Positions 1 to 64,000 of a stretch of DNA of 64,000 nucleotides are shown piece after piece. The DNA is taken from contig JBAQNJ010000001.1 of assembly GCA_049303675.1 (NCBI GenBank), positions 278,994 to 342,993 of the forward strand, in the 5' to 3' direction. Under the pieces are notes generated by a model. That model was not told the DNA's origin and did no database searches. It saw nothing but the letters and a program-made list of their open reading frames with translations. The position numbers were made by a program, and so were the translations under genes. This DNA comes from Microgenomates group bacterium (GTDB taxonomy: Bacteria; Patescibacteriota; Microgenomatia; UBA12405). Numbering within the stretch: position 1 is the first letter of the stretch; each line of letters starts with the position of its first letter.

Positions 1-2013
1 TAATTTTGGTGATGGACAAATAATTGTGTTACCTACCCCCTCAATAAAATAATCATTTTTACCACAAATATTTTTTTTATATATTCCTGTTGGGGGTATC
101 AACCATGATTGATTTTCCTGTCCTTTCAACATTTCTCTCATCATATTATTCCAAATTGGCGTCGCTCCCGAAATTCCTGATGCCACCCAACTCATCGGAG
201 TATTATCATTATTGCCTACCCACGAGGCTACTAATATATTTGGTGTCCACCCGATACACCAATTATCCCGTAAATTATTGGTTGTCCCAGTTTTGACTGC
301 AATTGTATAGTTATCAATCTTAAGTTTTGAATTTAATCCAAATATCGGTGAACGTGCCTCATTATCACTTAGGGCACTATCAATTAAAAATGCCAGCTTA
401 GGGTCGACCGTATCCACCAACTCTGGTTTAATTGTAAATATTTCTTCACCCAAAAAATTTTCAATTTTTAATATTGGATTTATTTCAGTTTTTTTACCCA
501 TATTGGCAAATATGCTATATGCATTTGCCAACTCAATCATTTTTACCTCACCACTACCCAGAGCCAACGATAAACCATATCTACTTCTATCCTGCCAAGT
601 ACTTATTCCCATTTGTTGTGCCAAATCTATCATATTGTTTATCCCATTGGCCGCCAACAATTTTACTGAGGGAATATTCAATGACGACGCCAGTGCCGTT
701 CTCAATGTCACTTGCCCCATATATTTACCATTGTAGTTAACTGGTACATATTCTTTTTGCCCAGCAATTTTATAACTAACTTTTTGGTCATCAACCAGTG
801 ATAACAAACTCCAGCCATTTTTCAAAGCCAGCAGATAATTTATAGGTTTAATCGAAGACCCAGGTTGTCGTAGAGCAGTCGTCACATTATATTTTCCATC
901 TATTTCCGTAGAAAAATAATCTTTTGACCCCACCATAGCCAATACCTCCCCAGTATTAGGTTTTATCACCAATGCCGCCCCGTTAGAAATTCTCAATCTA
1001 TTTATATTTTTTAGTTCGTTAGCGACTATTTGTTCAGCTTTTTTTTGAACATTTATATCGAGACTTGTAGTTACTACCATTCCTCTTCTGGCAAAATTAT
1101 CATATCCAAATTTATTTTGTAAATATTCTTTTATGTAAAATACAAAATGAGGAGCCTCGATTTTTGGTTTGACAGTTACGATATTCAGACTTTGACTTCT
1201 TATTTCCGCAGCTTCATTTTCACTGATGAATCCAGCTACTCTCATCTCATTAATAACATGTTTTTGTCGCAAATACCCAAACCTTGGGTTATCTCCAGTT
1301 GGTGAATATGACGATGGTGCTGCTGGCAATCCTGCCAGATAAGCAGCCTCCGCTGTGTTTATATTCCACACATCTTTGCCAAAATATTTTTTTGATGCTT
1401 CTTCCACCCCATATGTTTCCCCGCCATATGCCACTTGGTTAAAATATTTCTCCAATATCTCCTCTTTCGACAATTTCCTCTCTACCATTAGGGCTAGGAT
1501 CATCTCTCGCATTTTTCTCGTCCATGTTTTTTCATTTGAAAAAAAGACACTTTTCACTAACTGTTGGGTTATTGTCGATCCTCCTCGTAGTCCATCACCA
1601 CTGTTTCTCTTTATAAAATTATAAATCACAGCAGTCATCACGCCTCTTAACGATATCCCCTGATGTGACAAGAACTCCTTATCTTCGATCGCCAATGTTG
1701 CTTGAATTAAGGATTTGGGTATTTTTTCATACTTTACCCATGTCCGATCTTCATCTTTATAGAATTTATAGAGCAGGACTCCATTTCTATCCAATATTTG
1801 TGAAGAAAGATTTGGCGGGTTATATATTTCATTTACATTCGGTAGGTTTCTCATTACATTAATATAAAACCACACCAAAATCCCCGTCATCCCCGTCAAC
1901 ATCAGGCCCACAAACAAATACGAAGATATGATTCTCCAAAATATTTTTAAAACATATAGTACTGGCCAGCCCAACGCGATTAATATTTTTTTAAGCCGGA
2001 AGATCAATCGCAT
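1..2013 (-). CDS. Penicillin-binding protein 1A family paralog (GT51 transglycosylase + transpeptidase), C-terminally truncated by window start
   Basis: Open minus-strand frame from ATG at 2013 to window edge (absent from ORF track because no in-window stop). My translation: MRLIFRLKKILIALGWPVLYVLKIFWRI...LAIEDKEFLSHQGISLRGVMTAVIYNF...RGGSTITQQLVKSVFFSNEKTW, the same GT51 motifs (EDxxF, RGGSTITQQ) as the neighbouring 727-aa PBP. Confidence 0.6.
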   Translation of the reverse strand, partial: MRLIFRLKKILIALGWPVLYVLKIFWRIISSYLFVGLMLTGMTGILVWFYINVMRNLPNVNEIYNPPNLSSQILDRNGVLLYKFYKDEDRTWVKYEKIPKSLIQATLAIEDKEFLSHQGISLRGVMTAVIYNFIKRNSGDGLRGGSTITQQLVKSVFFSNEKTWTRKMREMILALMVERKLSKEEILEKYFNQVAYGGETYGVEEASKKYFGKDVWNINTAEAAYLAGLPAAPSSYSPTGDNPRFGYLRQKHVINEMRVAGFISENEAAEIRSQSLNIVTVKPKIEAPHFVFYIKEYLQNKFGYDNFARRGMVVTTSLDINVQKKAEQIVANELKNINRLRISNGAALVIKPNTGEVLAMVGSKDYFSTEIDGKYNVTTALRQPGSSIKPINYLLALKNGWSLLSLVDDQKVSYKIAGQKEYVPVNYNGKYMGQVTLRTALASSLNIPSVKLLAANGINNMIDLAQQMGISTWQDRSRYGLSLALGSGEVKMIELANAYSIFANMGKKTEINPILKIENFLGEEIFTIKPELVDTVDPKLAFLIDSALSDNEARSPIFGLNSKLKIDNYTIAVKTGTTNNLRDNWCIGWTPNILVASWVGNNDNTPMSWVASGISGATPIWNNMMREMLKGQENQSWLIPPTGIYKKNICGKNDYFIEGVGNTIICPSPKL

Positions 2014-2017
2014 TATT

Positions 2018-4201
2018 TTAGTTTATTATTGTCGCTGGTAATTTTACAGGGTTTGTCGTCCCTTGTTCCAAGTTCACTGGACAGTCCAAACACACCCACA
2101 CACCGGTGGCGTCTTTAACAGACAGGTGGTCTTGCCATTCAATGTTCGGACTGGTATCCCCCTCTTTAAGAGTCCTATTAGTGTCTTTGTCAATCAAAAT
2201 ATTATTACGTATAGACAACCTCTCTGTTGGCATAAACTCCTTTTTGAAGTATTCATAGTGTGAATCACAGCCACCATCTGGCGGTAGTTGCCCAGTTAAG
2301 TTGCACACCGATATTTTCTGGACATCTGTTGGCATCACTTGTTTCCTGACTATTTTATCCTTCAGTAGATATGTCATGATCTTATTCCAAATTGGTGCCG
2401 CCCCCGTGGTGCCTGATACCAAATATCCCATTCGACTATTATTATTATTGCCTACCCAAACAGCAGTTACCACATCTGGTGTATAGCCAATCGTCCAGTT
2501 GTCTCTTAGATCATTAGTGGTTCCCGTTTTTACGGCCACCTCACTATGCCCCTTTATATTTAGAAGGGAGCCTCTGCCAAATACCATTCCCCTAGCTCCA
2601 TCATCACTCAATATGTCAGTGATAATAAAACTTGTCTCTCGTGATAGCACTCGTTTTCCCGGAGTTTCTGTATAAGTTTCTAGGACTTTTCCATGGCGAT
2701 CAGTTATGTTTAGAATAGTAGTTAGCTCCTGCCTTACCCCTCCACTTGCCAAAACTCCAAAGGCAGTATTCATCTCTGTCATCATCACTTCGCCTCCTCC
2801 CAGTGTTAAGGACAGTCCATATTTCGATGGATCAGCATAAGTACTAATTCCCATGGCCGATGCCGATGCTACAAAATTTACTAGACCCACCAACTTTAGC
2901 GTTTTTACAGCGGGGATATTCAGCGAATTTCCTAGAGAATTCCTCAAACTTTGGACTCCAGTATATCTTCCTCCATAGTTTGTTGGACAATATAGTTTTT
3001 GTCCCTCGACTCTAAAGCACGTCGGGTCATCATCAAAAACTGTTGCGGCTGTGACCACCCCCATTTCAATTCCGGTGGCATAATTTAGAGGCTTGATTGA
3101 TGATCCCGGCTGTCTTAGAGCAGTGGTGACATTAAAATTTCCTTCAATATCATTGGCAAAATAATCTTTTGAACCGACCATTGCCAGCACCTGTCCATTT
3201 TTCGGATCAGTAATTAGGGCAGCTCCGTTGCTAATTTTCTGTTTTACTAGTTTAGCTGTCTCTGAGGCAATCACTTCTTGGGCATATTGTTGGATATCTC
3301 TATCGAGGGTAGTGGTAATCCTCAGCCCTCCTTCGTTCACCATTTTTGCTCCATATTTTTCAATCAGTTGTTCTTTGACATAAAACACAAAATGAGGTGC
3401 TATTATTTTGTCTTTATTCACATAATAGTTCAAAGGTTCTCTTGCCGCCTTCTCTTTTTCCTCGCCACTAATATATCCCAGTTCCTGCATTCTGGTTAGC
3501 ACCATTAACTGCCTATTTTTTGCCGCTTCAGGGTAAGCAAAAGGAGAGTACCTTGTCGGCGAACCAGGTAGACCAGCCAATAATGCCATCTCTGCCAAGG
3601 TTAAGTCTTTGACCTCCTTGTTAAAGATCCCCTTGGCAGCTGCCTTCACCCCCCAGAGTGTTCCTCCGTATGGTGTTTGGTTAAAATACATCTCCAATAT
3701 CTGGTTCTTACTATATAGTATCTCAGTTACTACCGTCAAAATAGCCTCTTTTATTTTTCTGGTCCATGTCCTTTCTCGGGTCAACAGGGCGTTCTTGACT
3801 AATTGTTGGGTTAGGGTCGATCCTCCTTGAAGCCGTTTTTGAAAGACTGTCCTGTACAGACCTCTCATAATACCTTTTATATCAAAACCGCTGTGGCTAT
3901 AAAAATTAGCATCTTCTATCGCCATTGTTGCTTTTATCAAGTTAATCGGTATTTGGTCAAATCCAATAATATTTCTTTTTTTATCCGTATATATTTCATA
4001 AATTAGTTTTCCATTTCTGTCGTATATTTCCGAATTTTCAGGGTAAGTGTCAGAACTCAACTTTGTCGGATTGGGCATATCCCGCAGCACATAACCTAAT
4101 CCCAACACAATTATTAGCAATATACCCCCCGATACTATTAGTCCTTTATTCCTAATAGTTCCAGGTAAAACGAGTTTTTTCTTGATTTTTGTTCCAATCA
4201 T
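2018..4201 (-). CDS. Penicillin-binding protein 1A (bifunctional transglycosylase/transpeptidase)
   Basis: 727 aa; N-terminal TM; AIEDANFYSHSGFD, GGSTLTQQLVKN (GT51); later SxxK-type transpeptidase region (GSSIKP), KTGTT. Confidence 0.85.
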   Translation of the reverse strand: MIGTKIKKKLVLPGTIRNKGLIVSGGILLIIVLGLGYVLRDMPNPTKLSSDTYPENSEIYDRNGKLIYEIYTDKKRNIIGFDQIPINLIKATMAIEDANFYSHSGFDIKGIMRGLYRTVFQKRLQGGSTLTQQLVKNALLTRERTWTRKIKEAILTVVTEILYSKNQILEMYFNQTPYGGTLWGVKAAAKGIFNKEVKDLTLAEMALLAGLPGSPTRYSPFAYPEAAKNRQLMVLTRMQELGYISGEEKEKAAREPLNYYVNKDKIIAPHFVFYVKEQLIEKYGAKMVNEGGLRITTTLDRDIQQYAQEVIASETAKLVKQKISNGAALITDPKNGQVLAMVGSKDYFANDIEGNFNVTTALRQPGSSIKPLNYATGIEMGVVTAATVFDDDPTCFRVEGQKLYCPTNYGGRYTGVQSLRNSLGNSLNIPAVKTLKLVGLVNFVASASAMGISTYADPSKYGLSLTLGGGEVMMTEMNTAFGVLASGGVRQELTTILNITDRHGKVLETYTETPGKRVLSRETSFIITDILSDDGARGMVFGRGSLLNIKGHSEVAVKTGTTNDLRDNWTIGYTPDVVTAVWVGNNNNSRMGYLVSGTTGAAPIWNKIMTYLLKDKIVRKQVMPTDVQKISVCNLTGQLPPDGGCDSHYEYFKKEFMPTERLSIRNNILIDKDTNRTLKEGDTSPNIEWQDHLSVKDATGVWVCLDCPVNLEQGTTNPVKLPATIIN

Positions 4202-4781
4202 CTATTCGATTTATTAGTTTTGAATAATTTTCTTGGTCTAATTCATATTCACCCTTATTTCTAGTAAATATTTCGCCATAAGCAAACCCAGCCCACAATA
4301 TTTGCGTTCTAAATTGTCTTAATTGGGCATCAGTTACCTTCAGCTGCTTAATTAAACCGTCCGAATATTCTAGTTTATCCACAGCTTCATTTCCAGACTC
4401 AATTGCCAAATTTCGGTTACCATCTTTGGCCAATTTCTCAAACTCCACTGCTTTTTTGTCGGCGATTAGCAATGCCACCTTCACTTTTTCATTTCCCTGA
4501 CTAAAGGTAATCCACAAAAAATCTCTGACTCTTTTAAAACCATAAAGAATATTACTCGGTAACATCCCCGTTTGTGGTAACTTATATGTTCCTGCCAAAG
4601 TTTCCCCATCGTCGAAATTTTTTAGAAATTTAATTTCATCATTTTTTAGACCAGCATAAGCGCCATCCTCAGCCATTAAATTCAACCCCGCCCTTGTCAT
4701 AGACACAAACAGTATCACCACTCCTAGGCCAACTGCGATAACTCTTAACAATATCTTCATATGTCTATCCAATTTTATCAT
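4152..4781 (-). CDS. Hypothetical membrane-anchored protein
   Basis: 209 aa ORF with N-terminal hydrophobic segment; 50-nt overlap with PBP start. Confidence 0.4.
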   Translation of the reverse strand: MIKLDRHMKILLRVIAVGLGVVILFVSMTRAGLNLMAEDGAYAGLKNDEIKFLKNFDDGETLAGTYKLPQTGMLPSNILYGFKRVRDFLWITFSQGNEKVKVALLIADKKAVEFEKLAKDGNRNLAIESGNEAVDKLEYSDGLIKQLKVTDAQLRQFRTQILWAGFAYGEIFTRNKGEYELDQENYSKLINRIDDWNKNQEKTRFTWNY

Positions 4782-5541
4782 CTGGATGGAAAAAAGCCCT
4801 CTTTAGATCCACTTGTCCATTCTTAATTTTATTTTTCATGTACAATTTTTGCGGCCAGTAGACCAGCCAATTTATAAAGTTTAAAAATATTGTCTCATTT
4901 CTTTGTTTTGACTTTTTACTTTTTACTTTTGACTTTCGACTATATGGCGTCGCCACATATCTCCCAATCCACTTATTTTCCCTTATAAATTTCTTATATA
5001 TGCCACTTCTGTCTAGTACCGGTACCATCAATATTGAATCCATGGCATTTTTCAAGTTTTGCCTTTTTTGAGGTATTTCCAGCACGTCCTCTTCTAGCCA
5101 CAAATTAAAACAGAATTCATCACCCTTTTCGTTTTTGCCATACTTTCTATGGGGGATACCTCTTAATACCACAAATATTCTCAGCCACAATCTTGTCACC
5201 CATAGGCGGTTTTGTCTGGTGACAATCATCAAATCTATGTCGTCATCGACTTTTGGGTAGCCCGCCGCTACCGAGCCAGTTATGCCAACCAACAAAATAT
5301 TAGGGAAAAACTTTTCAATTAGTTTTACCACCTCCTTTGTTTTTACTATTTTATTATTCTTATTTTTAATTTTTAATTCGTAATTATTAATTCGTAATTT
5401 TTCCAATGCTCTATTTATGAGTTTTTCATTAAATACTGCCCCAGAAATCAAACGTTCCTTTATCACCCGTTTACTATATTCCACCCCATATTTTCTACCG
5501 TATTCTCTAGTTTTATTAATTGCCTCGTTTAATTGGTCCAC
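4765..5541 (-). CDS. Nucleotidyltransferase-domain protein (Pol-beta superfamily)
   Basis: LLVGITGSVAAGYPKVDDDIDLMIV = GS...DxD nucleotidyltransferase signature; contains Lys-rich segment encoded by heptamer repeat. Confidence 0.55.
   Translation of the reverse strand: MDQLNEAINKTREYGRKYGVEYSKRVIKERLISGAVFNEKLINRALEKLRINNYELKIKNKNNKIVKTKEVVKLIEKFFPNILLVGITGSVAAGYPKVDDDIDLMIVTRQNRLWVTRLWLRIFVVLRGIPHRKYGKNEKGDEFCFNLWLEEDVLEIPQKRQNLKNAMDSILMVPVLDRSGIYKKFIRENKWIGRYVATPYSRKSKVKSKKSKQRNETIFLNFINWLVYWPQKLYMKNKIKNGQVDLKRAFFHPDDKIG
4906..4940. repeat. Heptanucleotide tract (gacttttt/acttttt)
   Basis: ttttgactttttactttttacttttgactttcgac; on minus strand encodes KSKVKSKKSK in nucleotidyltransferase gene. 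Confidence 0.75.
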
Positions 5542-7080
5542 TCTCTATTCTACCTTGGTATAATAATAGTCGTATCTATGAATAAAAATGGCCGTTTATA
5601 CCGAATTCTTGAGATGGTTCCAGGAGTGTTTGCTTGGACAGCCATCACTTTCCCCATTTGGGGAGCCTTTATTTTTCCCAAGGTGGTTGCCTATTTTGTG
5701 ATTGCTTTTCTAATTTACTGGCTTTTTCAATCATTCAAATCAGCCATTTTTGCCATTATTGGTTATTTCAAAATTCATCGAGCTCAAAACACCTTGTGGT
5801 TTGAGCTATACAAACAACACCAAGATACCTCATGGTTGGAATATTCCAAAATTCACCATGTAATTATCATTTCCTCATACAAAGAACCTGTTGAAGTTAT
5901 CGACATGGCTGTAGGCAGTCTAGCTGCTCAAATTGATATCGACCTGCATCAGCTCCATGTGATTGTCGCCCAAGAGCAACGTGCCGGTATAGAAAATAAT
6001 CAGAGAACAATCAAATATTTTCAATCAAAATACAAAAACATTTTTGGCAACTTAATTTTTACCGAACATCCAGCAAATATCCATGGTGAAACTATTGGCA
6101 AACACAGCAACGAGGCCTACGCCGCCAAATATTTCAAAAAACACTATATCGATAATCACCAGTTTGATATTAATTTTCTAACACTCAGTTCTTGTGACGT
6201 TGATACTATTTTTAATCCCAAATATTTCTCTGCTCTTACTTATAACTTCGCCTCTTCCCCAAATCGTTATTTTAGATTCTGGCAGTCTCCCATCTTTTGG
6301 CATCACAATATTAATAGTGTCCCAGGACCAATTAGAATCATCGGAACTCTAGGCAATGTCATTCACATCGCCAATATTCAGGAGCCAGATGGTTTGTTTT
6401 TTAATTACTCCTGCTATTCATCGTCATATAAACTAATCGATTCAGCCGGTTACTGGGATGTCGACATGATACCTGAAGACTGGCATATTTTTCTCCAAAC
6501 ATTTTTTAGTAGCGGTGGTCGTAGCCAGGTTGAACCTATATTTCTCCCTACCATTGTCGACGCCCCCGATGGCAACAACTATCTTGACGCTCTCAAAAAT
6601 AGATACTCTCAATCCGTTCGTCACGCCTGGGGGGCTATTGATATACCCTATGCTATCCGCCAATCTGTGCTTCACCCCGAAATACCCTTTATCACCCGAG
6701 CCCTCCGTGTTTACAAGTTAGTCGAATCACATTTCATTTGGTCTAGTAATTGGTTCATCCTTACCCTAGGCACTTCACTTCCTGTTGTTCTCAACCCCAA
6801 ATTCTTCCAAACCACTATTGGTTTCAACCTACCTCGTATTTCCAATATCATTCTTACGCTCTGTCTTTTCCCGCTCATCTCCCTAATAATTCTCGACTGG
6901 AAACTCCGGCCAAAATATCAAAAAACTGGATTCAAAAATATCATGAACAATATCCTTCAATGGCCTTTTATGCCTTTGGCTACCTTGACCATGTCTGTCC
7001 TCCCCGGTCTCCATTCTCATACTCGACTCATGTTGGGCCAAAGGCTGGAATACAAGACTACCCAAAAAAAGGCAAAGTAA
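5533..7080 (+). CDS. Membrane glycosyltransferase, family 2-like
   Basis: 515 aa; N- and C-terminal TM clusters; central domain with SCDVDTIF (DxD-like) and FWQSPIFWHH (QxxRW-like) motifs. Confidence 0.5.
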   Translation: MVHSLFYLGIIIVVSMNKNGRLYRILEMVPGVFAWTAITFPIWGAFIFPKVVAYFVIAFLIYWLFQSFKSAIFAIIGYFKIHRAQNTLWFELYKQHQDTSWLEYSKIHHVIIISSYKEPVEVIDMAVGSLAAQIDIDLHQLHVIVAQEQRAGIENNQRTIKYFQSKYKNIFGNLIFTEHPANIHGETIGKHSNEAYAAKYFKKHYIDNHQFDINFLTLSSCDVDTIFNPKYFSALTYNFASSPNRYFRFWQSPIFWHHNINSVPGPIRIIGTLGNVIHIANIQEPDGLFFNYSCYSSSYKLIDSAGYWDVDMIPEDWHIFLQTFFSSGGRSQVEPIFLPTIVDAPDGNNYLDALKNRYSQSVRHAWGAIDIPYAIRQSVLHPEIPFITRALRVYKLVESHFIWSSNWFILTLGTSLPVVLNPKFFQTTIGFNLPRISNIILTLCLFPLISLIILDWKLRPKYQKTGFKNIMNNILQWPFMPLATLTMSVLPGLHSHTRLMLGQRLEYKTTQKKAK

Positions 7081-7093
7081 GCTAAAATATTTT

Positions 7094-8545
7094 ATGGTCA
7101 AGGTTTTTATACACAAGAACCGTTTTTTTATTATTCTATTTTTAATTTTTGTTTTATTACGTTTACCTTCTCTTTTTGAACCATATTGGTATGGCGATGA
7201 GGGGATTTATCTGGTACTAGGTCAAGCCATCCGTAGAGGTCTTGTTCTCTATACCCAAATTCACGATAACAAACCACCCACTCTCTATTACCTCGCTGCC
7301 CTTGCCCAGACAGTTTTTGGTTTTCGGCTTCTGTTGGCCCTATTCATGGCCGGAGCTTACTATTATTTTTATTTATTATCCAATAAATTATTGTCCTCAA
7401 AACTTTCTCAAGTTTCTTGTTTCTTGTTTCTTGTTTTAACTTCCATTCCCCTAATCGAAGGTAATATCGCCAATGCCGAGGTCTTTATGCTCCTCCCCAC
7501 TATTGCCGGTATATATTATTTTCTCTATTCCCATTCTAGTTTCAAATTTCTAGTTTCAGGCCTTTTACTTGGTTTCGCTTTCACCATCAAAATTCCAGTA
7601 GTAGTCGAATTTGGTTTTCTTGGTCTCTGGCTATTGATAAACAATAAAAATAATATCTACTCTACTCTAAAAAATTTATTCTTCTTCTCTCTTGGTTTCA
7701 TTTTTCCTTTTACCCTATACTTTATTTATTTTTATTTTAAGGGGGCTTTATCAGATTTTGTCTTCGCCTCAATTCTCCAAAATTTTGGCTATCTATCATC
7801 ATGGCAAACAGGCACTCACTCTGGCACGGCCACCAATAGTGGGTTGATAATCAGAGCCGTTACTCTGCTTGTTTTTTGGGGCACCACTTATTATCTGTAT
7901 TTAAAAAAATATCTCACCAAAAACACTTACCTTATTTTATTTTGGTTTTCTGCCACCATTTTTGGTGCACTTTTATCTGCCCGCCCATATCCTCACTATT
8001 TGATTCAGGTCACTCCGCCTCTCTGTCTGTTGATTCTCGCTATTTTTGATTCCAAGTTACATCCAAAAATTCGCTACTTTATTTTATTTTTGTGTTTTGT
8101 GTTTTGTGTTTTGATTTTTAGATTTAAATTCTATGCCTATCCCGTCTTTTCCTATTATAAAAACTATTATTCCCATCTCACCAGTCTAAGCTCACGCAGT
8201 TATCGAAATTATTTTGGATCCCGAGTTGACGATACCTACCAAATTTCCCAATACCTAAAAGACAATACCAGTCCTAACGACAAAATATTTGTTTGGGCCG
8301 ACGAACCCTATATTTATGCTCTCTCTTCTCGACTGCCAGTCGGCCGATTTACGGTTGCCTATCATATAGTCGACTTCAACCAGTACCTGCCCACATACAA
8401 CCAATTAATTGTTGATTTTCCCAAAGTAATTGTTACTTTTCCAATGAATAATCGACCCTATCCCGAACTCGAGAGATTACTAAAACTTTACTATCATCCC
8501 GATGCCAGCATCGGTGACTCAACCATATATTTTCGTACAGATTAA
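7094..8545 (+). CDS. GT-C fold glycosyltransferase, PMT_2/ArnT-like (dolichyl/undecaprenyl-phosphate-sugar dependent)
   Basis: 483 aa polytopic; first loop PYWYGDEGIY...HDNKPPTLYYL matches DE...KPPL signature of PMT_2/ArnT family; contains internal 7-mer (tttcttg x3) and 8-mer (tgtgtttt x3) nucleotide repeats. Confidence 0.55.
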   Translation: MVKVFIHKNRFFIILFLIFVLLRLPSLFEPYWYGDEGIYLVLGQAIRRGLVLYTQIHDNKPPTLYYLAALAQTVFGFRLLLALFMAGAYYYFYLLSNKLLSSKLSQVSCFLFLVLTSIPLIEGNIANAEVFMLLPTIAGIYYFLYSHSSFKFLVSGLLLGFAFTIKIPVVVEFGFLGLWLLINNKNNIYSTLKNLFFFSLGFIFPFTLYFIYFYFKGALSDFVFASILQNFGYLSSWQTGTHSGTATNSGLIIRAVTLLVFWGTTYYLYLKKYLTKNTYLILFWFSATIFGALLSARPYPHYLIQVTPPLCLLILAIFDSKLHPKIRYFILFLCFVFCVLIFRFKFYAYPVFSYYKNYYSHLTSLSSRSYRNYFGSRVDDTYQISQYLKDNTSPNDKIFVWADEPYIYALSSRLPVGRFTVAYHIVDFNQYLPTYNQLIVDFPKVIVTFPMNNRPYPELERLLKLYYHPDASIGDSTIYFRTD

Positions 8546-8547
8546 AC

Positions 8548-8928
8548 ATGTCCATTTTCCACCGAGCCTCGATTTACATCTCTAAAATAGGTCAATTCTG
8601 GCAGGAGGATATCAATGGTACTATCCTGCGCTGGAATCTAGCTATTATCATCCTCCAGCTTATTTTTATTTGGTATTGGTACACGGATCTCCCTCCCGAA
8701 ATACCATTATTTTATTCACGCCCCTGGGGGGCAGAACAGTTGGCCGGCAGTTCTAAAGTCTTTCTCCTGCCCATGTTTTCGTTTTCAACTGTGTTGTTAA
8801 ACAACCTTTTGGCCATCTTTTTCCTCCGTTACAATCTACTGCTATCCAGATTGCTCATAGTTGTGTCACTGCTGTTCTCAATATTTTCATTCGTTGCTGT
8901 TTTTCGGTCAATTAGTCTCATCATTTAA
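8548..8928 (+). CDS. Small polytopic membrane protein
   Basis: 126 aa, three hydrophobic segments, inside glycosyltransferase locus. Confidence 0.35.
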   Translation: MSIFHRASIYISKIGQFWQEDINGTILRWNLAIIILQLIFIWYWYTDLPPEIPLFYSRPWGAEQLAGSSKVFLLPMFSFSTVLLNNLLAIFFLRYNLLLSRLLIVVSLLFSIFSFVAVFRSISLII

Positions 8929-9984
8929 ATGATAAATACTTTTTATTTTTCATTACTTACCTCCTTTATTATTGTACTTATTCTGACACCTGTCATTCGA
9001 AACTATTTTATTTCCAAATCATTTATCGAAGACCCTTTGGAAAAACAGGCTAAAACCAACAATGCTACAGCTACCACCAAGTTACCTCGGGGAGGTGGAC
9101 TATCTATCTTTTTGGGGATTTTTTTATCACTTATTATCTTTCTTCCTCTCGACAAACATTTAATCGGCATTATCCTAGCACTTTGCCTCACTTTGTTAGT
9201 CGGTGTCTGGGACGATATCCACGATGTCAGTCCTAAAATCAGATTGTTTACCAATCTATTGGCAGCCGTAATTGTTGTTTCCTCTGGCGTTGGTATTGCC
9301 TATATTTCCAATCCATTTGGCGGAATAATTGACTTATCGTTTTTACAGTACACGTTCGATTTCTTTGGTACCCATAGTATCTGGATTCTCTCCGACATCC
9401 TCGCTATCATTTGGATAGTCTGGTGCATGAATATCACCGGCTGGTCTGGGGGAGTTGAAGGACAACTCCCAGGGTTTGTCGGTATCTCCGCCTTGTTTAT
9501 TGGTTTTGTCGGACTCAAGTATTCACAGGATATCTCCCAATGGCCGCTAATAATATTTTCTGCCATTGTCACCGGATCATATTTTGGATTTTTGCCCTAC
9601 AACTTTCATCCCCAATCAATCATGATTGGTTATAGTGGTAAAAGTATTGCTGGACTATCTCTGGCCATTCTGTCCATCCTCTCAGGGGCCAAACTAGCCA
9701 CTCTTTTTTTACTAATGGCCATTCCTATGTTGGATGCTATATTTGTAATTGTTCGCCGCTTTATTCAAAGGAAGTCCCTCGTCAGATCAGATGGTCAGCA
9801 TCTCCATCATCAATTACTCAAGTTGGGATGGAGTAGCCAAAAAATAGCTATTTTCTATTGGGCAGTTAGTTTATTTATGGGAATTATTACACTCTATCTC
9901 AATACCCAGCAAAAAATAATTGTTAGTCTTTTTATTTTAATTATCTTCTCTTTTTCACTGGCTACAATATCTCGGCGTATTTAG
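8929..9984 (+). CDS. Glycosyltransferase family 4 polyprenyl-phosphate sugar-1-phosphate transferase (WecA/MraY-like)
   Basis: 351 aa polytopic; VGVWDDIHDVSPKIRL (DD motif), many TM helices typical of MraY/WecA. Confidence 0.8.
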   Translation: MINTFYFSLLTSFIIVLILTPVIRNYFISKSFIEDPLEKQAKTNNATATTKLPRGGGLSIFLGIFLSLIIFLPLDKHLIGIILALCLTLLVGVWDDIHDVSPKIRLFTNLLAAVIVVSSGVGIAYISNPFGGIIDLSFLQYTFDFFGTHSIWILSDILAIIWIVWCMNITGWSGGVEGQLPGFVGISALFIGFVGLKYSQDISQWPLIIFSAIVTGSYFGFLPYNFHPQSIMIGYSGKSIAGLSLAILSILSGAKLATLFLLMAIPMLDAIFVIVRRFIQRKSLVRSDGQHLHHQLLKLGWSSQKIAIFYWAVSLFMGIITLYLNTQQKIIVSLFILIIFSFSLATISRRI

Positions 9985-10747
9985 ACAAGATCCAACCATT
10001 TTTATTGTTGCCCAAATCAATTTGAGTCCAATCAGTACTTTGTTGCAGTACCTTATACTTTTCCCCAGGTTTAATTTTTGTAACTTCAGTTCCACTACTA
10101 TTTGCGCTACTTCTGACTCTGAGCCACCCAGTTTCTGTCTCCAATATCCTCAGCATTTTTTCACCAGTTACTTCAGTTGGAGTTGGCACAGTCGTTGTCA
10201 CCGCCTGAACTTTTTCTTCAATTAAATCGGCATCAATTACCAACTGATAGCCGTTCACCATTCGAATGTATGAATTTATACTTTTGTGTCCGGGGTAGGA
10301 GATAGTTAACTTTCTGTCTCCCTCACCAATGTCTTCTAGTCGAATTGGCGAAAATCCCTTTACCTCATCATCTATCAGGACGGTCGACCGGTCAGGTCGC
10401 GAGCTCAACATAATTCCTGATTTTTTTGTATCCCCAGTTCCTTCGAAATAGAGCAAGTATCCACCATTTTGGCCATCTTCACTAAATTCACGATTAATAA
10501 CCGTATTTGCCCCGTTTTCCAGATGAACTGTTTTTATCCATTCTTGGCCATTTATCATTAGTTTAACTTTTACTTCCCCTGGCTTGAGTGTATTGCTTTT
10601 ATACGGAGTCATTCCTGCCTCTTTATCGTCTATATATACTTTTGCACTTGGGTAAGAGATTATTTCAATTCCCGATTTAGGAACACTCCAATTACATGCC
10701 GACAGTCCAAATGCCAGTGTCACCAGTATCCACAACTTCAATTTCAT
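9962..10747 (-). CDS. Lipoprotein with C-terminal SH3-like domain
   Basis: MKLKLWILVTLAFGLSAC lipobox; C-terminal W..GWI..Y SH3b-like. Confidence 0.5.
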   Translation of the reverse strand: MKLKLWILVTLAFGLSACNWSVPKSGIEIISYPSAKVYIDDKEAGMTPYKSNTLKPGEVKVKLMINGQEWIKTVHLENGANTVINREFSEDGQNGGYLLYFEGTGDTKKSGIMLSSRPDRSTVLIDDEVKGFSPIRLEDIGEGDRKLTISYPGHKSINSYIRMVNGYQLVIDADLIEEKVQAVTTTVPTPTEVTGEKMLRILETETGWLRVRSSANSSGTEVTKIKPGEKYKVLQQSTDWTQIDLGNNKNGWILSKYAEIL

Positions 10748-10769
10748 AACATCAAGTATACTAAATCAA

Positions 10770-11690
10770 ATGCGTCATTGGCTGATTTTTATTATTATTT
10801 CCTGTTCTTGTATTTTTTTGTCTTATTCTTACTTCTTAAATCATAAATCATATATCATATCCCCAACTGTTTATCAAAATTATATCCCGACAATCACTCC
10901 AACCCCCACACTGTCACCAACTGTGACAGTGGGCTTCGTCGGCGACCTTGGACTAGGCCGACACATCACCAGTACTGCTCGCAATAAAAATGATTTCAGT
11001 TGGAGCTTCACTCAAATTAATCCATGGCTATTGCAAAACGATTTTACCCTCGCCAATTTAGAGTCACCCATTATAACCAATTGTCCCTTAGGAAAAACCG
11101 GTACTTTTACTTTTTGTGGCGACCCAAAATTCATTCCCTACCTTACTCCATTTGTTATGAACCTCAACAATAACCATATTCTCAACTATGGTCTCGACGG
11201 TCTAAACCAGACAAAAAAATATTTACCCGACACCAGTTTTTACGACAATTTTTATATTAAAAAAGTGAATGGAATTTCTTTTGGATTTCTAGGATATGAT
11301 TTTATTACCTATCCACTCCAAGACAAACAGAAAATACTCAACGCTATAAGGTTGGCTAAACCACAGGTTGATTTTCTAGTGATATCCATTCACTGGGGTA
11401 ATGAGTATCTACCCCAACCAGAAAAATGGCGAGTAGAGTTGGCTCATCAAATGATCGATGCTGGGGCCGATTTTATTCATGGCCATCATCCTCATGTTTG
11501 GCAGGGGGTCGAGACTTACAAGGATAAATTAATTTTTTATTCTTTTGGCAACTTTATTTTTGACCAGAGTTGGTCCTACGAGACATCCCATTCCCAAATC
11601 GCCCGAGTTACTTTTGGCGACAATAAAATAAATTATGAATTATTTCCCATTGAGATCCGTTTTAACTCCCAACCCCGTCTAATACCTTGA
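10770..11690 (+). CDS. CapA/PgsA-family metallophosphatase (poly-gamma-glutamate capsule synthesis-like)
   Basis: ISIHWGNEY...HGHHPHVWQG...SFGNFIFDQ motifs of CapA (PGA_cap). Confidence 0.75.
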   Translation: MRHWLIFIIISCSCIFLSYSYFLNHKSYIISPTVYQNYIPTITPTPTLSPTVTVGFVGDLGLGRHITSTARNKNDFSWSFTQINPWLLQNDFTLANLESPIITNCPLGKTGTFTFCGDPKFIPYLTPFVMNLNNNHILNYGLDGLNQTKKYLPDTSFYDNFYIKKVNGISFGFLGYDFITYPLQDKQKILNAIRLAKPQVDFLVISIHWGNEYLPQPEKWRVELAHQMIDAGADFIHGHHPHVWQGVETYKDKLIFYSFGNFIFDQSWSYETSHSQIARVTFGDNKINYELFPIEIRFNSQPRLIP

Positions 11691-12270
11691 GCACCTCAAT
11701 CGGTTTTTTCACTGTGGCCACCACTCTTTTCTCTTTTTCTTCAAAGTGCATTTTAGTTACTAGATCTTTTACAACAGCTTCCCATTCTTTGCCCACAAAA
11801 ATTAATGGCTCATGATGCCCATACTCAAATTTAGCCAGTTCCCACACCAACCCCACCTCCGCCAAAGTACCTGTCCCTCCACGAAAAACTACAAAAGCAT
11901 CGGCAATCTCCACTAGCTTGGTTACTCGCTCTTCAATATTGTTAGTTATAGTAACTTTACTGGCATACTCCATGTTTTTATTGTCATTCCCTTCATAATT
12001 ATTTGGCTCCCTCTTCGGATCTATAATCACCAATTCAACCCTTCCCCCTGCCTCTCTCGCTCCTTCAGTCGCTGCCCCCATAATTCCTGGGCCACCTCCA
12101 TTTACTATGGTATATCCATTTTCTGCCAACAATTTAGCCGTATTTCGCGCCAATTTATAAGTATGATCTTTTTCAGCTATATCAGCATCACCAAAAAATG
12201 CCACTCTCTTTATAATCTTATTTGTTTTTTGTAGCATCTTTTTTGTGAAATAGTTTAATTTTTGTATCAA
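11662..12270 (-). CDS. LOG-family Rossmann protein (cytokinin riboside 5'-monophosphate phosphoribohydrolase-like)
   Basis: TIVNGGGPGIMGA...FRGGTGTLAE...PLIF motifs. Confidence 0.8.
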   Translation of the reverse strand: MIQKLNYFTKKMLQKTNKIIKRVAFFGDADIAEKDHTYKLARNTAKLLAENGYTIVNGGGPGIMGAATEGAREAGGRVELVIIDPKREPNNYEGNDNKNMEYASKVTITNNIEERVTKLVEIADAFVVFRGGTGTLAEVGLVWELAKFEYGHHEPLIFVGKEWEAVVKDLVTKMHFEEKEKRVVATVKKPIEVLKVLDGVGS

Positions 12271-12673
12271 AACTCTTAGATTTAAATTGTTTTGGTAATA
12301 GTTCAGATAATTTTTTTATTTCAAAGTTACTATTCATATCACTAGCAATTATTTCAAAGTCACAATCATTTACCTGGCTAAATTGGGTCAAGTATTGCAG
12401 ACATGCTCCGCACGGATAAGTTATATTGTCATCGACAACACAGATTGCCTTAAAATCATAGTTTCCGTGTACTACTGCATGGTCTATTGCTGACATTTCC
12501 GCACATACCCCTAGACTAGAAATCACCCCCTCTGAGTTACACCCACCATAAATCTCATTATCACTAGTTAGTACTGCCGCCCCAAAACTATGTCCAGACT
12601 TAAAAGAGAAGGCCTTATCTCTGGCTATTTTTGCCGTCACAATTAAACTATTTATTTCTTTGGTTGTTAGCAT
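12218..12673 (-). CDS. cdd: Cytidine deaminase
   Basis: CAEMSAIDHAV and PCGACLQYL zinc-binding motifs (H/CAE...PCGxC). Confidence 0.8.
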   Translation of the reverse strand: MLTTKEINSLIVTAKIARDKAFSFKSGHSFGAAVLTSDNEIYGGCNSEGVISSLGVCAEMSAIDHAVVHGNYDFKAICVVDDNITYPCGACLQYLTQFSQVNDCDFEIIASDMNSNFEIKKLSELLPKQFKSKSFDTKIKLFHKKDATKNK

Positions 12674-13256
12674 CCAGCAGTTTCCAATAATTAACTTCTG
12701 AGTAAATTATATCTGCTCCTGCCTCCACGATTTTTTCATAATTATCTACATCCACCCCACCATCAATTCCCACCCTATAGCCCATATCTTTTACTTTTTT
12801 TATTTTATCCAAGACTTTTCCTTCGAAATCAAAATAGCCAAAACCGGCCCTTCTTCCCATTAGCAATATTATGTCCCAATCTCCCTCAATAGTTTTTACT
12901 TCGGTATCCACATCAAATGCCAGACCTGCCTCCGCCGCCTCATTTTTGACTTTGTCCAAAAACATAGTCTTGTCACTCATCATCTCCGATTGCCCAATTA
13001 TCCTACTGGCGCCCACCTTTACACATTTATTTATCCAATTAATCGGCTCCTTGACCATTAGGTGTACATCCCACAAACTATTTTTTGTCTCAAAATCGAG
13101 CTTGCCGAGCAGTTCTAGTTCAAAAGTTTTCCCCTTTGCAAAGACACTATCGCACACATCTATCTGTATCCAGTTTGAATAATCCCGAATTTGTCTAATT
13201 CTCTCCTCCGCCTCTTCGTATTGTTTTTTTAGTCCAATTGTTGGGATAATCTGCAT
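12648..13256 (-). CDS. Ribulose-phosphate 3-epimerase-like TIM-barrel protein (divergent)
   Basis: Aligns to Rpe: IIPTIG, IQIDVCD (vs HxDVMD), DVHLMV, ILLMGRRAGFG, VGIDGGV, EAGADII; metal-binding His/Met replaced (Q/C). Confidence 0.6.
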   Translation of the reverse strand: MQIIPTIGLKKQYEEAEERIRQIRDYSNWIQIDVCDSVFAKGKTFELELLGKLDFETKNSLWDVHLMVKEPINWINKCVKVGASRIIGQSEMMSDKTMFLDKVKNEAAEAGLAFDVDTEVKTIEGDWDIILLMGRRAGFGYFDFEGKVLDKIKKVKDMGYRVGIDGGVDVDNYEKIVEAGADIIYSEVNYWKLLDANNQRNK

Positions 13257-13265
13257 TTTATATTC

Positions 13266-13296
13266 TGTAGACTGTTAACTGTTCACTGATAACTAT
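13266..13296. repeat. 14-mer repeat family copy (intergenic rpe-like/gap)
   Basis: tgtagactgttaactgttcactgataactat. Confidence 0.7.
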
Positions 13297-14327
13297 TTAC
13301 AAATGTACATAGCCATCTCTATCAACCGACATGAATAGCCGTATTCGTTATCGTACCATGCTCCAATACACACCATATCATCGGCCACTACATTGGTCAT
13401 TCGAGCATCGATAATACATGATCCATTGTTACCAATAATATCCGATGACACCAATGGTTCATAAGATACTTTCACTTTTCCCACTAGTTCTGGGCTCACG
13501 CTAGCCTCTTCGAAAATAGCGTTTACTTCTTCTATGGTTGTTTTTCGGACCATCTTAAAAGTTAAATCGGAATACGAGCCACAGACTACAGGAACTCGGA
13601 TGGCCGTCCCTGCAAACCTCCCTTTTGCCTCAGGATAAGCCGCAATTACCGCCTCCGCCGCCCCAGTGGCTGTCGGGACTATATTTATTGCCGCCGCTCT
13701 TGCTCGTCTTGGGTCTTTTCCCCCACCATCAACTATATTTTGATTGGTAGTATAGGCATGAATTGTTGTCAAAGATCCTTCTTGGAACCCAATTTTTTCA
13801 TCAATCAGTTTGACAATTGGTGCCACACAATTTGTGGTACATGAACCATTGGAAATTAATTCTTCCCCTTTATATCTATTTTCATTTACTCCCAGTATGA
13901 ATACTGGAATTTTTGGATCCTTAGCCGGCGCCGATAATACCACTTTCTTTGCTCCACCTCTAATATGCCCCAACGCTTTTGTGTCATTAAATGCCCCAGT
14001 GCACTCCAACACTACTTCAGCCCCATAATCACCCCAACGAATTTTACTCGGATCCGTTTCACCGAGTAAGGGAATTACTGTTTCCCCGACTGCCAATCTT
14101 CCCAATTCTCCGCCTTTTTGTGGATCAGCTGTTTCTACCTTCATCGGCATCCTGCCATATACCGAGTCATATTTAAATTGCATAGCATAGGCCTCCGCCG
14201 GCAAGTCTCCTTTAGTATTTATCGCCACTACTTCCACATTATATTTTTCCAGTAGTATCGCCCGTAGCACCACCGTTCCAATTCTCCCAAAACCATTAAT
14301 TCCAATTTTTATTTTTTTATTTTCCAT
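13293..14327 (-). CDS. gap: Glyceraldehyde-3-phosphate dehydrogenase
   Basis: IGINGFGRIGT...SNGSCTTNC active-site motif. Confidence 0.9.
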   Translation of the reverse strand: MENKKIKIGINGFGRIGTVVLRAILLEKYNVEVVAINTKGDLPAEAYAMQFKYDSVYGRMPMKVETADPQKGGELGRLAVGETVIPLLGETDPSKIRWGDYGAEVVLECTGAFNDTKALGHIRGGAKKVVLSAPAKDPKIPVFILGVNENRYKGEELISNGSCTTNCVAPIVKLIDEKIGFQEGSLTTIHAYTTNQNIVDGGGKDPRRARAAAINIVPTATGAAEAVIAAYPEAKGRFAGTAIRVPVVCGSYSDLTFKMVRKTTIEEVNAIFEEASVSPELVGKVKVSYEPLVSSDIIGNNGSCIIDARMTNVVADDMVCIGAWYDNEYGYSCRLIEMAMYICK

Positions 14328-14375
14328 AATTCAATTTTATACATAATTCTTAATACTTGATACTAAATACTTTTA

Positions 14376-15434
14376 TTATTCCCATGCTACTAATTTTCCT
14401 TTTGTCAACAGTTCCAACATCATTCCACCACCAGAAGCTATCAAATCAATTTTATCCTTCATTCCCAAATTCTCAATCGATGCAGTTGTATCACCACCAG
14501 CAATTATCTTATAAGCATTTGATTCAGCCACAGCGACAGCTATCTCTTCTGTCCCTTTTTTACAATCTTCTTTTTCGAACCATCCCATCGCTCCCGCCCA
14601 GACTATCATCTTTGATTCACTAATTACTTTTTTAAATTCTTCAATATCCTCCTCGCTCAAATCAAACGTGTCCTCCCTCAACTTAGCAATTTTTATTTTT
14701 CCACTATTCACTGTTAACTGTTCACTATTAACTAAAAGCGGTAATTTACCGCCAATAAGTATGTTATCAGCGATCTTGAGGATTTCAGCAATGTGGTCCA
14801 GTTTGTCTTCCTTTGCTCCCCCTAAAATAATGGTCAAGGGACTAGTCTTTTCCTCCACCACTTTCATTATTTTATTTACCTCTTCAATAAACGCCAGTCC
14901 ATAAAATCCAGGCATCTCTTTATACAACATGTTAGACCTTTCTCTTCGGTGGGACACCGCTAGGGCATCATTCACAAAAAATTGACAAATTTCCACCAAG
15001 TTTTTCAAAAAATCACTGTCATTATTTTCTTCACCCTTCCAAAAACGTAAATTTTCCAAAAACACAATCTGATTTTTAGATATCGCCATATCTAATTTTT
15101 CAAAATTACCCACATCTTCCACAAAAATACTCTCAATCATATTTTCGCCATTTGGTTCAAGTAGCGTCATCAACTCCAAGTAGACAGGTCTAAGTGATAA
15201 CTTTGGATCATAGCCATCAGGCTTGCCCGCCGTAGCCTTGGCGTAGGTGGGTCTACCTAGTTTTCCCACAATCACTATCTTACATTTTTTATCCATCAGT
15301 AACCTTATCGTTGGAATTGACTTAGACAACCTAGCATTGTCCCTCACCATCCCCTCCATCATAGGCACGTCCAAGTCTAGTTTTAGAATTACTTTTGTTT
15401 CTGGTAATATTTCCTCAACCGATCTCAGTTTCAT
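14376..15434 (-). CDS. pgk: Phosphoglycerate kinase
   Basis: KVILKLDLDVPM, GGGMMLELL; likely start MKLRSVEEIL (ORF track extends to 15530); contains in-frame 14-mer repeat insertion (VNSEQLTVNSG). Confidence 0.85.
   Translation of the reverse strand: MKLRSVEEILPETKVILKLDLDVPMMEGMVRDNARLSKSIPTIRLLMDKKCKIVIVGKLGRPTYAKATAGKPDGYDPKLSLRPVYLELMTLLEPNGENMIESIFVEDVGNFEKLDMAISKNQIVFLENLRFWKGEENNDSDFLKNLVEICQFFVNDALAVSHRRERSNMLYKEMPGFYGLAFIEEVNKIMKVVEEKTSPLTIILGGAKEDKLDHIAEILKIADNILIGGKLPLLVNSEQLTVNSGKIKIAKLREDTFDLSEEDIEEFKKVISESKMIVWAGAMGWFEKEDCKKGTEEIAVAVAESNAYKIIAGGDTTASIENLGMKDKIDLIASGGGMMLELLTKGKLVAWE
14702..14734. repeat. 14-mer repeat family copy, in-frame in pgk
   Basis: cactattcactgttaactgttcactattaact (minus strand encodes VNSEQLTVNSG). 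Confidence 0.75.
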
Positions 15435-15861
15435 ACTTTTTAATTTTATTAATTCTTCTGATATACCTCTCCTCAGATCCAAAAGTAGTTGCCAAAAACA
15501 GCGCCATAATCTTTTCGTTATCTTCCACACTTACCGAATCTGCCGACAAGCAAAGTACATTAATATCATCGTCATTTCGAGCCGCCCGCACTAGCTTCTC
15601 CGAAGTGCACAACCCAGCCCGTATTCCTTTGACCTTATTGGCCGCAATCGATGCACCAGCTCCTGAGCCACATACCAATATTCCCTTAACATTTTCCACC
15701 GCCACTTTTTCTGCCAGCTTTATGGCTATATCCGTATAATCATCATCTTTGTCGTACTCGGATGCTCCCAAATCCCTAAATTCATAATGTTCGGATTCCA
15801 ATATTTTTTTTAGTTCTTCCTTGAGTCTAAAGCCTCTATGATCGGCGCCAATATAAATCAT
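15415..15861 (-). CDS. rpiB: Ribose-5-phosphate isomerase B
   Basis: MIYIGADHRGF...GILVCGSGAGASIAANK (RpiB/LacAB). Confidence 0.85.
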   Translation of the reverse strand: MIYIGADHRGFRLKEELKKILESEHYEFRDLGASEYDKDDDYTDIAIKLAEKVAVENVKGILVCGSGAGASIAANKVKGIRAGLCTSEKLVRAARNDDDINVLCLSADSVSVEDNEKIMALFLATTFGSEERYIRRINKIKKYETEIG

Positions 15862-15881
15862 CTATTATAATATTACCATCA

Positions 15882-16574
15882 ATGTCCACTATTTTTCTCA
15901 AAGGCCAGAAATACACTTACCAAGTATCTCGAAAAGCAATCAGCTCCATTACTCTAAAACTAAAATCCCGCCGTTGTTTTATGATGTCCGTCCCCCTATT
16001 TACTCCACAGTTCATGATCAACAACTTTTTACATGAACATACCGACTGGCTTGTCAATAATTCCTCAAAACTAACACCTCAAAAAACCCTCAGAAGGACA
16101 AAACAACTCCAAATTCTTGATAATAGTTATCAATTAATCATCACAAAAACACTGAGGGACTCCGTAGTAATATTCCATGATGAACACAAAATTTATGCAA
16201 ATACCACCTCACTGTCCAACTCTTATCTCAAAAAACTATTTGATACCAAATTTCGCCCCCTATCCTTATCTCTCATCACCCAAGAGATCTCTGATTTGTC
16301 GACTAAACATAGTTTTACTGTTGGCAAGATATCTGTCAAAAACACCACTTCTCGTTTCGGTTCTTGTTCTAGTACCAACAATCTAAATTTTAATTGGCAA
16401 ATAATATTTTTGCCCCGACCCATTTTTATCCACATTCTTCTTCACGAGTTAACTCATACAATCCATCACAATCACTCCTACAAATTTTGGGATCAATTAT
16501 CCCAGTTTGACCCAGACTGGCATTCTCATCGCCAGTATCTTCGCACCCACGCCAGTCTCCATTTTTTGATCTAA
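15882..16574 (+). CDS. YgjP/DUF45-family metal-dependent hydrolase (M48-like)
   Basis: LLHELTHTIHHNHSYKFW = HExxHxxxxNH signature. Confidence 0.7.
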   Translation: MSTIFLKGQKYTYQVSRKAISSITLKLKSRRCFMMSVPLFTPQFMINNFLHEHTDWLVNNSSKLTPQKTLRRTKQLQILDNSYQLIITKTLRDSVVIFHDEHKIYANTTSLSNSYLKKLFDTKFRPLSLSLITQEISDLSTKHSFTVGKISVKNTTSRFGSCSSTNNLNFNWQIIFLPRPIFIHILLHELTHTIHHNHSYKFWDQLSQFDPDWHSHRQYLRTHASLHFLI

Positions 16575-16887
16575 ATTACCGATTTAATCTATTCTTAATT
16601 TGCCCTTGTGTATATTTGGGCTATGATCACCCCACTTCTCCCCAATTCTGTTTTTGATTTTTTTAATCTAATTAGTCATCAATCAGATACAAAAAATCAA
16701 TCAAACAAGATTAACTATTACCGAAAAATAAATTTAGGCATACTCAAATTCGAGTCTTATATTTATCATCATCCCAGTGGTGCCAACTTACCCCGAATTT
16801 CCCTTCATTCCGGCTGGTCTCGCCACCGTCGCCATACTATAATAAAATTCAAGTTAGATCATCTTAGTTATTATTGATAACAAAAAT

Positions 16888-17808
16888 ATGAAGATAGGCT
16901 ATATCGGACTTGGCAAAATGGGTAAAAATATGGTGTTTCGTTTATTAGAACAGAGGATCGACGTTGTCGCTTGGAACAGATCTCCCCAACCAATGGTCGA
17001 AGTTGGTGCCTCTGGAGCCAATACTTCCTCAGATATTATTCATCTTATTTCCCAACTCGAAGCTCCTCGTATTATTTGGCTAATGTTGCCAGCAGGCGAT
17101 GTTACCGACCAAATTATAGATATTTTAATCCCTCTATTAAGCCCCCATGATTTAATCATTGACGGCGCCAATTCTTTTTACAAAGATACACTCAAAAGAG
17201 GTCAGTTATTATCCCAACATTCAATCCGATTTATGGACATTGGTGTTTCCGGTGGTCCGGATGGCGCTCGAAATGGTGCTTGCCTCATGGTCGGAGGAAC
17301 AAGTGAAGACTATCAATATATTTTACCAGTGATTAAGGCCGCCAGTGCCCCGCAAGCCTTTGGCCATTTTGGACCGCTCGGTTCAGGCCACTTTGCCAAA
17401 ATGGTCCACAATGGAATCGAATATGGCATGATGCAGGCCATTGCCGAGGGTGCGGCAGTACTAAAAAATAGCTCATTTGATCTGGATTTAGTTGAAATTT
17501 TTCGAGTCTATGGACTAGGTTCAGTTATTTCCTCTCGCTTAGTTGATTGGACCCGAGAAGCATTGGAAGATGATATAAATTTAGTCAATATATCCGCCAA
17601 AATAAATGCCTCTGGTGAAGGGGAGTGGACAGTTAAAACAGCTCACGAGCTAGGAATCGAAGTGCCAATTATTGAAAAGTCTTTAGATATTCGTACGGCT
17701 TCTCAAACTGAAAGCAGTGATTCACCCAATTCCTTTCGCAACAAGGTTGTTTCCGCCCAAAGAGGCAAATTCGGTCATCATCCAGTCACCAAAAGCGAAG
17801 AGGTGTAA
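16888..17808 (+). CDS. 6-phosphogluconate dehydrogenase (decarboxylating), short NAD-binding form
   Basis: MKIGYIGLGKMGKNMVFRL Rossmann N-terminus; HNGIEYGMMQAIAEG; TATAAT at about 16838 upstream. Confidence 0.8.
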   Translation: MKIGYIGLGKMGKNMVFRLLEQRIDVVAWNRSPQPMVEVGASGANTSSDIIHLISQLEAPRIIWLMLPAGDVTDQIIDILIPLLSPHDLIIDGANSFYKDTLKRGQLLSQHSIRFMDIGVSGGPDGARNGACLMVGGTSEDYQYILPVIKAASAPQAFGHFGPLGSGHFAKMVHNGIEYGMMQAIAEGAAVLKNSSFDLDLVEIFRVYGLGSVISSRLVDWTREALEDDINLVNISAKINASGEGEWTVKTAHELGIEVPIIEKSLDIRTASQTESSDSPNSFRNKVVSAQRGKFGHHPVTKSEEV

Positions 17809-17820
17809 TATAATCTCTGT

Positions 17821-18684
17821 ATGTTCACACCCCAAAAATCAAAAACACTTTTATTTTTATTAATTTTAGTTTGGTTCCCTCTTTCGTGGTTTATTATTCA
17901 GTTACCCATCTCCCAATTTAACTCTGTCTTACAAAACGCCCCCAAGTACATCAATGAAAACTTATTAATCAAATATCCTACCGATTTAATTATCACTCTC
18001 AAGTCCGGACAAGTTTCCCTCAATCAGCCCTCACCTTATTGTCTTGTCCTAGATGATAAGTCCAATAGTGGTGTCGTTTTTGATACTGCCCTGACCGGTG
18101 CCCCAAATCCAGCCGATCTTGGTGCAAACGGTAAATATTCTCAACTTTGCACGCCTATGGGTATAATTGGCCGCCAATTTGTCCTCTATCCTGACAAAGA
18201 AAACTCCTACAAAGTTACCCAAATTAGTCCCGACCTAAATTACACCATCGACAAACCTGCCATCACCAAGTTTGTCGATCAATATTTACCCAATCTCCTC
18301 AGTTTCGCCAAGAGTGGTTACTATTTTGGTCCAATTATTCTGGCACTATTTGCCTATCTCTATTTTTTATTGATCAATACGTGGTATACCCTTGTCACCC
18401 GTTTTTTTACACGAGTTCTCAAAATTTCCACTTCGTATCCAGTCGATCAAATTTTTAACTTAACTTTATTTTTCTATACTTTTGTCTTAGCCTTTGATTG
18501 GATAATCATTGGCTACTTTGTCCACACCTTAGCTGGTTTGACCAACGTCTCCGCCATTTTCTTCCTGCGGAATACTATCGTGATTACACTGTTGTCTTTG
18601 TATTACCAAACTTCCCGTCCACCTATAGTTCCATCTCAATCCCCACTGGACAGTGGTCCGAGCCCATTACCTCCGGCAGTATAA
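17821..18684 (+). CDS. Hypothetical membrane protein
   Basis: 287 aa with several hydrophobic segments. Confidence 0.4.
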   Translation: MFTPQKSKTLLFLLILVWFPLSWFIIQLPISQFNSVLQNAPKYINENLLIKYPTDLIITLKSGQVSLNQPSPYCLVLDDKSNSGVVFDTALTGAPNPADLGANGKYSQLCTPMGIIGRQFVLYPDKENSYKVTQISPDLNYTIDKPAITKFVDQYLPNLLSFAKSGYYFGPIILALFAYLYFLLINTWYTLVTRFFTRVLKISTSYPVDQIFNLTLFFYTFVLAFDWIIIGYFVHTLAGLTNVSAIFFLRNTIVITLLSLYYQTSRPPIVPSQSPLDSGPSPLPPAV

Positions 18685-19393
18685 AAGCATTTTTTAAATT
18701 GGGGAGTAGTTTATTATCTACAAAAAAATAATCAATTCTCCATCCCACATTTCTCAATCTGGCTTTAGTGATTTGATCCCACCAACTATAATTTTCCGGC
18801 TCTTTATTGAATTCTCTAAATGTATCCACCCAGCCATTTTCTACCAATTTGTCTATCCATCGTCTCTCTATATCCAAAAATCCCGAAGTCTTCGAATTTT
18901 CCTTGGGTCGACTCAGATCAATTTCAGTGTGGGCCGTATTCACATCTCCACAAAAAATTACCCTCTCCCCATTATCTCTCAAATTATTTATATATTTCAA
19001 AAAATATTCATAAAAATCCATTTTATATTGCAGTCGACCCTTATCTCTTTTTCCGTTAGGAAAATAGACATTGAGTAGTGTAAATTCATCATATTTGGCA
19101 ATTATTACCCGCCCCTCTCCATCCCAATCATTATCTCTATCTCCATTAATTATTACTTTTGGCTCCAGTTTGGAAAATATCCCCACTCCAGAATATCCCG
19201 CTTTTTCCGCATCATTTAGGAAGAATCTATATTCTGCCGGTGCTCCCATTGGCACTTGTTCAAATTTCGCCTTGCATTCCTGAAGACAATAAATCTCTGC
19301 CTTGTCCTTGGCTACAAACTCATACAACCCCTTTTTTATCGCTGCCCTTATCCCCGCCACGTTCCATGAGATTATTCGTATTTTTTGACTCAT
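18623..19393 (-). CDS. xth: Exodeoxyribonuclease III / AP endonuclease
   Basis: MSQKIRIISWNVAGIRAA...LQECK...GDHCP motifs. Confidence 0.85.
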   Translation of the reverse strand: MSQKIRIISWNVAGIRAAIKKGLYEFVAKDKAEIYCLQECKAKFEQVPMGAPAEYRFFLNDAEKAGYSGVGIFSKLEPKVIINGDRDNDWDGEGRVIIAKYDEFTLLNVYFPNGKRDKGRLQYKMDFYEYFLKYINNLRDNGERVIFCGDVNTAHTEIDLSRPKENSKTSGFLDIERRWIDKLVENGWVDTFREFNKEPENYSWWDQITKARLRNVGWRIDYFFVDNKLLPNLKNAFILPEVMGSDHCPVGIEMEL

Positions 19394-19779
19394 ATTTTTT
19401 CGGAAAACATTAATACATAGCCACTATTGTCCTTCATTGAAAATTCTTTTGATCCGTAAAAGGTTGTATGTTTTTCAGCGACTATCTCAACTTTACCTTT
19501 TACCTTTTCATACAGCTCATCCAATCCTTCAAGCTCAATATATTGAACTACACTTCCACCAATACTTTTTGTCTTAAACTCGACAATTTCTTCTCCCATA
19601 CTTTCGGGAGTCATAAACATAAACCCAACTTCACTTTCTGGCCACATGACATTAGCCCACACTAGGTCGCCTTCCCCGACACTGTTGGTTAATTCAAAAC
19701 CCAATACACTAGTATAAAAGTCGACAGATTCTTTAATGTTCCTAACCACCAACTCTGGAGTTAATCTTTTTATTTTCAT
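19390..19779 (-). CDS. Glyoxalase/VOC-family protein
   Basis: ELVVRNIKESVDFYTSVLGFEL VOC signature. Confidence 0.7.
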   Translation of the reverse strand: MKIKRLTPELVVRNIKESVDFYTSVLGFELTNSVGEGDLVWANVMWPESEVGFMFMTPESMGEEIVEFKTKSIGGSVVQYIELEGLDELYEKVKGKVEIVAEKHTTFYGSKEFSMKDNSGYVLMFSEKI

Positions 19780-19797
19780 AACAAATTATATAGTATG

Positions 19798-20151
19798 CTA
19801 TATTTCACCCCTCAGCCACCTAATTCTTTCTATATATTCATCATAATTTCGCAACTCTCCGTTTTTCTCAAAAGTATATCTCGCTCCCCGAATATCCATC
19901 TTGGCTTGTTCGCTTGCCTCCACCACTTCTACCTCAATTGCTGTTCTCAATCCAATTTCCAATGCTCTGGCAATCCTATGATGACCAAATTTGACATACA
20001 GGTTACCGTCCCCAGTATCCTCCAAAACAACTCCTTCAAAATTAATATCTCCAATTTGTTTAGCCCTAGCCAAATCACGGGCAGAATTGTATCTAGGGTA
20101 ATCAGTGGGGATTATTTTTTCTTTATCGAGAATAACCATTTTTCTGGTCAT
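19798..20151 (-). CDS. ParB-like nuclease domain protein
   Basis: 117 aa; GHHRIARALEIG (GHHR ParB/Srx motif). Confidence 0.55.
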   Translation of the reverse strand: MTRKMVILDKEKIIPTDYPRYNSARDLARAKQIGDINFEGVVLEDTGDGNLYVKFGHHRIARALEIGLRTAIEVEVVEASEQAKMDIRGARYTFEKNGELRNYDEYIERIRWLRGEI

Positions 20152-20195
20152 GTCCGATTATAGTCCTTCTTACCTAGATTAGCATGATTATTATT

Positions 20196-20245
20196 GATAT
20201 AATCCCACAGTAACCCGGTGATAGTCCCGCCGCTGCGGGACGGTT
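20196..20245 (+). repeat. Partial duplicate of tRNA-Tyr promoter + 5' part (acceptor to D-arm) with inserted GC hairpin tcccgccgctgcggga
   Basis: tgatataat...cagtaacccggtgatag[tcccgccgctgcgggac]ggttatgc matches 20510..20556 except hairpin replaces caaagc. Confidence 0.7.
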
Positions 20246-20512
20246 ATGCAAATAATGTATTATGTCTATATTTTAAAAAGTTTGGTTGACGGAAAAATTT
20301 ATACAGGTTTTACTTCTGACCTAAAGCACCGATATCAACAACATTTAGACGGAATGGTTTTTTCGACCAAAAATCGTCGACCACTTAAACTAATTTATTA
20401 CGAAGCTTTTTTATCAAAAATAGATGCAGCAAAACAAGAAAAGTATCTAAAGTCAGGTGGTAAAGCAAAAATTGATTTAAAAACAAAAATAAAAAATAGC
20501 TTAGAACTTTGA
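20246..20512 (+). CDS. GIY-YIG nuclease domain protein
   Basis: MYYVYILKSLVDGKIYTGFTSDLKHRYQQHLDG...KYLKSGGKAK; GIY-YIG with conserved R/H and E-bearing region. Confidence 0.65.
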   Translation: MQIMYYVYILKSLVDGKIYTGFTSDLKHRYQQHLDGMVFSTKNRRPLKLIYYEAFLSKIDAAKQEKYLKSGGKAKIDLKTKIKNSLEL

Positions 20513-20518
20513 TATAAT
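20510..20518 (+). promoter_or_regulatory. Extended -10 (TGaTATAAT) for tRNA-Tyr
   Basis: tgatataat 14 nt upstream of tRNA 5' end; identical copy at 20196. Confidence 0.45.
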
Positions 20519-20531
20519 TTGGCTCAGTAAC

Positions 20532-20603
20532 CCGGTGATAGCAAAGCGGTTATGCGTCGGTCTGTAAAACCGATCTAGGTAGGTTCAACTCCTACTCACC
20601 GGA
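20532..20603 (+). tRNA. tRNA-Tyr(GUA), class-I-like (short variable loop, C1:G72)
   Basis: Manual cloverleaf: acceptor CCGGTGA/TCACCGG, anticodon stem TCGGT/ACCGA loop CTGTAAA (anticodon GTA), V-loop TCTAG, T-arm GTAGG-TTCAACT-CCTAC, discriminator A. Confidence 0.7.
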
Positions 20604-20611
20604 CATAATTT

Positions 20612-20663
20612 TAGCGACGGTCTGTAACCCCGCCGCTGCGGGGCAACTCCTACTCACCGGACT
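20612..20663 (+). repeat. Partial duplicate of tRNA-Tyr 3' part (anticodon loop to acceptor 3') with same GC hairpin replacing V-loop/T-stem
   Basis: gcgacggtctgtaa[ccccgccgctgcgggg]caactcctactcaccgga vs tRNA gcgtcggtctgtaaaaccgatctaggtaggttcaactcctactcaccgga. Confidence 0.7.
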
Positions 20664-21297
20664 CATTTTTTAATCTCTCTAATATTTTTGGTGTTATCGG
20701 CCATAAAGTAGCCGCAGTATAATCCGCGTATTCTTCTGGTGTCATTTCTGATAAAGTATTTTTTTTCCCTTCAGGAATAAAAAACCAATCAAAATAATAA
20801 CCAAGTTTTGTAATTCGTAATTCATTTGCCGCTGTACCTCTTGTTCTGACACCTTCCGAAATTACTTCACCATTAGGTATAGCCAAGGCAATTCCATAAC
20901 CAAAATAAATAGTTCGATTTTCAGTACCATTCAATTTGTCTAACAGTTTTTGAGTATTAGTTACGTCCGACTCGTATCGATTGTCTACTCCCAGTATCAT
21001 TTTGTCGTTGCCTGTTAATTCTTTTTTGGATTCTGTCCCTGGCCAGCCACCAAGTGCTTCAAATTCAATTCCTCTGTCAAAAGAAATCGACATCAGACCA
21101 GATGCTCTGCAGTAAGCCCTAGCCTTCAATTCACTATCACCTACAAAGCTACCCGAATTCTCCTCAACTTCAATATCTATCCCCAGTTCTTTAGGGTTTA
21201 CAAATCTATACAGCTTATCAAGTCCCAACTTTCGACAAGAATATAAAAATGGTTCTACCTTTGATCTATTTGTCGTCGCAATTAGTAGGTCTTTCAT
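20650..21297 (-). CDS. Ham1/RdgB-family non-canonical purine NTP pyrophosphatase (divergent)
   Basis: Manual alignment to RdgB: LLIATTNRSKVEP~VVLATGNVGKVRE; EENSGSF..ELKAR; LGGWPGTES; GYYFDWFFIPEGKKNTLSEMTPEE~[24 protein letters not shown]. Confidence 0.55.
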   Translation of the reverse strand: MKDLLIATTNRSKVEPFLYSCRKLGLDKLYRFVNPKELGIDIEVEENSGSFVGDSELKARAYCRASGLMSISFDRGIEFEALGGWPGTESKKELTGNDKMILGVDNRYESDVTNTQKLLDKLNGTENRTIYFGYGIALAIPNGEVISEGVRTRGTAANELRITKLGYYFDWFFIPEGKKNTLSEMTPEEYADYTAATLWPITPKILERLKNESGE

Positions 21298-21308
21298 ACA
21301 CGCTTTAA

Positions 21309-21818
21309 CTACCTTATTTTACACGAATATTTTATTAGATCCTTCGTGATTTTATTTACATCGACCTTTTTTCCATCAACTTTGAAAAAAGCCAAATATC
21401 TAAGCCCAGCTCCCGGTGCTTCACTCATCATTATTTTTAAAACTATTTCTCCAATTTCTTTAGTACTAGTTACTTTCTTCTGACTCAGAATCAACTTTTC
21501 TTCAACCTCATCGAATATTTTCTTTGATGTAATTCCTGAATCTCCTCTATCTATTTTCTTTTGTCCGACGACTACATGGTAAATGGATGAGTATAATTTT
21601 GCTCCAACATATTTAACTCTTTTTCCAGATCTTTTAACGACTGTAATATGTCCTAAATCAATCTTCTCGTGAGTTGTAAACAAAAAATCACATTTTAGAC
21701 ACTTCCTTCTTCTCCATATTTGAATTCCTTTATTTGTTGGCCTTGAGTTCGTCACCTCAATTTGTTCACTTCCACAATTCGGACAAAACATACCCATATA
21801 TTGACATATAATAGCCAT
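21309..21818 (-). CDS. nrdR: Transcriptional repressor NrdR (zinc ribbon + ATP-cone)
   Basis: MFCPNCGSEQIEVTNSR...RRRKCLKCDFLFTTHEKID...VVKRSGKRV; true start probably internal Met (MFCPNCG, about 21791). Confidence 0.8.
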   Translation of the reverse strand: MAIICQYMGMFCPNCGSEQIEVTNSRPTNKGIQIWRRRKCLKCDFLFTTHEKIDLGHITVVKRSGKRVKYVGAKLYSSIYHVVVGQKKIDRGDSGITSKKIFDEVEEKLILSQKKVTSTKEIGEIVLKIMMSEAPGAGLRYLAFFKVDGKKVDVNKITKDLIKYSCKIR

Positions 21819-21855
21819 TTTATCAATTTATAATTTACTTTTGAACTAAAATAAG

Positions 21856-22296
21856 TTGTCATATCTGTCAACAATATGTTCTATCAAATCGATCCTGTTT
21901 GACATTAAATATAAATATCAAATGACAAGGGAAAATATAATCAACATCACAATAAGTGAGCCTTCCCAAATATGTATTATTGTTAGGCAAGCCAACAAAT
22001 TCATCGCTTCAAAACCTTATCTGGGTGTTCATACCATTGGAGCCAGTGCAAATGGTGTAATTTCGTACCCTGTCGGCAACATCGAAGGTTCGTATCTAAA
22101 ACCAACTGTCAAACCAGTCACAATTAGTCCGCCGTTTAGAATTTCCTTATCACAAGATACCAATATTGTTGTTAGTTTTCAGGCGAAAGGCGAATTCTCA
22201 CCAGAACCATCACAAGACTGGATGCTCGACCGACTTAAGAACCAATTTACCAGTGTCATAGCCGACTCACATCCAAAATTAAGACAGTCCACTTAA
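21856..22296 (+). CDS. Hypothetical protein
   Basis: 146 aa ORF, no recognisable motif. Confidence 0.3.
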   Translation: MSYLSTICSIKSILFDIKYKYQMTRENIINITISEPSQICIIVRQANKFIASKPYLGVHTIGASANGVISYPVGNIEGSYLKPTVKPVTISPPFRISLSQDTNIVVSFQAKGEFSPEPSQDWMLDRLKNQFTSVIADSHPKLRQST

Positions 22297-22315
22297 ATTA
22301 TCAGTTAAATTTAAT

Positions 22316-22618
22316 ATGAAAAATATCGTCGTCGACAAGCCAAGTGAAATAAGTCAAATTGCCTATTTCCTTAATCATTCAGATATCTTTAGCTCCGTTA
22401 ATATCAGTTCAATTAGTGCCAATCAAAATTATCTCAAATGGTCCGCTCCTTCAACAGATTATCCTTGCATTTATAATTCATATTATCTATTTTCACCATT
22501 CAAAATAGTATTGTATCCACATCCTTTTGTTGTTCCAACTGATGAAAGTGGCGAAAGTAAAATTATTCTTGACCAAGTAAAAACAAAATTAATGGAAGCC
22601 ATTCTCAGGATAATCTGA
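22316..22618 (+). CDS. Hypothetical protein
   Basis: 100 aa ORF downstream, same strand. Confidence 0.3.
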   Translation: MKNIVVDKPSEISQIAYFLNHSDIFSSVNISSISANQNYLKWSAPSTDYPCIYNSYYLFSPFKIVLYPHPFVVPTDESGESKIILDQVKTKLMEAILRII

Positions 22619-22635
22619 TTTTGCTATAATCATTT

Positions 22636-23685
22636 GTGCAGATTTCTACCTTAATCCTCGAAAATTTTCGCTCTTACACACGACGTGAACTAAAACTTGA
22701 TTCAAAAACTAATTTAATTTTGGGACACAATGGTGCCGGCAAGACTAATATTTTAGAAGCTATTTATTTCCTGTCCTGTGGTAAAAGTTTTCGTAGTAGT
22801 TCCCTATCGCAATTAATCAATTGGAACAGTACTTACACTAGTGTTCAGGGTCAACTTGATGACCATACTCTCGAGGCTCAGCTAATCAAGAATGCTGCCA
22901 AAATGTCCCTTAGTCGTCAGTTCAAACTCGACCAAGTGATCAAAACTCGTCCCAAATATCTCGGCACTATGAAATGTGTTGTTTTTGAGCCAGAGGATAT
23001 TCGACTAGTTAATGGTTCACCCACCCGTCGTCGCGATTATCTCGATAGTGTTTTTGCTACCACCGAGTGGCGTTATGCTGGTGCCCTGTCCCAATTTCAC
23101 CGAGCTCTTAAGCATCGCAATGAATTGCTAGATCAAATCAGGGACGGCAAAAACCAAAAATCAGAGTTATTTTACTGGGATCAGTCTCTTATTAAAAACT
23201 CAGAAATAATTCACGATTTCCGGCAAAAATTTATACAATCAGTCAATCAATTTTTTCAGAACCATTCTTTCACCGAAATAAAAACTTTGTTTTTAACCTA
23301 CCACCCCTCAGTTCTGACTCAAGAAAAATTAGAACTCAATTATTTCCACGACCTCAATTCCGGATTTACCCAAGCAGGAATTCATCGTGACGATTTTACC
23401 TTCAATAATTCAATTTTCTCCACTGAAGACAAGAATTTAGCTTATTGGGGGAGTCGTGGTCAACAGAGACTAGCAGTCCTAGCTCTCAGACTTGCTCAAA
23501 TAAATTATCTAGAGGAAACCTATTCTCAAAAGCCAATTTTACTTCTCGACGATATTTTTTCCGAGCTCGATCCCGAGCATCGCCAGTTAGTTGTCAACAT
23601 CTGTCAAACGTACCAAACCATTTTTACCTCCGCCGAGGACAATATTTCTCACTTTTTACCTCAAGCTAACCAAATTAGTCTCTAA
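22636..23685 (+). CDS. recF: DNA replication and repair protein RecF
   Basis: NFRSYTRREL...ILGHNGAGKTNILEAIYFLSCGKSFR Walker A; C-terminal LLLDDIFSELD signature. Confidence 0.85.
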   Translation: MQISTLILENFRSYTRRELKLDSKTNLILGHNGAGKTNILEAIYFLSCGKSFRSSSLSQLINWNSTYTSVQGQLDDHTLEAQLIKNAAKMSLSRQFKLDQVIKTRPKYLGTMKCVVFEPEDIRLVNGSPTRRRDYLDSVFATTEWRYAGALSQFHRALKHRNELLDQIRDGKNQKSELFYWDQSLIKNSEIIHDFRQKFIQSVNQFFQNHSFTEIKTLFLTYHPSVLTQEKLELNYFHDLNSGFTQAGIHRDDFTFNNSIFSTEDKNLAYWGSRGQQRLAVLALRLAQINYLEETYSQKPILLLDDIFSELDPEHRQLVVNICQTYQTIFTSAEDNISHFLPQANQISL

Positions 23686-23710
23686 AGATATTGTATAATC
23701 TGACTAAATT

Positions 23711-23929
23711 ATGAAAATATCACCAATTATGGATTCAGATGAAGCCACTGCCCAGCAAAGGCTGAAAGAAATATATCGACGTCAAAGAAATGACCTTTCT
23801 ACTGAAACTAGTCTTGAGGATTTACGAACCGAACTAACAATTACCACCAGATTATTGGAACTAAAATGTCGAATTCAATTGAGCAACATGGAAAATATTG
23901 TTGCCGCTTCGGTCGAGGCACAGATGTAA
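23711..23929 (+). CDS. Hypothetical small protein
   Basis: 72 aa ORF between recF and rRNA. Confidence 0.3.
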   Translation: MKISPIMDSDEATAQQRLKEIYRRQRNDLSTETSLEDLRTELTITTRLLELKCRIQLSNMENIVAASVEAQM

Positions 23930-24119
23930 AACTATTTACCCCCTCCACAAACGCAATATTTGTTCTATAATACCTACACTGTCTTTATCAAGACAGGTTT
24001 TTATTGTACATTAACATTCAACCACTCTATTTTTTTAAAGCCACGGCTGTTAGTATCAGAGAGATGACACCGATAATTCGGTATTTCTTTTTTGAAAATC
24101 ATCCCGATCATTCGGGATT

Positions 24120-25617
24120 TGTACTAAGAGTTTGATCGTGGCTCAGGGTAAACGCTGGCGATGTGCCTAAGACATGCAAGTCGAACGGGATTCATTATCT
24201 TCACAAAGTTTCTAATTTTAGTGATTTTGTGAAGATAGTGAGTTTAGTGGCGAACGGGTGAGTAATGAGTACGAACGTACTCTCAAGCGGAACATAGCCC
24301 ACCGAAAGGTGGAGTAATTTTCCATAGTCTCGCAAGAGTAAAGATGCAAATCACTTGAGAAGCGGCGTACTTGCCACCAGCTAGTTGGTAGGGTAACGGC
24401 CTACCAAGGCTATAACGGCTAACGGCTCTTAGCGGAGAGTCCGTCACAATGGGACTGAGACACGGCCCATACTTCTACGGAAGGCAGCAGTTAGGAATCT
24501 TGCGCAATGGACGAAAGTCTGACGCAGCGACATCGCGTGAAGGATGAAGGCCCTCGGGTCGTAAACTTCTTTTATTGTGCCATGAAGGCATTTTGAATCA
24601 ACAGCTACTAACTACGTGCCAGCAGTCGCGGTAATACGTAGGCTGTAAGCGTTACCCGGTTTTATTGGGCGTAAAGCGTCTGTAGGTGGTTTTGTAAGTC
24701 TTGTTTCAAAGACCCCAGCTTAACTGGGGGCAGGGGCAGGATACTGCAAGACTAGAGTGATATCGGGGTTACTGGAATTTTTAGTGTAGGGGTAAAATCC
24801 GTGGATACTAAAAAGAACACCAAGCGCGAAGGCGGGTAACCAGGTATTTACTGACACTCAGAGACGAAAGCTAGGGTAGCCAATCAGATTAGAGACCTGA
24901 GTAGTCCTAGCTGTAAACTATGTATGTTAATTCTCTGTAATTTATTATGGGGGATGTAAGCTAACGCGTTAAACATACCGCCTGGGGAGTATAGCCGCAA
25001 GGCCGAAACTCAAACGAATTGGCGGGGAGGCGCACAACCAGTGGAGCATGTGGTTCAATTCGATACGAAGCGATGAACCTTACCTGGGTTTGAAATGTAT
25101 CTGCAAACCCCCAGAAACGGGGGAATCCTTAGAGGGTGATACACAGCTGTTGCATGGCTGTCGTCAGCTCGTGACGTGAGTTGTTCTCTTAAGTGAGGTA
25201 ACGAGCGCAACCCCCATCCGGTGTTATTGTGTCACCGGAGACTGCCTAGCATTATTTTGTTAGGAGGAAGGAGGGGACGACGTCAAGTCAGCATGATGCT
25301 TATGTCCAGGGCTACACACATCCTACAATGAGGAAGACAATGGGTCGCGAAACCGCGAGGTGGAGCCAATCCCACAAACTTCCTCTCAGTTGGGATTGCA
25401 GGCTGAAACTCGCCTGCATGAACCCGGAATTGGTAGTAATCGCGCATCAGCAGCGCGCGGTGAATACGTTCTCGCCTCTTGCACACACTGCCCGTCAAAT
25501 CAGCAAAGTTGAGGGCACCTGAAGCTTGGCCTTTGGCCGAATCAAGGTGAATTCAGCGATGAGGGTTAAGTCGTAACAAGGTATCTGTACTGGAAGGTGC
25601 AGATGGATCACCTCCTT
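24120..25617 (+). rRNA. rrs: 16S ribosomal RNA
   Basis: AGAGTTTGATCGTGGCTCAG at 24127; GTGCCAGCAGTCGCGGTAATAC; 3' end GGATCACCTCCTT at 25605-25617. Confidence 0.95.
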
Positions 25618-25721
25618 TGAGGATTTATCCGTATTCCAATTTATTGGATATCGGATCATGAATCGAACTCTTTCTGGTACTAACATTTTTGGCTTTAAAT
25701 AAAATAGTGGTTGAATAAAAT

Positions 25722-25752
25722 AAAAATCCCCCAGTAATGGGGGATTTTTTTT
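25722..25752 (+). terminator. Intrinsic terminator immediately after 16S
   Basis: aaaaatcccccagtaatgggggattttttttg hairpin + T-run about 105 nt after 16S 3' end; no 23S or tRNA follows. Confidence 0.7.
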
Positions 25753-25762
25753 GCAATAAATA

Positions 25763-25981
25763 TTATTTGGTTTTAGGTTTAAGATACTGAATTGATATTC
25801 CACCTGGAGTCAATTCGTCTTTCTTTTCCACTCTCTGCCATCCCGCACTACTAAATATCAAAGCCACTGCTGGTTCTTCAACTGGAGATACATAAAAAAC
25901 ATCCCTATCCTTTTCACTTAGAGCTAACCTCGCTCTTGAAACTAATGAATCTTCGATCGCTTGTGCTATTTGTTCTGTCAT
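25763..25981 (-). CDS. Hypothetical small protein
   Basis: 72 aa ORF convergent on 16S terminator. Confidence 0.3.
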   Translation of the reverse strand: MTEQIAQAIEDSLVSRARLALSEKDRDVFYVSPVEEPAVALIFSSAGWQRVEKKDELTPGGISIQYLKPKTK

Positions 25982-26049
25982 ATTGAACTTATTCTCTCCC
26001 TCTCTCTTCTATAAGTCAAATTTTCCGATATTTTTAGTACAATCAACCA

Positions 26050-26573
26050 TGAATCTAATTTTTATCTATGGCCCTCCGGCCACTGGCAAACTTACAGTTG
26101 CTAAAGAATTGTCAATATTGACCAATTATCCTGTCTTTCATAATCACTTAACTTATGATTTAGCATTTTCATTGTTTAAGGGTTATAAGTTTGGAAAATT
26201 AATTGAACAAATTCGGCTTGATGTTTTTCAACACGCCATTAATCAAAAGTTGTCAGGCTTAATTTTTACAGTCGCCTATGGATATGGCTCTGACGATCAA
26301 TTCGTAAAATCAGTTATAAAATTAATCGAAAAATCAGGTAATAAAATTAATTTTGTCCAGCTAAAATGTTCTCGAGAAGAATTACATGATCGTGTCAATC
26401 AGGACTCTCGTCAACAATTTGGCAAGGTCAAAGATGTCCAAAATTTAGACGAATTATTAAACACCAATGACTACTTTACTCCTATTTCATTCGTCAAAAA
26501 TCTAATAATTGACAACACATCTCTCGACCCAAAAACTGTCGCCGAAAAAATTATGAATGAGTTTGCAATATAA
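26050..26573 (+). CDS. P-loop NTPase/kinase (AAA_33-like)
   Basis: MNLIFIYGPPATGKLTVAKEL Walker A at probable start (ORF track begins 25983). Confidence 0.6.
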
Positions 26574-26588
26574 TCCGACTAACCTTCT

Positions 26589-27311
26589 ATGCCTCCATTT
26601 GTTACCAAACTAAAAATCGAGCCGGACAAACTTCCCCAACACATTGCCATTATTATGGACGGCAACCGTCGTTGGGCCAAACAAAACAATTTTGACCCCA
26701 GCAAAGGCCACGAGGCAGGCGCTGCCAATCTCCAAAAAATTGTCGAATATTGTCGCGATATTGGCGTCAAACATTTGACAGTCTATGCCCTATCTACCGA
26801 AAACTGGCGACTCCGTTCCCCCCTCGAAGTCAGGGGATTATTTAATTTATTGATCAAGGTAGTCAAGACCAAGGCCGAGGAATATCAGCGTTCCGGCATC
26901 AAGTTTTTTGTCCTCGGCAATTTTCAAGCTTTCCCTCACAAGGTCAAAGAAGCAATCAAAAAAATATTATCTCTGGCCATAGTTAAGGAAAAAATACAGT
27001 TCAATATCGCTCTCAATTACGGCGGTCGTGATGAAATCGTTCATGCTCTGAAGAAAATTATTCAGGACAAAGTTCCTGAAAACAAAATAGACGAAAATTT
27101 AATTAGCAGCTATCTCTATACCAAAAATCAGCCCGATCCTGATCTCATTATTCGTCCGGGCGGTGAATTTAGACTTTCCAATTTTCTTATTTGGCAAATG
27201 TCCTATGCCGAACTATTTTTCACCAATATTCTCTGGCCAGATTTTACCCCCCGTGAACTCGAAAAAGCCATCTACTGGTACCAGCAGCGCGACCGCCGCA
27301 TGGGAAAATAA
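26589..27311 (+). CDS. uppS: Undecaprenyl pyrophosphate synthase
   Basis: HIAIIMDGNRRWAK...ALSTENW...FLIWQ motifs. Confidence 0.9.
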   Translation: MPPFVTKLKIEPDKLPQHIAIIMDGNRRWAKQNNFDPSKGHEAGAANLQKIVEYCRDIGVKHLTVYALSTENWRLRSPLEVRGLFNLLIKVVKTKAEEYQRSGIKFFVLGNFQAFPHKVKEAIKKILSLAIVKEKIQFNIALNYGGRDEIVHALKKIIQDKVPENKIDENLISSYLYTKNQPDPDLIIRPGGEFRLSNFLIWQMSYAELFFTNILWPDFTPRELEKAIYWYQQRDRRMGK

Positions 27312-27313
27312 AT

Positions 27314-28249
27314 CTATATATTTATTTTCCACTTTGGCGGGTAAAAATACTTAATCAAATTGTTTGCTGGTTGATATCTCGTTTTTATTCGTACTCGATT
27401 ACTTACCAACTTTGGAAATTTTACTCGACAGTATTTATCAGTTTCACAAAACCATCCCTGACAATCAATCGCACTCATAGGCCTGCCTCCCAGATTTTTG
27501 AAATCAATTCCTAGTCTCCGAAATTCTTTTTCCTGATTTTCCACCATATATCGTATGATATCCTCATCACTCTTTCCAGATGTATTTACAAAACATTTGG
27601 CAATTCCTCTGAGTGCCCCAGGCCCAGCTACAGTAAAGTCATTTTCATCAAAATCAAATATTTCGGAATAATTAAAATCAATCGCCAACTGATACGCCAT
27701 AAAATTTCCCAGTAGAGGAAAACCTTTCAAACCTTCATACAATTTTTTCAAAGAATTTGCGCTCAAAATTAACTGTGTATTTTTCTTATTTCCAAAAATA
27801 AAATTCAACAAAGCTAGGTGATTTTCGTGTTTTTTATCAAAACCAAATATTTTGTTCGCACACAAAATAAATGCATTGCCGTATATTGGTTTATTTTCTT
27901 TTATCTTTTCTAATATTCTTGCGTATCTATCAGCACTAAAATTTTTTAGGCTAATTTCTCCCAGATCTAACTCTAACTGCTGCCATGTTTCAATTTTATT
28001 GAGTAGTCTAAATAACAAAATTCTAAAAAGAGTATCCTCTGCCGTAAATTTATCAGTGTAGATTACGTTTTTAATCAAAAATTGGGAAACTCTGTCACTT
28101 GCTCGGTAGACATTACAAAATTTATAACTTTGGTAAATTGGATCATCTGTCAAATGAACAGTTTTATTATTTAATTTACGAAAAAATATTTCTTGTCGCT
28201 CAGCTGCTGTTTTCCAATAGGTGTCATAAACTTTTTGCCGAACTCTCAT
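27314..28249 (-). CDS. Hypothetical protein
   Basis: 311 aa, no motif I can name with confidence; last gene of minus-strand pilin-like operon. Confidence 0.4.
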   Translation of the reverse strand: MRVRQKVYDTYWKTAAERQEIFFRKLNNKTVHLTDDPIYQSYKFCNVYRASDRVSQFLIKNVIYTDKFTAEDTLFRILLFRLLNKIETWQQLELDLGEISLKNFSADRYARILEKIKENKPIYGNAFILCANKIFGFDKKHENHLALLNFIFGNKKNTQLILSANSLKKLYEGLKGFPLLGNFMAYQLAIDFNYSEIFDFDENDFTVAGPGALRGIAKCFVNTSGKSDEDIIRYMVENQEKEFRRLGIDFKNLGGRPMSAIDCQGWFCETDKYCRVKFPKLVSNRVRIKTRYQPANNLIKYFYPPKWKINI

Positions 28250-28254
28250 TTTAT

Positions 28255-28545
28255 CTAGTGACTCAAAAAATCAAACCCCTGTGCCGCCAATCTCATTCTC
28301 ATTACCCCCGCAATCAGCTCTTTATCCCATTCTTCCTGTGCCGATTTCACTTCTCTGGCCTTATCCTCAGCCATTCTCGCCTCTGGGCTCATGGCTTCTC
28401 TTCTAGCAACGGATCTCTCTAACAATTTTGTAAATTCTTCTTTTGCTGCCAACGCCCTAGGGGTAAAACTGCTTCCAGCCCCAGAGAGAGTCTCTATCCA
28501 TCTCTGGTCATTCTTACCATCATCCATTTTGCTTCTCATCCCCAA
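28255..28545 (-). CDS. Hypothetical charged small protein
   Basis: 96 aa, locally higher GC. Confidence 0.3.
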   Translation of the reverse strand: MGMRSKMDDGKNDQRWIETLSGAGSSFTPRALAAKEEFTKLLERSVARREAMSPEARMAEDKAREVKSAQEEWDKELIAGVMRMRLAAQGFDFLSH

Positions 28546-28817
28546 TTATATCCTATTTTTTTACCAACCCGATCTATTGCCGAGTATACAACCACCACTT
28601 GTTTCGCCAACGCCTCATCAATTTCTGCCGAAGATGCTCCCATTGGCAGTAGTAGCCCCCGAGGGAATATGGCTCTGCCTGTACCTACTGGTATTGGCAC
28701 TCGGCACTCTATACAAGCTGTATGAGGAAAGCTAGGTATTCCCCCACATGGCTCTTTTTTTTTCCAATCTTCTTGCGGACAATCTCTTGGTACTTTTCCC
28801 ATACAGAGGTATATCAC
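28536..28817 (-). CDS. Hypothetical Cys-rich small protein
   Basis: 93 aa with CxxxC...C...CxxC pattern. Confidence 0.3.
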   Translation of the reverse strand: MIYLCMGKVPRDCPQEDWKKKEPCGGIPSFPHTACIECRVPIPVGTGRAIFPRGLLLPMGASSAEIDEALAKQVVVVYSAIDRVGKKIGYNWG

Positions 28818-28824
28818 ACTTTCA

Positions 28825-29106
28825 CTACAAAAATTTTACCCCAAACACAACTTGTACAATTTGCGCCACAAAATAGGCCACAAATATAATGATGAATCCA
28901 ATTATCGCCGCCGAAATCTTGCCATAGCCATCTTTTGATTTGGCTTGGTCCCCGCCAGCAGTCATCAGGGTAATTCCTCCCACAATCAACATCACTAGCA
29001 TCGCCAATCCGGCAATGACGTACACATATGGTAAAACTGCACTAATCACCGACCCAATAGTCGGAAACTTAGTACTAATCGCATCAGTTGGAAGTGTTAC
29101 TGCCAT
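28825..29106 (-). CDS. TrbC/VirB2-like two-TM pilin-family protein
   Basis: 93 aa; TM1-MTAGGDQAKSKDG loop-TM2 architecture. Confidence 0.5.
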   Translation of the reverse strand: MAVTLPTDAISTKFPTIGSVISAVLPYVYVIAGLAMLVMLIVGGITLMTAGGDQAKSKDGYGKISAAIIGFIIIFVAYFVAQIVQVVFGVKFL

Positions 29107-29107
29107 A

Positions 29108-29521
29108 TTAATTTATTCCGGGAATTTTTAATATTCCTACGGCCAATAGTCGTAGTAAAAAAAGTGCAAAAATAGACACTAGTAGTCCCGTAATCGCCGA
29201 TGTCACCGTTTCTTGCGCCCCTGCCACTTTCTTGGGATCTCCTCCCGAGGTGGTTAGTAGGAAAAATCCGTAACACATTAGTAGAAATGCAATTCCCCCC
29301 GCCACTCCAAACATCGAAGGTAGCAGCCACGCTACAAATTGATCTATTTTTACCGGTACACAGCCAAAGGCAGTATTTACCTTGGGATCATTACCAGTTT
29401 GGCAAAATGCTTTATTGGTCGCTGCCATAATTGGGCTGACTGTATTTATCATCAACACCGTCACAATTACAGCAACCTTCGCCAATTTCCCAAAATTCAT
29501 ACACAAGTATATCATGCACAC
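29108..29521 (-). CDS. TrbC/VirB2-like two-TM pilin-family protein (paralog)
   Basis: 137 aa; signal/TM then LLTTSGGDPKKVAGAQE loop then TM. Confidence 0.5.
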   Translation of the reverse strand: MCMIYLCMNFGKLAKVAVIVTVLMINTVSPIMAATNKAFCQTGNDPKVNTAFGCVPVKIDQFVAWLLPSMFGVAGGIAFLLMCYGFFLLTTSGGDPKKVAGAQETVTSAITGLLVSIFALFLLRLLAVGILKIPGIN

Positions 29522-29525
29522 CTAA

Positions 29526-31226
29526 ATGATAAACTTACTAGTGATCCAAAAAATGCTTTTCTTTTTTACTTTTTACTTTTTACTTTTTACTTTCGTCCCC
29601 CATGTTTTTGCCGATATAAATGATGATATAGCGCAGCTTAGTAAACAAATTTCCGCCCTAGATGCTGCCATCGCCCCCCTCAAAAAAGAATCTACCGGAC
29701 TCTCCGCCAAAATTTCCTCAGCCAAAGCCACCATTCTCAAAACCGAAAAACAAATTACCGACCTTGGTGTCCGCCTGATTGACAAGGAGGCGGATCTCGA
29801 AGTCCAAAAAACTCTTCTCTCTTCTCGAGTTCGTCGTTATTACATCAACACCAAAAAATACAATCCACTCCTCATCTTTTTTGCCTCTACCGAGAGTACT
29901 TCTCTCCTCCGCCAATATTCTTGGTATCAATCAATTATTAGTACTGATCGCAATACCATTGTTGGCTATGTCAACGATATTAATTCTCTTAATCAAAATA
30001 AAATAAAATTAGAAGCTGAAAAAGTCAAATTGGCCGTCATCAAAAAAAATCTTGAATCCCGTTTTGGCTTTTTAGCCGGTGAAATCCAAAAAGCCGAGGC
30101 CTACAAAAATGAACTTAGCAAAAAACAGCAAGCCTTAATCGCCGAGAAAACCGCTATGTTCAACACCAGCGTTGGTGACGTCTCCTCATCCGACGATCCC
30201 GCCTCTAGATCCGATTATAATCCGGGGTTTTCCCCTGCTTTTGCTGTCTTTTCTTTTGGCGCCCCCCATCGTAAAGGTATGTCCCAATACGGTGCTTTTG
30301 GTCGATCCAAGGCAGGGCAATCCGCCGAAACCATTCTCAAGGCCTACTATGGCGATATTCGTCTCGAGAAAATGGACTCACCAGCTTCAATCCGCACCAC
30401 AGTTGGTATCCTTCCCTTCGAAGATAATTACTTAGTCGGTATCGCCGAAATGCCCGCTAGTTGGGGAGATTTAGGTGGCTATGAAGCACTCAAAGCTCAG
30501 GCCATTGCCGCTCGCACTTATGCCATCAATTCCACCAACAATTTATCCGGCACTATTTGTGTCACCGAGGCTTGTCAGGTCTACAGTCGTTCCCGACTCA
30601 ATTCACCGGGGCGCTGGCGTCAGGCAGTTATTGATACTCGGGGTATAGTTATCAAAAGCAACAAAACTGGCCGAGTTTTCTCCACCATGTATGCTTCGAC
30701 TTCTGGTGGGGCCATCACTTCATATTCCAGTTCCGATCACAGCACTCCTATGGTTTGGGATACCACTTGTGGCAGCCAGTCCTGCTGGCCATCTGGAGCC
30801 TACGAAAAATCAGCAGGTTCTTCGTGGTATTACAAGGGTTGGTACAAGACTCGTAGCAATGTCTCCGCCGGTCGATCTCATCCATGGTTAAATCAAGAGG
30901 AATTTTCCGACATTATCAATGCTATTATTTATTTTTCCAAAAACAAAGACTCTTCTCATTTATCTCAAATCCAAAATTGTCTCGGTTCCTGTGATTCAAA
31001 TGCGTGGTCTAGGGACGAACTTCGTAGGCAAGTAGGCAACGCCGTAAGTTCAGTCAACTCTGTCTCTGTTGACTATTCTACCGCTGGCTATACCCAAACC
31101 GTTCGAGTCAGTACCGACAAAGGTGATTTTAGCTTTAATGGCACAGACTTTAAAGAAATATTTACCCTCCGTGCCCCAGGTGCCCTGACTGCTAAATCCA
31201 GTCTCTTCAATATTGAGAAAAAATAA
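29526..31226 (+). CDS. SpoIID/LytB-domain cell-wall protein with N-terminal coiled coil
   Basis: APHRKGMSQYGAFGRSKAGQSAETILKAYYGD = SpoIID/LytB core; N-terminal signal/TM encoded by (acttttt)4 heptamer tract. Confidence 0.7.
   Translation: MINLLVIQKMLFFFTFYFLLFTFVPHVFADINDDIAQLSKQISALDAAIAPLKKESTGLSAKISSAKATILKTEKQITDLGVRLIDKEADLEVQKTLLSSRVRRYYINTKKYNPLLIFFASTESTSLLRQYSWYQSIISTDRNTIVGYVNDINSLNQNKIKLEAEKVKLAVIKKNLESRFGFLAGEIQKAEAYKNELSKKQQALIAEKTAMFNTSVGDVSSSDDPASRSDYNPGFSPAFAVFSFGAPHRKGMSQYGAFGRSKAGQSAETILKAYYGDIRLEKMDSPASIRTTVGILPFEDNYLVGIAEMPASWGDLGGYEALKAQAIAARTYAINSTNNLSGTICVTEACQVYSRSRLNSPGRWRQAVIDTRGIVIKSNKTGRVFSTMYASTSGGAITSYSSSDHSTPMVWDTTCGSQSCWPSGAYEKSAGSSWYYKGWYKTRSNVSAGRSHPWLNQEEFSDIINAIIYFSKNKDSSHLSQIQNCLGSCDSNAWSRDELRRQVGNAVSSVNSVSVDYSTAGYTQTVRVSTDKGDFSFNGTDFKEIFTLRAPGALTAKSSLFNIEKK
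29561..29597. repeat. Heptanucleotide tract (ACTTTTT)x4 + actttcgtc
   Basis: cttttttactttttactttttactttttactttcgtc inside 5' end of SpoIID gene. Confidence 0.8.
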
Positions 31227-31311
31227 TCCTCTCCAATTTATTAACTCAATCAATTTGATAAAAAACCTATCTTGATGTAAAATCTCACTCAAATTAGCCA
31301 AGCACCTATTT

Positions 31312-31632
31312 ATGAGCATTCATCTAATCGCCATTGCCCTCCATGGCCCAAATCATCCCCCAGTTATTGAAATTAATGATGATCAACAACCAAACTTTTC
31401 ACATAACAGTGGTCTTCCTTATCGTCGGACAGCTGTGCCTATTTTTTCCGGTGATGACATTGTTGCTGCCGATAAGGGCGATATCGGGACGGTTGATCTA
31501 AGGTTCAAAAACAAAGATGGAAATACTGTTTTCAAACCAATACTAGACTTAAAACCAGGTGAGCTCTGTTCCGCTACCACCACTAATCTTCCCAGTGGCC
31601 ACAGATATACATTTATTTTGCAACGTCTCTAA
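31312..31632 (+). CDS. Hypothetical protein
   Basis: 106 aa ORF. Confidence 0.3.
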   Translation: MSIHLIAIALHGPNHPPVIEINDDQQPNFSHNSGLPYRRTAVPIFSGDDIVAADKGDIGTVDLRFKNKDGNTVFKPILDLKPGELCSATTTNLPSGHRYTFILQRL

Positions 31633-31691
31633 AATCTGTACTCATCTATGCTTTTTCTAACCAGTGGGGGACCAACATTTCCCGTCGCACT

Positions 31692-32171
31692 TTGCTGGAA
31701 TTAGAGAAAAAATTGCCAAAAAACAATTTGCTAAATTATCAAATTGTTTATTTTCATCCCAAAACTTTTTTCAATAAATATATAAAAAGTTTTTGCACCC
31801 CTTCCCCCTTGTTAAAGGGGGATCGAGGGGGATTAATCATTGGTCTTGGCGATTTCTTTGGTGACATTACCAAAATCCGTCTCGAAACTATTACCCATAA
31901 TCAATATGCTCAAAACTCAATTTATCCATTTTCACCCATCAATTTAGATATTTCGCTGCCACCACTGGAAGATATTGACGAAAGAATCTTTACCGTTAGT
32001 GAACACATGGGCAAATACAATTGCAACTGGATTGTCTATTCTACCGAATTATATATCCGTCAACATGCCCCAGCCACAAAGCAATTATTTTTTCACCTGC
32101 CCCGTTCCCAAAATGCCACCATTTTAGCCTCTCAAATATACAATTTGCTCAATAATAATCAAATAATTTAG
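31692..32171 (+). CDS. Hypothetical protein (contains repeat copy in-frame; start uncertain)
   Basis: 159 aa ORF; hairpin repeat at 31804-31834 encodes SPLLKGDRGGL. Confidence 0.25.
   Translation: MLELEKKLPKNNLLNYQIVYFHPKTFFNKYIKSFCTPSPLLKGDRGGLIIGLGDFFGDITKIRLETITHNQYAQNSIYPFSPINLDISLPPLEDIDERIFTVSEHMGKYNCNWIVYSTELYIRQHAPATKQLFFHLPRSQNATILASQIYNLLNNNQII
31804..31834. repeat. Hairpin repeat family copy 1 (short form)
   Basis: cccccttgttaaagggggatcgagggggatt. Confidence 0.8.
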
Positions 32172-32175
32172 TGTT

Positions 32176-32218
32176 TTCCCCCTTTTCAAGGGGGAAGCGG
32201 CGTAGCCGAGGGGGTTTT
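32176..32218. repeat. Hairpin repeat family copy 2 (long form)
   Basis: ttcccccttttcaagggggaagcggcgtagccgagggggtttt, followed by ttataat 5 nt before ATG 32235. Confidence 0.8.
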
Positions 32219-32234
32219 GATGTTATAATTAACC

Positions 32235-32942
32235 ATGCCTCGAATCAAAGATGTTGATAATGTCGCTCCTGACGATTTAATTACTTCCCCAAAAACTAAT
32301 TTAACTATAAATACAAATCCAATTATAAAATCACCCAACAAGTTGGTCGATACAGAGACTTTAAACGACAAGGTTTACTCAATTTTTGGTCACACCAAGT
32401 CCTCATTTTCCTCTGCCCTAGTTTTCCCTCATGTCTTTAGTTTTGCCGAGCAGGACGACGATGAAAAAATTCTCGTCGCTATGCGTCCCCATTGGTTCAC
32501 CAATGTTTCTTGGATTTTCACCTCTATTTTTTTATTTCTCCTTCCTAGCCTAATCCATTTTGTTCCCCTTATCAACACCCTCCCGTGGAACTACCAGTTT
32601 GTCATTACCCTCTCTTGGTATCTAATCGCCATTGCCTACACTTTCGAGAAATTTATGGGCTGGTATTTCGATGTCTATATTATTACTGACCGTCGGGTCA
32701 TTGACATCGACTTTATCAATCTCCTTACCAAAAAATACGCCGAAGCAGATATATCCAAGATACAAGATGTCTCCTCGAAGGTTTCTGGTGTTAGCCAGAC
32801 ATTCTTCAATTATGGCTCAGTTCTCATCCAGACCGCCTCCGAAGTCAATGAATTGCACTTTGACAAAGTTGCCAATCCCGAAAAAATTGTCAAAATATTA
32901 CAGGAATTAGGCGAGTTAGAAGAATCCAAACACCATGAATAA
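32235..32942 (+). CDS. Membrane protein with bacterial PH (bPH_2/DUF304-like) domain
   Basis: Two TM helices then YFDVYIITDRRVIDIDF...GSVLIQTAS pattern. Confidence 0.5.
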   Translation: MPRIKDVDNVAPDDLITSPKTNLTINTNPIIKSPNKLVDTETLNDKVYSIFGHTKSSFSSALVFPHVFSFAEQDDDEKILVAMRPHWFTNVSWIFTSIFLFLLPSLIHFVPLINTLPWNYQFVITLSWYLIAIAYTFEKFMGWYFDVYIITDRRVIDIDFINLLTKKYAEADISKIQDVSSKVSGVSQTFFNYGSVLIQTASEVNELHFDKVANPEKIVKILQELGELEESKHHE

Positions 32943-33150
32943 TCTCAATCTCTATTTTTTACTGGCCCAAAAATTTTCTTTTGTTCTCGGTTCTATTATT
33001 TATCTTGTTTTTGCCCTAATTGTGGTGAAGCAAACTACTATGATGAGTAAAAACGTTATCGACAAATTCAATCCTGTTCTGATCTCCATTGCCTATCTCC
33101 ACCTCGCCTTTTCCATATTTCTCGTCTTCCTTACTTTAGTAATACTCTAA
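32935..33150 (+). CDS. Small membrane protein
   Basis: 71 aa, two hydrophobic segments, overlaps upstream gene stop. Confidence 0.3.
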   Translation: MNNLNLYFLLAQKFSFVLGSIIYLVFALIVVKQTTMMSKNVIDKFNPVLISIAYLHLAFSIFLVFLTLVIL

Positions 33151-33189
33151 CAAAGATTATCCCCCTCTTTCGTCAATATAGTTTGTACT

Positions 33190-33234
33190 TCTCCCTTTTT
33201 CAAGGGGAGATGCGGCGAAGCCGAGAGGGGTTTT
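33190..33234. repeat. Hairpin repeat family copy 3 (long form)
   Basis: tctccctttttcaaggggagatgcggcgaagccgagaggggtttt then tagtat 8 nt before ATG 33250. Confidence 0.8.
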
Positions 33235-33249
33235 GTAGTATCATTAATC

Positions 33250-35052
33250 ATGCACTTTATTTGTCGATCTTTCCTCGGTCAAGCACAGCCCAATTCTTGG
33301 TCTCAGTATTGGGAGAACGAACCAGAGGATCAGGCTCTCGCTGCCAATCGTGGCCATCTTTTTGCCCTGCTCAATCTTGTCGTTGATCAAAATATCCCCA
33401 CTAGCGATATCGGTCATCGGCTTATCAATGAACTCAATCAACAATATTTTTCTTCATCCCTTGATCCAATTCCCGTTTCACTGACGCAGGCTATCCAGAC
33501 AGTTGTCAATCAACCAGCCTACAACTTACTCGACATTTCTCTGACTATCGCCATTATTCACCAGTCCCAGCTCTATCTGGCTATGTACAACTCCGGTTAT
33601 GTTTTTCTCGTTCGCCAGCATCAGTTCTCTCAGCTTCTTAGCGGCACCACCTCGAAGGTCAATCTCGTCTCTGGCCTGATTGCCCCCGATGACATTATCT
33701 TTATTTGCACTCAAAATTTTTATGACAATGCTACCCTAAATGGTATCAAGAGTTACCTGTCATTAGGCAAAACAGAAGACATTGAGGAGAGCATTATGGC
33801 CGACATTTACACTTTTACCGAGCAGGCCACCCTCGCTTCCCTCCTCATCGGAATTCACCCCGATGTCGATACCCCTTCCCCTCTTCCTGACAGCCCCGAG
33901 CCTAGTTCTCCCCCAGTTTCTGAGGTTATTTCTCCTCCCGATGTCTACATTTCCCACCTCGACTCTACCGCCATCAAAAATCGTCGTTATTTCAACATCA
34001 TTATTGCCATCATTTTGATTTTAGCCCTGTCTGTCAGTGTTTTCTTTGGCAATCAGCGTAATCAAAAAAATAATTTACAAACCAAATATCAGACCCTCAA
34101 ATCAGCCTATCAGGCCAAAATGAGTAGTGCTCTAGCCACCAAAAATATCAATCTCGAAGAGGCCCAGAAGATTGCTGCCGAGGCCAAAAGTATCGCCCTC
34201 GAATTGCAGTCTCTCAAGATAAATTCAGCCGAATCATCCCAGTTATTAGCTGATGCCCTCAATATACTGTCCCAAACTGGTTCTGCCGACAGTTACTCAC
34301 CCCAAGACTACTACGACACCACCGATCTCAACTCTGCTGCGAATTATTCTCATCTTATTTCTGCCAAAAACTTTTTATATCTCCTCGATCAGACTTCAGG
34401 TCGTCTCGACCGCCTCGATCTAGCCGCCAAAAGCAAACAAAAAATTATCCAAAATGATCAACTAAAAAATGCCACCGATATCGCCGAAAATAATGGTCAA
34501 CTCTACCTCCTCATCGACAAAAAAATCTATCAAGTTAGTGGCACTTCCCTTAATTCAGTTATTGATATTCCCACCGACATTCCCGACTTCACCTCCGGCA
34601 AAATCCACTTTTGGAACAGTAGTCTCTATCTTCTTGGCACCAACATTTGGAAATTCACCCCCTCAGGCACCTCCTTTTCTCAGGCCCAAGTCTGGCTCAA
34701 GGATGGCAACAATTTACCACCCACTAGTTCCTCATTGGCCATCAATGGCCAAGTTTGGGTCTTAGCCAAGTCAGGGGATCTTTCCTCCTACACTCGGGGT
34801 ACCCGCGATGCCACCCCGCCCCATATTGCCACCAATTTATCAGCCGCCGATCACTTAGTTGTTTCTCTTGACTCAGAAATTATTTCCTTTGTCGATGGCA
34901 GTTCCGTTGTTTATATTTATCACAAATCTACCGCATCCGCCTCCAAATACAATTTTGGCAATCGTCAGATTCTTAGTACCGCTCTCGATTCTACTAACAA
35001 TCGTCTTTTAGTTCTCTGTGCCGACAAAAAAATCTACCAAATTAAATTATAG
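33250..35052 (+). CDS. Large hypothetical protein: cytoplasmic N-domain, single TM, Ser/Pro-rich linker, beta-rich C-domain
   Basis: 600 aa; TM RRYFNIIIAIILILALSVSVFFG; SPLPDSPEPSSPPVSEVISPP linker. Confidence 0.45.
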   Translation: MHFICRSFLGQAQPNSWSQYWENEPEDQALAANRGHLFALLNLVVDQNIPTSDIGHRLINELNQQYFSSSLDPIPVSLTQAIQTVVNQPAYNLLDISLTIAIIHQSQLYLAMYNSGYVFLVRQHQFSQLLSGTTSKVNLVSGLIAPDDIIFICTQNFYDNATLNGIKSYLSLGKTEDIEESIMADIYTFTEQATLASLLIGIHPDVDTPSPLPDSPEPSSPPVSEVISPPDVYISHLDSTAIKNRRYFNIIIAIILILALSVSVFFGNQRNQKNNLQTKYQTLKSAYQAKMSSALATKNINLEEAQKIAAEAKSIALELQSLKINSAESSQLLADALNILSQTGSADSYSPQDYYDTTDLNSAANYSHLISAKNFLYLLDQTSGRLDRLDLAAKSKQKIIQNDQLKNATDIAENNGQLYLLIDKKIYQVSGTSLNSVIDIPTDIPDFTSGKIHFWNSSLYLLGTNIWKFTPSGTSFSQAQVWLKDGNNLPPTSSSLAINGQVWVLAKSGDLSSYTRGTRDATPPHIATNLSAADHLVVSLDSEIISFVDGSSVVYIYHKSTASASKYNFGNRQILSTALDSTNNRLLVLCADKKIYQIKL

Positions 35053-35080
35053 TAGTTTTTTTGTACAACTTTGATATAAT

Positions 35081-35575
35081 TTGATTATGCCAGTTGATAA
35101 AACCCATCGAGAAATATTAGACCATGCCATCAACATTGCCTATCAAAACGCCACCAAATTCACTGCTCGCCAGCCAAATAGTGACTTCGCTACCACCTCT
35201 GCAGAAATAGATAGTTCTCGGGGTAAAGCCCATTTGTCAATTGGTGTCACTCGAACACAGCAAGGGCTAGATACCGAAGTCAGTCTTCAGCCAGCAGGTA
35301 GTGGTAAAGGCAATGACTGGAGCTATCGACTTGTATCCCAAACCGTCTGGCCAGATATCTACGGTCAACTAGTTGGAACTATGGACCATTACCCAGAAAC
35401 ACAAGGCATGACTGCCTCAGAAGCATTGGAAGTTTTACAGAAGACCTCACCCATAGAAATATCTTTTCCAAGGCGAGAACAACATTCATCTGAGGAAATC
35501 AGCTTTTTTCTACTGAGGGGAGATGGCAGAAGTGTGATTGACGATCTAGCTCGAATGGTCCGACCCCGTCGATAA
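35081..35575 (+). CDS. Hypothetical protein
   Basis: 164 aa ORF. Confidence 0.35.
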   Translation: MIMPVDKTHREILDHAINIAYQNATKFTARQPNSDFATTSAEIDSSRGKAHLSIGVTRTQQGLDTEVSLQPAGSGKGNDWSYRLVSQTVWPDIYGQLVGTMDHYPETQGMTASEALEVLQKTSPIEISFPRREQHSSEEISFFLLRGDGRSVIDDLARMVRPRR

Positions 35576-35577
35576 AA

Positions 35578-36006
35578 TTATCGTTTTTTTCTATCCAATA
35601 TTACGTCAATATATCCCGTTTTCACCCCTTCTGCTTGAGGTCTGCCCACGCCCATCATCAAAAAATACATTTTTTCTTCGCTTGCCGGCATGTCTTTTAT
35701 CCAAGCATCAGTTTTAGACATCGGTTCGATTATTTGCAAGTGGCCCACACACCTACTATCAGGATTTTCTCCTCTAGGTGTCAAATAAGTTATATTTTTT
35801 AGTGCTCGAAGTTGTTCTAGCGTCAAGCCTTCCTCTTCCCCTAACATAGTTTCAAAATTTTTTTGAGTATGTTCGGCAATTTCTTTATGAAAATCACTTG
35901 CCCTAGGTATTAGTATGAGTGCAAAAATATCCTTATTGACTGCATCCATCATTTGGGCTGAAGCTTTCAATTTCTTATAATACTCTCTAAATTTCTCGTC
36001 ATCCAT
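35578..36006 (-). CDS. Hypothetical protein
   Basis: 142 aa ORF. Confidence 0.35.
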   Translation of the reverse strand: MDDEKFREYYKKLKASAQMMDAVNKDIFALILIPRASDFHKEIAEHTQKNFETMLGEEEGLTLEQLRALKNITYLTPRGENPDSRCVGHLQIIEPMSKTDAWIKDMPASEEKMYFLMMGVGRPQAEGVKTGYIDVILDRKKR

Positions 36007-36047
36007 ATCATTATTATATCAATAAAGCCCATAATATACAATGTTTT

Positions 36048-36089
36048 TCTCCCTTGTCATAGGGAGAAGCGGCTGTGCCGAGAGGGATT
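36048..36089. repeat. Hairpin repeat family copy 4 (long form)
   Basis: tctcccttgtcatagggagaagcggctgtgccgagagggatt. Confidence 0.8.
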
Positions 36090-36155
36090 GAAATATGAGA
36101 TAATCACTTAGTTTGTTTTATTCATAAATCATATTTCTTATTTCATACACCAACT

Positions 36156-36566
36156 ATGAGGTACTTCAATCGAGATTCACTCGACTACGAGTTCAAAGAC
36201 AAGTACGAAGCAGGCCTCGTCCTCACTGGTTCTGATGCCAAATCTCTCCGGACTCAGGGAGTCCTCTTCAATGGCTCCAAAATCGAGATAATTGATGGTA
36301 TTCCTACAGTTTTCAATCTGACTATCGAGCCCTACAAGTATTCCCAAAACCAATCGATCGACACCACTCGGGAACGAAAAATCTTATTATCGCAGAGGGA
36401 AATAGCCAAGTTAATTAGTCTCCGCAATCAAAAATATATGATCATCCCCATCAGTATATTTTTGAAGCACAATTGGTTCAAAATGGAAATTGGTGTCGGC
36501 CGCAAGCTCCGCAAATACGAAAAAAGAGAAAAAATCAAAGCCAAGGATTCTCTACGTCACTCCTAA
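36156..36566 (+). CDS. smpB: SsrA-binding protein SmpB
   Basis: DKYEAGLVLTGSDAKSLR...KILLSQREIAKL...MEIGVGRKLRKYEKREKIK. Confidence 0.85.
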   Translation: MRYFNRDSLDYEFKDKYEAGLVLTGSDAKSLRTQGVLFNGSKIEIIDGIPTVFNLTIEPYKYSQNQSIDTTRERKILLSQREIAKLISLRNQKYMIIPISIFLKHNWFKMEIGVGRKLRKYEKREKIKAKDSLRHS

Positions 36567-36567
36567 A

Positions 36568-36804
36568 CTAGCCAATTTTTCCCTTTTCTGTCTGAACTAG
36601 GGGACCAGTCACTTCCAATTTTTGTCGACCTCTTAGTACCGCAAGTTCTGATTTTTTCACTACCGTCCCAATCCTCACCTGATTATCATCAGTTCCATAG
36701 ACCACTGTATCATCACCCACAGTTTGTATTTCTTTCACCAAAATACGCCCGCTATTTGTCGGCCAGATAAATGGTTTTTCCACTATATTGTTATCATTTG
36801 ACAC
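36568..36804 (-). CDS. Hypothetical small protein
   Basis: 78 aa ORF. Confidence 0.3.
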   Translation of the reverse strand: MSNDNNIVEKPFIWPTNSGRILVKEIQTVGDDTVVYGTDDNQVRIGTVVKKSELAVLRGRQKLEVTGPLVQTEKGKIG

Positions 36805-36882
36805 ATCGCTAATCTATCATATTATTGTCATTTTTTCTCCTTGTTGCTGGCCAATGCCCCTAGTTTGTAGTAACCTATATGT

Positions 36883-38211
36883 ATGTCCAAATACATCATT
36901 GACGGTGGTACACCACTCTCCGGTGAAGTTTTTATCCGTGGCGCCAAAAATGCCAGTTACAAGCAAATCATTGCCTCCCTGCTGACCAGTGATTCCGTCG
37001 AACTGACCAACATTCCTCAAATTTCCGACGTTCACATTACCACTAGTATTGCCCAAAACTTAGGCGTTTCTGTCGAAGAGGTTGGCGAGCATGGCCTGAT
37101 TATCACCGCCAAAAATATCACCCATTCGGTCATTCCCAGTGGTACCGGCGAGAAATCACGCACTTCTTTTATATTTATTGGTCCCTTGCTAGCCCGTACC
37201 GGTAGCATTACCTTTCCTTCTCCGGGAGGCGACAAATTGGGGGAGCGGCCCCTTGATCGTCTTTTTGCCTGTCTGACTCAGATGAATGTCCAGATAGTTG
37301 CCGCCGAGGATTCCTATACTCTCACTACTTCAGGGCTTGTCGGTACTGATTATACTTTCGAAAAGCCTTCACACACCTCCACCGAAGTTGTCATCATGAC
37401 TGCTTGTCTGGCTGCAGGGGAGACAATTATTCGCCATGCCGCCTGCGAGCCCGAAATCGACGACCTCATCCACTTACTCAATCAAATGGGTGCCCAGATC
37501 AAGCGAGATACTACCGAACCTTCCACTATTTATATTACTGGTGTCCAGTCACTCCATGGTGCTACTCATCAGGTTATCTCCGACCGCAATGAGGCAGTCA
37601 CTTTTGCTTGTGCTGCTCTCAGTACCCGTGGTTCCATCAGTATTTTGCGCCTCAACCCTCAGATAATTGCCACATTTTTAGATACCATCGAAAAAATGGG
37701 AGCGCAGGTCAATCGGGGCAAGGATGAAGTTAAGATTAGCTGGCACCAGCCTCTCTCTGCTATCGATATTGCCACCGGACCAGAGCCGGAATTTATGACT
37801 GACTGGCAAGCAGTTTTTAGTCTAGTTCTTACTCAGGCCGTCGGGGTTAGTAGTGTCATCGAGCGGGTTTTCCCTTCTCGTTTCCAACACATCCAATTGC
37901 TCAACCAAATGGGAGCCAAGACCAAATTTTTTCAGCCAGATATAGCCGATCCTGCCGCTTATTACCACTTCAATCCTAGTTCCGATCGCCCTGAATTTTT
38001 TCATGGCGTTACCATCTATGGCCCCACCAAATTACAGCCAGCCGATATGAAAATCTCCGATCTCCGAGCCGGTGCTACCTCCACCCTCGCCGCTCTCACT
38101 GCTCAGGGCACATCTACCATTGAGGGTGTCGAGTTTATCGAGCGCGGCTACGAAAAATTAGCCGATAGATTGGCTTCACTAGGTGCTCGCATCAAGTACA
38201 TCAAGACTTAG
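36883..38211 (+). CDS. murA: UDP-N-acetylglucosamine 1-carboxyvinyltransferase
   Basis: MSKYIIDGGTPLSGEVFIRGAKNAS..., 442 aa EPT family. Confidence 0.9.
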   Translation: MSKYIIDGGTPLSGEVFIRGAKNASYKQIIASLLTSDSVELTNIPQISDVHITTSIAQNLGVSVEEVGEHGLIITAKNITHSVIPSGTGEKSRTSFIFIGPLLARTGSITFPSPGGDKLGERPLDRLFACLTQMNVQIVAAEDSYTLTTSGLVGTDYTFEKPSHTSTEVVIMTACLAAGETIIRHAACEPEIDDLIHLLNQMGAQIKRDTTEPSTIYITGVQSLHGATHQVISDRNEAVTFACAALSTRGSISILRLNPQIIATFLDTIEKMGAQVNRGKDEVKISWHQPLSAIDIATGPEPEFMTDWQAVFSLVLTQAVGVSSVIERVFPSRFQHIQLLNQMGAKTKFFQPDIADPAAYYHFNPSSDRPEFFHGVTIYGPTKLQPADMKISDLRAGATSTLAALTAQGTSTIEGVEFIERGYEKLADRLASLGARIKYIKT

Positions 38212-38455
38212 TGCTATAATTTTCCATATGTCCAAAAAATCAACAGCATCTCTCGAAATTGAATTACCTCAAGACACTATTACTGCGATCAAAGCCTATG
38301 CCTCCGAGAAACACCTATCTTTCAACAAAGCTACCCTCAGGTTTATCAGTATTGGTCAACAATTCGAACAATTGGCCAGTGAATCAGGAGTGACTTTTCA
38401 CACCAAGCTGCCTGCCAGTCGTCATCCTCATCCATTTGGTCGCAAATTTCCCTAA
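38183..38455 (+). CDS. Hypothetical small protein
   Basis: 90 aa ORF overlapping murA end. Confidence 0.25.
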   Translation: MLASSTSRLSAIIFHMSKKSTASLEIELPQDTITAIKAYASEKHLSFNKATLRFISIGQQFEQLASESGVTFHTKLPASRHPHPFGRKFP

Positions 38456-38859
38456 CCAATTTTTGTTGTTAGTCCATATATCGGCAATATTATTGCCACC
38501 ACCAACAGTCCCACTACTAGTCCGATCAACAGCATTGCCAACCATTGTAATTCACTAATCATCAAATCCTTCGAGCTAATCATTGAACCTTCCTTGTATT
38601 TTAGTAGTCTCTCATCAAACTTAATATCCATAAAATTTGGTGAGAATATGTATCCCGCAAAAATAATCAATCCTACTACCACATAATTAATGTACTTCTC
38701 TACCAAAATAGTTATTGCCAGTTTATCCACCCCCATTTCAGTATACAGTCCCGTTAGCTTTGGCATTACCACATACGACATTAATCCCAGTACTATCGCC
38801 ATTACTATTGATACTATGGCCACCTGCAACTTTTGCCCTTTCAAAATATCCCTTGCCAC
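38452..38859 (-). CDS. PilC/GspF-like (T2SS-F domain) C-terminal fragment
   Basis: 135 aa; C-terminus LLIGLVVGLLVVAIILPIYGL resembles PilC/GspF terminal helix; only one partial domain. Confidence 0.4.
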   Translation of the reverse strand: MARDILKGQKLQVAIVSIVMAIVLGLMSYVVMPKLTGLYTEMGVDKLAITILVEKYINYVVVGLIIFAGYIFSPNFMDIKFDERLLKYKEGSMISSKDLMISELQWLAMLLIGLVVGLLVVAIILPIYGLTTKIG

Positions 38860-38892
38860 TTCTTTTTTTATATAAGCTGGTTACATAGACTA

Positions 38893-39132
38893 TTATACAA
38901 AATGTTTCTTGGCAAAAGCTATTCCCGACCCTGTTTTAAGATATTTCTCAAATTTATATGCGATATATTTGTCATTAAATGCAAAATACACCTTTACTTT
39001 CCAGGGTTTATAAAATTGTGTTGCGGGTACTTTTCCTTCATTGTGCATTTTAATCCGCTCTTTTAGGTCTTCAGTACATCCTACATACCTCCGTCCGTAC
39101 TTATTTGTAAGTATGTAAACATAAGAAAACAT
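38893..39132 (-). CDS. GIY-YIG nuclease domain protein (paralog of 20246..20512)
   Basis: MFSYVYILTNKYGRRYVGCTEDLKERIKMHNEG...KYLKTGSG. Confidence 0.65.
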   Translation of the reverse strand: MFSYVYILTNKYGRRYVGCTEDLKERIKMHNEGKVPATQFYKPWKVKVYFAFNDKYIAYKFEKYLKTGSGIAFAKKHFV

Positions 39133-39206
39133 TACAAATTTTATTACAAATGGAGGACTTTGTCCTCCGGAGCAGAGAGATTATTTGACAATTTAGACAG
39201 TTGGCG

Positions 39207-39246
39207 TATACGAAAAACGCGCCTTTGTATACACAAAAGCGCGCGC
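39207..39246 (-). terminator. Intrinsic terminator after tmRNA candidate
   Basis: Minus strand GCGCGCTTTTGTGTATACAAAGGCGCGTTTTTCG: long GC-clamped hairpin + T5. Confidence 0.6.
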
Positions 39247-39678
39247 AGGAGGAGATGCTCGGTATTGAGCCGAGGTCCAAAGTGGACTATAAAAAACGTC
39301 TACAAGCTTAATTTACTTTATCCTACACTTTCAACAACTAAAGTAAACGAAAAGTGTTGAAATGTCGATTATTGAGGGCATTACCCCTCTCTTAAATCCA
39401 CGATCTAATCGAGAAGATCGGGACAGCATTCTAGTTTAATTTACACTAGCTAGTCTTCTCTAGAAAAGGGGACTAACTAATGGATGATTCTGTTTAGGCA
39501 AGAGCCCAAACAGGAGCCTTAGAAGCTAGAGCGCCTTTTACAGCGTTTGCAACTTTGGTTAAATCAACACCAAAAGTATTTTTGGCATGTTTGTTTTTGA
39601 CCCTGTTTAACGACTCAATGGATCAAAGTCGGCTTGCGGTTTTTTAAGGTACTCACCTTGTCGATGCAATACATCTCC
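39247..39678 (-). ncRNA. ssrA: tmRNA (ssrA) candidate
   Basis: Minus strand: 5' GGAGATG-TATTGCATCGACAAGG (cf. GGAUUCGACGGG), internal tag ORF GCA AAC GCT ... TAA = ANAVKGALASKAPVWALA*, 3' GGAC-CTCGG-CTCAATA-CCGAG-CATCTCC (T-arm + acceptor strand complementary to 5' GGAGATG) then terminator; smpB 2.7 kb away. Confidence 0.55.
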
Positions 39679-39720
39679 AAGTTATAGAACTACATATTCT
39701 ACCAATAATCAGCCCAAAAA

Positions 39721-40065
39721 TCAACCTTTTTTGTAAAACCTACTTACAGGTTTTACATTTTTCGGAAGAATTTCTCTGGAGACCACATCCCCAGGTCTAA
39801 AATTATCACCTTCAACTACAACTGATATAACTGGTCTATAACAAGCGAAATCTTCTTTTTTCCATACCAACACTTTTCCGAGAGACAATGTTTGTCTCAC
39901 CGGCCTACCATTTTCAAAAGATGTCCCCGTTCCAATTACTTCTATAGTTTTTTCGAGTGCACGCTCCATAATTCCGTCATCCATTCCTGCCAATTTTCCT
40001 TCTCGTTCCCACTTGTCCCATTGAGCTCTATTTTTAGGATTTGCTTTTGATTCATTCATAATCAA
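39721..40065 (-). CDS. Hypothetical protein
   Basis: 114 aa ORF. Confidence 0.35.
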   Translation of the reverse strand: MIMNESKANPKNRAQWDKWEREGKLAGMDDGIMERALEKTIEVIGTGTSFENGRPVRQTLSLGKVLVWKKEDFACYRPVISVVVEGDNFRPGDVVSREILPKNVKPVSRFYKKG

Positions 40066-40145
40066 ATTATATCATATGTTATAGGTTCTTTCAAGTATTC
40101 GTTAGAATTATCCAAGTTGTATAGTCGACTAACTTACGATTAAAA

Positions 40146-40358
40146 TCAACCTTTCAACTCTTTAGCATACAATCTTCTAGCATATCGTTGCATTAGCTCA
40201 CCCATTTCCGGTGCCCGTCTATCGAGCATATTCTCCACTACCTTCTTTCGTTCAGCAGCACTAACTGGTGGAAGAACTCTTCCCCTTATCCCAGGCGCAA
40301 TTTCCTCCAAAACTATTTTTTGAGGTACTTCGTCTAAATTACCTTCCATTGTTTTCAT
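40146..40358 (-). CDS. Hypothetical small protein
   Basis: 70 aa ORF. Confidence 0.3.
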   Translation of the reverse strand: MKTMEGNLDEVPQKIVLEEIAPGIRGRVLPPVSAAERKKVVENMLDRRAPEMGELMQRYARRLYAKELKG

Positions 40359-40397
40359 AACCCGATTATATCACCAAGTTGTTATACTCTTTTCACA

Positions 40398-41018
40398 ATG
40401 CCCATTCCATTTTTAGTCAAATCAGTCAAAAATCTTAGTTACCTAGACGACAAATTTACTCTCAGTTGGCCCAAATTTGTCGAGTGGTACTCTAGCCGCA
40501 AAGCCATCAAAGCCTTTGCTAAAGTCAAGCCATTCATAGTTGGGGAGAATATTCTTGATGTTGGTTTTGGCGCCGGCACCATCGGTAAAATTATCGCCAC
40601 CTCAGGGTATAATCTCACCGGAATCGATGTGGCCGATCTAAGCATTTATTCCGATCTAAAGGCAGTTATCTATGATGGTGTCAAAATGCCTTTTAAGAAT
40701 AAACAGTTCGACACTGCCGTCATTATTCACGTCCTCCATCATTGTTCTGACCCTGTTGCTACTTTAATCGAAGCCAAAAGATGTGCCAAAAGAGTTGTCT
40801 TTATCGAGGATACCTACCGCAATTCGTTTGAAAAGGCCATTGTTTCCTTCAATGACAACCTTGGCAACTGGGAATTTTATCAACATCCATATCAGACCGA
40901 TTTATCTTGGCGCCAAACTATCCAGAAGCTGGGATACAAACTTATTTATCAACAAAGTTGGACAGAGATGTCACCTTCAATCCTTCCCTCCCGATATTGT
41001 CTTTGTGTTATTGAGTAA
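40398..41018 (+). CDS. Class I SAM-dependent methyltransferase
   Basis: ILDVGFGAGTIGKIIA...GIDVAD motif I/II. Confidence 0.7.
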   Translation: MPIPFLVKSVKNLSYLDDKFTLSWPKFVEWYSSRKAIKAFAKVKPFIVGENILDVGFGAGTIGKIIATSGYNLTGIDVADLSIYSDLKAVIYDGVKMPFKNKQFDTAVIIHVLHHCSDPVATLIEAKRCAKRVVFIEDTYRNSFEKAIVSFNDNLGNWEFYQHPYQTDLSWRQTIQKLGYKLIYQQSWTEMSPSILPSRYCLCVIE

Positions 41019-41039
41019 ATTGTGGCAATCTTTACCTAG

Positions 41040-41666
41040 ATGTCTCTTCTATTCGATCTTCTCTTTCCCCGTACCTGCGCCGGCTGTGGTCGAGTCGGCC
41101 ACTATCTTTGTCGGGATTGTCAGTCAAAACTTGTTTATCAAAGTGTTTATCAAAACAATCGTCTCTCTCTGTTTCGTTATCATGGTGCCATCAAGCAATT
41201 AATTACCGATCTCAAATTTAGCTTTGTCAGCGATATTGTCCCTGAAATAGGGGACATTCTGGTTTACGGGCTAGTCAACAAATATCCCCACCTTCTTCGC
41301 TATTGGCAGCAAAATAATTATATTTTAGTCCCTATTCCCCTTTATGAATCTCGCCACAATTGGCGCGGATACAATCAATCAGAATTGTTATGTCAAAAAT
41401 TATCAGCCGAATTAAACCTATCCTACGAACCAAATCTATTGGTCCGCACTCGCAACACCATCCCCCAGACTAGTATTCGCGACCGCCGCCTTCGTAAAAC
41501 CAACATCAATTCTTCATTTTCGTTTCGTTCCGATTTATTAAATTCTGTTAAATTATTAAATTTTATTATTGTAGACGACGTCTACACCACCGGTTCCACC
41601 ATTCATTCTGCTGCTTCCGCTTTTCCTAGAGGCTCAAATCTCTGGGCTCTCACAATAGCTGGATAG
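41040..41666 (+). CDS. comF: ComF-family phosphoribosyltransferase-domain protein
   Basis: N-terminal CAGCGRVGHYLCRDC zinc finger; C-terminal IIVDDVYTTGSTI PRTase motif; contains 36-nt AT repeat in-frame. Confidence 0.75.
   Translation: MSLLFDLLFPRTCAGCGRVGHYLCRDCQSKLVYQSVYQNNRLSLFRYHGAIKQLITDLKFSFVSDIVPEIGDILVYGLVNKYPHLLRYWQQNNYILVPIPLYESRHNWRGYNQSELLCQKLSAELNLSYEPNLLVRTRNTIPQTSIRDRRLRKTNINSSFSFRSDLLNSVKLLNFIIVDDVYTTGSTIHSAASAFPRGSNLWALTIAG
41522..41557. repeat. 36-nt AT-rich repeat copy a
   Basis: gatttattaaattctgttaaattattaaattttatt inside comF. Confidence 0.75.
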
Positions 41667-41696
41667 TTACGTCTTTTAGTGATACAATAGTTCAAT

Positions 41697-42125
41697 ATGT
41701 TTCGTATTATCACCGAGAAATCATTAATACAGGAGCAGAAGCGAGTCGGTCGATCCGGACGCACTCTCGGATTTTCTCCTATTCACGCTCATGAAATAAA
41801 CTTGGTTAGGGATATTGTCGCCGCATCTGAATCTTCTGCACTCGGCAAACATACAGTCGAAGAAGCCACAGTTGTATTTGGACTTCTCCCCCGCAGATGC
41901 GTTATTATCGAGGGTCCTGCACACGGGCTAAGTCCGTTTTGGAACGTTTTCAACGATGTTGCCGATACTTTGGCTCAGGCAAAGTCACTCAAAGCGGAGG
42001 GATATTCTTTTCAGGTCACCCAATCACTTCAAGACCTTGCCACTGGTAAGTTGCAGGAGCGAAAAGAGAAACGCCAGAGAATACTGGAACGTAAAATAAA
42101 GACACAGCTAGATCTTCGTGGTTAG
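41697..42125 (+). CDS. Hypothetical protein
   Basis: 142 aa ORF. Confidence 0.3.
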   Translation: MFRIITEKSLIQEQKRVGRSGRTLGFSPIHAHEINLVRDIVAASESSALGKHTVEEATVVFGLLPRRCVIIEGPAHGLSPFWNVFNDVADTLAQAKSLKAEGYSFQVTQSLQDLATGKLQERKEKRQRILERKIKTQLDLRG

Positions 42126-42155
42126 TTTATTCTGAATACAAACCATTACCCAAAA

Positions 42156-42824
42156 TCATCCCTGGCTAATCACTCTACTTTTTCTTATCTCTTCTTCTGT
42201 CTTCATTTCTCCCATTACTTCTTTTGGCATACTTACCGTCGCTTCATCAATCAACTTTCCATCAATTGGAGTTAGTGAGCTGAGGTAAAAATTCTCTACA
42301 TCCAGTCCGTGGTTCGACAGCGATTCTCTCAATTCTTTCTTAATTTCATCTTCTATTTGGCTTCGGCTAGTCGCTAGCGCCATATTGAGAGTATGGTTAG
42401 TCAGTACTTTTCGTATTCTACTGCGAGTTACCGGTCGGACCACTTTTGACACAAAATTTTCCCCTATATTTTGCCAAATCTCTGGCAATCTCTCGGTATC
42501 TAGTTTGATTAGAGCCGTGGCTTCTACCGCTACAAATTTATTGTCCGCCGTCACTGCATTAATTACTTCATCACCCATAATTTCTTTGTTGTCCTTGACG
42601 GTCACATCCTTTGATATCGTGTATTCAATTAGTTGGGCATTAAACAATTTGACGCGATGAATAATCGGGATTTTAAAATGCATCCCTGGGTACCATACAT
42701 TTTGTAGGACTCCCTGAAATATACTATAGATACAGCCCACATGCCCAGGGGGGACAGTGACGATAAATCCGCCGACTACTTCGTCAACGAATAGGGAGAC
42801 TAATAGATTATCAATTGATGCCAT
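42156..42824 (-). CDS. SPFH/band-7 domain protein
   Basis: VPPGHVGCIYSIFQGVLQNVWYPGMHFKIPIIHRV resembles SPFH core (pGlhf.iPfi). Confidence 0.55.
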   Translation of the reverse strand: MASIDNLLVSLFVDEVVGGFIVTVPPGHVGCIYSIFQGVLQNVWYPGMHFKIPIIHRVKLFNAQLIEYTISKDVTVKDNKEIMGDEVINAVTADNKFVAVEATALIKLDTERLPEIWQNIGENFVSKVVRPVTRSRIRKVLTNHTLNMALATSRSQIEDEIKKELRESLSNHGLDVENFYLSSLTPIDGKLIDEATVSMPKEVMGEMKTEEEIRKSRVISQG

Positions 42825-42831
42825 ATTCGGT

Positions 42832-43491
42832 CTAAATTATACCATTAAACCCACTTGCCAACTCTCGAAGTTCTTTCTCTGGATCTTTTGCCAATACGAA
42901 ATCACTCGCCGACACCACTCCAACTGCCCCCATCTTTAGGCAAACTTCTACATCAGCTTTGCTTTTGATTCCTGCTCCGGCAATTAGTTTTATTCCCTTG
43001 GCCATCTCCACCGCGTTTTTAATCATTTTTGGCTCTTCCGATGAGATTGACTTATCTTTACTGCCAATTAGACTTGGCGGTTCATACATTATCCAATCAG
43101 GCTTACCACTTGCTCCCCATTTTTCGATTTGGCCCAATGTCCCCATGCACAGGCATATTTCAAACCCATCTGGTTTCCCCTTGATTATTTTAAGCACTGT
43201 CCCTTTAGGTTTTTTGTGTTCCGAGTGGTTGACTAGTGACCCTTTTATCCCCAGCATTCTTGCCTGATCCATACTTGTCCAGCCAGTGGCCTTACCCCCA
43301 TTATATTCATCCACATTTTGTAGCCATACCTCTGCCCCTGTTTCTTGGATTATCCGTACTGCATCCAGTGCCGAGGCTACCACCACCATTCTGATTTTTG
43401 TCTCATCAGCCACTTTTTTGACAATTTTTGCCAACTTTACCGCCCCATCTCCAAAAGTTTCTTTATATATTTTAAAATTAATTAATATCAT
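42832..43491 (-). CDS. tpiA: Triosephosphate isomerase, archaeal-type short form
   Basis: MILINFKIYKETFGDGAVKLAKIV (archaeal TIM N-terminus x-I-N-F-K-x-Y), 219 aa, C-terminal GAGIK...G motifs. Confidence 0.7.
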   Translation of the reverse strand: MILINFKIYKETFGDGAVKLAKIVKKVADETKIRMVVVASALDAVRIIQETGAEVWLQNVDEYNGGKATGWTSMDQARMLGIKGSLVNHSEHKKPKGTVLKIIKGKPDGFEICLCMGTLGQIEKWGASGKPDWIMYEPPSLIGSKDKSISSEEPKMIKNAVEMAKGIKLIAGAGIKSKADVEVCLKMGAVGVVSASDFVLAKDPEKELRELASGFNGII

Positions 43492-43492
43492 T
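43457..43492. repeat. 36-bp perfect direct repeat (copy A = tpiA start region)
   Basis: gtttctttatatattttaaaattaattaatatcatt; identical at 43538..43573. Confidence 0.9.
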
Positions 43493-43537
43493 GTTTCCTT
43501 TTAACTTTATAAACTTTCAACTTTACAAACTCTTCTT

Positions 43538-43573
43538 GTTTCTTTATATATTTTAAAATTAATTAATATCATT
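43538..43573. repeat. 36-bp perfect direct repeat (copy B, upstream duplicate of tpiA first 12 codons)
   Basis: Creates upstream ORF MILINFKIYKETRRVCKVESL* on minus strand. Confidence 0.9.
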
Positions 43574-43574
43574 A

Positions 43575-43610
43575 AGTTTATTAAATTCTGTTAAATTATT
43601 AAATTTTATT
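43575..43610. repeat. 36-nt AT-rich repeat copy b
   Basis: agtttattaaattctgttaaattattaaattttatt at 3' end of SBP gene/upstream of tpiA. Confidence 0.75.
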
Positions 43611-45105
43611 TTATTCCATACTTCTGCCTCATTTGTTCGATCCCATTTCGGAGTGCTGGCATTACCTCTTCCATGGTCGCATTTTTGACCACAATTCCAT
43701 TAATTGCGTCCCCAAAATATTTACTCATTTCATCATTTAATCCCTCATCAAAAGTCCGCGAGGACAAATACCAGCCACTACTATTATTGGCCACCTTCGC
43801 AAAGGGTCGGGTCAGGGGATTGGACTCCATCTTTGTTGCCATACTTTTACGGGGATATATTTCCCCAAAGCTTCTAATTTGTGAGGCAGCAGTATACATT
43901 TTTTCTAGGCTTTCTTTGGTGGCTAGGAATGCCAAAAATTTCCAAGCTTCTTTTTGATATTTACTCTTGGCACTGACTCCTTCCGCCCAATAAGTCGACC
44001 AGTGAATATTGGTTAGGTTGGCCTCATTATTCACCTGATCCGGTGGCACATCTTTGAGTGTTGGTAGCTGGGGCACGGTGGTTATATCGTATCTTAGGCT
44101 GGGTATTTTCATTTCTTCTATATTAAATACCCGCCAGCTGGGGGCAAAATAAAAGGCCAACTTGCCATTGGCAAACAGTTCGGTCGAGCTCGGCAGTGCC
44201 TCATCCCAGACTTTATCTTTAGTTTTAAACAGAGTGTAATAAGTCAGTACATCTTGCATTTTTTTCTCACTTTCGGCATCCACGGCCAGCGGATCTACTC
44301 CGCCCTGTTTCATCATTAGTCCGACTATATCACTCCAATGATCCACATTATCCACTAGTCCCATGGCTGCTCCCGCCACTGTAATCTTGCCATTGGCATC
44401 TCGGACGGTCAGTTTATTGGCCGATTGTTCTAGGTCCCACCATGATTTGGGCAGGCTCACTCCCCCCGACTCCACCAAATCTTTGTTGTAAAACAGTGAC
44501 AATCCATCATACATTAGTGGTATCCCCAGCCAGCTCCCACTTATTTTTATGGTATTTTTATATCCCTCAAAAAAGTCGCTATCCAATCCCACTGTTGTCG
44601 ATATATCTGTTGGTACCTTGGCCAAGTCACCGGTAAACATCGGCAGCCAGCTACTGTGATATCTAAAAATATCTGGCGCATCAGTCTCTCCACCCTCAAT
44701 TCTAGTTTTTAGTCGAGTTCGGTAATTTACCTTTTGATTACGCACGTAATTAATTTTTATATTTGGGTTTTTCGATTCGTAGTCAGCAATTATTGCCTGT
44801 ATTGTCGCCGGTTCTTCCCATAGTCCCCAATAATTCAAAGTTATCACTGGTGTTTTTCCTCCTAGGTTAGGGATAATTACTTTGAATATCAAAAACAAAA
44901 TTAGTAGTATTAGTGCACCAATTCCCCCATAAATTAGGTATTTTTTAGTATCAATTGGCTTGGCCAGTGGCAGATTATTTGTTACCGTTATTTCCTCTTT
45001 CTGATCACTAATCACTGTTTTCTGTTCACTTATTTCGCTTTCATCCGCTAGGCTACTAAACCTCCGTGGTGGTAATGGTGATTTGATTTCTTCCTCAACA
45101 GGCAT
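43606..45105 (-). CDS. ABC transporter extracellular solute-binding protein (family 1, sugar-type) with N-terminal membrane anchor
   Basis: 499 aa; TM then domain with WGLWEEPATIQAIIADYE... typical SBP_bac_1 pattern. Confidence 0.65.
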   Translation of the reverse strand: MPVEEEIKSPLPPRRFSSLADESEISEQKTVISDQKEEITVTNNLPLAKPIDTKKYLIYGGIGALILLILFLIFKVIIPNLGGKTPVITLNYWGLWEEPATIQAIIADYESKNPNIKINYVRNQKVNYRTRLKTRIEGGETDAPDIFRYHSSWLPMFTGDLAKVPTDISTTVGLDSDFFEGYKNTIKISGSWLGIPLMYDGLSLFYNKDLVESGGVSLPKSWWDLEQSANKLTVRDANGKITVAGAAMGLVDNVDHWSDIVGLMMKQGGVDPLAVDAESEKKMQDVLTYYTLFKTKDKVWDEALPSSTELFANGKLAFYFAPSWRVFNIEEMKIPSLRYDITTVPQLPTLKDVPPDQVNNEANLTNIHWSTYWAEGVSAKSKYQKEAWKFLAFLATKESLEKMYTAASQIRSFGEIYPRKSMATKMESNPLTRPFAKVANNSSGWYLSSRTFDEGLNDEMSKYFGDAINGIVVKNATMEEVMPALRNGIEQMRQKYGIK

Positions 45106-45146
45106 ATCTAATCTTAACAGATTTTACTATGTGTTAATATAATCAT

Positions 45147-45719
45147 ATGCAAAAAATAATCATCATCCACTCTGTTGTTTTAGCCATTATTTTGGCCATT
45201 GCTGGTTTTGCTTATGCCAAGTATTGGAACGTTGCCATTGTCAATGGTCGCCCTATTACCCGTCTTTCCTATATCAAATTAATGGAAAAACAGGCCGGCA
45301 AACAAATTCTAAGTCAAATGGTCGATGATGCCATTATCATGGCCGAAGCCGATGCCAAGGGACTCAAAATTGATCAAGCCGCCATCGATGAAGAATTAGC
45401 CAAAATAGAAACCAATCTCAAATCCAAGGGTCAAACTCTTGATGCCGCCCTAGCTAGTGCTGGCATGACCCGCGACGATCTCACTGGTCAAATCAAATTG
45501 AAGAAAATTCAGGATGCCCTCTCTGCCTCCAAAATCGAAGTCACCCAAGCCAAAATCGATGAATTTCTCAAAGCCAACAAAGCTCTGTTGCCTACTGGCA
45601 AAACCCGCGACGAGCTCAACACTCTCGCCAAAAATCAGCTAATTCTCGAGGCTGATCAGGCCTCCGCTACCGCTTGGCTCGATACTCTTCGCGCCTCCGC
45701 CAAAGTCATCTACAAATAA
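45147..45719 (+). CDS. SurA N-terminal-like chaperone domain protein, membrane-anchored
   Basis: 190 aa; TM; VAIVNGRPITRLSYIKLMEKQAGKQILSQMVDDAII pattern. Confidence 0.45.
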   Translation: MQKIIIIHSVVLAIILAIAGFAYAKYWNVAIVNGRPITRLSYIKLMEKQAGKQILSQMVDDAIIMAEADAKGLKIDQAAIDEELAKIETNLKSKGQTLDAALASAGMTRDDLTGQIKLKKIQDALSASKIEVTQAKIDEFLKANKALLPTGKTRDELNTLAKNQLILEADQASATAWLDTLRASAKVIYK

Positions 45720-45765
45720 GTTCACTCGCTCTTGACTTTGTAATACAAACACACTACAATGTGTT

Positions 45766-46086
45766 ATGTCTACACTACAAACAGTCAATGCCCGCCAGTC
45801 TGACTTTATCCAAATCAGACTTGATTCTCAGACCAAAAAAATGGCCACCAATATACTCGACAAACTTGGTTTATCTCCATCTCAGGCCATCAAACTATTT
45901 TTAAACAAGGTTATTATGACTCGGTCAATTCCTTTCTCTCTTGAACTGTCACCCGACTATATTGAGCCATTATCACCCACCCAATCTGCCGAGGTTGGAC
46001 TTGCCCTTACCCAAATCCAAAATGGTAAATACGTCAAAATAGATATGTCCGATTCCAAAGCAGTTAAAAAACATTTGGGTGTCTAA
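45766..46086 (+). CDS. Type II antitoxin, RelB/DinJ family
   Basis: IQIRLDSQTKKMATNILDKLGLSPSQAIKLFLNKVIMTRSIPFSL. Confidence 0.6.
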   Translation: MSTLQTVNARQSDFIQIRLDSQTKKMATNILDKLGLSPSQAIKLFLNKVIMTRSIPFSLELSPDYIEPLSPTQSAEVGLALTQIQNGKYVKIDMSDSKAVKKHLGV

Positions 46087-46089
46087 AAA

Positions 46090-46386
46090 GTGGCTCACTG
46101 CAATTTGTTATTTTCAAAGATATTTCTCCAAAAACAGCAAAAGTTAGCCAAAACTGATCATCAGTTAGCCCAAAAAGTCTACCGAGTCTTACAGATACTT
46201 GAGACTGATCCCAAAAACTTGTCTCTTCATTCTCACAAGGTTTCTACCAAAAACTTTGGTACTGCTTGGAGCTCGTCAGTCACTGGGGACATCCGGATTA
46301 TCTGGAATTACGACTCCCAAAATAATCTGGTTATATTTATACCTACTCTCGGTTCACACTCGGGCAAAGATAAAGTCTACAAATAA
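46090..46386 (+). CDS. Type II toxin, YafQ/RelE family
   Basis: LHSHKVSTKNFGTAWSSSVTGDIRIIWNYD...IPTLGSHSG matches YafQ (H.L.G...W.c.i..D.RLIy...IGTHS). Confidence 0.6.
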   Translation: MAHCNLLFSKIFLQKQQKLAKTDHQLAQKVYRVLQILETDPKNLSLHSHKVSTKNFGTAWSSSVTGDIRIIWNYDSQNNLVIFIPTLGSHSGKDKVYK

Positions 46387-46417
46387 TAATTTATTTTACT
46401 TTAGACAGTATCAATAC

Positions 46418-46455
46418 TTTCCCCTCTTTGCTCAAAGAGGGGCTAGGGGTGATTT
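46418..46455. repeat. Hairpin repeat family copy 5 (short form)
   Basis: tttcccctctttgctcaaagaggggctaggggtgattt. Confidence 0.7.
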
Positions 46456-46589
46456 AAAATCTTGCATTCTATTTTTAGTTTCGCTATTATTCTTAGAGTG
46501 TTTAGAAGACCCTTAGGGGTTGACAACCGAGTCCGCCAAATGGTCCACGGTGCCCACTAAAACACGCCTTATCAATTAAAAGGAAAAAT

Positions 46590-47690
46590 ATGAATTATCC
46601 TCAATTTTCGTCCGAATCTGTCTGTGAAGGTCACCCCGACAAAGTCTGTGACCAAATTAGTGATGCTATCTTAGACGCTGCCTATACCCTCGACCCTATG
46701 GCTCGGGTCGCTATCGAGACTTTGGCTACGGTCAACAAATTAGTTTTAGCCGGAGAAGTTACTATTAATGGTACTCTCGATTATGCCGCTATTGCCCGCC
46801 AAAAGATCGCCGAGCTCGATTTTCTCGATTCAGTTTTAGATTTTACCGACAAATGCGACATCGAAATTGCTGTCCACACACAGTCACCCGATATTGCTCA
46901 GGGCGTCAATGCTGGTGGAGCCGGTGATCAGGGGATGATGTTTGGTTATGCTTGTCGCGAGACACCCGAACTAATGCCCCTTCCCATTTCCATGGCTCAC
47001 AAATTATGCCGTCAAATGGACGAATTACAGCGCATTCATCGTTGGATGCGCCCCGATGGCAAGTCTCAGGTTACCGTTCGTTATGATGGTCAGACTCCGG
47101 TAGCCATCGAGCGAGTTGTCTTGGCCAAGCCCATGAATTACGACCTCGCCCCTGCTGATTATTCTCACTTTTTCTATCAAAATGTCATTGTTCCAGTCTT
47201 AGCTGAATACAAGTTTGAAATCAGTGAAGACAAAATGATTCTCAATGGTACCGGTAAATGGACCATTGGTGGCCCCTCCGCCGATACTGGCGTTACTGGC
47301 CGCAAAATTGTCGTTGATACTTACGGTGGTATGGGTCGTATTGGTGGTGGTTGCTTTTCCGGCAAGGATACTACCAAGGTCGATCGCAGTGCCGCCTACG
47401 CCGCTCGCTATATTGCCAAAAATATTGTGGCTGCAGGTCTCGCCGATCGCTGCGAGGTTCAATTAGCCTATGCTATTGGTCAAGTCCTGCCTGTTGGTCA
47501 ATCTATTGAGACTTTTGGCACTGCCAAGTCAGAATTAAAGGTAATCGAAGATTTTGCATGGAAATTACTCGAATTATCGGTCGCTGGTATCAACAGTGGT
47601 CTCAATCTCCGCGTGCCAATGTATGCCAAAACCGCCCGCTATGGCCACTTTGGCCATCCCGAGTATCCATGGGAGAAGATAAAAGGCTAA
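46590..47690 (+). CDS. metK: S-adenosylmethionine synthetase
   Basis: FSSESVCEGHPDKVCDQISDAILDA; GGGCFSGKDTTKVDRSAAYAARYIAKN. Confidence 0.9.
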   Translation: MNYPQFSSESVCEGHPDKVCDQISDAILDAAYTLDPMARVAIETLATVNKLVLAGEVTINGTLDYAAIARQKIAELDFLDSVLDFTDKCDIEIAVHTQSPDIAQGVNAGGAGDQGMMFGYACRETPELMPLPISMAHKLCRQMDELQRIHRWMRPDGKSQVTVRYDGQTPVAIERVVLAKPMNYDLAPADYSHFFYQNVIVPVLAEYKFEISEDKMILNGTGKWTIGGPSADTGVTGRKIVVDTYGGMGRIGGGCFSGKDTTKVDRSAAYAARYIAKNIVAAGLADRCEVQLAYAIGQVLPVGQSIETFGTAKSELKVIEDFAWKLLELSVAGINSGLNLRVPMYAKTARYGHFGHPEYPWEKIKG

Positions 47691-47691
47691 A

Positions 47692-47726
47692 CAAAAACCC
47701 CTCCGAAAACTTTCGGAGGGGTTTTA
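47692..47726 (+). terminator. Intrinsic terminator after metK
   Basis: aaaaacccctccgaaaactttcggaggggtttt. Confidence 0.75.
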
Positions 47727-47752
47727 GGTTAAAAAATTGAAACTTAGATTAA

Positions 47753-47944
47753 CTATCTAACAATTAGTGTCGTAGGATCAGTCAGTGGAGGTCCAACTTT
47801 AGTCAATTGATCTACTCTTGGGTTGAGGGGCTGATTAGTGACATCACCTACCGTACCTTTATTTTTTAACAAAGCATCAGTATCAATTATGCTGTCAGTA
47901 TTGGCGGTAACTGATTTTGGTTTTAGCTCTGATTTTTTAATCAT
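47753..47944 (-). CDS. Hypothetical small protein
   Basis: 63 aa ORF. Confidence 0.25.
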   Translation of the reverse strand: MIKKSELKPKSVTANTDSIIDTDALLKNKGTVGDVTNQPLNPRVDQLTKVGPPLTDPTTLIVR

Positions 47945-48019
47945 ATTGAGCTTATAATATCACATAAATCGATATTATCAAGTAGTCAAGTTTAATATCA
48001 TTTTTGTTACAATCTCTCT

Positions 48020-48436
48020 ATGCAAGTTAGTATCTACACCGATGGTGGTAGTCGAGGCAATCCAGGCCCTTCCGGTTTTGGCGTCGTTATTTATGACGAA
48101 CACAAAAAAATCATCGAAAAAATCAGTCAGTTTGTGGGAGTGAAGACCAACAATGAAGCCGAATATCTCGCCCTCAATGAGGCAATTTCTTGGGTCAAGC
48201 ACAATTATCAAAAGTTGGACATCACTCAAATCGAATTTTATTCCGATTCTCAGCTCTTAGTCCGCCAAATGCAAGGCAAATACAAGGTCAAGGCTCCTAC
48301 TATTGTTCCACTTTATCGTCTTGCGGCCTCCACTCTCTTTGAATTAAAATTAAATTATTCTTTTCACGAAATTTTACGTGAATTAAATTCCGTCGCCGAC
48401 TCTCTTGCTAATCAAGCAATGGATAATAAAAAATAA
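48020..48436 (+). CDS. rnhA: Ribonuclease H I-like
   Basis: MQVSIYTDGGSRGNPGPSGFGVVIY...EAEYLALNEA...YSDSQLLV. Confidence 0.8.
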   Translation: MQVSIYTDGGSRGNPGPSGFGVVIYDEHKKIIEKISQFVGVKTNNEAEYLALNEAISWVKHNYQKLDITQIEFYSDSQLLVRQMQGKYKVKAPTIVPLYRLAASTLFELKLNYSFHEILRELNSVADSLANQAMDNKK

Positions 48437-50217
48437 TGAATAATAATCTATATAAAAATAGTACTTTCCCCCTTTTTCAAGGGGGGATTAAGGGGGGTTT
48501 TGTATTAAAAACTTTTTTTTACTTTTTACTTTTTACTTTTGTTTTTATTTTAATTTTTACTCTCCCTCTTATTTTCGGTTTTGGCAAAACCGGCAAAAAC
48601 ACTCTTGTTTTAGGCAAAGACTATTCCTTACTCTCCAAATCCCAAATAATTTCTCGCTTATCAGTCGATTTTCCTCTTCCTCCCAGCCTGAATATTCAGA
48701 CCTCAAACCGCAAATTTACTCTCAATTTAGCCGATATCTCCGCCCAATACGACTATCCCTCAATCGCATCCAATCTACTATTCCGTCGACTTCATAGTGG
48801 AGTTTTACCTTATTTTAAGGCATTTTTTCAGCCAAAAAACTTTAGCCTTAGTCTCGATTACAGCTCCGATTCACTCGATAAACAAATTGCCAATATCTCC
48901 CAGCAGGTCGATCATCCCTTTGTTCCCTCCCAATTTAGTCTCGATGAGAAATCCAAAGAAATCATCCTCAAAAACGGTGAACGGGGGCAAAGAGTCAATT
49001 CTGAAGAATTGAAAAACCGTCTCGTCTCTGCTCTTCGTTATTATGAGGCATCTACCCCTATCGACCTTCCCCTCGACCCTATTGGTGAGTTGCCCACTAC
49101 TGATCAAATTAGTAGTGCCACCGCTGTCGCTCAGTCCCTTATCGGCAAGAAGCTCGAATTTTCCGCCCCCGACGAGGTTGTCACCCTCGACGACAAGACC
49201 CTTATTTCTTGGGTCGACTTTGGGACCATTTGTCGCCGCTCCACAGTTGATGATTATGTCGCTGGACTGAAGTCTAGTCTGAAAAAGGATCCTGTCGAAG
49301 CCGTCTTCAAATTTGAAAATGGTCAAGTCCTCGAATTTCAACCATCTAAAAATGGTTATCTATTAGATGACTCCAATTTAAGCCAACAAATTTGTTCAAA
49401 AATAGTTGAACTATCCCAATCCTCGGACAAAATAATTAAGGATAAATTCCCAGTTATCACCCTCGAAACCAAGACTCAAAACTCTGATGTCAACAATTTA
49501 GGCATCAAAGAATTAATTGGCAGTGGCACCTCTACCTTCCGTCACAGTAGTACTATTCGCAATATCAATGTCGAGCGCGGCGCCCAAATAGTCAATCGCA
49601 TTTTAGTCGCCCCAGGCGAAAAGTTTTCCTTTGTCAAAGCTCTTGGCGATGTCACCATCGAAAATGGTTTCAAAATGGCTTATGTCATTCGGGCCGGCAA
49701 GACGGAATTAGACGTTGGTGGTGGTATCTGTCAGGTCTCCACCACTTTTTTCCGCGCCCTTCTCAATTCTGGGCTCGATATAATTGACAGACGCAACCAC
49801 GCCTATCGAGTCCAATACTATGAAGAAGACATGCCCCCAGGTTATGACGCCACTGTTTTTATCCCCAGTCCTGATTTATCTTTTGTCAACGACACTGGCC
49901 ATCATATCCTTATTCAAAGTAAATATGATGGTAAAAATAAACGGCTTACCTACGATCTTTATGGTACCTCCGATGGTCGATCTGTCGATATTAGCAACTA
50001 TCGCCAATGGGGAGCTGCTCCTGCTCCTCCGGCGGTCTATATTGACGATCCTACCTTACCGGCGGGCAAAGTCGTTCAGGACGAGCACGCTATTCCAGGA
50101 CTGAAGACATCTTTTGACTGGAAAGTGACCCGAGCCGGAGAGATAATCCATCAGAAAACCTTTACCAGCAATTTCGTCCCTTGGGCCGCCGTTTTCCGTC
50201 GCGGACCGCAAATTTAA
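48436..50217 (+). CDS. VanW-family protein with N-terminal TM
   Basis: GGGICQVSTTFFRALLNSGLDIIDRRNHAYRVQYY...GYDATVF VanW core; N-terminus carries hairpin repeat copy 6 and heptamer tract in-frame. Confidence 0.7.
   Translation: MNNNLYKNSTFPLFQGGIKGGFVLKTFFYFLLFTFVFILIFTLPLIFGFGKTGKNTLVLGKDYSLLSKSQIISRLSVDFPLPPSLNIQTSNRKFTLNLADISAQYDYPSIASNLLFRRLHSGVLPYFKAFFQPKNFSLSLDYSSDSLDKQIANISQQVDHPFVPSQFSLDEKSKEIILKNGERGQRVNSEELKNRLVSALRYYEASTPIDLPLDPIGELPTTDQISSATAVAQSLIGKKLEFSAPDEVVTLDDKTLISWVDFGTICRRSTVDDYVAGLKSSLKKDPVEAVFKFENGQVLEFQPSKNGYLLDDSNLSQQICSKIVELSQSSDKIIKDKFPVITLETKTQNSDVNNLGIKELIGSGTSTFRHSSTIRNINVERGAQIVNRILVAPGEKFSFVKALGDVTIENGFKMAYVIRAGKTELDVGGGICQVSTTFFRALLNSGLDIIDRRNHAYRVQYYEEDMPPGYDATVFIPSPDLSFVNDTGHHILIQSKYDGKNKRLTYDLYGTSDGRSVDISNYRQWGAAPAPPAVYIDDPTLPAGKVVQDEHAIPGLKTSFDWKVTRAGEIIHQKTFTSNFVPWAAVFRRGPQI
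48465..48501. repeat. Hairpin repeat family copy 6 (short form), in-frame in VanW N-terminus
   Basis: tttccccctttttcaaggggggattaaggggggtttt encodes FPLFQGGIKGGF. Confidence 0.8.
48511..48541. repeat. Heptanucleotide tract actttttttt(actttttx2)acttttg
   Basis: encodes FFYFLLFTF of VanW signal/TM. Confidence 0.75.
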
Positions 50218-50235
50218 CAATTTAATTAAACGCGA

Positions 50236-50652
50236 ATGCCGCAACACTTTTTTTGTCCTCACGCCTTAATCAGAAAAGATGGTAAGTATTTAGTAATGCA
50301 TCGTTCCGCCAATACCGGCTATAAGCCGGGATTTTGGGATATCCCTGGCGGCCACTTCAACGAAGGTGAAGACAACATTGCCGAAGTGGTTATGAGAGAA
50401 ACGTTGGAAGAGACAGGTTTACATATCGCTGTAGGCAAAGTCGTTCACATTTCTTCAGAGATCCAGAGTCCCCAACGACATCAATTTTGTGGCATATATG
50501 AGTGTGAACCTCTGGCAGGTGAAGAAATCAATTTAGATCCAGTTGAACATGACGAGTATCGCTGGGTCACTCCACAGGAGATGGCCGAGCTTCCAATCAT
50601 GTTTTTTGTTCAAAGTCTTCTCGAGAATTATTTACTGAAATCTCAAATATAG
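50236..50652 (+). CDS. NUDIX hydrolase
   Basis: GGHFNEGEDNIAEVVMRETLEETGL Nudix box. Confidence 0.75.
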   Translation: MPQHFFCPHALIRKDGKYLVMHRSANTGYKPGFWDIPGGHFNEGEDNIAEVVMRETLEETGLHIAVGKVVHISSEIQSPQRHQFCGIYECEPLAGEEINLDPVEHDEYRWVTPQEMAELPIMFFVQSLLENYLLKSQI

Positions 50653-50669
50653 TTTTTGTCTATATTCTC

Positions 50670-51038
50670 TTATTTAATCCAATAGCCAGAAATTCTTGTT
50701 CTTTGAGTCCTACCAATTTCACTCAGGTTCTTTTCTTGACACCAGCATCCTCTGTAAGAATCGTATACCATCTCCACCTCTCCAATTTCGGGAATCACAA
50801 TTTTTTTGGACAACTCGACATGCTGTGTATGACCGGCGCTAAATCTTTCTGCTTGTGGGAGCTGGTGTACGGCTCTCACCGTAAACTCTCCTGTTCCAAA
50901 TCGTTTCTCTAGTCCAGGTTCCAAAGTCACCACTTCTCCTACTGCTATTTTTCTTAATATAGCTGGGTCGCTCAACACTGCTGCAGTCACAAGATCTAAT
51001 CCTAATTCCTTATATTGACCAAAAGAAAGCGTTTTCAT
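50670..51038 (-). CDS. Hypothetical protein
   Basis: 122 aa ORF. Confidence 0.35.
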   Translation of the reverse strand: MKTLSFGQYKELGLDLVTAAVLSDPAILRKIAVGEVVTLEPGLEKRFGTGEFTVRAVHQLPQAERFSAGHTQHVELSKKIVIPEIGEVEMVYDSYRGCWCQEKNLSEIGRTQRTRISGYWIK

Positions 51039-51089
51039 ACCCTATATTATACGAAACACCAATTATATAGTCAACTATCCATCAAATTT

Positions 51090-51737
51090 CTATATTCTAT
51101 GTTCAGGATTGCTCTGCATTTTTCCTTTCGCCAGCCAGGGGCTGGGTCTCTTTGATCCTTTTTTATAACACTCTTTCAATTCTGTCACCAGTTCAGGTAT
51201 AAATTGCAAGTCAATTTTCTCCACTATATTTAGAGTATTAAACCAAATCATTTCCCAGCCATCATGGGCATATCCTAGGTATTTCCATTCCTGCATTTCC
51301 AGTAGGTACGCCGTCCAATCGGCCGCTTTTATTACTAGCTTTTCTCTTTCATTCAATTCTTCACCATACTTTGATGTGTCCATCTCTTCCGATATCGATG
51401 ACATCATTTCTTTATACGCCTTCTCTCCCGCCTTACTTGCCTCTTCTTTTATATTTATCTCCCAAAAACTGGCATAACTCGGACTTCCTGAGGGTATGTC
51501 TCCAATTACAATTTCCCGCCAATCATGGGTCATTGCATATCTCATCACTTTGTCAAAACTTATTTCTGGTTCGCCTAGTTTATCGACAAATAGCATGGCA
51601 AGGTAGCCCACCATATACGAATGTTCGGCAATCGATATATTCATACTCGTGGGCAGCCCCAAGGCCAAGTTCCCTCCAGTTCTTTTAATCCTATTTAAGT
51701 TTTGTAAATTTTGTACCAGTTCAAATATTTTTTTCAT
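51090..51737 (-). CDS. HD-domain phosphohydrolase (YfbR-like)
   Basis: AEHSYMVGYLA...AMTHDWREIVIGDIP (H..HD...D). Confidence 0.65.
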   Translation of the reverse strand: MKKIFELVQNLQNLNRIKRTGGNLALGLPTSMNISIAEHSYMVGYLAMLFVDKLGEPEISFDKVMRYAMTHDWREIVIGDIPSGSPSYASFWEINIKEEASKAGEKAYKEMMSSISEEMDTSKYGEELNEREKLVIKAADWTAYLLEMQEWKYLGYAHDGWEMIWFNTLNIVEKIDLQFIPELVTELKECYKKGSKRPSPWLAKGKMQSNPEHRI

Positions 51738-51780
51738 GACGAATTATAACTTTTTTGTAGGGGCGACGCTAGCCGTCGCC

Positions 51781-52884
51781 CTAAAAGTTTAATCGTGGAT
51801 CACGGTCCAGAGTCTCGGGATCCGACCATTCTTTTCGCTTCGCCAATTCCCAGCCCACTCTTCCAATCATGGCCGCATTATCGGTATTTAGCCATATTTT
51901 CGCTGGCATATAAATTAGCAATTTCTTTTTTCTGGCTAGGGCTCTCAGTTTTTTTCGAAGCATCATATTGGCCAGTACCCCTCCCGAGGCCATTATAGTT
52001 TTTGGCTCATATTTATCAATCGCCAAATCAAATTTTCTAATCAAAGTATTGAATACCGACTCTTGAAATGTTGCCGCCAGACTAGCCAAATTTTTATTTT
52101 TTTCCTCTATTGACCAGTCTTTTATTTTATAATAAAAACTAGTTTTCAGTCCCGAAAAGCTATAGTCCAACACTTTTTTATCGGCGAGCGGTTTGGGTAA
52201 TTCAAACAAATTATTATTGGCGCCAGCTTGCATCGCCAGTCGCTCTATCACCGGCCCCCCAGGGTATCCCAAACCCAGTAATTTTGCCGCCTTATCCAAC
52301 GCTTCTCCCGCCGCATCATCCAACGTTTCCCCCACTACAGTATATTTTTGTAAGGGCGTACCCTTGTGGTCGCCCTTTTCCAAAAGTACAATCTTCGTAT
52401 GTCCTCCACTTACCGTCAGGCAAATAGCTGGCAGCTCTATCTCTCTCTCTGGCAATCCTTTACTATTTTTGACGAGGTTAGACAATATATGTCCCTCCAC
52501 ATGATTCACCGCCACCAATTTTTTATTATATTTTATCGCCAATTCACAGGCAGTTTTCACCCCTACTCCTAGAGCAATCGCCAGCCCCGGCCCTTTCGTC
52601 ACTGCAATTACATCAACAGACTTCATGTAATATTCCAATGTCTTTCTCTCCCTTGTCAAAGGGAGATGCCCCGAAGGGGAGAGGGATTGAGAACGTTTCA
52701 ATGCCGTCATTATCACCGGCAAAATTCTCGCTTGATGTGCTCTTTTCGCAATATCCGGTACCACCCCACCCCAATCTTTATGCAAATCAGTTTGCGAGGA
52801 AATTACATTACTTATCACTCGATCATTTTCCAGCACTGCCGCACAGGTATCATCACAGCTGGTTTCAATCGCCAATATTTTCAT
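51781..52884 (-). CDS. tsaD: tRNA N6-adenosine threonylcarbamoyltransferase TsaD
   Basis: MKILAIETSCDDTCAAVLE...VTKGPGLAIALGVGV...VNHVEGHIL; carries in-frame hairpin repeat copy 7 (LPLTRERK). Confidence 0.9.
   Translation of the reverse strand: MKILAIETSCDDTCAAVLENDRVISNVISSQTDLHKDWGGVVPDIAKRAHQARILPVIMTALKRSQSLSPSGHLPLTRERKTLEYYMKSVDVIAVTKGPGLAIALGVGVKTACELAIKYNKKLVAVNHVEGHILSNLVKNSKGLPEREIELPAICLTVSGGHTKIVLLEKGDHKGTPLQKYTVVGETLDDAAGEALDKAAKLLGLGYPGGPVIERLAMQAGANNNLFELPKPLADKKVLDYSFSGLKTSFYYKIKDWSIEEKNKNLASLAATFQESVFNTLIRKFDLAIDKYEPKTIMASGGVLANMMLRKKLRALARKKKLLIYMPAKIWLNTDNAAMIGRVGWELAKRKEWSDPETLDRDPRLNF
52645..52688. repeat. Hairpin repeat family copy 7 (long form, inner hairpin CCCCGAAGGGG), in-frame in tsaD
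   Basis: tctctcccttgtcaaagggagatgccccgaaggggagagggatt. Confidence 0.8.
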
Positions 52885-52905
52885 AATTGGGTATATTATA
52901 AATTA

Positions 52906-53466
52906 ATGAGTCGCCATCTACCCTACATATTATTATCCCTCATTTTTTTAGGGCTATCCCTCTTTGGTGTTAATTACCTCAAAAGCATAGTTGTCGTCCA
53001 GCCGGAACCGCTAGTCAACGATGTTTTTCCCATTCCAACTGCCGCTGCCACGGCAACAGCGGTCCCTACCGATATCTCTGCAACTATGACTCTCGCCCCT
53101 ACAGTGACTCCTGTTACCCAAACTCTAACTAGTGACAAATATCACTTTAGCTTAGTTTACCCATCTTTCCGTACTTTATACGAAGCAGCCGAGAATGGGG
53201 GTACCCGTTTTACCCTTTATTCTGCCTCTGGCAATATCACTCTTCACGCTGGCACCCTCTGGTCATGGACTCATCCCAGCCGTGTTTTTTCCACCGAGTT
53301 ACTCGTTTCCGGACAGCCCACCTTTGTCTACCGTGTTCCCACCCAGACAATTGTCGACTTCCAAAACGGTGGTATCAACTACACTATTCAGTGTGTCCAC
53401 AAAGACATTCCTTCAGCCGTTCTCGAGTGCGACAATATTATCTCCAGCTTCGTTCTAACTTCCTAA
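52906..53466 (+). CDS. Secreted/anchored hypothetical protein
   Basis: Likely start MSRHLPYILLSLIFLGLSLFGV (ORF track starts 52666 inside tsaD); Thr/Ala-rich linker. Confidence 0.45.
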   Translation: MSRHLPYILLSLIFLGLSLFGVNYLKSIVVVQPEPLVNDVFPIPTAAATATAVPTDISATMTLAPTVTPVTQTLTSDKYHFSLVYPSFRTLYEAAENGGTRFTLYSASGNITLHAGTLWSWTHPSRVFSTELLVSGQPTFVYRVPTQTIVDFQNGGINYTIQCVHKDIPSAVLECDNIISSFVLTS

Positions 53467-54136
53467 TCAACATATTTTTTTTGACGTATTCTCTGGTAAA
53501 TGACACCAAACTCTTTTTTCTATCAATACTCATCTCAAAATCACCAACTCTTATTTTCTCTATTATCTCCTGCCAACTTTTTATCCCTTCACCAAAAACC
53601 ATTTTTCCCTTACCGAGATACATTAGTGCATGAGCATCACTGCCAGTTATGGATATCATGTTCAGTTTTTTTGCCAGACGTACTGCCTTTCTGGTAGCCA
53701 ATTTTGTTTGGGCCACACAATAGCTTTCCATCGCGTCTAGGTCAAGTTTTTTTATTTTGCTATTCAGCGACGAGCCAAACTTGTTAAACGGGTGAGCCGC
53801 GATAGCCAACCCACCTTGTTGATGAATCAGTTCTATTGTCTCCTTAGCACTTAACTTGGCCGGAATTTCTCTCAATATGCCATAAGCTAATATATGTCCA
53901 TCTTTACTGGATATTTCACACGCCGGCACCAGCACTATCGGCAGTTTTTTGTCCCCAATTATTTTTTTTGCCCTCCGATATCCTTCTAGTGAATCATGAT
54001 CGGTAATTGCCAATATTTCAATTCCTAGCTCAATACATCTCTCCATAATTTCCTCCACCGACATCACCGAGTCATAAAACTTTTTGAAGTAGGGGAGTCT
54101 AGTTGTCCGGCTATGGCAATGTAATTCCGCAATCAT
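53438..54136 (-). CDS. PHP-domain phosphoesterase
   Basis: MIAELHCHSRTT...LAITDHDSLEGY...HPF motifs. Confidence 0.7.
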   Translation of the reverse strand: MIAELHCHSRTTRLPYFKKFYDSVMSVEEIMERCIELGIEILAITDHDSLEGYRRAKKIIGDKKLPIVLVPACEISSKDGHILAYGILREIPAKLSAKETIELIHQQGGLAIAAHPFNKFGSSLNSKIKKLDLDAMESYCVAQTKLATRKAVRLAKKLNMISITGSDAHALMYLGKGKMVFGEGIKSWQEIIEKIRVGDFEMSIDRKKSLVSFTREYVKKNMLIRKLERSWR

Positions 54137-54159
54137 TATGTATTATATATAATTCGAAG

Positions 54160-54194
54160 TCCCCCTTGTTAAAGGGGGATTTAGGTGGATTAGG
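54160..54194. repeat. Hairpin repeat family copy 8 (short form)
   Basis: tcccccttgttaaagggggatttaggtggattagg between divergent PHP and lemA. Confidence 0.75.
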
Positions 54195-54208
54195 TGTTAT
54201 TATAAAGT

Positions 54209-54769
54209 ATGAACAAAACACTTATCTCTATTGTTGCCATTCTTGTTTTTCTCGGTCTGGTTCTCGCCGGAGTCTACAACAATCTTATCTCTCTAAATCA
54301 AAAAGTTGACCTTGCTTGGGCTCAGGTTGATACTCAGTATCAGCGTCGTTTTGACCTCATTCCCAATTTAGTCTCATCAGTCCAAGGCGAGATGAAACAG
54401 GAGCAGAAAATATTCTCCGACATTGCTACCGCTCGGACTCAATATTCCGGTGCTGCCTCGGTCAATGACAAAGCCACTGCCGCCACAGCCTTAGAGGGGA
54501 CTTTGGGCAGATTATTAGTTATTATGGAAAATTATCCCGTTCTAAAATCCAACGAAAATGTCACTCGACTTATGGATGAATTGGCTGGTACCGAAAATCG
54601 TATCAGTGTCGAGCGCTCTCGTTTCAACAATCAGGTTACTACCTACAACATGGTAGTAATTCGATTCCCTGGCAATCTTCTCGCTCGACTTTTTGGCTTT
54701 AGTTCACGAGCATTTTTTCAAAGTGCCAGTGGCGCCGATGTTGCCCCACGAGTGGAAATTAATCCCTAA
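54209..54769 (+). CDS. lemA: LemA-family protein
   Basis: TM then NNLISLNQKVDLAWAQVDTQYQRRFDLIPNLV. Confidence 0.8.
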   Translation: MNKTLISIVAILVFLGLVLAGVYNNLISLNQKVDLAWAQVDTQYQRRFDLIPNLVSSVQGEMKQEQKIFSDIATARTQYSGAASVNDKATAATALEGTLGRLLVIMENYPVLKSNENVTRLMDELAGTENRISVERSRFNNQVTTYNMVVIRFPGNLLARLFGFSSRAFFQSASGADVAPRVEINP

Positions 54770-54772
54770 TTC

Positions 54773-55615
54773 ATGAGAACAATTTGGCTTAGCTTTCTTT
54801 TCTTTATTTTTTCACTTTCGCAGGTCTTTGCTCAAAATATTCCCAATCCCACGAGCTATGTTAATGATTACGCCAATGTTTTATCTGATCAGTTTGAAGC
54901 CCAATTAGACCAGCAAATATCCGATTTTCAAAAGAAAACTTCTATTGAAATCGCAGTAGTCACGGTTGCCTCCCTCGATGGCACCACTGTCGATGATTAT
55001 GCGGTCAAGTTGTTTGAGAAATGGGGCATTGGTCAGGCCAAAAAAGATAATGGCTTATTATTTCTAATTGCCCCAAATGAAAAAAAAGTCCGCCTTGAAG
55101 TCGGTTATGGCTTGGAAGGCACTATCACCGATGGTCGTGCTGGAAATATTCTGGACACTCAGGTACTGCCAGAATTCAAAAAAAATGATTATGAAGCCGG
55201 AGTCAAAAACGGTGTCGATGTGCTAATTTCTTACCTCAATGATCCTTCCTCTATCCCCGCCACCACTTCTGATTTACCATCAGAGTCTACCATCACTTGG
55301 CTAATGATAATTTTATTTTCCGGTCTGCCAATTTATTTTCTGTCCTATCTTAGCCGCTCTCGGGAAATCACTACTGGCGCTATTGTCGGAGGTCTTATTG
55401 GTTACTTAATATACGGCTTTATTTTTGCCATTATTTTGGGTATTTTTGGACTAATACTTGACCTAATTCTCTCTCGCAATTACAAAAAATTTACCTCGAT
55501 GGGACTATCGACTAGTTTTTGGAAAAGTCGTGGTGGTTTTGGCGGTGGGGGAGGTGGATTTGGAGGTTTTGGTGGAGGGGGTAGTGGCGGCGGCGGCTCG
55601 TCGAGAGGTTGGTAG
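54773..55615 (+). CDS. TPM-domain (YgcG-like) protein with Gly-rich C-terminus
   Basis: VNDYANVLSDQFEAQLDQQISDFQKKTSIEIAVVTVASLDG; C-terminal GGFGGGGGGFGGFGGGGSGGGG. Confidence 0.75.
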   Translation: MRTIWLSFLFFIFSLSQVFAQNIPNPTSYVNDYANVLSDQFEAQLDQQISDFQKKTSIEIAVVTVASLDGTTVDDYAVKLFEKWGIGQAKKDNGLLFLIAPNEKKVRLEVGYGLEGTITDGRAGNILDTQVLPEFKKNDYEAGVKNGVDVLISYLNDPSSIPATTSDLPSESTITWLMIILFSGLPIYFLSYLSRSREITTGAIVGGLIGYLIYGFIFAIILGIFGLILDLILSRNYKKFTSMGLSTSFWKSRGGFGGGGGGFGGFGGGGSGGGGSSRGW

Positions 55616-55727
55616 CGCTAGTGTCATTCCCGCGCCGTGTCAGTCTGTAGCTTTAGCGTAGGATGATAGGTGGGAATCTATTAAATTTATTTGTCCTATT
55701 CATAAATCTTAAATCGTATATCTTAAA

Positions 55728-56816
55728 TCAAAAATTTATCTCCCGTGTCGTCTCATCCACATAGCTAAAATTAATCGGTATATAGTTAGTTATTTTTTTT
55801 AATTTATTTAGGTATTCTTCACCCATATTTTCCGGCCACTCAATACAGGCAACTAGCTCTGAGCTTGTCGAAGGGAATTGTTCCAAAAATTTTATTTCCT
55901 CAAATTCATATTTATTTCCCAATCTATACAAATCAAAATGTAAAAATTTCTTGCACTGATAACTGTTCACTGATAACTGTTCACTGATTAAATATTCATT
56001 ATAAATTACAAACGTCGGGCTAGTTATTTTTTCCTTTACCCCGAGTAGTTGTCCTATCTTTCGGGAAAATACAGTCTTTCCACAACCTAGGTCTCCGCTC
56101 AATCCAAACACTAGAGGTTTTCTCTCCCTTGTTAAAGGGAGAAGCGGCGTAGCCGAGAGGGATTTGTTCAACAAAAATTCAGCAATTTTCTCCGTTTCCT
56201 TTTCCGATTTAGAAATTAGTGTTTGGGATTTCCCCACTATCAAGTCTCCCCGTCTGAGGATTTTTATCTCCGGTTCAGTGGCGTCAATTACTGTCGATGG
56301 TTTGTTCCGTGGTAATTTACCACTGTCCACCATCATATCGATCATCATCAATTTTTTCTGGGACAGAGTTTTTACAAAGCTTGCCAGTGAATAGTGGGGA
56401 GTCCGTCCCGACAGATTCGCTGACGTCGCCGTCACTGGCCCTCCCACCGCCTTCACCAGATCCATTATCCATTGGTTATCCGGTATTCGTATTCCCAATG
56501 TCCCATTTTCCGCCTCTATACCCTTGGCCACCTTATGTTTGCCCTCCGACACAATCGTAAAAGGTCCGGGTAGCAAGTTTGCATAAATATTTTCTGCATT
56601 TTCACTCAGTTTTACAAAATCTTGTGCCATTTTTTTATCTGCTACAGCTATCGATATCGCCTTCCCCGTCCATCTGTTTTTAAATGCGAGAAGTTTATCT
56701 GTTGCGCTCTGGCTTCTCGGATCTACCGCCAAAATGTACACCGTATCACTCGGGAATATTACTAGCCCACCATCTTTTATTATTCTGGCCGCCTTTTCAA
56801 TATCCTCGACTTTCAT
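55728..56816 (-). CDS. Fused TsaC/Sua5 (YrdC domain) and TsaE (P-loop) protein
   Basis: N: GGLVIFPSDTVYILAVDP...; C: SEKETEKIAEFLL...GDLGCGKTVFSRKIG...SPTFVIYNEY...HFDLYRL; carries hairpin copy 9 and 14-mer repeat in-frame in TsaE part. Confidence 0.75.
   Translation of the reverse strand: MKVEDIEKAARIIKDGGLVIFPSDTVYILAVDPRSQSATDKLLAFKNRWTGKAISIAVADKKMAQDFVKLSENAENIYANLLPGPFTIVSEGKHKVAKGIEAENGTLGIRIPDNQWIMDLVKAVGGPVTATSANLSGRTPHYSLASFVKTLSQKKLMMIDMMVDSGKLPRNKPSTVIDATEPEIKILRRGDLIVGKSQTLISKSEKETEKIAEFLLNKSLSATPLLPLTRERKPLVFGLSGDLGCGKTVFSRKIGQLLGVKEKITSPTFVIYNEYLISEQLSVNSYQCKKFLHFDLYRLGNKYEFEEIKFLEQFPSTSSELVACIEWPENMGEEYLNKLKKITNYIPINFSYVDETTREINF
55954..55989. repeat. 14-mer tandem repeat (aactgttcactgat)x2.5
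   Basis: cactgataactgttcactgataactgttcactgatt encodes ISEQLSVNSYQ. Confidence 0.8.
56121..56165. repeat. Hairpin repeat family copy 9 (long form), in-frame in TsaE domain
   Basis: tctctcccttgttaaagggagaagcggcgtagccgagagggattt encodes (minus) SLSATPLLPLTRERK. Confidence 0.8.
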
Positions 56817-56832
56817 GGGGATATTCTATCAC

Positions 56833-57246
56833 TTAAGGGTTAGATTTTTGAGCTTCTTCCAATAACACCTTCGACACCCTCTCAAGTCCCCACATCTGAA
56901 TTTGATAAAGACTTACATCTGTTGTTACCGCGCCTGTTAAAAACCCTCTGTCAAATTCTTCCTTTGCTACTTCTGAGCAATGAAGGGCAAAACCAGCTAG
57001 AGCCAAATCGGGATTTAATTTATTTACTTGATCATAAATTGTCAGCGCTACTAGATCATCGTTTCCACTTTGATATTCGAGTTTCATACCAGTTTCTTGT
57101 ACTCTCAGGCTATTCACCAGATCTAAAGTAATTTCTCTAGCTGTCTCCAAACCAATTTTTTCTGGAGTAGCTTTTTCAAATTTTTCTCTCAAACCATCAT
57201 CTGTTAAAAGCCTTTGATTTAACTTGCTACTTCCTTCGTTAAACAT
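56833..57246 (-). CDS. Hypothetical protein
   Basis: 137 aa ORF. Confidence 0.35.
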   Translation of the reverse strand: MFNEGSSKLNQRLLTDDGLREKFEKATPEKIGLETAREITLDLVNSLRVQETGMKLEYQSGNDDLVALTIYDQVNKLNPDLALAGFALHCSEVAKEEFDRGFLTGAVTTDVSLYQIQMWGLERVSKVLLEEAQKSNP

Positions 57247-57305
57247 TTTTTTATATTAAATTTTTAATCTGCCCTCATTATATTTCATTTCTCTCCCATG
57301 TCAAA

Positions 57306-57725
57306 ATGTTAAACTCTCTTATGTCCAAGTATGCAATACCACTTTTCATTTGTCTTATTCTTACAAGTCTTATCTATAGTCAGAAAAATAATTTTTCCTC
57401 GGGCAACCGCTATTACTCGACTTTGCAACAGTGGTATTCGTTTGCCCAAACAGGGGACTGGGTAAGTGCTGATCGTCTCGCCACTCGTCTTGATCCAGCC
57501 GACATTGCTCACTATCGTTCACTTTATCATCCCGACGAATTAAAAAAAGATATAAATACCCTGATGTTGGCGCCCCAAAAATCCGTCGAGGATTGGATAG
57601 AATTAGCCCGTATTCAGGCAATCTTAGGCAAAGGCAGTGAGTCACTCGAATCTTTGTCCCGGGCTCATTCTCTCGACCTCCTGCGCGACGACATTAGTCG
57701 TCTCTATTACCAGACCAAAAAATAA
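57306..57725 (+). CDS. Hypothetical secreted protein
   Basis: 139 aa, N-terminal hydrophobic segment. Confidence 0.35.
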   Translation: MLNSLMSKYAIPLFICLILTSLIYSQKNNFSSGNRYYSTLQQWYSFAQTGDWVSADRLATRLDPADIAHYRSLYHPDELKKDINTLMLAPQKSVEDWIELARIQAILGKGSESLESLSRAHSLDLLRDDISRLYYQTKK

Positions 57726-57771
57726 CTCCCAAAAGTTTTTACTTTTGTCTTTTGTTTTTAGGATTTAGAAT

Positions 57772-58488
57772 TTATTTATCTTTCTCTTCTTTCTTTTTCT
57801 CCTCCGCCTTCTTGGCATCATCTGCCGCCTTTTCTTCTTCTGTCTTTTGGTTCATAGCTGGGGCGACCACTACTTCAGTCGTCTCTTCTACTACTGGTTC
57901 GACTTCTACCTTAGGTTCTTCGACTTTGACCACTACTTGTTCTGGATCATTTTTAATTTCGATTTTACTTCGATCAACAATTAGGTCAGCTACCGTAATT
58001 TCTGAATCTAGGGTCACTAGTTTTGCCAAATCAACCTCAATTTTTTCTGGTAAATCAGTTGGTAGTGCTTCGACCTCAATTTCGTTCACTGCTTCCACCA
58101 GTACATTTCCTAGTTTTACTGCCTCCGATTCGCCCACAAATTCAATCGGGACGAAGGTGGTAATCTTTTCTTTCAGGTTCACTTTATAACAGTCAATATG
58201 AGTCATTAGTCCGGTGACAGGGTGATATTGGGGGTTACGGAACAATATTGGCAATGCTTTTCCATCTAGTTCTAGTTCTACTAGTCCTGATTCTCCCGCA
58301 TGGGCAAAAATTGCGGCCATTTCTTTTTCATTTATTTGAATTGAAACAGGTTCAAATCCGTGTCCATAGACACTTGAGGGCATTAATCCCTGTTTGCGTA
58401 GTTGGCGGACTTTTTTACCAGTAATTGTTCGGACACTAGCGGACAGTTTTGATTTTTCTTTGGTCATATTATTCTTGGAAGCCTTCAC
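57772..58488 (-). CDS. rplY: 50S ribosomal protein L25/general stress protein Ctc
   Basis: RTITGKKVRQLRKQGLMPSSVYGHG...; Lys/Glu-rich C-terminal extension. Confidence 0.8.
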   Translation of the reverse strand: MKASKNNMTKEKSKLSASVRTITGKKVRQLRKQGLMPSSVYGHGFEPVSIQINEKEMAAIFAHAGESGLVELELDGKALPILFRNPQYHPVTGLMTHIDCYKVNLKEKITTFVPIEFVGESEAVKLGNVLVEAVNEIEVEALPTDLPEKIEVDLAKLVTLDSEITVADLIVDRSKIEIKNDPEQVVVKVEEPKVEVEPVVEETTEVVVAPAMNQKTEEEKAADDAKKAEEKKKEEKDK

Positions 58489-58579
58489 CCACTAACTCGG
58501 GGCTAACTCAACCATAGCAAGGACTGTGTCACGCCATAGCTTTGCGTCGGCGGACTGAGGCTATTCTAGCACAAATTAT

Positions 58580-58780
58580 TTATATTGTTATAGTAAAGAT
58601 TCCCCGTCCATATGTTTTTCTTGTATCTGTTTCTTCTTCTTTTTGAGGAGGAGTTACGTATCCCTCAGGCATTTCAACTCTTGCAGTTACTTGTGTTGAT
58701 ACAGGTGTAAAACCATCTTTCTTCACGATAGCTTTCCTCTCAGCAACTTTATTTGAAAATTCTTTCCATAATATCTTCAT
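58580..58780 (-). CDS. Hypothetical small protein
   Basis: 66 aa ORF. Confidence 0.25.
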   Translation of the reverse strand: MKILWKEFSNKVAERKAIVKKDGFTPVSTQVTARVEMPEGYVTPPQKEEETDTRKTYGRGIFTITI

Positions 58781-58805
58781 GTCCTATATTATATCATTTA
58801 TTTTT

Positions 58806-59426
58806 TTAATTACAATTCAGTGCCTTCTTGTATCCCGCCGCTATTGCCTCAGCTTCAGTGCAAAACCATTGATCTCCCAAGTCAGTTTCAATATCGGTAT
58901 TGGTATAACCCTTGCATTTTGGTAGCACAAATATTTTTTCATTTTCTCGATTATTACCCTTAATTAGGCACTTGGGATTATTCAGATTAGTCGTCTCTAC
59001 GCACTTTCCATAAATCCCTAACTTATTTTTTTCTGCCACATTATCAATTTCACTTATTTGCTTATTGTCACCCTGACTAACATATCTTACCCAGCCACTT
59101 CTGGCCATTTCTTCGTTGAGCATTTTATTGTCAATCCAAGCAGTTGTCAGTAGTCGTCCAAACTTATCATTTGTTTTCCCAACTATCTTTATCTTTTTAT
59201 TTAGAGTCAGCTTCTCCATTTCATTTTTTGCTTCTTCGAATCCACACAATCCTTTCTCTGGCGCGTCAATATTTGCGAGGCGTATTTCTTGGTTATTATC
59301 AACCACCAGTGTGTCTCCATCGATAACTCTTTGGACTGTATACAGCTTTTCCTTATTTATATTTTTTCCAATTCCTACTCCCACACCAATACATACCAAT
59401 ATTGCCAACACAACTTTCCAATTCAT
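58806..59426 (-). CDS. Thermonuclease (SNase-like) family protein, secreted
   Basis: YTVQRVIDGDTLVV...IRLANIDAPEK; N-terminal TM. Confidence 0.75.
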   Translation of the reverse strand: MNWKVVLAILVCIGVGVGIGKNINKEKLYTVQRVIDGDTLVVDNNQEIRLANIDAPEKGLCGFEEAKNEMEKLTLNKKIKIVGKTNDKFGRLLTTAWIDNKMLNEEMARSGWVRYVSQGDNKQISEIDNVAEKNKLGIYGKCVETTNLNNPKCLIKGNNRENEKIFVLPKCKGYTNTDIETDLGDQWFCTEAEAIAAGYKKALNCN

Positions 59427-59429
59427 ACT

Positions 59430-59693
59430 CTAGTACACCTCCTCATGTTTGCCAATTTTTAATAAATATATAGTACCTTTTTCAATTGACAACAAAATTC
59501 TGATTGATTTATTAACTGAAATTGAATACCATTTTGTTCCTGACAACTTATGCAGCCTGAGGCTTGGATGATCTACATCATGTTCGAGAAGATCTACTAT
59601 TTTTCTAATTTTAACTACATACTTTCGATTGTGTCGAGTTAAATTTCGAAGCTGCTGATCAAATTTGTTTCCGAATACAATTTTGTACACCAA
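59430..59693 (-). CDS. Type II toxin, RelE/ParE superfamily
   Basis: 87 aa; ...HPSLRLHKLSGTKWYSISVNKSIRIL... Confidence 0.55.
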   Translation of the reverse strand: MVYKIVFGNKFDQQLRNLTRHNRKYVVKIRKIVDLLEHDVDHPSLRLHKLSGTKWYSISVNKSIRILLSIEKGTIYLLKIGKHEEVY

Positions 59694-59699
59694 CTAACA

Positions 59700-59936
59700 C
59701 TATAGACTCTTGAAATAGTTGTCAATATCTTTCTTGTTTTTTAATACAAAGCCCTTACCAGCCTTCCTCTCAGCTTTTGCTTCTGACAATAATTGATCAA
59801 GCTCTGACTCCATCAAAGTTTTTCGTAGTGATGATCTAACCAGATCACTAAACGAGGCATAATAGCCCTTTTCTATTTCTTTTTCAGCCAAAGTCTTTAA
59901 TGCCTTCGGTAGCGATATATTAATTGTACTAATCAT
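59700..59936 (-). CDS. Type II antitoxin (RHH/ParD-like)
   Basis: 78 aa immediately upstream of toxin; INISLPKALKTLAEKEIEKGYYASFSDLVR. Confidence 0.5.
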   Translation of the reverse strand: MISTINISLPKALKTLAEKEIEKGYYASFSDLVRSSLRKTLMESELDQLLSEAKAERKAGKGFVLKNKKDIDNYFKSL

Positions 59937-59954
59937 GTATGAATATTAGCATAA

Positions 59955-59982
59955 TTGACACATGAAGACAATGTGTTACAAT
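59955..59982 (+). promoter_or_regulatory. Sigma70-like promoter TTGACA-16-TGTTACAAT
   Basis: ttgaca(59955-60) 16-nt spacer tgt tacaat(59977-82); drives small transcript ending at terminator 60077-60105. Confidence 0.55.
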
Positions 59983-59988
59983 ATCCCA

Positions 59989-60060
59989 ATGAAATTAAAC
60001 ATCTCTACAATCTGGTGGCGAGAATCTAGCCCAAGTGCGGGAGATATTAATTTGTCATAA
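59989..60060 (+). other. Leaderless 23-codon small ORF / small RNA candidate
   Basis: ATG at predicted TSS; MKLNISTIWWRESSPSAGDINLS*; bounded by promoter and terminator. Confidence 0.35.
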
Positions 60061-60076
60061 GTTCTAGTTTTTCCAA

Positions 60077-60105
60077 AAATATCAATCCCGCAACTGCGGG
60101 ATTTT
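60077..60105 (+). terminator. Intrinsic terminator
   Basis: aatcccgcaactgcgggatttttttt. Confidence 0.7.
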
Positions 60106-60184
60106 TTTTCGTTTAAATAGGTCTAAATTTCAAACGAAGTGAAAAAATTTTGCCTATTTACACAATCCGCCTCTGGCGGAGTTT

Positions 60185-60257
60185 GGGTGGATAGTTCAGT
60201 TGGTTAGAATGCTGGTCCCCAAAACCGGCGACAATGGTTCAAGTCCATTTCCACCCA
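60185..60257 (+). tRNA. tRNA-Trp(CCA)
   Basis: Acceptor GGGTGGA/TCCACCC, anticodon stem CTGGT/ACCGG, loop CCCCAAA (anticodon CCA; C at 33), T-arm AATGG-TTCAAGT-CCATT, discriminator A. Confidence 0.7.
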
Positions 60258-60259
60258 CT

Positions 60260-61222
60260 ATGATTAATTATAATCTGACAGTAGATAGGATAAAAAACAG
60301 CCTGCAAAACGGGAGATGTTTCTATGGTGAAACCTATGATTCTCATGGCATGACAATTGACTCTCTAAAGTACTATTTTTTCTTATCTCTACTACATCTG
60401 ATATTAGCTAAATCAAATATCAAAACTGAGTCGACGGTGATAATCGCCGATATTGCCTCGGGTATCAACAAATCTAGTCAAAAAATAAATTGCGATATAG
60501 ATGAGGTGGGGAAAAATCGTCTAGATTATTGTGAAAAAATAAAAAAATATTTTAATTTACCTATCAAGTTTGTTTTAATGAGCAACTTTTTTGCCACCAA
60601 TCCCATTGCAAAACTAGTTGAACAATTCGAAAATGTTGGTCATAGCAACCCCAAAGTGACTGAACTTTTAGCAAAAACAGTACTCCAAAATAAAATTAAA
60701 CAAGAAAATGATTCGGGCTTTCGTTATGGTTATGAAGAAATTGCTACCGGATCATTTTTTAATATCAAAATTGGCCCACCGCGAGAAAAATATTACGACC
60801 AAGCCGCCAAAATTATTTGCAAAAAATTAAAACTGAATCAATTAAAAAGTATTTATCTGACACCCACGTTTCCTTTGGGTCAAGATTTTTCCTATTTCCT
60901 AACTCACCCCGAAATAGAAGAATTTGGACTTACACCATACAAAGCCGGTAGTAACCAAATGCAGGATTTCAGAATAACTATAAATACAACCACGATAGAA
61001 AAAGTTGAGCAACTAATCAACGATACTTACATCACTACTAATCCAAATTTACCAAATCCAATATTTGATTTACTGTTTATTGCCAATATGGCAGAAAAGT
61101 TAAAAAACAAAGAATATGAGTTTCCAGTTTACAAAAATAATATTTATATAAATCCAAAAAAACTAAAGAGTTTTGCTTTCCAGAAAATAACTAGGTTATT
61201 GATTGATCTAAAAAATCTATGA
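60260..61222 (+). CDS. Hypothetical protein
   Basis: ORF track 60200..61222 overlaps tRNA; first ATG after tRNA at 60260. Confidence 0.4.
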   Translation: MINYNLTVDRIKNSLQNGRCFYGETYDSHGMTIDSLKYYFFLSLLHLILAKSNIKTESTVIIADIASGINKSSQKINCDIDEVGKNRLDYCEKIKKYFNLPIKFVLMSNFFATNPIAKLVEQFENVGHSNPKVTELLAKTVLQNKIKQENDSGFRYGYEEIATGSFFNIKIGPPREKYYDQAAKIICKKLKLNQLKSIYLTPTFPLGQDFSYFLTHPEIEEFGLTPYKAGSNQMQDFRITINTTTIEKVEQLINDTYITTNPNLPNPIFDLLFIANMAEKLKNKEYEFPVYKNNIYINPKKLKSFAFQKITRLLIDLKNL

Positions 61223-62385
61223 ATAGCCCACAGGCAATTGCCCAATCACATCAAGAATATCAATCTAAATTAACTATCAAGAAAAAAATTGGGGATTATT
61301 ACTTGGATCAAACCACCAAAAATGGTCTCTCTAGCCTTGATAAAATTAAGGCCTATTTACCTCTTGATCTACAGCCACTTCATTTTCGACGCAGCATCGC
61401 TATCGCCCATCTTGATCTTGAACCAATCATCGAAAAAATTGCCAAGAATCAGGAGTTTGTTATTGTTTCCGGTCTCAATCCGTCTTCTCCCTTACACCTC
61501 GGTCATAAGGCCCTGTTTGATTTACTCCTAAGTTTACAAGGACTAGGAGCCAGAGTATTTATTCCTCTGACCAACGACGAGTCGCTAGTTGATGGTAAGG
61601 TTAGTTCTTTGGCTCAGAGTCTAAACATTGCCAAAACCTCAATTCTCCCCGACATTATCAATTTTGGATTTGATCCGGACAAAACCCATATTTTTATTGA
61701 CTCCGAATATCCCCAGCTCTACAACTTCGCTATGTATCTCAGCCAACATATTTCCTTTGGACAACTTCGTCAAGTCTTTGGTGACGATTCACTGACTACT
61801 CCTGGCCAAATTTTTTATCGTGGAGTCGTTCAAATGGCGCAGATCCTGTTACCCCAACTCCCTGAATTTGGTGGTCCAAAAGTGACTTTGATTCCAGTTG
61901 GTATTGACCAGCACCCATATATATTATTGGCTCGTGATGTTGCCAAAAAAATTGGTATGATTCCACCGTCTGAGTTGGTTATTAGATTCTTGCCTAGCTT
62001 ACTAGGGCCAGAAGATAAAATGTCGGCATCAAAACCAAACACTGCTATTTACCTTAGTGACACTCCAGAGGCAATTCACAAAAAAATTAGTCGAGCCTAT
62101 ACCGGTGCTGTTTCAGCCCTTGATGTATATCAAGAACGGGGTGGTATTCCCGAAATATGCTCAGTTTTTACTCTTCTAAATTTTCATCATCCCGACGGTG
62201 TATTTGTCGAAAATATTAAACAAAGTTATTTGCATGGTCTTATTACCATGTCTGAGTTGAAAGAACTTACAACAGCTTTTATTACCGAATTAGTCACCCG
62301 CCACCAGCAAAAAAGCCCGCCTACCTCTGATCAAATCAATAAGTACATTTTAACTACACCATTAAAATCACTTTTAACCCTATGA
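61219..62385 (+). CDS. trpS: Tryptophan--tRNA ligase, archaeal/eukaryotic type
   Basis: Class I HIGH variant SPLHLGH and KMSAS (EDKMSASKP) as in archaeal/eukaryal TrpRS; adjacent tRNA-Trp. Confidence 0.7.
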   Translation: MNSPQAIAQSHQEYQSKLTIKKKIGDYYLDQTTKNGLSSLDKIKAYLPLDLQPLHFRRSIAIAHLDLEPIIEKIAKNQEFVIVSGLNPSSPLHLGHKALFDLLLSLQGLGARVFIPLTNDESLVDGKVSSLAQSLNIAKTSILPDIINFGFDPDKTHIFIDSEYPQLYNFAMYLSQHISFGQLRQVFGDDSLTTPGQIFYRGVVQMAQILLPQLPEFGGPKVTLIPVGIDQHPYILLARDVAKKIGMIPPSELVIRFLPSLLGPEDKMSASKPNTAIYLSDTPEAIHKKISRAYTGAVSALDVYQERGGIPEICSVFTLLNFHHPDGVFVENIKQSYLHGLITMSELKELTTAFITELVTRHQQKSPPTSDQINKYILTTPLKSLLTL

Positions 62386-62610
62386 ACCAGATACCCGAAT
62401 CTTTAAACAATAATTCAGACCAAAGGAGGCCTCTAGGTGAACTTCCTCACCAGAGGTTAGTTTGGTGAAACTCCATCACAAAGAAGGTTTATCACTTGCT
62501 TATCCCAATCGCCACTCCAAGTTCTTGACCAAGGTGCTGGCGATCAGCGAATTATCAAACATTTAGATAGAGTCGTCCCTCCTGCCGAGTTTCCCAAAAA
62601 AGAGGCTGAG

Positions 62611-63510
62611 GTGTTGGGCAAGTTTTTAAGTCAAAATCAAACGCATCTTTCTGCTATCGATTTAGGTGGAGTATCTCAAGCAGTAGATATCACCAAAAAA
62701 CTAGTCGCTACACCGTCGCTAGTAAAAAATACAAAAATAATTACTGTCTTTGGCGCTACCGAAGCCACACCTCTTCGGGCTCTAGCTTACCCAATCCCTG
62801 CCCTTAAGTTGGCCACGGAAATTGGAGCAGTAAATCATCAGCTTCTTCCTCAGGTTGAATTTATTTTTATGTCAGAGGCAGGAGTTTTAGCCAATGGACT
62901 CGATAGATCCAAAGTTCATCAAGAAAGGGATCTTCTGCAGAAACTAATCAAAGGCTACGTCGACGAATTTCATCCCTTACTTTCTAGTCATGTCAATTTT
63001 TCCAATGACGACAGTTTCACCCCTCAAGTCATTGCCTCATCTAGTTTCAAGAACTTAACTGATGTTCTCCAAAGTTCAAATGCTGTTAATGATTTATCCA
63101 GAATGGGCACTAGTCATGGCGGTACCAATAACTCCCTAAAATACGGTGTTCTTCACTCTTACGTCCACGACCTTGTCTTGGACGATTCAAATGTCGATCT
63201 ACTCATATCTCTCGGTGCCCAGCCCGAAAGACATTTTTACAAGACAAGACAAGTCCTCAAGCCACATCTTCCATCAGTTGATGGCTTTCGACCTGTAAAG
63301 ACAATTCAATATCTGAGTTCATTTAATGTTCCCCCTTACCAGCCATTGGCAAGTGGCGACCCTACGTTACGTCAAGTTATCAATGACTTTAATAATGTCG
63401 ATTTTGATGATCTTCAAACTCCGGTCCGACAAGCCATAAATTTATTGGCCAAGGATACATCAGGATATTCTACTCTCGCTAACTTTCTCAAAGAAAATCA
63501 AAATATTTAA
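62611..63510 (+). CDS. Hypothetical protein
   Basis: 299 aa ORF. Confidence 0.35.
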   Translation: MLGKFLSQNQTHLSAIDLGGVSQAVDITKKLVATPSLVKNTKIITVFGATEATPLRALAYPIPALKLATEIGAVNHQLLPQVEFIFMSEAGVLANGLDRSKVHQERDLLQKLIKGYVDEFHPLLSSHVNFSNDDSFTPQVIASSSFKNLTDVLQSSNAVNDLSRMGTSHGGTNNSLKYGVLHSYVHDLVLDDSNVDLLISLGAQPERHFYKTRQVLKPHLPSVDGFRPVKTIQYLSSFNVPPYQPLASGDPTLRQVINDFNNVDFDDLQTPVRQAINLLAKDTSGYSTLANFLKENQNI

Positions 63511-63527
63511 ATGTTAAACTTCATCAT

Positions 63528-64000
63528 ATGATCGAACCAATTGTTCTTCAAAATAATCAAACACTCGCAAAACTTGGCATTGAATATACCAACCTCGAGC
63601 ATCCACCCATCAAAGAAATCTTTGATTGTATGCGTTTTCTTGGTCTGCCCATTTCCGAAGGTTTTTCCACCCTTATCATGAAGGCTGATGATCGCTATGT
63701 GGCCATCATCCGTCGCGATGATTGTAAATTAGACTTAAACAAAGCCTGTAAGGTAATTGGCTGCTCCAAATTAAATTTAGCATCCCCCGACGAGTTTGAA
63801 GCCTTAACCCACTTACCTTCCGGAGCCGCTTTCGTCGTTAATTCAGGAATAAAAACATATCTCGACCAAAAGCTATTCGATAAAGAATACCTAATTGGTG
63901 GATCAGGCAGTTTGTCAGTCAGTAACAAATACCGTTCCGTTGACCTCAAAAAAATACCCGACAGCATCATTGTCGATATTGCTGATATTAAGGCAAAACA
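63528..64000 (+). CDS. YbaK/ProX-type aminoacyl-tRNA deacylase domain protein (3' partial)
   Basis: Open frame from ATG 63528 to window end: MIEPIVLQNNQTLAKLGIEYTNLEHPP...KADDRYVAIIRRDDCKLDLNKA...GGSGSL; not in ORF track (no stop). Confidence 0.55.
   Translation, partial: MIEPIVLQNNQTLAKLGIEYTNLEHPPIKEIFDCMRFLGLPISEGFSTLIMKADDRYVAIIRRDDCKLDLNKACKVIGCSKLNLASPDEFEALTHLPSGAAFVVNSGIKTYLDQKLFDKEYLIGGSGSLSVSNKYRSVDLKKIPDSIIVDIADIKAK

Follow-up and report, generated by a model that had tools for sequence, protein, structure and literature searches.

Four short arrays of a 7-nt tandem repeat were found in the window, by which we mean the whole 64,000-nt stretch of DNA analysed here (Table 1). All four share one orientation; three are coding and one is intergenic. 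At a probability of roughly 55%, we read these arrays as dispersed heptamer SSRs of the TAACTGA family that selection has filtered, leaving them at permissive sites, and that have no shared function. One array lies between two genes, one near the N-terminus of a protein, and two in segments of phosphoglycerate kinase (PGK) and TsaE whose sequence is hypervariable throughout the lineage. The arrays occur only where extra sequence is tolerated.

Table 1. Repeat arrays and the genes that carry or flank them in the window; units are given in gene sense.
Feature	Position	Strand	Description
rpe (ribulose-phosphate 3-epimerase)	12648..13256	-	Pfam PF00834; start 5 nt downstream of last A1 unit
Array A1	13261..13295	-	TAGTTAT CAGTGAA CAGTTAA CAGTCTA CAGAATA; gap-rpe spacer
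gap (GAPDH)	13293..14327	-	Pfam Gp_dh_N, Gp_dh_C; stop codon inside A1
pgk	14376..15434	-	352 aa annotated (P0001); longest ORF reaches 15530; Pfam PF00162
Array A2 in pgk	14700..14734	-	TAGTTAA TAGTGAA CAGTTAA CAGTGAA TAGTGGA; encodes (L)LVNSEQLTVNSG(K)
ORF, 499 aa	43606..45105	-	A3 near N-terminus, in variable region
Array A3, decayed	44997..45031	-	AAGTGAA CAGAAAA CAGTGAT TAGTGAT CAGAAAG; encodes EISEQKTVISDQKE
tsaC(sua5)-tsaE fusion	55728..56816	-	362 aa; Pfam PF01300 + PF02367; 100% match to P0121
Array A4 in TsaE domain	55952..55988	-	CAGTGAA CAGTTAT CAGTGAA CAGTTAT CAGTGCA, AT before; encodes (L)ISEQLSVNSYQC(K)

A first-pass annotation of this DNA had described a 14-nt unit at three loci. 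The sequence at these loci was borne out by the letters themselves, by 14-mer counts and by Tandem Repeats Finder, and all three arrays are present, but a fourth (A3) had been missed and the true unit is the heptamer. Each array is a head-to-tail direct repeat of five consecutive units, or 35 nt; in A4 the five units occupy 55952-55986 and the periodicity continues to 55988. The gene-sense unit is YAGTKAW (CAGTGAA, CAGTTAA, CAGTTAT), which reads TAACTGT/TCACTGA on the + strand, where the units across the arrays are TAACTGT, TCACTGA, TAACTGA(T), and TAACTAT. Tandem Repeats Finder reported A1 at 13265-13294 (2.1 copies, 81% matches), A2 at 14703-14734 (2.3 copies, 83% matches), and A4 at 55954-55988 (2.5 copies, 100% matches), each likewise with a period of 7. 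The TsaE array is perfect, while the other three are imperfect (71-83% matches).

The 14-mer AACTGTTCACTGAT is found exactly at 13277, 55961, and 55975, and with two mismatches at 14716. These four matches in the window compare with 0.45 expected, and four or more were seen in 0 of 100 shuffles. A degenerate heptamer pattern (ACTRWTN twice) gave 11 matches against 0.23 expected, all on the + strand; ten lie at A1, A2, or A4 and the remaining one, at 45007, inside A3. Decayed arrays were also sought with a position-weighted scan; it proved noisy, giving about one hit per shuffle at its threshold, and was applied only alongside orthology.

Both in this genome and in its Shapirobacteria relatives, the predominant tandem repeats have a period of 7 or a multiple of it. 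Exact-match runs in the window numbered 7, 4, and 2 at periods 7, 14, and 21, against about 0.1-0.2 in shuffles, and at most 2 at every other period. Across Shapirobacteria loci totalling 610 kb, we counted 42 runs of period 7 and at most 15 of any other period. Many unrelated heptamer units are present in the window and in the relatives.

No terminal repeats or target-site duplications were visible at the four loci, where the array ends grade into related heptamers, and the arrays, being direct repeats, contain no palindrome or self-complementarity. Their uniform length of 35 nt hints at a block, yet it is not divisible by 3. An outward walk of 17.5 kb from the window found no further arrays, and no mobilising enzyme was seen in the 81.5 kb of the 998-kb genome covered in this way. 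Fold energies of three arrays were no better than those of shuffles (z = +0.59, +0.38, and -1.26), and a role through RNA structure was therefore dropped. An Rfam search at gathering thresholds found nothing at the arrays or at a GC-rich element described below; its only matches were 16S rRNA, tmRNA, two tRNAs, and a SAM-I/IV riboswitch.

The first-pass annotation had stressed that one nucleotide repeat adds nearly the same peptide to two unrelated essential enzymes. This is so: the encoded peptides are GGKLPLLVNSEQLTVNSGKIKIAKL in PGK and NEYLISEQLSVNSYQCKKFLHFDLYRL in TsaC-TsaE, and Pfam agreed with all the gene identities proposed (PGK, Sua5_yciO_yrdC + TsaE, GAPDH, and Rpe). However, the likeness needs no shared insertion event. 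Computed translation showed stop codons in every frame of the forward orientation of the repeat, while in the reverse orientation the three frames give one cyclic peptide, ISEQLSVNSYQ*TV. Any coding copy must therefore encode a stretch of this peptide. The coding copies are all in reverse orientation, with peptides QLSVNSYQ, EQLTVNS, and EQKTVISDQ, and in A4 the expected stop TGA reads TGC. The common peptide is thus mainly a by-product of the sole stop-free reading of the repeat. The ORF constraint by itself also forces the unit order GAA/TTA/GAA, so part of the similarity between sites, including that of a 25-mer described below, could be convergent.

The PGK protein P0001 matched, at 100%, an entry named 'MAG: phosphoglycerate kinase [Microgenomates group bacterium]'. 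A2 lies within a segment that varies across the lineage, after the GGKLP motif. The segment is not a recent insertion: in relatives at 68-79% protein identity its orthologue has an equal or almost equal length, but the DNA has diverged. Such diverged arrays at the orthologous position were found in the related loci L203 (array about 83% identical), L204, L121, and L205. Locally, A2 adds only 4 residues relative to the PGK of T. maritima, and the region overall is shorter than in canonical PGK. In the AlphaFold2 model, residues 231-234 and 237-243 of P0001 form short helices (pLDDT 73-76) rather than a floppy loop, and the hydrophobic, amphipathic pattern of the segment is conserved across relatives. 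We infer that the PGK array is probably old and vertically inherited, and that it is now kept as a short helix; the conserved pattern together with the predicted helix suggests that the segment may no longer be mere filler.

The extra TsaE loop reported in the first-pass annotation proved to be real. On alignment, the A4 loop is 9 residues longer than in H. influenzae HI0065 (1FL9/1HTW), and it exceeds the minimal loops of close Shapirobacteria relatives by about 10. AlphaFold2 placed A4 between predicted strands E272-276 and E290-295. Homologue alignment had been proposed as a check that both additions fall in surface loops; in TsaE an extra loop was confirmed, and the PGK segment is modelled as helical. 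The closest relatives lack A4 and have a 5-residue loop or unrelated repeats in its place, with the enzymes otherwise conserved. Among 75 relatives three states of the TsaE loop were found, namely a minimal loop (5-11 aa), heptamer arrays, or a GC-rich hairpin element, and the heptamers are lineage-specific (AATTTCC, AATTACG, AAGTYGA, GATCGTC, and CAGTTAY). The L122 loop has 8 units, of the same family, against 5 in the window, a difference of 3 units that keeps the frame. Neighbouring units co-vary (L140 vs L151 and L129 vs L184). The TsaE segment looks like a young expansion of a beta-hairpin loop. The PGK and TsaE sites are both hypervariable across Shapirobacteria, with relatives having a minimal loop, heptamer arrays of other units, or the GC-rich double-hairpin repeat. 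The first-pass annotation would have given up its reading had the 14-mer been limited to its three sites and had relatives shared the segments with divergent DNA. A shared segment with divergent DNA was found for PGK, but the repeat extends to the fourth locus and to other Shapirobacteria arrays.

A1 fills the spacer of 36 nt from the stop of gap to the start codon of rpe, and the TAG stop of gap is formed by the first three bases of unit 1. Since gap and rpe overlap in L203 and L204 (ATGCAAATAA), the spacer of the window, roughly 44 nt in this comparison, is an insertion; in L121 the spacer holds different, AT-rich heptamers. We considered whether A1 arose when the junction of overlapping gap and rpe was duplicated; an alignment pointed that way, but its shortness gave the idea no support, and it was rejected. 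A3 was recognised through a well-preserved orthologue in L123 (12500-12534), which reads CAGTGAA CAGTGAA CAGTTAA CAGTGAA TAGTGAA and encodes VNSEQLTVNSEK.

A unit is reused at two or more sites per genome in the window, L121, L122, L129, L139, and L178. An exact 25-mer that includes an off-consensus TAGTG unit is common to the PGK array of the window and a non-orthologous array in L123; none of the other 217 loci has it, and it was not found in IMG/VR. The 17-mer AGTGAACAGTTAWCAGT matched at least 120 loci in GTDB genomes, in long heptamer arrays. Among the matches listed, 78 of 120 are cyanobacterial, with many Nostocales and Rivularia arrays; the rest include Chloroflexota, Bacteroidota, Parabeggiatoa, and Thiotrichaceae, and none is from a CPR genome. 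In IMG/VR the 17-mer was found in 10 viral contigs, one with a long array, but as neither the 25-mer nor the GC-rich element was found there, no clear vector emerged. Judged by the exact 17-mer matches, the arrays of the window appear to belong to the same sequence family as those of Cyanobacteria, Beggiatoaceae, and Bacteroidetes.

TAACTGA direct repeats have been described in Beggiatoaceae, Cyanobacteria, and a few Bacteroidetes (MacGregor 2015, Front Microbiol 6:1397, PMC4679880). Table 3 of that paper gives the reverse translations QLTVNS- for TAACTGT and SVISDQ- for TCACTGA, and its ORF-internal TAACTGA copies are in reverse orientation. TAACTGT and TCACTGA of the window are single-base variants listed in the same table. 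The arrays described there and those of the window have in common the 7-nt units, the short direct arrays (2-6 units), the absence of predicted RNA structure, forward stops in all frames, and ORF copies that are reversed and encode LSVISYQ-like peptides. They differ in that our host is a CPR bacterium (Microgenomates/Shapirobacteria), a group absent from that paper, and in that the window mixes two unit variants rather than having pure TAACTGA. Moreover, the start-codon-proximal copy of the window is reversed, whereas the Beggiatoaceae pattern is mostly intergenic and forward, and our coding copies are inside catalytic domains of essential enzymes, whereas theirs are at protein ends or in hypothetical proteins.

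The STRR of cyanobacteria also consist of tandem 7-nt units, with several unit families per genome scattered over many loci, but they are long, mostly intergenic, and often form inverted pairs able to make hairpins, whereas the arrays of the window have five units, are single, and in three of four cases are coding. STRR1 is CCCCAGT and STRR3 is CAACAGT; both have the CAGT core in common with the units of the window. These heptanucleotide repeats were reportedly described by Mazel et al. in 1990. Three tandem heptanucleotides of Calothrix PCC 7601 are mentioned in PMC4692102. According to the account in the same paper (Rehm et al. 2015) of the survey by Mrazek, Guo and Shah (2007), heptameric SSRs are over-represented in many prokaryotes, and slippage over the polymerase footprint was proposed as the cause. 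The dominance of period 7 in the window and in the 610 kb of related loci is in line with that survey, which, in the account given, is statistical and mostly intergenic, without in-frame arrays in essential genes or reuse of units.

Repeated in-frame DNA at tolerated positions of essential genes, adding a similar peptide to unrelated proteins, also recalls the Rickettsia palindromic elements (RPE). RPE are said to have been found by Ogata et al. in 2000, in frame inside essential protein-coding genes. They are roughly 100-150 bp and palindromic, unlike the 35-nt tandem heptamer arrays, and the GC-rich double-hairpin element is a closer analogue, but about three times smaller. In-frame RPE copies lie at surface-exposed positions. 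RPE are named in PMC1779305. Presence or absence of an array at the TsaE loop and at the gap-rpe junction, with the PGK array shared by descent, resembles the behaviour of MITE/REP/RPE-like elements, but the arrays have no terminal inverted repeats or palindromic body. We found no paper linking CPR with heptamer repeats or in-frame palindromic repeats.

If the arrays are dispersed repeats filtered by selection, pre-formed blocks would have been copied to permissive sites, either as arrays recombined or underwent gene conversion with one another or by another insertion route. Later change would have come from replication slippage in whole-unit steps and from point mutation, of which only net multiples of 3 nt would survive in ORFs; this view of slippage draws on comparison of orthologues, of which even the closest for PGK and TsaC-TsaE have no more than about 80% identity. 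As selection would filter just for an open reading frame and a tolerable structure, a shared peptide would be expected without a common function.

A purely local origin, in which each array arose by in-situ slippage on a chance 7-nt seed and the likeness reflects a genome-wide bias plus the ORF constraint, appears unlikely. It would fit the heptamer over-representation and proposed slippage reported from Mrazek 2007 (via PMC4692102), the variety of unrelated units, and the limited number of unit orders that ORFs allow. However, four sites separated by as much as 42 kb have the same composite unit order and exact identities of 17-18 nt between loci, and the intergenic A1, free of ORF constraint, has the same GAA/TTA alternation as the coding arrays. 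Furthermore, several genomes reuse their own unit at several sites, and the 25-mer carries its off-consensus unit at non-orthologous sites in two genomes.

We hold it to be quite improbable that the arrays have a selected function, either as an mRNA site for a post-transcriptional regulator or as an interaction or oligomerisation module, SEQL(S/T)VNS, recruited by both enzymes. A1 does end 5 nt before the start codon of rpe with no evident Shine-Dalgarno sequence, most TAACTGA sets lie just upstream of start codons, and a post-transcriptional regulator binding mRNA has been proposed for them (PMC4679880), although other taxa, e.g. Microcystis, deviate from that pattern. The conserved amphipathic pattern and modelled helix of the PGK segment also speak for a function. 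But A1 is reversed relative to rpe, opposite to the forward copies of Beggiatoaceae, and in L203 and L204 gap and rpe simply overlap. The peptide is set by frame logic, the arrays have no RNA structure, and the closest relatives do with a 5-residue TsaE loop or unrelated repeats.

Phase variation, in which gain or loss of units would frameshift pgk or tsaE off and on, is highly implausible. Repeats in ORFs whose unit length is not divisible by 3, and which mutate by slippage, are the classic phase-variable architecture (PMC4692102, PMC4679880), as at SSR loci of Haemophilus and Neisseria. Here, however, the genes are housekeeping genes of core metabolism and tRNA modification rather than surface or restriction-modification genes, the arrays are mid-gene, the imperfection of three of the four suppresses slippage, and orthologues differ by 3 units with the frame kept. 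Chance similarity or an assembly artefact is scarcely credible in view of the shuffle tests, the intact ORFs and Pfam matches on either side of each array, the identical proteins in two assemblies (NCBI and Logan), and the related arrays at the same sites in independent metagenomes.

With our results, the known range of the little-understood TAACTGA/STRR-type heptamer repeats takes in the Candidate Phyla Radiation and the interiors of essential enzymes, and the frame logic offers a simple reason for the same peptide in unrelated proteins. At the hot spots (TsaE hairpin, PGK linker, and gap-rpe junction), gain, loss, and turnover of repeats can be traced across many metagenomic genomes, which makes the origin and spread of heptamer repeats directly testable. 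For annotation, caution is advised, as "insertions" in CPR core proteins can derive from repeats.

More tentatively, it is possible that in Shapirobacteria an active, strand-specific process at the DNA level repeatedly places short repeats, particular to each genome, at the same permissive sites of core proteins. Its products would be of two classes, the five-unit heptamer arrays and the GC-rich double-hairpin element, which is about 45 nt long. Both classes would be placed in intergenic spacers, in TsaD, in the linker of TsaC-TsaE, in the beta-hairpin of TsaE, and in the variable segment of PGK, and both would be reused within a genome as subfamily-specific copies. Such a process would be a miniature RPE analogue, with single-stranded DNA at replication forks as a possible route of mobilisation. 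If so, the essential enzymes of ultra-small genomes would regularly gain new peptide segments from inserted repeats, and short repeats would steadily supply very small genomes with protein segments, to their use or to their cost.

The GC-rich double-hairpin element was observed in frame in TsaD, PGK, and TsaC-TsaE. Its hairpin loop TTGACA was considered as a -35 box and rejected, the spacing to TATAAT being 13 nt (at one locus) and the orientation relative to genes inconsistent. The element is fixed to one chromosome strand, regardless of the direction of transcription, and this strand-locked element is a more novel lead than the heptamer arrays.

The first-pass annotation had described a 14-nt tandem unit at three loci of the window, and the sequences at all three agree with its description. 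The unit length was upheld in part: Tandem Repeats Finder gave a period of 14 but also a period of 7, and each locus consists of five heptamers (35 nt in gene sense, the genes involved all being on the − strand). The window contains three exact copies of the 14-mer AACTGTTCACTGAT and a fourth with two mismatches, against an expectation of 0.45; no shuffle out of 100 reached four. When two ACTRWTN heptamers in succession were searched for, 11 hits were obtained (0.23 expected), and all of them were on the + strand. Ten of the 11 were at the same three loci, and the other, at 45007, was inside a fourth array (A3) that had been overlooked. A3 was recognised through L123, a related metagenome contig in which the ortholog carries a well-preserved array at this position, CAGTGAA CAGTGAA CAGTTAA CAGTGAA TAGTGAA, with the peptide VNSEQLTVNSEK. 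Pfam confirmed PGK, Sua5/YciO/YrdC plus TsaE, GAPDH, and Rpe. PGK and the TsaC-TsaE fusion, a t6A protein encoded by tsaCE, have 100% identity to proteins whose recorded source is a "Microgenomates group bacterium" MAG, and their relatives are Candidatus Shapirobacteria.

Repeat arrays, GC-rich elements and RNA genes of the window, with their coordinates
Feature	Position	Strand	Units (gene sense)	Location or remark
Heptamer array A1	13261-13295	−	TAGTTAT CAGTGAA CAGTTAA CAGTCTA CAGAATA	gap-rpe spacer; TAG is the gap stop codon
Heptamer array A2	14700-14734	−	TAGTTAA TAGTGAA CAGTTAA CAGTGAA TAGTGGA	pgk
Heptamer array A3	44997-45031	−	AAGTGAA CAGAAAA CAGTGAT TAGTGAT CAGAAAG	decayed; N-terminal region of ORF 43606..45105
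Heptamer array A4	55952-55986	−	CAGTGAA CAGTTAT CAGTGAA CAGTTAT CAGTGCA	tsaE domain
TTTTTAC/TTTTGAC family arrays	4906-4941, 29563-29593, 48516-48540			
GTTTCTT array	7412-7436			
TTTTGTG array	8088-8113			
Further period-7 arrays	5362-5402, 10837-10860, 19492-19508			
GC-rich element copies	31797-31856, 32170-32230, 33183-33243, 36035-36095, 48462-48519, 52642-52699, 54140-54200, 56118-56175			approximate + strand coordinates
SAM-I/IV riboswitch match	46493-46599			upstream of ORF 46590..47690; exactly at the gathering score
tmRNA	39247-39678			
16S rRNA gene	24120-25618			full-length

TAACTGA direct repeats have been reported in Beggiatoaceae, Cyanobacteria, and five Bacteroidetes (MacGregor 2015, PMC4679880). 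In the forward orientation they have stop codons in every frame; the copies inside ORFs are in the "reverse" orientation and encode LSVISYQ, and the single-base variants TAACTGT and TCACTGA encode QLTVNS- and SVISDQ- in reverse (PMC4679880). The heptamers alternating in the window are TAACTGT and TCACTGA, both of which are among these variants. Judged by its sequence, the window repeat is a member of the TAACTGA/STRR-type heptamer repeats, and it works like them. New features are the host phylum, the location within the catalytic domains of enzymes that are essential, and the finding that fixed hot spots undergo recurrent turnover. We found no literature linking heptamer repeats with CPR bacteria.

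Exact matches to the gene-sense 17-mer AGTGAACAGTTAWCAGT were obtained in at least 120 loci of GTDB species-representative genomes. Among the matches listed, 78 of the 120 loci are cyanobacterial, the others include Chloroflexota/Anaerolineae, Bacteroidota, Calditrichia, Vulcanimicrobiota, Thiotrichaceae, and Candidatus Parabeggiatoa, and none is from a CPR genome. The matches sit in long tandem CAGTGAA/CAGTTAT/CAGTTAA arrays, often followed by an inverted array. Units identical to the CAGTGAA/CAGTTAT of the window were also seen in Thermodesulfobacteriota, Treponema, and others among these GTDB loci (L001-L120). The occurrences in Chloroflexota/Anaerolineae, Calditrichia, Vulcanimicrobiota, Thermodesulfobacteriota, and Treponema extend the taxon list of MacGregor 2015 (PMC4679880). 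CAGTGAA/CAGTTAT arrays are also present in ten viral contigs of IMG/VR (L209-L218), one of which has 19 matches. In the GTDB loci the CAGT arrays are often inverted pairs, able to form long hairpins.

The earlier claim that one repeat adds nearly the same peptide to PGK and TsaE holds for the peptides, which are near-identical, a likeness that follows mainly from frame logic. By our computation, the frame of a tandem 14-mer recurs every 42 nt, and its three frames give one cyclic 14-residue peptide, phase-shifted. It reads ISEQLSVNSYQ*TV on the gene-sense strand, and on the opposite strand there are two stops per 14 codons in every frame. Hence a copy can survive in an ORF only in the gene-sense orientation, and it must encode part of this peptide. 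Array A4 in tsaE covers the longest open stretch, ISEQLSVNSYQ, and its next codon is TGC where the consensus has TGA. Therefore, the near-identity of the two peptides requires neither a shared function nor a single insertion event.

The extra segment claimed for TsaE was borne out as a 9-residue insertion (eqlsvnsyq) relative to the solved H. influenzae TsaE (HI0065). An AlphaFold2 model puts it between strands 272-276 and 290-295 and is less confident there than in the flanking parts. Hypervariability of the loop from NEY to (K)FLHFDLY was evident from 38 aligned TsaC-TsaE homologs and from the DNA of 75 further metagenome loci. Many genomes have a minimal loop of 5-11 residues; in others it is built of lineage-specific heptamer units: AATTTCC in L158, AATTACG/AATTACA in L129 and L184, AAGTYGA in L140 and L151, GATCGTC in L139, and eight units of CAGTTAY/GAGTTAC in L122 (all Shapirobacteria relatives). 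Many more relatives have a GC-rich hairpin sequence there, giving peptides such as ISPNPSLTRGE, TLTPxPFPLTGQGEK, and NPSKSPFDKGD. No CAGT array is present in the relatives closest to the window TsaC-TsaE (77-80% identity). In some relatives (L162, L164, and L177) the loop reaches 38 residues and holds a tandem pair of GC-rich elements. In L177, the CAGTCC-TAC-GGACAG hairpin subfamily is also present in the linker of the tsaCE gene carrying the loop copies, which suggests spread or homogenisation of GC-rich element subfamilies within a genome. TsaC(Sua5) and TsaE form one fused protein throughout Shapirobacteria (55728-56816 in the window); tsaD adjoins tsaCE in L122 (3001-5213) and is about 3 kb apart from it in the window (51781-52884).

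A recent insertion in pgk is contradicted by the relatives. At 68-79% PGK identity they have a segment of the same or near-same length, orthologous at the DNA level and diverged in sequence. The L203 segment, TAATAGT GAAGAGT TAATAGT TAAAAGT, is about 83% identical to the window array; L204, and L121 and L205 with TACTAAT-type units, have further orthologous segments. L206 has a GC-rich element in place of the heptamer array. Thus A2 is old and partly decayed, and the PGK and TsaE segments differ in age. Across Shapirobacteria the segment after GGKLP is as variable as the TsaE loop. That of the window is modelled as two short helices (pLDDT 73-76), and it is only four residues longer than in T. 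maritima PGK, in a region much shorter than that of canonical PGKs. Shapirobacteria PGKs are shortened, at about 340-352 aa (window gene 14376-15434), and are without some 40-45 canonical C-domain residues from the GG(A/K) motif to the DIGP-equivalent segment. After GKLGRP, the window PGK contains an insertion of ten residues, TYAKATAGKP, whose only counterpart in a 29-sequence alignment is NYGETTTDKP of P0034 at the same position.

Intergenic DNA is affected similarly. The gap and rpe genes overlap in L203 and L204 (ATGCAAATAA); their spacer in the window is about 44 nt and is built of A1, and in L121 it is longer and made of AT-rich heptamers. AT-rich heptamers are also present at 14339-14372 in the gap-pgk spacer (ATACTTA-like) and at 55703-55729, directly downstream of, and overlapping, the tsaCE stop codon (TAAATCT-like). 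Therefore, the spacers adjoining both enzymes are heptamer-built too.

Orthologous TsaE-loop arrays have five units in the window and eight in L122, and this three-unit difference keeps the frame. Neighbouring units co-vary between close relatives (AAGTCGA twice versus AAGTAGA twice; AATTACG versus AATTACA three times), as slippage-driven turnover would give. Genomes tend to reuse a unit of their own at several sites: at four loci in the window, in the PGK segment and the spacer upstream of cutA in L121, in the linker and loop of tsaCE in L122 and L129, and in the TsaE loop and a site kilobases away in L139 and L178. An exact 25-mer with an off-consensus TAGTG unit occurs both in the PGK array of the window and in the L123 array, which is not its ortholog. 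It was not found in the other 217 loci searched, 120 of them rich in CAGT arrays, or in IMG/VR. Together, unit co-change, reuse, and the shared 25-mer suggest that pre-formed blocks are copied or homogenised between sites; part of the between-site similarity could be convergent, since ORFs constrain the order of units. Neither terminal repeats nor target duplications nor a mobilising enzyme were seen. We propose that permissive sites may receive arrays copied from other arrays, that these would grow and shrink by slippage and lose their stops by point mutation, and that they would otherwise be neutral. Less probable readings are, in falling order, slippage acting only locally, a regulatory RNA site or functional peptide module, a phase-variation switch, and an artefact. 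The PGK segment may have been kept long enough to resemble a structural helix.

Heptameric simple-sequence repeats are described as over-represented in prokaryotes generally, and polymerase slippage has been hypothesised as the cause (Mrazek 2007, as cited in PMC4692102). Counting exact-match runs of at least 10 positions, we found 7, 4, and 2 runs at periods 7, 14, and 21 in the window, and at most two at each other period from 2 to 30 (shuffles about 0.1-0.2). The bias towards period 7 was also seen in 610 kb of Shapirobacteria loci, with 42 runs, followed by 15 (period 15), 14 (period 14), and 13 (period 6). The remaining period-7 arrays of the window are mostly within ORFs. In two unrelated proteins, TTTTTAC arrays encode near-same peptides (FFYFLLFTF) within a hydrophobic N-terminal segment; read in reverse, the unit gives the Lys/Ser-rich KSKVKSKKSK in a third. 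These other in-ORF arrays are all T-rich on the + strand, and the TTTTTAC-family unit AAAAGTA also occurs in L123.

While checking the loops, we found a second dispersed repeat, GC-rich and about 45 nt long, which is much commoner than the CAGT arrays. In its "C-first" orientation it reads AAAWCCCYCT, a small variable hairpin (e.g. CGGC-TAC-GCCG, GTCC-TTCG-GAC, or CCCC-TTCG-GGG), then ATCTCCCTTT-GACA-AAGGGAGA; its parts are a C-rich box, the small hairpin, and a larger hairpin, TCTCCCTTT-GACA-AAGGGAGA. Compensatory changes occur in the small hairpin (GC 15, CG 9, and UG 5 at one pair). At least nine copies are present in the window and many in the relatives (L123-L206); a simple pattern found about 70 in 718 kb. 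The element had no Rfam match, no exact match in IMG/VR, and no description that we could find in the literature. It is in frame in the window TsaC-TsaE linker (SLSATPLLPLTRERK) and TsaD (SLSPSGHLPLTRERK); in the latter it contributes to a 16-residue insertion relative to T. maritima TsaD (6NAK_B). This is a second case of a single repeat giving one peptide in two enzymes. The element is also found in intergenic DNA and, in relatives, in frame in the TsaE loop and the PGK segment, and two PGKs only 60% identical overall both have the element-encoded QNPSPASRDLPLT. All three t6A domains of the window contain repeat-derived segments.

All 47 oriented copies of the element are in the tsaCE orientation (24 sense in ORFs, 7 antisense in ORFs, and 16 intergenic). 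Of the 47 loci that are 5 kb or longer, 46 show a positive GC skew on the tsaCE-sense strand (mean +0.19). Therefore, the orientation is tied to the chromosome strand and not to transcription. The + strand of the whole window (1-64000) has a strong, uniform asymmetry across genes of both orientations (GC skew −0.20, AT skew −0.09), resembling the chromosome-wide skew reported in other Microgenomates (Kadnikov et al. 2020, PMC7143001).

What the first reader, a model, noticed from the sequence alone, without database searches (positions are those of the whole stretch)
20196..20663. Rearranged tRNA-Tyr locus: GIY-YIG ORF flanked by a complete tRNA and partial 5' and 3' tRNA copies, each fused to the same GC hairpin
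The order is: promoter copy (TGATATAAT) plus tRNA positions 1 to about 25 with cccgccgctgcggg replacing the D-loop (20196-20245); the GIY-YIG ORF (20246-20512); a second TGATATAAT plus the intact tRNA-Tyr (20532-20603); then tRNA positions from about 26 to 73 with the same cccgccgctgcggg hairpin replacing the variable loop and T-stem (20612-20663). The partial copies end and begin at contiguous tRNA coordinates. It looks as if a tRNA was split around an inserted [GIY-YIG + tRNA] cassette, or as if a homing-endonuclease-associated duplication occurred. The GIY-YIG gene now sits behind a copy of the tRNA promoter. Removing everything between the two identical hairpins would leave a tRNA-like minihelix.
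Basis: seen in the sequence. Interest (0 to 1): 0.7.

Follow-up and report, generated by a model that had tools for sequence, protein, structure and literature searches.

The report
Selfish nuclease cassette inside tRNA-Tyr gene
A tiny gene for a DNA-cutting enzyme sits in this uncultured bacterium's tyrosine tRNA gene, beside one working tRNA copy and hairpin-patched tRNA fragments; the same design recurs at other tRNA genes in related bacteria, and I found no published description of this apparently mobile element.

Summary
An 85-aa GIY-YIG ORF (20255-20509) lies between a 5' tRNA-Tyr fragment (20215-20249) and an intact tRNA-Tyr (20532-20604). A 3' fragment follows (20614-20662). Both fragments carry the same GC hairpin, found nowhere else in the 64 kb.

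It is not a one-off rearrangement.
- Close homologues in other CPR/Patescibacteria genomes show the same layout at tRNA-Tyr, Trp, Cys, His, Pro and Ser genes.
- In 160 homologous loci, 66 of 68 tRNAs within 150 nt of the ORF are on the ORF's strand.
- Syntenic relatives (L088-L092) have an empty site: one intact tRNA-Tyr, no ORF, no hairpin, no fragments.
- Distant members sit at the 3' ends of protein genes and duplicate the gene end.

The protein is a minimal Slx1/UPF0213-type nuclease under purifying selection (dN/dS about 0.05-0.15 in five of six pairs, 0.38 in one). The hairpin-bearing leader is better conserved than synonymous sites, and the hairpin stems covary, so the hairpins are functional.

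Best reading: a small homing-type "mobile ORF" cassette that targets tRNA genes and keeps one live tRNA copy. What the hairpins do, and how the cassette moves, remain inferred. I found no published description.

The parts
20194..20203 (+). Resident tRNA-Tyr promoter box TTGATATAAT (extended -10 type, TGnTATAAT). It now drives copy A plus the GIY-YIG ORF.
   Evidence: Exact 10-nt repeat with 20509-20518 (D10). Empty-site relatives have TTGATACAAT 13 nt upstream of their tRNA-Tyr. Promoter function is inferred; the consensus scan, which needs a -35 box, did not call it.
20208..20224 (+). Copy A, first block: 7-nt leader CAGTAAC plus tRNA-Tyr positions 1-10 (CCGGTGATAG).
   Evidence: 17/17 identical to 20525-20541 (D3).
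20225..20240 (+). GC hairpin module 1 (T-CCCGC-CGCT-GCGGG-A; the stem extends to G20224/C20241). It replaces tRNA positions 11-15.
   Evidence: (D4). The module is conserved 15/16 in L176, where ORF third codon positions are only 48% identical. Stems covary across the family.
20241..20249 (+). Copy A, second block: tRNA-Tyr positions 16-24 (CGGTTATGC). It contains the first in-frame ATG (20246).
   Evidence: The same junction is present in L176/L177.
20255..20512 (+). GIY-YIG nuclease ORF. It is 85 aa from the family-typical start MYYVYIL, or 88 aa from ATG 20246. Minimal Slx1/UPF0213 type.
   Evidence: Pfam PF01541 E = 8e-15. PDB 1zg2 (UPF0213) E = 2e-7. AF2 model pLDDT 92.6. Foldseek: 1zg2, then the Slx1 nuclease domain (7cq3_A, rmsd 1.6 A, TM 0.71), ahead of I-TevI. 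Invariant Y5, Y16, G18, R26, H30, E62. dN/dS 0.05-0.15 in five of six pairs, 0.38 for L009-L010.
20509..20518 (+). Second TTGATATAAT box overlapping the ORF stop codon (TGA 20510-20512). It is the presumed promoter of the intact tRNA.
   Evidence: D10. The same overlap of ORF end and a TATAAT box is seen in L176 and L194.
20532..20604 (+). Intact tRNA-Tyr(GTA): 72-73 nt, short variable loop, C1-G72.
   Evidence: ARAGORN. Rfam RF00005 59.9 bits, full length.
20614..20627 (+). Copy C, first block: tRNA positions 23-36 (GCGACGGTCTGTAA, one mismatch T26>A). It includes the anticodon.
   Evidence: D2.
20628..20643 (+). GC hairpin module 2 (C-CCCGC-CGCT-GCGGG-G). It replaces tRNA positions 37-54.
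   Evidence: (D4).
20644..20662 (+). Copy C, second block: tRNA positions 55-73 (CAACTCCTACTCACCGGAC). It abuts the native downstream flank.
   Evidence: D1. Alignment with the empty-site relatives.
20650..21297 (-). Neighbouring Ham1-like NTP pyrophosphatase gene. Its last four codons and stop (..SGE*) are encoded by the reverse strand of copy C.
   Evidence: In relatives the gene stops exactly at the tRNA end.

Best explanation
The locus holds a resident copy of a small selfish 'mobile ORF' cassette that targets tRNA genes.

The cassette encodes only an 85-aa Slx1/UPF0213-type GIY-YIG nuclease. It sits inside or against the tRNA-Tyr gene in a way that always leaves one working tRNA. The resident promoter, leader and first third of the tRNA (copy A) now form the 5' leader of the nuclease mRNA. 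The ORF stop codon overlaps a second -10 box that transcribes the intact tRNA-Tyr. A hairpin-patched 3' two-thirds of the tRNA (copy C) lies between the live tRNA and the neighbouring Ham1 gene.

Shown here:
- the anatomy of the locus;
- recurrence of the design at many tRNA genes;
- empty sites in syntenic relatives;
- the Slx1-like fold;
- purifying selection on the ORF;
- conservation and stem covariation of the hairpin-bearing leader.

Inferred:
- Spread. A nuclease-made break at an unoccupied tRNA gene is repaired from an occupied allele, which copies the ORF together with the replacement tRNA part. Free-standing homing endonucleases and fungal mitochondrial mORFs spread this way. The same break-induced recombination would occasionally produce tandem extra tRNA pieces such as copy C.
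- Hairpins. The 16-nt GC hairpins are cis-acting parts of the element. My preferred guess is that they are the structured DNA (or RNA) that a structure-selective Slx1-like nuclease acts on. They also break up the cloverleaf and the homology of the displaced tRNA pieces, so those pieces neither make a faulty tRNA nor recombine with the live copy and delete the ORF.
For: **Anatomy and non-chance repeats:**

**Nuclease identity:** Pfam, PDB 1zg2, AF2 model plus Foldseek hits to Slx1, invariant catalytic residues.

**Recurrence:**
- L004/L008/L193 (Trp), L009/L010 (Cys), L012/L097/L098 (Cys), L011/L013/L096/L099/L100/L101 (Trp), L017/L032 (His), L050 (Pro), L015 (Ser), and L176/L177/L194 (Tyr). 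All have a hairpin-interrupted 5' or full-length pseudo-tRNA, then the ORF, then the intact tRNA, with or without a 3' hairpin unit.
- 57 of 160 loci have a tRNA within 150 nt of the ORF. 66 of 68 such tRNAs are on the ORF's strand (p = 8e-18).

**Empty site:** L088-L092 share the Ham1/ExoIII/YgjP/RpiB/PGK synteny but have one intact tRNA-Tyr and nothing else. By ExoIII identity, the occupied L176 is closer to the empty L089 (81.5%) than to the occupied window (78%), so the distribution is patchy.

**Nested alleles:** in L099 and L101 the outer 5' and 3' fragments have acceptor strands that pair with each other but differ from the intact inner tRNA. Two different tRNA-Trp alleles are therefore present, one of them disrupted.

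**Gene-end duplication:** at protein genes in L167 and L038 the ORF sits between inverted repeats, with a 16-22-codon duplicate of the host gene's C-terminus downstream. This is the arrangement described for mitochondrial mORFs (PMC3630166).

**Selection:**
- dN/dS is 0.05-0.15 in five of six ORF pairs; L009-L010 gives 0.38.
- Leader plus hairpin identity against ORF third positions: 35/40 vs 48% (window/L176), 64/66 vs 72% (L012/L098), 80/82 vs 71% (L008/L193).
- Hairpin stems are 100% paired, with compensatory changes at 3 of 6 pairs.
- 25 of 30 hairpin modules in 575 kb lie within 450 nt of a GIY ORF (p = 2e-8).

**Tandem 3' units:** L004 (period 52) and L097 (period 64). [quoted passage not shown]
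Against: - No cleavage activity, target site or transfer event is demonstrated.
- An 85-aa catalytic domain has no DNA-binding domain, so classical sequence-specific homing is hard to picture.
- Between the window and L176 the ORF has diverged about as much as a host gene (75% vs 78% aa). That pattern fits long vertical residence rather than recent movement. Long-term purifying selection on a fixed homing gene is not expected unless re-invasion continues or the host benefits.
- No near-identical copies at different sites were seen.
- The homology blocks flanking the hairpins (10-20 nt) are short for RecA-type repair.
- Hairpin loop sequence and orientation vary, and the replacement pattern (segments running from one tRNA loop to the next) is not explained by the model.
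- The hairpin set used for the covariation count was picked by a hairpin finder, which is an ascertainment bias.
Confidence: 0.6

Rival explanations
1. Domesticated or housekeeping factor. The small GIY-YIG protein is a host tRNA- or RNA-metabolism (or local DNA-repair) enzyme that is co-transcribed with tRNAs. The hairpin-patched pseudo-tRNA upstream is a tRNA-mimicking regulatory leader, for example for autoregulation or processing. The tRNA fragments are by-products of ordinary tRNA gene turnover.
For: - Strong purifying selection on the ORF, and even stronger conservation of the leader.
- ORF divergence similar to host genes.
- Near-universal same-strand linkage with tRNAs. In Trp and Cys loci the tRNA starts 0-7 nt after the stop codon, so it must be co-transcribed.
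- Two G.U pairs in the hairpins lie on the sense strand.
- A GIY-YIG/TrmH (tRNA methylase) fusion led others to suggest an RNA role for prokaryotic Slx1-like proteins (PMC1564403).
Against: - Presence or absence differs among close syntenic relatives.
- Different tRNA identities occur in related elements.
- A second, diverged copy in the same 64-kb window has no tRNA nearby.
- Family members are inserted at the 3' ends of protein genes with duplicated gene ends and inverted repeats.
- A disrupted second tRNA allele surrounds the live one in L099 and L101.
- An essential tRNA factor would not be patchy.
Confidence: 0.2
2. Hairpin-ended cut-and-paste or copy-in element. The GC hairpins are the element's terminal repeats, and each 16-nt hairpin is two ends joined without the ORF (a MITE-like footprint). 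The GIY-YIG protein acts as the transposase or structure-specific integrase, inserting into single-stranded loops of extruded tRNA-gene cloverleaves or terminator hairpins.
For: - In L167 and L038 the ORF lies exactly between the two arms of a 12-14-bp inverted repeat that starts CCCCG, like the hairpin stems.
- Substitution break points fall in tRNA loops (D-loop, anticodon loop, T-loop).
- Insertions also occur next to terminator hairpins (L141).
- The fold is Slx1-like, that is, structure-selective (PMC6902002 abstract).
Against: - I know of no precedent for a GIY-YIG-only transposase.
- The flanking duplications are long, imperfect and of variable length, unlike transposase target-site duplications.
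- Hairpins replace sequence rather than simply being inserted.
- No multi-copy, near-identical elements were seen.
Confidence: 0.12
3. Split or permuted tRNA gene. Copies A and C are halves of a tRNA that are joined at the RNA level, with the GC hairpins acting like the complementary leaders of archaeal split tRNAs.
For: - The fragment coordinates are contiguous (24/23).
- GC-rich sequences at the break points superficially recall Nanoarchaeum split tRNA leaders (my own knowledge).
- The two acceptor strands can pair.
Against: - The fragments lack positions 11-15 and 37-54, so no D-stem, anticodon stem or T-stem could form.
- An intact tRNA-Tyr lies between them.
- Relatives L176 and L194 lack copy C altogether.
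- Empty-site relatives have a normal gene.
- The two hairpins are identical rather than complementary.
Confidence: 0.02
4. Ordinary local duplication, or attachment-site scars of an integrase-type genomic island at a tRNA gene, with the GIY-YIG ORF as a chance neighbour.
For: Partial 3' tRNA copies are the usual signature of islands integrated at tRNA genes (established knowledge).
Against: - No integrase or island cargo is present. The whole insert is about 0.4 kb.
- The same ORF-pseudo-tRNA-hairpin design recurs in dozens of unrelated contigs and at different tRNAs.
- A 5' fragment is also present.
Confidence: 0.03

Closest known systems
Mobile endonuclease ORFs (mORFs) of fungal mitochondria that carry a replacement gene end (Allomyces atp6; Glomus atp6, atp9, cox2, nad3; PMC3630166)
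   Same: - A free-standing endonuclease ORF (GIY-YIG in atp9) is inserted near the end of a host gene.
- One functional gene copy is kept, and the displaced native end is left beyond the ORF as a duplicate.
- The two copies can be different alleles.
- L167 and L038 show exactly this at protein genes. The tRNA loci show it with the 5' or 3' tRNA part.
   Different: - The elements here are in bacterial (CPR) chromosomes.
- The targets are mostly tRNA genes.
- The nuclease is an 85-aa Slx1-type minimal domain without a DNA-binding domain.
- The displaced pieces carry conserved GC hairpin substitutions.
- The promoter is shared with a tRNA.
Phage T4 SegB, a free-standing GIY-YIG homing endonuclease in the tRNA gene cluster (PMC2330249), and SegB-driven segmental amplification (PMC13096335)
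   Same: - A GIY-YIG gene is embedded among tRNA genes.
- Cleavage in a tRNA region drives preferential inheritance.
- Nuclease-induced local amplification is reported, which is a possible analogue of the tandem 3' units in L004 and L097 and of copy C.
   Different: - SegB belongs to the I-TevI/Seg lineage and is much larger than this 85-aa catalytic domain (my own knowledge).
- It is phage-borne.
- No hairpin-patched pseudo-tRNAs are described for it.
- The ORF here matches UPF0213/Slx1 better than I-TevI.
Slx1 / prokaryotic UPF0213 (YhbQ-like) minimal GIY-YIG proteins (PMC1564403; PDB 1zg2, 1ywl, 7cq3)
   Same: Sequence and predicted fold place the ORF in this family. The GIY, YIG, Arg, His and Glu residues are conserved.
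   Different: The bacterial family has no assigned function and has been discussed as vertically inherited repair or RNA-metabolism proteins. Here a clade behaves like a selfish, tRNA-gene-associated cassette.
Group I introns with homing endonucleases in Patescibacteria tRNA genes (PMC13011429)
   Same: The host phylum is the same, tRNA genes are the target of mobile DNA, and endonucleases are involved.
   Different: - No intron RNA is detectable (Rfam).
- The tRNA is not interrupted but duplicated.
- That study does not mention GIY-YIG, hairpins or duplicated fragments.
Split tRNA genes of Nanoarchaeum and Caldivirga with GC-rich complementary leaders (my own knowledge, not checked here)
   Same: tRNA pieces end or start next to about 14-nt GC-rich sequences, often near the anticodon loop.
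   Different: - The pieces here are incomplete.
- The GC sequences are self-complementary hairpins, not mutually complementary leaders.
- An intact gene is present.
- The organism is bacterial, so no archaeal-type tRNA splicing endonuclease would be expected (not checked in this genome).
REP/RAYT pairs, MITEs, and the GC-rich double-hairpin elements of Allomyces mtDNA (my own knowledge, not checked here)
   Same: Short GC-rich palindromic modules are associated with a small nuclease or transposase gene or with endonuclease insertion sites in an AT-rich genome.
   Different: - The modules here are few per genome.
- They are embedded in tRNA-derived scaffolds and replace defined tRNA segments.
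- The associated protein is a GIY-YIG, not a HUH/Y1 enzyme.

Membership tests
GIY-YIG superfamily, Slx1/UPF0213 minimal branch | Significant match to the GIY-YIG domain model, with the GIY..YIG motifs and the conserved Arg, His/Tyr and Glu. | tested here: met
   Pfam PF01541 E = 8e-15, 55 bits against a cutoff of 22.6. Y5, Y16, G18, R26, H30 and E62 are invariant in 39 homologues.
GIY-YIG superfamily, Slx1/UPF0213 minimal branch | Closest to UPF0213/Slx1 rather than the UvrC/I-TevI lineage, and a stand-alone domain without accessory domains. | tested here: met
   phmmer: 1zg2 at 2e-7 and 1ywl at 3e-4. Foldseek order: 1zg2, then Slx1 (TM 0.65-0.71, rmsd 1.6-3.2 A), then I-TevI (TM 0.48). Length is 85 aa.
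Free-standing homing endonuclease / mobile ORF element | Presence/absence polymorphism of the ORF at the same genomic site in related genomes. | tested here: met
   Occupied: the window, L176/L177 and the P0002 contig. L194 carries the same design at tRNA-Tyr, but its flanking genes were not compared for synteny. Empty: L088-L092, which share the flanking genes.
Free-standing homing endonuclease / mobile ORF element | Site-specific cleavage of the unoccupied allele by the encoded enzyme. | not testable with these tools
   This needs biochemistry. No DNA-binding domain is present, which argues against classical long-site recognition.
Free-standing homing endonuclease / mobile ORF element | The occupied allele keeps host gene function by carrying a replacement part, and the native part is displaced as a duplicate (mORF signature). 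| tested here: met
   The window has an intact tRNA plus displaced parts 1-24 and 23-73. In L099 and L101 the outer allele differs from the inner allele. L167 and L038 have duplicated C-terminal codons.
Free-standing homing endonuclease / mobile ORF element | Evidence of recent or horizontal movement: the ORF much more similar than its flanks, or identical copies at new sites. | tested here: not met
   Window vs L176: ORF 75% aa against ExoIII 78% aa. No near-identical copies at different loci were found in the samples examined.
Integrase-type island at a tRNA gene | A tyrosine or serine recombinase gene and cargo between the intact tRNA and a 3' partial repeat. | tested here: not met
   Only 9 nt lie between the tRNA and copy C. 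The only inserted ORF is the GIY-YIG gene.
Split / permuted tRNA gene | The fragments together contain every tRNA position, and no intact copy is needed. | tested here: not met
   Positions 11-15 and 37-54 are replaced by hairpins, and an intact tRNA-Tyr is present.
Group I/II intron in a tRNA gene | Intron RNA structure between tRNA exons. | tested here: not met
   An Rfam E-value scan of 19900-20900 found only the tRNA. The same result was obtained for six related loci.
TIR transposon / MITE | Terminal inverted repeats plus a fixed-length target-site duplication, in multiple similar copies. | tested here: inconclusive
   Inverted repeats bracket the ORF in L167 and L038, and the hairpins could be joined ends. 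However, the duplications are long, variable and imperfect, and copies are few.

The most novel reading that the evidence does not exclude
A clade of the function-unknown bacterial UPF0213/Slx1-like proteins may be the engine of a previously unrecognised class of ultra-small mobile elements, consisting of nuclease plus hairpin only. In this reading the elements recognise DNA structure (tRNA-gene cloverleaves, GC hairpins) rather than sequence. They rewrite essential tRNA genes into 'hairpin-substituted' scaffolds and keep or import the only live tRNA copy inside the element. The host then cannot lose the element, and the nuclease rides on the tRNA promoter.
Probability: 0.25. Interest if true: 0.85.

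Novelty: new variant of a known kind. Interest (0 to 1): 0.72.

Why it matters
1. It offers a concrete, testable role, as a selfish tRNA-gene-associated cassette, for at least one clade of a very large protein family. UPF0213 / minimal Slx1-like GIY-YIG proteins have had solved structures since 2005 but no assigned function.
2. It shows that in streamlined CPR genomes, essential and probably single-copy tRNA genes can be remodelled by 0.3-0.4-kb elements. The tRNA can end up transcribed through, or from within, a nuclease gene. This matters for tRNA annotation and for understanding tRNA gene turnover.
3. The conserved hairpin-substituted pseudo-tRNAs are a new kind of tRNA-derived cis element whose function is open. 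A structure-selective nuclease paired with a defined hairpin would be an attractive minimal system for studying break-induced gene conversion.
4. Practically, such loci break assemblies and create ORF calls that read into tRNAs.

Tried and rejected
- **Genome-wide repeat?** No. The hairpin is not a REP-like repeat. Only two exact copies exist in 64 kb, and the one relative at 60087 is an ordinary terminator.
- **Known RNA family?** Rfam E-value scans of the locus and of six related loci gave only tRNAs. No intron, riboswitch or T-box was found.
- **Functional RNA in copy C?** Folding of copy C and its counterparts gave only the local hairpin plus weak, inconsistent long-range pairs, with z-scores of -0.9 to -2.2. 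The long stem formed by hairpin 1 + hairpin 2 in L008 is not reproduced in L012.
- **Phage origin?** PHROGs gave only weak N-terminal hits. IMG/VR holds 15 relatives: one at 56% identity (L178) and the rest at 39-43% (not examined).
- **Closest relatives' DNA.** P0002 (86% identical) and P0003 (83%) could not be read because no DNA is held for them.
- **Which copy of positions 55-73 is native?** This cannot be decided, because the indel is flanked by a 19-nt repeat.
- **Prior description.** Literature searches combined GIY-YIG with tRNA, CPR/Patescibacteria, UPF0213, partial or pseudo-tRNA and inverted repeats. They found no description of this arrangement.
- **Restriction-site link.** The resemblance of the hairpin (CCGC...GCGG) to the CCGCGG site of the GIY-YIG restriction enzymes Cfr42I and Eco29kI was noted but not supported. 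The site is absent from most modules.
Full report
**1. Source and observation**

The window comes from a 998-kb contig of a Microgenomates-group (CPR/Patescibacteria) MAG, GCA_049287145.1.

- The box TTGATATAAT occurs at 20194-20203 and 20509-20518.
- A 17-nt exact repeat (7-nt leader plus tRNA positions 1-10) lies at 20208-20224 and 20525-20541.
- The 14-mer CCCGCCGCTGCGGG lies at 20226-20239 and 20629-20642.
- ARAGORN and Rfam call one intact tRNA-Tyr(GTA) at 20532-20604.
- Copy A, in linear tRNA coordinates, is 1-10 / hairpin replacing 11-15 / 16-24.
- Copy C is 23-36 (one mismatch) / hairpin replacing 37-54 / 55-73.
- The hairpin 14-mer is unique to this locus in the 64 kb. None of 100 shuffles reached the observed count.
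- The ORF between copy A and the tRNA matches Pfam GIY-YIG at 8e-15.

**2. The protein**

The family start is MYYVYIL (85 aa). Gene callers use an upstream in-frame ATG that lies inside the tRNA-derived block.

- By sequence, the protein hits only the two solved bacterial UPF0213 proteins, 1zg2 and 1ywl.
- A confident AF2 model (pLDDT 92.6) is closest to 1zg2. Next is the nuclease domain of Slx1 (7cq3_A: rmsd 1.6 A, TM 0.71). The I-TevI catalytic domain ranks lower.
- The catalytic-type residues Y5, Y16, R26, H30 and E62 are invariant in 39 homologues.
- dN/dS between element copies is 0.05-0.15 in five of six pairs and 0.38 for L009-L010.

It is therefore an intact, selected, minimal Slx1-type nuclease domain with no DNA-binding domain. 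Slx1 is a structure-selective nuclease that cuts branched DNA (PMC6902002 abstract). The bacterial minimal family has no assigned function (PMC1564403).

**3. The architecture recurs**

A homologue 72% identical, in another CPR genome (L004/L008), shows the same design at tRNA-Trp. In order it has:
- a full-length pseudo-tRNA-Trp in which the D-arm and positions 38-55 are each replaced by a 16-nt GC hairpin;
- the ORF;
- the intact tRNA-Trp 6 nt after the stop codon;
- one (L008) or at least three tandem (L004, period 52) 3' units of the form [27-37]-hairpin-[56-76].

I then fetched 160 loci with homologues from genome and metagenome collections. Among them, 57 have a tRNA within 150 nt of the ORF, and 66 of the 68 such tRNAs are on the ORF's strand (p = 8e-18).

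All members of the closest clade have hairpin-interrupted pseudo-tRNA copies made from the neighbouring tRNA. These are at Tyr (window, L176/L177, L194), Trp (L008, L011, L013, L096, L099-L101, L193) and Cys (L009, L010, L012, L097, L098). The His loci L017 and L032, just outside that clade, have them too.

More distant members repeat the theme:
- L015 (Ser): 1-71 + two hairpins / ORF / intact tRNA / GC-rich insert / 72-88.
- L050 (Pro): a two-hairpin pseudo-copy upstream and 51-78 downstream.
- L066 and L018: the intact tRNA is upstream and a 3' fragment or acceptor minihelix lies downstream.

**4. Empty site**

The Ham1-like neighbour has 82%- and 66%-identical homologues in Shapirobacteria contigs with the same gene order (Ham1, tRNA-Tyr, ExoIII, YgjP, RpiB, PGK). 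These contigs contain one intact tRNA-Tyr abutting Ham1, with its own TTGATACAAT box 13 nt upstream. They have no ORF, no hairpin and no fragment.

Another relative, L176/L177 (ORF 74% identical), is occupied. It has the native promoter, positions 1-10, the hairpin, CGGTTATGC, the ORF, and a stop codon overlapping TGATATAAT. An extra hairpin and the intact tRNA follow. It has no copy C. L194 is similar.

By ExoIII identity, the occupied L176 is closer to the empty L089 (81.5%) than to the occupied window (78%). The distribution is therefore patchy and requires a loss or repeated site-specific gains.

Relative to the empty sites, the window has a 58-nt extra block between the tRNA and Ham1. Because that block is bounded by a 19-nt repeat, either copy of positions 55-73 could be the native one.

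**5. Two alleles, and gene-end duplication**

In L099 and L101 the upstream 5' fragment and the downstream 3' fragment have acceptor strands that pair with each other: AGGGGTG/CACCCCT in L099 and AGGCCTG/CAGGCCT in L101. Both differ from the intact tRNA lying between them. One tRNA-Trp allele is disrupted and a different one is alive, as expected if a replacement copy travelled with the ORF.

In L167 and L038 the ORF lies between the arms of a 12-14-bp inverted repeat just after the stop codon of a host protein gene of about 500 codons. It is followed by a 16-22-codon diverged duplicate of that gene's C-terminus, stop codon included.

This is the arrangement described for endonuclease 'mORFs' in fungal mitochondria. 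There the element carries a foreign gene end, and the native end remains downstream (PMC3630166).

**6. The hairpins are functional**

- The module is N-CC[C/G]GC-N4-GC[C/G]GG-N'. In 20 distinct instances all six stem pairs are standard, and three pairs show compensatory changes. Examples are C-G to G-C at pair 4/13 in seven instances and C-G to U-A at pair 1/16. The instances were picked by a hairpin finder, so the pairing percentage is biased, though the covariation is not.
- The whole pseudo-tRNA-plus-hairpin leader is better conserved than neutral sites. It is 35/40 identical for window vs L176 (hairpin 15/16), where ORF third positions are 48% identical and dS is saturated. It is 64/66 for L012 vs L098 (third positions 72%) and 80/82 for L008 vs L193 (third positions 71%).
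- 25 of 30 modules in 575 kb of fetched loci lie within 450 nt of a GIY ORF. About 10 would be expected.
- The replaced segments typically run from one tRNA loop to the next (21/22, 31/32 or 37/38, 55/56 in standard numbering).
- Two non-Watson-Crick pairs are G.U on the sense strand, a weak hint of an RNA-level role.
- No tested RNA fold beyond the local hairpin is consistent between loci.

What the hairpins do remains unexplained.

**7. Interpretation**

The best-supported explanation is a small selfish cassette of the free-standing homing endonuclease / mORF kind. It lives at tRNA genes, is transcribed from the tRNA promoter, and always preserves one functional tRNA.

The steps of spread are inferred by analogy. 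They are a break at an empty allele, repair from an occupied allele, and occasional break-induced tandem duplication. The analogues are mORFs and T4 SegB (PMC2330249; PMC13096335).

Two facts argue that in this lineage the element is an old resident. The ORF has diverged about as much as a host gene, and both ORF and leader are under purifying selection. That leaves room for a domesticated or host-useful role (rival 1). The inverted-repeat and loop-targeting features leave room for a structure-directed insertion mechanism (rival 2). A split tRNA that is spliced, an integrase island, and a chance rearrangement are all rejected.

**8. Novelty**

Searches of the paper library found no description of GIY-YIG/UPF0213 genes linked to hairpin-substituted pseudo-tRNAs. 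The recent survey of mobile DNA in Patescibacteria tRNA genes covers group I and II introns only.

I rate this a new variant of a known kind (free-standing endonuclease elements with target duplication). The distinctive new features are a minimal Slx1-type nuclease, tRNA genes of many identities as targets, and conserved hairpin modules written into the displaced tRNA pieces.

Noticed in passing
window 20532-20604; also L176 2809-2881, L089 1713-1785, L091 4564-4636, L194 1773-1845: The tRNA-Tyr of this lineage is 72-73 nt with a 5-nt variable loop and a C1-G72 first pair. That is the archaeal/eukaryal type, not the bacterial class II type (long variable arm, G1-C72). The bacterial type is seen in other CPR loci (L046 and L127, 86 nt). 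This suggests an unusual TyrRS/tRNA-Tyr recognition pair. No paper was found.
   Followed up: partly
window 38893-39132 (minus strand), hairpin 39152-39168: A second, diverged GIY-YIG ORF (79 aa, 47% identical over 66 aa). It has a GC hairpin, GGAGGACTTTGTCCTCC, about 20 nt upstream of its ATG and no tRNA nearby.
   Followed up: partly
window 31803-31822 and 54160-54179; relatives at 32176-32196, 48468-48485, 46421-46442: A repeated hairpin, TCCCCCTTGTTAAAGGGGGA, and variants, often followed by an (A/T)GGGGG..ATTA motif. This is a separate small repeat family.
   Followed up: no
window 60084-60111 and 60166-60180: The terminator AATCCCGCAACTGCGGGATT + T-run uses the same CCCGC/GCGGG stem as the tRNA-Tyr-locus hairpins. 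The tRNA-Trp at 60185 has a small hairpin, TCCGCCTCTGGCGGA, 4 nt upstream but no GIY-YIG ORF.
   Followed up: partly
window 20650-20662 (minus strand): The Ham1-like gene has lost the stop codon used in relatives (..LKK*). It reads four more codons into the reverse strand of pseudo-tRNA copy C (..NESGE*).
   Followed up: yes
window 20615 (ends of L002 and L003): Two independent Logan assemblies of other runs (SRR28062879, SRR28062869) both terminate at exactly this base, the start of copy C. They read through hairpin 1 without trouble. This may reflect structural heterogeneity downstream of the live tRNA.
   Followed up: partly
L015 2834-2979; L050 2838-3011: GC-rich, apparently structured inserts of 150-170 nt lie between the intact tRNA and the displaced 3' tRNA piece. 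Neither matches any Rfam family.
   Followed up: partly
L042 2430-2492 and 2737-2799; L138: The ORF is flanked by two identical copies of a 63-nt GC-rich palindromic element instead of tRNA pieces, just upstream of a tRNA-Asn.
   Followed up: no
L179-L192 (IMG/VR contigs, several of about 200 kb): Large viral contigs carry homologues of the nuclease 39-43% identical. Their context was not examined.
   Followed up: no
P0100, P0012, P0014, P0035, P0099 (alignment): Several database proteins of this family have N- or C-terminal extensions that are translations of adjacent tRNA genes (for example ..VAQLVRA....GWLSGRKRQS). This shows that gene callers routinely run these ORFs into tRNAs.
   Followed up: no

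Follow-up and report, generated by a model that had tools for sequence, protein, structure and literature searches.

Two small GIY-YIG nuclease genes with GC-rich hairpins at the tRNA-Tyr and tmRNA genes of a Microgenomates bacterium

Two single-domain GIY-YIG genes and their RNA-gene neighbours

Within a 64-kb stretch of DNA from a Microgenomates bacterium of the candidate phyla radiation (CPR), hereafter the window, we found two genes for small GIY-YIG nucleases, g1 and g2, each next to a stable-RNA gene. The ORF of g1 was confirmed at 20246-20512 on the plus strand; it encodes 88 aa from the ATG at 20246 and 85 aa from a second Met at 20255, the start used by homologues and by the NCBI protein, which places the gene at 20255..20512. 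The g2 gene (79 aa) lies at 38893..39132 on the minus strand. In profile searches both products matched Pfam PF01541 above its cut-off of 22.6 bits (g1, 55.3 bits, E 8e-15; g2, 52.7 bits, E 5.5e-14), and they were 47% identical to each other over 66 aa (E 2e-14). No third GIY-YIG ORF was found within the 64-kb window. The initial annotation had taken the 88-aa and 79-aa ORFs for paralogues, one directly upstream of tRNA-Tyr and the other directly downstream, on the same strand, of a tmRNA candidate, and had pointed to the UPF0213/GIY-YIG families. Our results agree with it on each of these points: 19 nt separate the g1 stop from tRNA-Tyr, 114 nt separate tmRNA from g2, the tmRNA is genuine, and a UPF0213 protein is the closest relative of known structure.

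The catalytic residues are intact in both proteins, and those of g1 (Y5, Y16, R26, H30 and E62) were invariant across 28 aligned sequences. Its AF2 model (pLDDT 93; strands at residues 2-9, 15-20 and 44-52) and Foldseek comparison revealed the beta-beta-alpha-beta-alpha GIY-YIG core, and both Pfam and the model indicated that the catalytic domain is followed by a 14-residue C-terminal helix and nothing else. A separate DNA-binding module (NUMOD, IENR1, zinc finger or HTH) was not found by Pfam in g1 or g2, and the match to TIGR01453 scored far under its cut-off. Among solved structures, the best sequence relatives of g1 were 1ZG2 (UPF0213, E 4.8e-15) and 1YWL (1.2e-9), followed by SLX1. Foldseek gave the same order, UPF0213 and then Slx1, with the Slx1 nuclease domain matching the model at TM 0.71 and rmsd 1.6 Å; this placement orders the relatives by similarity and does not assign a curated family. 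Homologues numbered 766 for g1 and 247 for g2. Next to the closest relative of g1 (P0002, 86% identity), the gene table showed that the Exo_endo_phos neighbour and the general gene order are kept. The sequence of the g1 locus was identical in three independent assemblies, indicating that it is not an assembly artefact.

The neighbour of g2 is a tmRNA gene at 39247..39678 on the minus strand, which matched RF00023 with 82.5 bits (gathering score 47) over the full model and contains a plausible tag frame, ANAVKGALASKAPVWALA followed by a stop. ARAGORN gave no call for a tmRNA at 39247-39678. A promoter-like site for this gene is located at 39724-39696. In the leader between tmRNA and g2 (39133..39246, minus strand) a hairpin scan detected two hairpins: the first, GCGCGC..GCGCGT at 39217-39244, is followed by a T-run, and the second, GGAGGAC-AAA-GTCCTCC, occupies 39152-39168. 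Hairpins were present at g2 on the upstream side only, and a repeat of a tmRNA fragment was absent at this locus. The leader is kept at the locus of the closest g2 homologue (L170; protein P0122, 70% identity), which likewise lies 115 nt downstream of tmRNA, and is homologous to a leader of the form TTCGC..GAAG.. / GGCGGAC-RAA-GTCCGCC that follows the 3' end of tRNAs across the g2 family. These results place the g2 cassette at the tmRNA 3' end, with a conserved leader of two hairpins ahead of the nuclease gene.

The g1 cassette is inserted within an ancestral tRNA-Tyr gene

In two relatives (L173/L174 and L177/L178) the g1 site is empty, and a single uninterrupted tRNA-Tyr abuts the Ham1 gene. 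At the same place in the window, nt 11-54 of tRNA-Tyr are replaced by an insert of 419 bp (20225-20643), with the arms 20215-20224 and 20644-20662 left on its two sides. The insert contains two hairpins with an identical core at its ends, g1, and a second complete tRNA-Tyr with its promoter. Thus the g1 cassette was inserted within an ancestral tRNA-Tyr gene, and the earlier suggestion that such nucleases ride in tRNA-like genes is borne out for g1 by the filled and empty sites.

All parts of the split gene lie on the plus strand. On the left, the arm CCGGTGATAG (20215..20224), preceded by the leader CAGTAAC, corresponds to nt 1-10 of the split tRNA-Tyr and matches the 5' end in the empty sites; an exact 17-nt repeat links 20208-20224 to 20525-41. 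The hairpin GTCCCGC-CGCT-GCGGGAC (20224..20241) stands in place of nt 11-16 in the D-loop and is followed by the relic GGTTATGC (20242..20249; nt 17-24), which overlaps the alternative ATG at 20246. On the right, the relic GCGaCGGTCTGTAA (20614..20627; nt 23-36) shares 2 nt (GC) with the upstream relic. It is followed by the hairpin CCCCGC-CGCT-GCGGGG (20628..20643) in place of nt 37-54, and then by the right arm (20644..20662), nt 55-72 plus one more base, which overlaps the convergent Ham1 gene at its 3' end. This arm is wholly identical to 20586-20604, part of a 27-nt repeat at 20586-20612, and the 3' end of the intact tRNA meets Ham1 likewise in L173/L177.

The 14-nt hairpin core CCCGCCGCTGCGGG occurs just twice in 64 kb, both times at g1, in the left hairpin and at 20629. 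A similar hairpin at 60087 proved to be an ordinary terminator before tRNA-Trp and is unrelated. We rejected the g1 hairpins as terminators, since the T-run is missing and a terminator scan was empty. A group I intron or intron-encoded endonuclease was also rejected, as no Rfam intron match was found in the window and the functional tRNA is contiguous.

The intact tRNA-Tyr(GTA) within the insert (20532..20603; ARAGORN/Rfam end 20603/4) was called by ARAGORN, scored 59.9 bits against Rfam and gave a cloverleaf as its MFE fold. Because the insert carries this full second tRNA-Tyr together with a promoter, the essential tRNA is retained by the host. The inner and outer copies are near-identical, which makes the rescue copy at this locus a local duplicate and not an imported gene. 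A simple scan for -35/-10 elements (strict sigma-70) called no promoter at g1, and the duplicated candidate promoter, TGnTATAAT, was read straight from the sequence. Its outer, putatively ancestral extended -10 copy TTGATATAAT (20194..20203) is an exact 10-nt repeat of the inner copy (20509..20518) and now lies upstream of g1, and the stretch at 20176-20203 can be aligned to the promoter flank of the unbroken tRNA-Tyr gene in L173. The inner copy would serve the intact tRNA-Tyr, and the g1 stop codon, TGA, falls within it. As far as these motifs can be read, g1 lies behind the orphaned ancestral promoter.

Cassettes and hairpins across the family

A tRNA or tmRNA gene on the same strand within 300 nt was found at 32 of the 79 g1-family loci (2.4 expected) and at 55 of the 80 g2-family loci (4.8 expected). 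This is a more than tenfold enrichment (P ~1e-27 and ~7e-48, respectively), with the expectation taken from local tRNA density and the 159 loci phylogenetically non-independent, yet representing many tRNA species. Adjacent RNA genes were on the same strand in 87 cases and on the opposite strand in 2. About 7 of roughly 17 independent secondary paralogues in those loci likewise lay next to an RNA gene. Homologous cassettes adjoin at least 18 tRNA species as well as tmRNA, either 3' or 5' of them, and one homologue (L036) is located in a 16S rRNA insertion with a long inverted repeat on both sides. One large clade within the family, composed mostly of non-CPR members, lacked a tRNA neighbour, indicating that the association belongs to particular cassette lineages and not to all small GIY-YIG genes. 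The link between paralogues and stable-RNA genes drawn in the initial annotation is therefore very strong and strand-specific over the family loci, and does not extend to that clade. A phage vector was rejected, as just 7 loci lay on viral contigs and a tRNA neighbour was present at one of these.

In 28 loci the ORF is flanked by incomplete copies of the tRNA next to it. The junctions of these fragments recur at ~nt 10/11, 23-25, 37/38 and 54/55 (Trp, Cys, Tyr and His), and in L008, L009 and L096 the broken copy differs in sequence from the intact one. Close relatives of the nuclease were found at differing tRNA species, and loci with an identical nuclease protein differed in the number of hairpin-fragment copies (one in L004; three plus an assembly gap in L084). 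Furthermore, hairpin type followed the nuclease clade. The diagonal values were 13/17 (type-A hairpins flanking clade-A homologues), 13/13, 15/30 and 23/80, against a background rate of about 1%, and the off-diagonal values were near 0. These data show that hairpin type co-varies with nuclease clade.

Selfish cassettes and alternative readings

The closest known system is Ssn, a 94-aa single-domain GIY-YIG nuclease that binds the ssDNA form of a hairpin repeat beside its gene and cuts upstream, with a hairpin-gene-hairpin order and NTS/SRM repeats (Chenal et al., Nat Commun 2025; PMC11893778). The same paper states that the biological role of Ssn nucleases outside Neisseria is unknown, and it does not mention tRNA (PMC11893778). 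Like Ssn, g1 (85 aa) and g2 (79 aa) are single-domain proteins in the range of about 80-95 aa with no further Pfam domain, and the catalytic Tyr/Tyr/Glu spacing is similar (Y5/Y16/E62 in g1; Y6/Y17/E64 in Ssn, from the published description). In both systems GC-rich inverted-repeat hairpins (20-50 nt for Ssn) flank the gene, on both sides at g1, and hairpin sequence co-varies with protein lineage. The core of the class A hairpin, GTC-CCGC..GCGG-GAC-C, is similar to that of NTS, CCCGCG..GCGGG. The SRM pattern HGTCWYN(0-2)YYVSBRHN(0-5)WNVSBRGN(0-2)RNCYNB had 0 matches in the window and occurred near the gene in 1/79 and 1/80 family loci. Unlike Neisseria NTS, the hairpins are undispersed within the window; here they take the place of arms in a broken tRNA, and the cassette is bound to genes for tRNA, tmRNA or rRNA. 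By analogy with Ssn, g1 and g2 may cut ssDNA only, next to a hairpin.

We propose, with a probability of roughly 0.65, that g1 and g2 are the sole proteins of two distinct lineages of minimal selfish cassettes colonising stable-RNA genes. Each cassette, ~0.35-0.45 kb in length, would comprise one single-domain GIY-YIG gene and lineage-specific GC-rich hairpins. The nuclease, as Ssn does, would recognise its own hairpin in the folded single-stranded state and cut close by. Where hairpins, or tRNA DNA able to form a cloverleaf, are broken, repair would copy from a cassette-bearing template, with the conserved RNA-gene sequence providing the homology, and such repair could both spread and rearrange the cassette, whose expression would rely on the promoter of the RNA gene. 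Strict homing, in which the empty allele is cleaved and then copied, may also take place. With just 10 and 19 nt, the arms remaining at g1 could not support inter-species RecA-type homing, so that spread across lineages would need another route or longer initial homology. The literature searched contained no paper that connects small GIY-YIG genes with bacterial tRNA or tmRNA genes and no description of a split tRNA-Tyr with a replacement copy, and a paper on Patescibacteria tRNA introns does not treat such cassettes.

Several other systems share parts of this arrangement. T4 SegB is a free-standing GIY-YIG gene among tRNA genes (PMC2330249), and with the T4 Seg genes the cassettes share presence/absence polymorphism at a conserved RNA-gene locus, for which break-induced copying with flanking markers would be expected. 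Occupied and empty alleles at tRNA-Tyr/Ham1 (the window versus L173/L174 and L177/L178) show the pattern that characterizes homing genes. However, Seg proteins, at ~200 aa, possess a DNA-binding domain of their own, which g1 and g2, as bare catalytic domains, lack; with SegB the tRNA gene is not split and there is neither a replacement copy nor hairpins, and the phage context is missing here. Brown et al. (2015) are said to have described CPR rRNA-gene insertion sequences with homing endonucleases. Insertions of this kind encode homing endonucleases, among which GIY-YIG ORFs are sparse, and the paper on them never mentions tRNA (PMC11270868). They occur in the same host group and also reside in stable-RNA genes, as L036 does in 16S rRNA, but they are confined to rRNA, and a replacement-gene architecture is not reported for them. 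In REP/BIME-RAYT and IS200/IS605 a small nuclease gene also lies between cognate hairpins, which are read as folded single strands. These nucleases have the HUH fold, in contrast to GIY-YIG here, where dispersed repeats in the window and covalent strand-transfer chemistry are both lacking.

A more far-reaching version, which we hold only tentatively, is that the cassettes are minimal mobile elements of a hitherto unrecognised and widespread class, acting as a natural 'cleave-and-rescue' drive. The bare GIY-YIG domain would read its own hairpins and, less well, the arms of the tRNA/tmRNA cloverleaf as folded ssDNA. The resident essential RNA gene would be broken at structure-defined positions, the cassette and an intact rescue copy would be copied in, and a dead copy would remain with its arms swapped for the hairpins of the nuclease.

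The 3' ends of tRNA and tmRNA genes are classic integration sites, and integration at the tmRNA gene is reportedly the subject of 'Traffic at the tmRNA gene' by Williams. The cassettes might accordingly be passive cargo placed by integrases, trans transposases or tRNA hot-spot recombination, the GIY-YIG protein playing no part and the hairpins being terminators or processing signals. In some class B/C loci (L018, L071, L135) an att-like repeat of the tRNA 3' end is present on the far side, as in tRNA/tmRNA integrase islands and prophages, and the first g2 leader hairpin resembles an intrinsic terminator. We consider this explanation unlikely. Integrase and transposase genes, including tyrosine and serine recombinases, were absent in and beside the cassettes, which are units of ~0.4 kb with one ORF and housekeeping neighbours, 10-100 times smaller than such islands. 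Class A inserts are located at the 5' side of the tRNA or inside it, with a whole-gene duplicate, and junctions fall at several structure-defined positions within the tRNA, beyond the 3' end alone. Moreover, most hairpins lack a T-run, and passive placement would not predict that hairpin type tracks nuclease clade.

Slightly less probable still is a host function, in which a UPF0213/Slx1-like structure-specific housekeeping or repair factor, acting for example on R-loops or hairpins, belongs to a conserved operon and is transcribed together with highly expressed RNA genes. UPF0213 proteins and the Slx1 nuclease domain are indeed the closest solved relatives, co-orientation is strict, and the order tmRNA-g2 is kept in the closest relative. 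However, the tRNA species beside the gene varies among close homologues, relatives without the gene exist at the same locus, and multiple copies can occur at one locus. Broken tRNA copies, tandem fragments and ORFs with frameshifts (L010, L109, L124, L145) are signatures of a selfish element rather than an operon.

The pseudo-tRNA or leader could also be a functional RNA (a processing signal, stabiliser, or guide or scaffold) alongside which the protein acts, with unpaired tRNA-derived segments pairing with tRNA genes or transcripts. Replacement of segments deprives the remaining pseudo-tRNA stretches of their pairing partners, the class C leader adopts a conserved fold of three helices, in which the tRNA 3' strand takes part and which shows some covariation, and strand co-orientation implies co-transcription. 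Nevertheless, we regard such an RNA-level system as very improbable. The stems are nearly all Watson-Crick with no clear G:U excess, and the loop orientation is not fixed, with both AGCG and its complement CGCT seen. Counts of G:T versus A:C in the stems, compared to tell an RNA or single-stranded structure from a double-stranded one, were 3 vs 6 and 12 vs 5 and favoured neither. A permissive Rfam scan of 10 loci yielded tRNAs and, apart from these, only noise below threshold (sX4 at 30 bits, gathering score 70), with no family match, Ssn binds no RNA (PMC11893778), and 85 aa leaves small room for RNA-guided chemistry. Finally, chance proximity of two short ORFs to RNA genes, or an annotation artefact, might be entertained from the window itself, which holds just two cases, but is practically dismissed by the Pfam matches, the family census, the empty sites, the hairpin-clade match and the same sequence in three assemblies.

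Read as selfish cassettes, the g1/g2 loci and their relatives suggest a role for Ssn-type nucleases, in elements for which stable-RNA genes supply a residence, a promoter and homology. Single-domain GIY-YIG proteins are among the commonest bacterial 'hypothetical nucleases', and if the cleave-and-rescue version were true, Ssn-type nucleases would gain a general biological role. An element of this kind can occupy an essential single-copy gene without host death by carrying a spare copy. CPR bacteria are ultra-small and have tiny genomes, yet many insertions in their rRNA and tRNA genes are tolerated. In addition, each nuclease, paired with its hairpin, is a candidate tool for sequence-specific cleavage of ssDNA. 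We also observed that assemblies tend to break at cassette repeats, and that hairpin-substituted pseudo-tRNAs are annotated as odd tRNAs, such as one in L032 called a 93-nt 'tRNA-Arg'.

An insertion within tRNA-Tyr

The initial annotation described two paralogous small GIY-YIG genes, one directly upstream of tRNA-Tyr and the other beside a tmRNA candidate, and each of these points held. We found that both ORFs, g1 (20246-20512, + strand; 85 aa from the start at 20255, as in its homologues and the NCBI protein) and g2 (38893-39132, - strand; 79 aa), pass far over the cut-off of the Pfam GIY-YIG profile and are 47% identical across 66 aa. No other GIY-YIG ORF was detected in the 64-kb window. 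The g1 stop codon lies 19 nt before the start of tRNA-Tyr(GTA), and g2 starts 114 nt downstream of the tmRNA (39247-39678, - strand) on the same strand. This tmRNA is genuine, scoring 82.5 bits over the full Rfam model with the tag frame ANAVKGALASKAPVWALA*. ARAGORN missed it despite that score and the normal tag frame, and likewise missed the one at the related locus L170. The AF2 model of g1 (pLDDT 93) is a bare GIY-YIG core with one C-terminal helix, and Y5, Y16, R26, H30 and E62 are invariant. Its nearest solved structures were, in order, the UPF0213 proteins 1ZG2 and 1YWL, the Slx1 nuclease domain (TM 0.71, rmsd 1.6 Å) and the I-TevI catalytic domain.

The g1 locus is assembled from pieces of tRNA-Tyr, all on the + strand. 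Upstream of g1, an outer copy of the tRNA-Tyr promoter, leader and tRNA nt 1-10 (20194-20224; TTGATATAAT ... CAGTAAC CCGGTGATAG) is followed by a left GC hairpin, GTCCCGC-CGCT-GCGGGAC (20224-20241), and a piece of tRNA nt 17-24 (20242-20249), after which the ORF comes. An inner promoter copy (20509-20518), with the g1 stop TGA inside it, precedes the intact tRNA-Tyr(GTA) (20532-20603). Beyond this tRNA are a piece of nt 23-36 (20614-20627), a right hairpin with the same 14-nt core as the left one (20628-20643) and a right arm of nt 55-72 plus one base (20644-20662). The core 14-mer, CCCGCCGCTGCGGG, is absent elsewhere in the 64 kb. The two outer pieces sum to exactly one tRNA-Tyr; the break falls at nt 24/25, where the pieces overlap by 2 nt, and a hairpin stands in for nt 11-16 and again for nt 37-54. 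The inner rescue tRNA-Tyr is a near-identical local duplicate.

The convergent neighbour of this cassette is a Ham1-type NTP pyrophosphatase gene (20650-21297, - strand). Its closest homologues (82% and 66% identical) lie on the contigs L173/L174 and L177/L178, where one tRNA-Tyr(GTA) of the same type, 73 nt long and unbroken (L173 2040-2112; L177 3141-3213), abuts the Ham1 stop codon and no GIY-YIG ORF or hairpin was found. In the alignment, the inner promoter copy of the window is preceded by the end of the nuclease ORF. The outer left promoter flank (20176-20203) has its homologue in the sequence preceding the L173 tRNA, and the right arm overlaps the Ham1 end, as the whole tRNA abuts Ham1 in the relatives; the outer pieces are therefore the ancestral tRNA-Tyr. 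This comparison of filled and empty sites, which covers the g1 site at tRNA-Tyr/Ham1, showed that a 419-bp segment (20225-20643) took the place of nt 11-54 of the ancestral gene. Within this segment are two hairpins, g1 and a full copy of promoter and tRNA-Tyr; the insert thus carries the replacement tRNA with its own promoter copy, and the orphaned ancestral promoter now faces g1. Mis-assembly is ruled out, since the NCBI assembly of this Microgenomates (CPR) metagenome-assembled genome (GCA_049287145.1, 998-kb contig JBAQFH010000001.1) and two independent Logan assemblies give an identical locus.

Bacterial tRNA-Tyr has a long variable arm as a rule. The tRNA-Tyr(GTA) of the window is short (72-73 nt): its variable arm is short, its first pair is C1:G72 and it has A73, as in the archaeal/eukaryotic type. 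This short form must be native to the Microgenomates/Shapirobacteria lineage concerned, since the relatives with the empty site have it as well. tRNA-Tyr genes of 85-87 nt are present at other CPR loci (L009, L010, L047, L060, L130 and L165).

Association with stable-RNA genes

The proximity to stable-RNA genes that had been noticed in the window proved to be common to both nuclease families, far above expectation. A same-strand tRNA or tmRNA lay within 300 nt in 32 of 79 scored g1-family loci (from eighty genome loci; 2.4 expected, P ~1e-27) and in 55 of eighty g2-family metagenome loci (4.8 expected, P ~7e-48), the loci in both sets being phylogenetically non-independent and many ORFs at the other g2-family loci lying too near a contig end for judgement. 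Co-orientation with the RNA gene is strict, with one opposite-strand neighbour per set. Among ~17 further paralogues found independently in the same loci, about 7 touched a same-strand tRNA. The neighbouring tRNAs included those for Trp, Cys, Tyr, His, Leu, Pro, Ala, Asn, Lys, Glu, Arg, Met, Gln, Gly, Ser, Asp, Val and Ile; tmRNA was the neighbour four times (the window, L170, L121 and L077).

A further clade, large and mostly non-CPR, has no tRNA neighbour and its own inverted repeat, CACCCTGT..ACAGGGT. One of its members, a g1-family ORF, belongs to an insert that interrupts a 16S rRNA gene of Magasanikbacteria (L036 4820-5450) close to E. coli positions 450-480; the inverted repeat CCCCACACCTTTTA / TAAAAGGTGTGGGG encloses the ORF. 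On the 16.3-kb contig IMGVR_UViG_3300027819_000412 (L179, L185), which is labelled viral, a g1-family ORF was seen beside tRNA-Lys, ~150 nt from one end, with a g2-family ORF ~500 nt in from the other end.

Clade-specific hairpins and signs of mobility

Three architectures were found, each bound to one protein clade. In clade A, to which g1 belongs, the ORF stop touches or runs into the 5' end of the intact tRNA (offsets -10 to +9). Upstream there is a copy of the same tRNA species with hairpin substitutions, and a 3' piece often follows the intact tRNA. In clade B, one to four palindromes (core GCTNAGC) separate the intact tRNA or tmRNA from the ORF downstream, with the tRNA 3' end and hairpins again after the ORF at L018 and L071. 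In the g2 family, a leader lies between the intact tRNA or tmRNA and the ORF downstream of it; this leader opens with TTCGC at the 3' end of the RNA and includes the hairpin GGCGGAC-RAA-GTCCGCC. The leader of g2 itself has an AT-shifted version, GGAGGAC-AAA-GTCCTCC, and is kept in the closest relative, also behind a tmRNA.

The hairpins, too, are clade-specific. Clade A loci carried their own type (A) in 13 of 17 cases and another clade's type in none; all 13 clade B loci carried GCTNAGC, and one also the motif of the tRNA-less clade. That clade had its own motif at 15 of 30 loci and type A at one, and the g2 family its own type, strictly defined as GGAC-N3-GTCC, at 23 of 80 and type A at six. 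Each hairpin type occurred in about 1% of background 600-nt chunks. Such one-to-one pairing is what would be expected if each nuclease recognised its own hairpin.

Orphan pieces of the neighbouring tRNA were found at 28 loci. Clade A junctions are defined by tRNA structure and recur at nt ~10/11, 23-25, 37/38 and 54/55 across different tRNA species. The broken and intact copies of the same isoacceptor differ in sequence at L008, L009 and L096; at L096, a hairpin takes the place of nt 38-55 in the broken tRNA-Ser, and the intact one sits between the two hairpin arms. L004 and L084 encode an identical nuclease (P0006), with one 3' hairpin fragment versus three tandem copies and an assembly gap; the L084 repeat (2834-3090) is a 57-nt unit of agagtt, tRNA-Trp nt 28-37, hairpin and nt 55-73. 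In a neighbour-joining tree, weakly resolved for proteins of 85 aa, nucleases beside Trp, Cys and Tyr were intermixed, as were those beside Lys, Glu, Arg, Met and tmRNA. Several ORFs of the family loci are frameshifted. GIY-YIG domain proteins are among the genes exported by Patescibacteria in a published survey of horizontal transfer (PMC12455944).

At L032 (5334-5426), a 93-nt 'tRNA-Arg(tcg)' called by ARAGORN is a copy of tRNA-His, complete in length but with GC hairpins in place of two arms; pseudo-tRNAs of this hairpin-substituted kind can therefore find their way into tRNA annotations.

A possible mechanism and related systems

The suggestion in the initial annotation that these nucleases home to, or ride in, tRNA-like genes is supported, and for g1 it can be sharpened to an insert inside the ancestral tRNA-Tyr, with cleavage and copying as its possible means. 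We regard the cassettes as selfish GIY-YIG genes, Ssn-like or free-standing, that have specialised on stable-RNA genes and show a split-and-rescue architecture at tRNA-Tyr. The nuclease may bind its own hairpin as folded single-stranded DNA and may also nick cloverleaf-forming tRNA DNA; repair would then copy the cassette, with the RNA-gene sequence as homology. The 10- and 19-nt arms are too short for RecA-type homing between species. The clade A ORF would lack its own stop codon and read into the duplicated target, which would account for the constant contact of the stop with the tRNA or, in the window, for its position inside the promoter copy. As a whole, we give this explanation odds of roughly two in three; we are most sure that these are selfish cassettes residing in stable-RNA genes, and much less so of the specific cleavage and copying steps.

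The closest known system is the Ssn family of single-domain GIY-YIG nucleases. SsnA of Neisseria (94 aa) binds its NTS hairpin repeat solely when this is single-stranded DNA, and the cut falls a few nt upstream of the repeat; its gene typically lies between two repeat copies, and homologues have their own hairpin variants (PMC11893778). Size, catalytic spacing, the gene-between-hairpins layout and lineage-specific hairpins all agree with the cassettes described here, and the hairpin of class A (A GTC CCGC .. GCGG GAC C) is similar to the core of NTS. The cassette hairpins do not, however, fit the SRM pattern as published, and tRNA is unmentioned in the Ssn paper. A match to the Neisseria-type motif (TGTCATTCCCGCGAAGGCGGGAATCTGC) was seen at L021 (2812-2839, - strand); it lies ~80 nt upstream of a GIY-YIG gene of CPR origin, which carries a type-A hairpin of its own as well.

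Phage T4 offers a precedent in SegB, whose free-standing GIY-YIG gene is located among tRNA genes (PMC2330249); SegB differs, however, in its DNA-binding domain and its phage context. GIY-YIG ORFs have been noted in CPR rRNA insertions and judged not to spread by homing, in a study that did not extend to tRNA (PMC11270868), and a survey of Patescibacteria tRNA introns does not cover cassettes of this kind. The arrangement is undescribed in the literature searched, with most subscription journals beyond reach.

Elsewhere in the window, the 16S rRNA gene is complete (24120-25618, 1499 nt) and has no insertion. No 23S rRNA was found in the 64 kb, and the rRNA genes are therefore unlinked here. 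A SAM-I/IV riboswitch (46493-46599) scores exactly at the Rfam gathering score (41.1 bits). Upstream of tRNA-Trp, adjacent ORFs of 87 and 78 aa (59430-59936, - strand) form, as judged by eye, a candidate toxin-antitoxin pair, RelE/ParE-like with a ribbon-helix-helix-like antitoxin.
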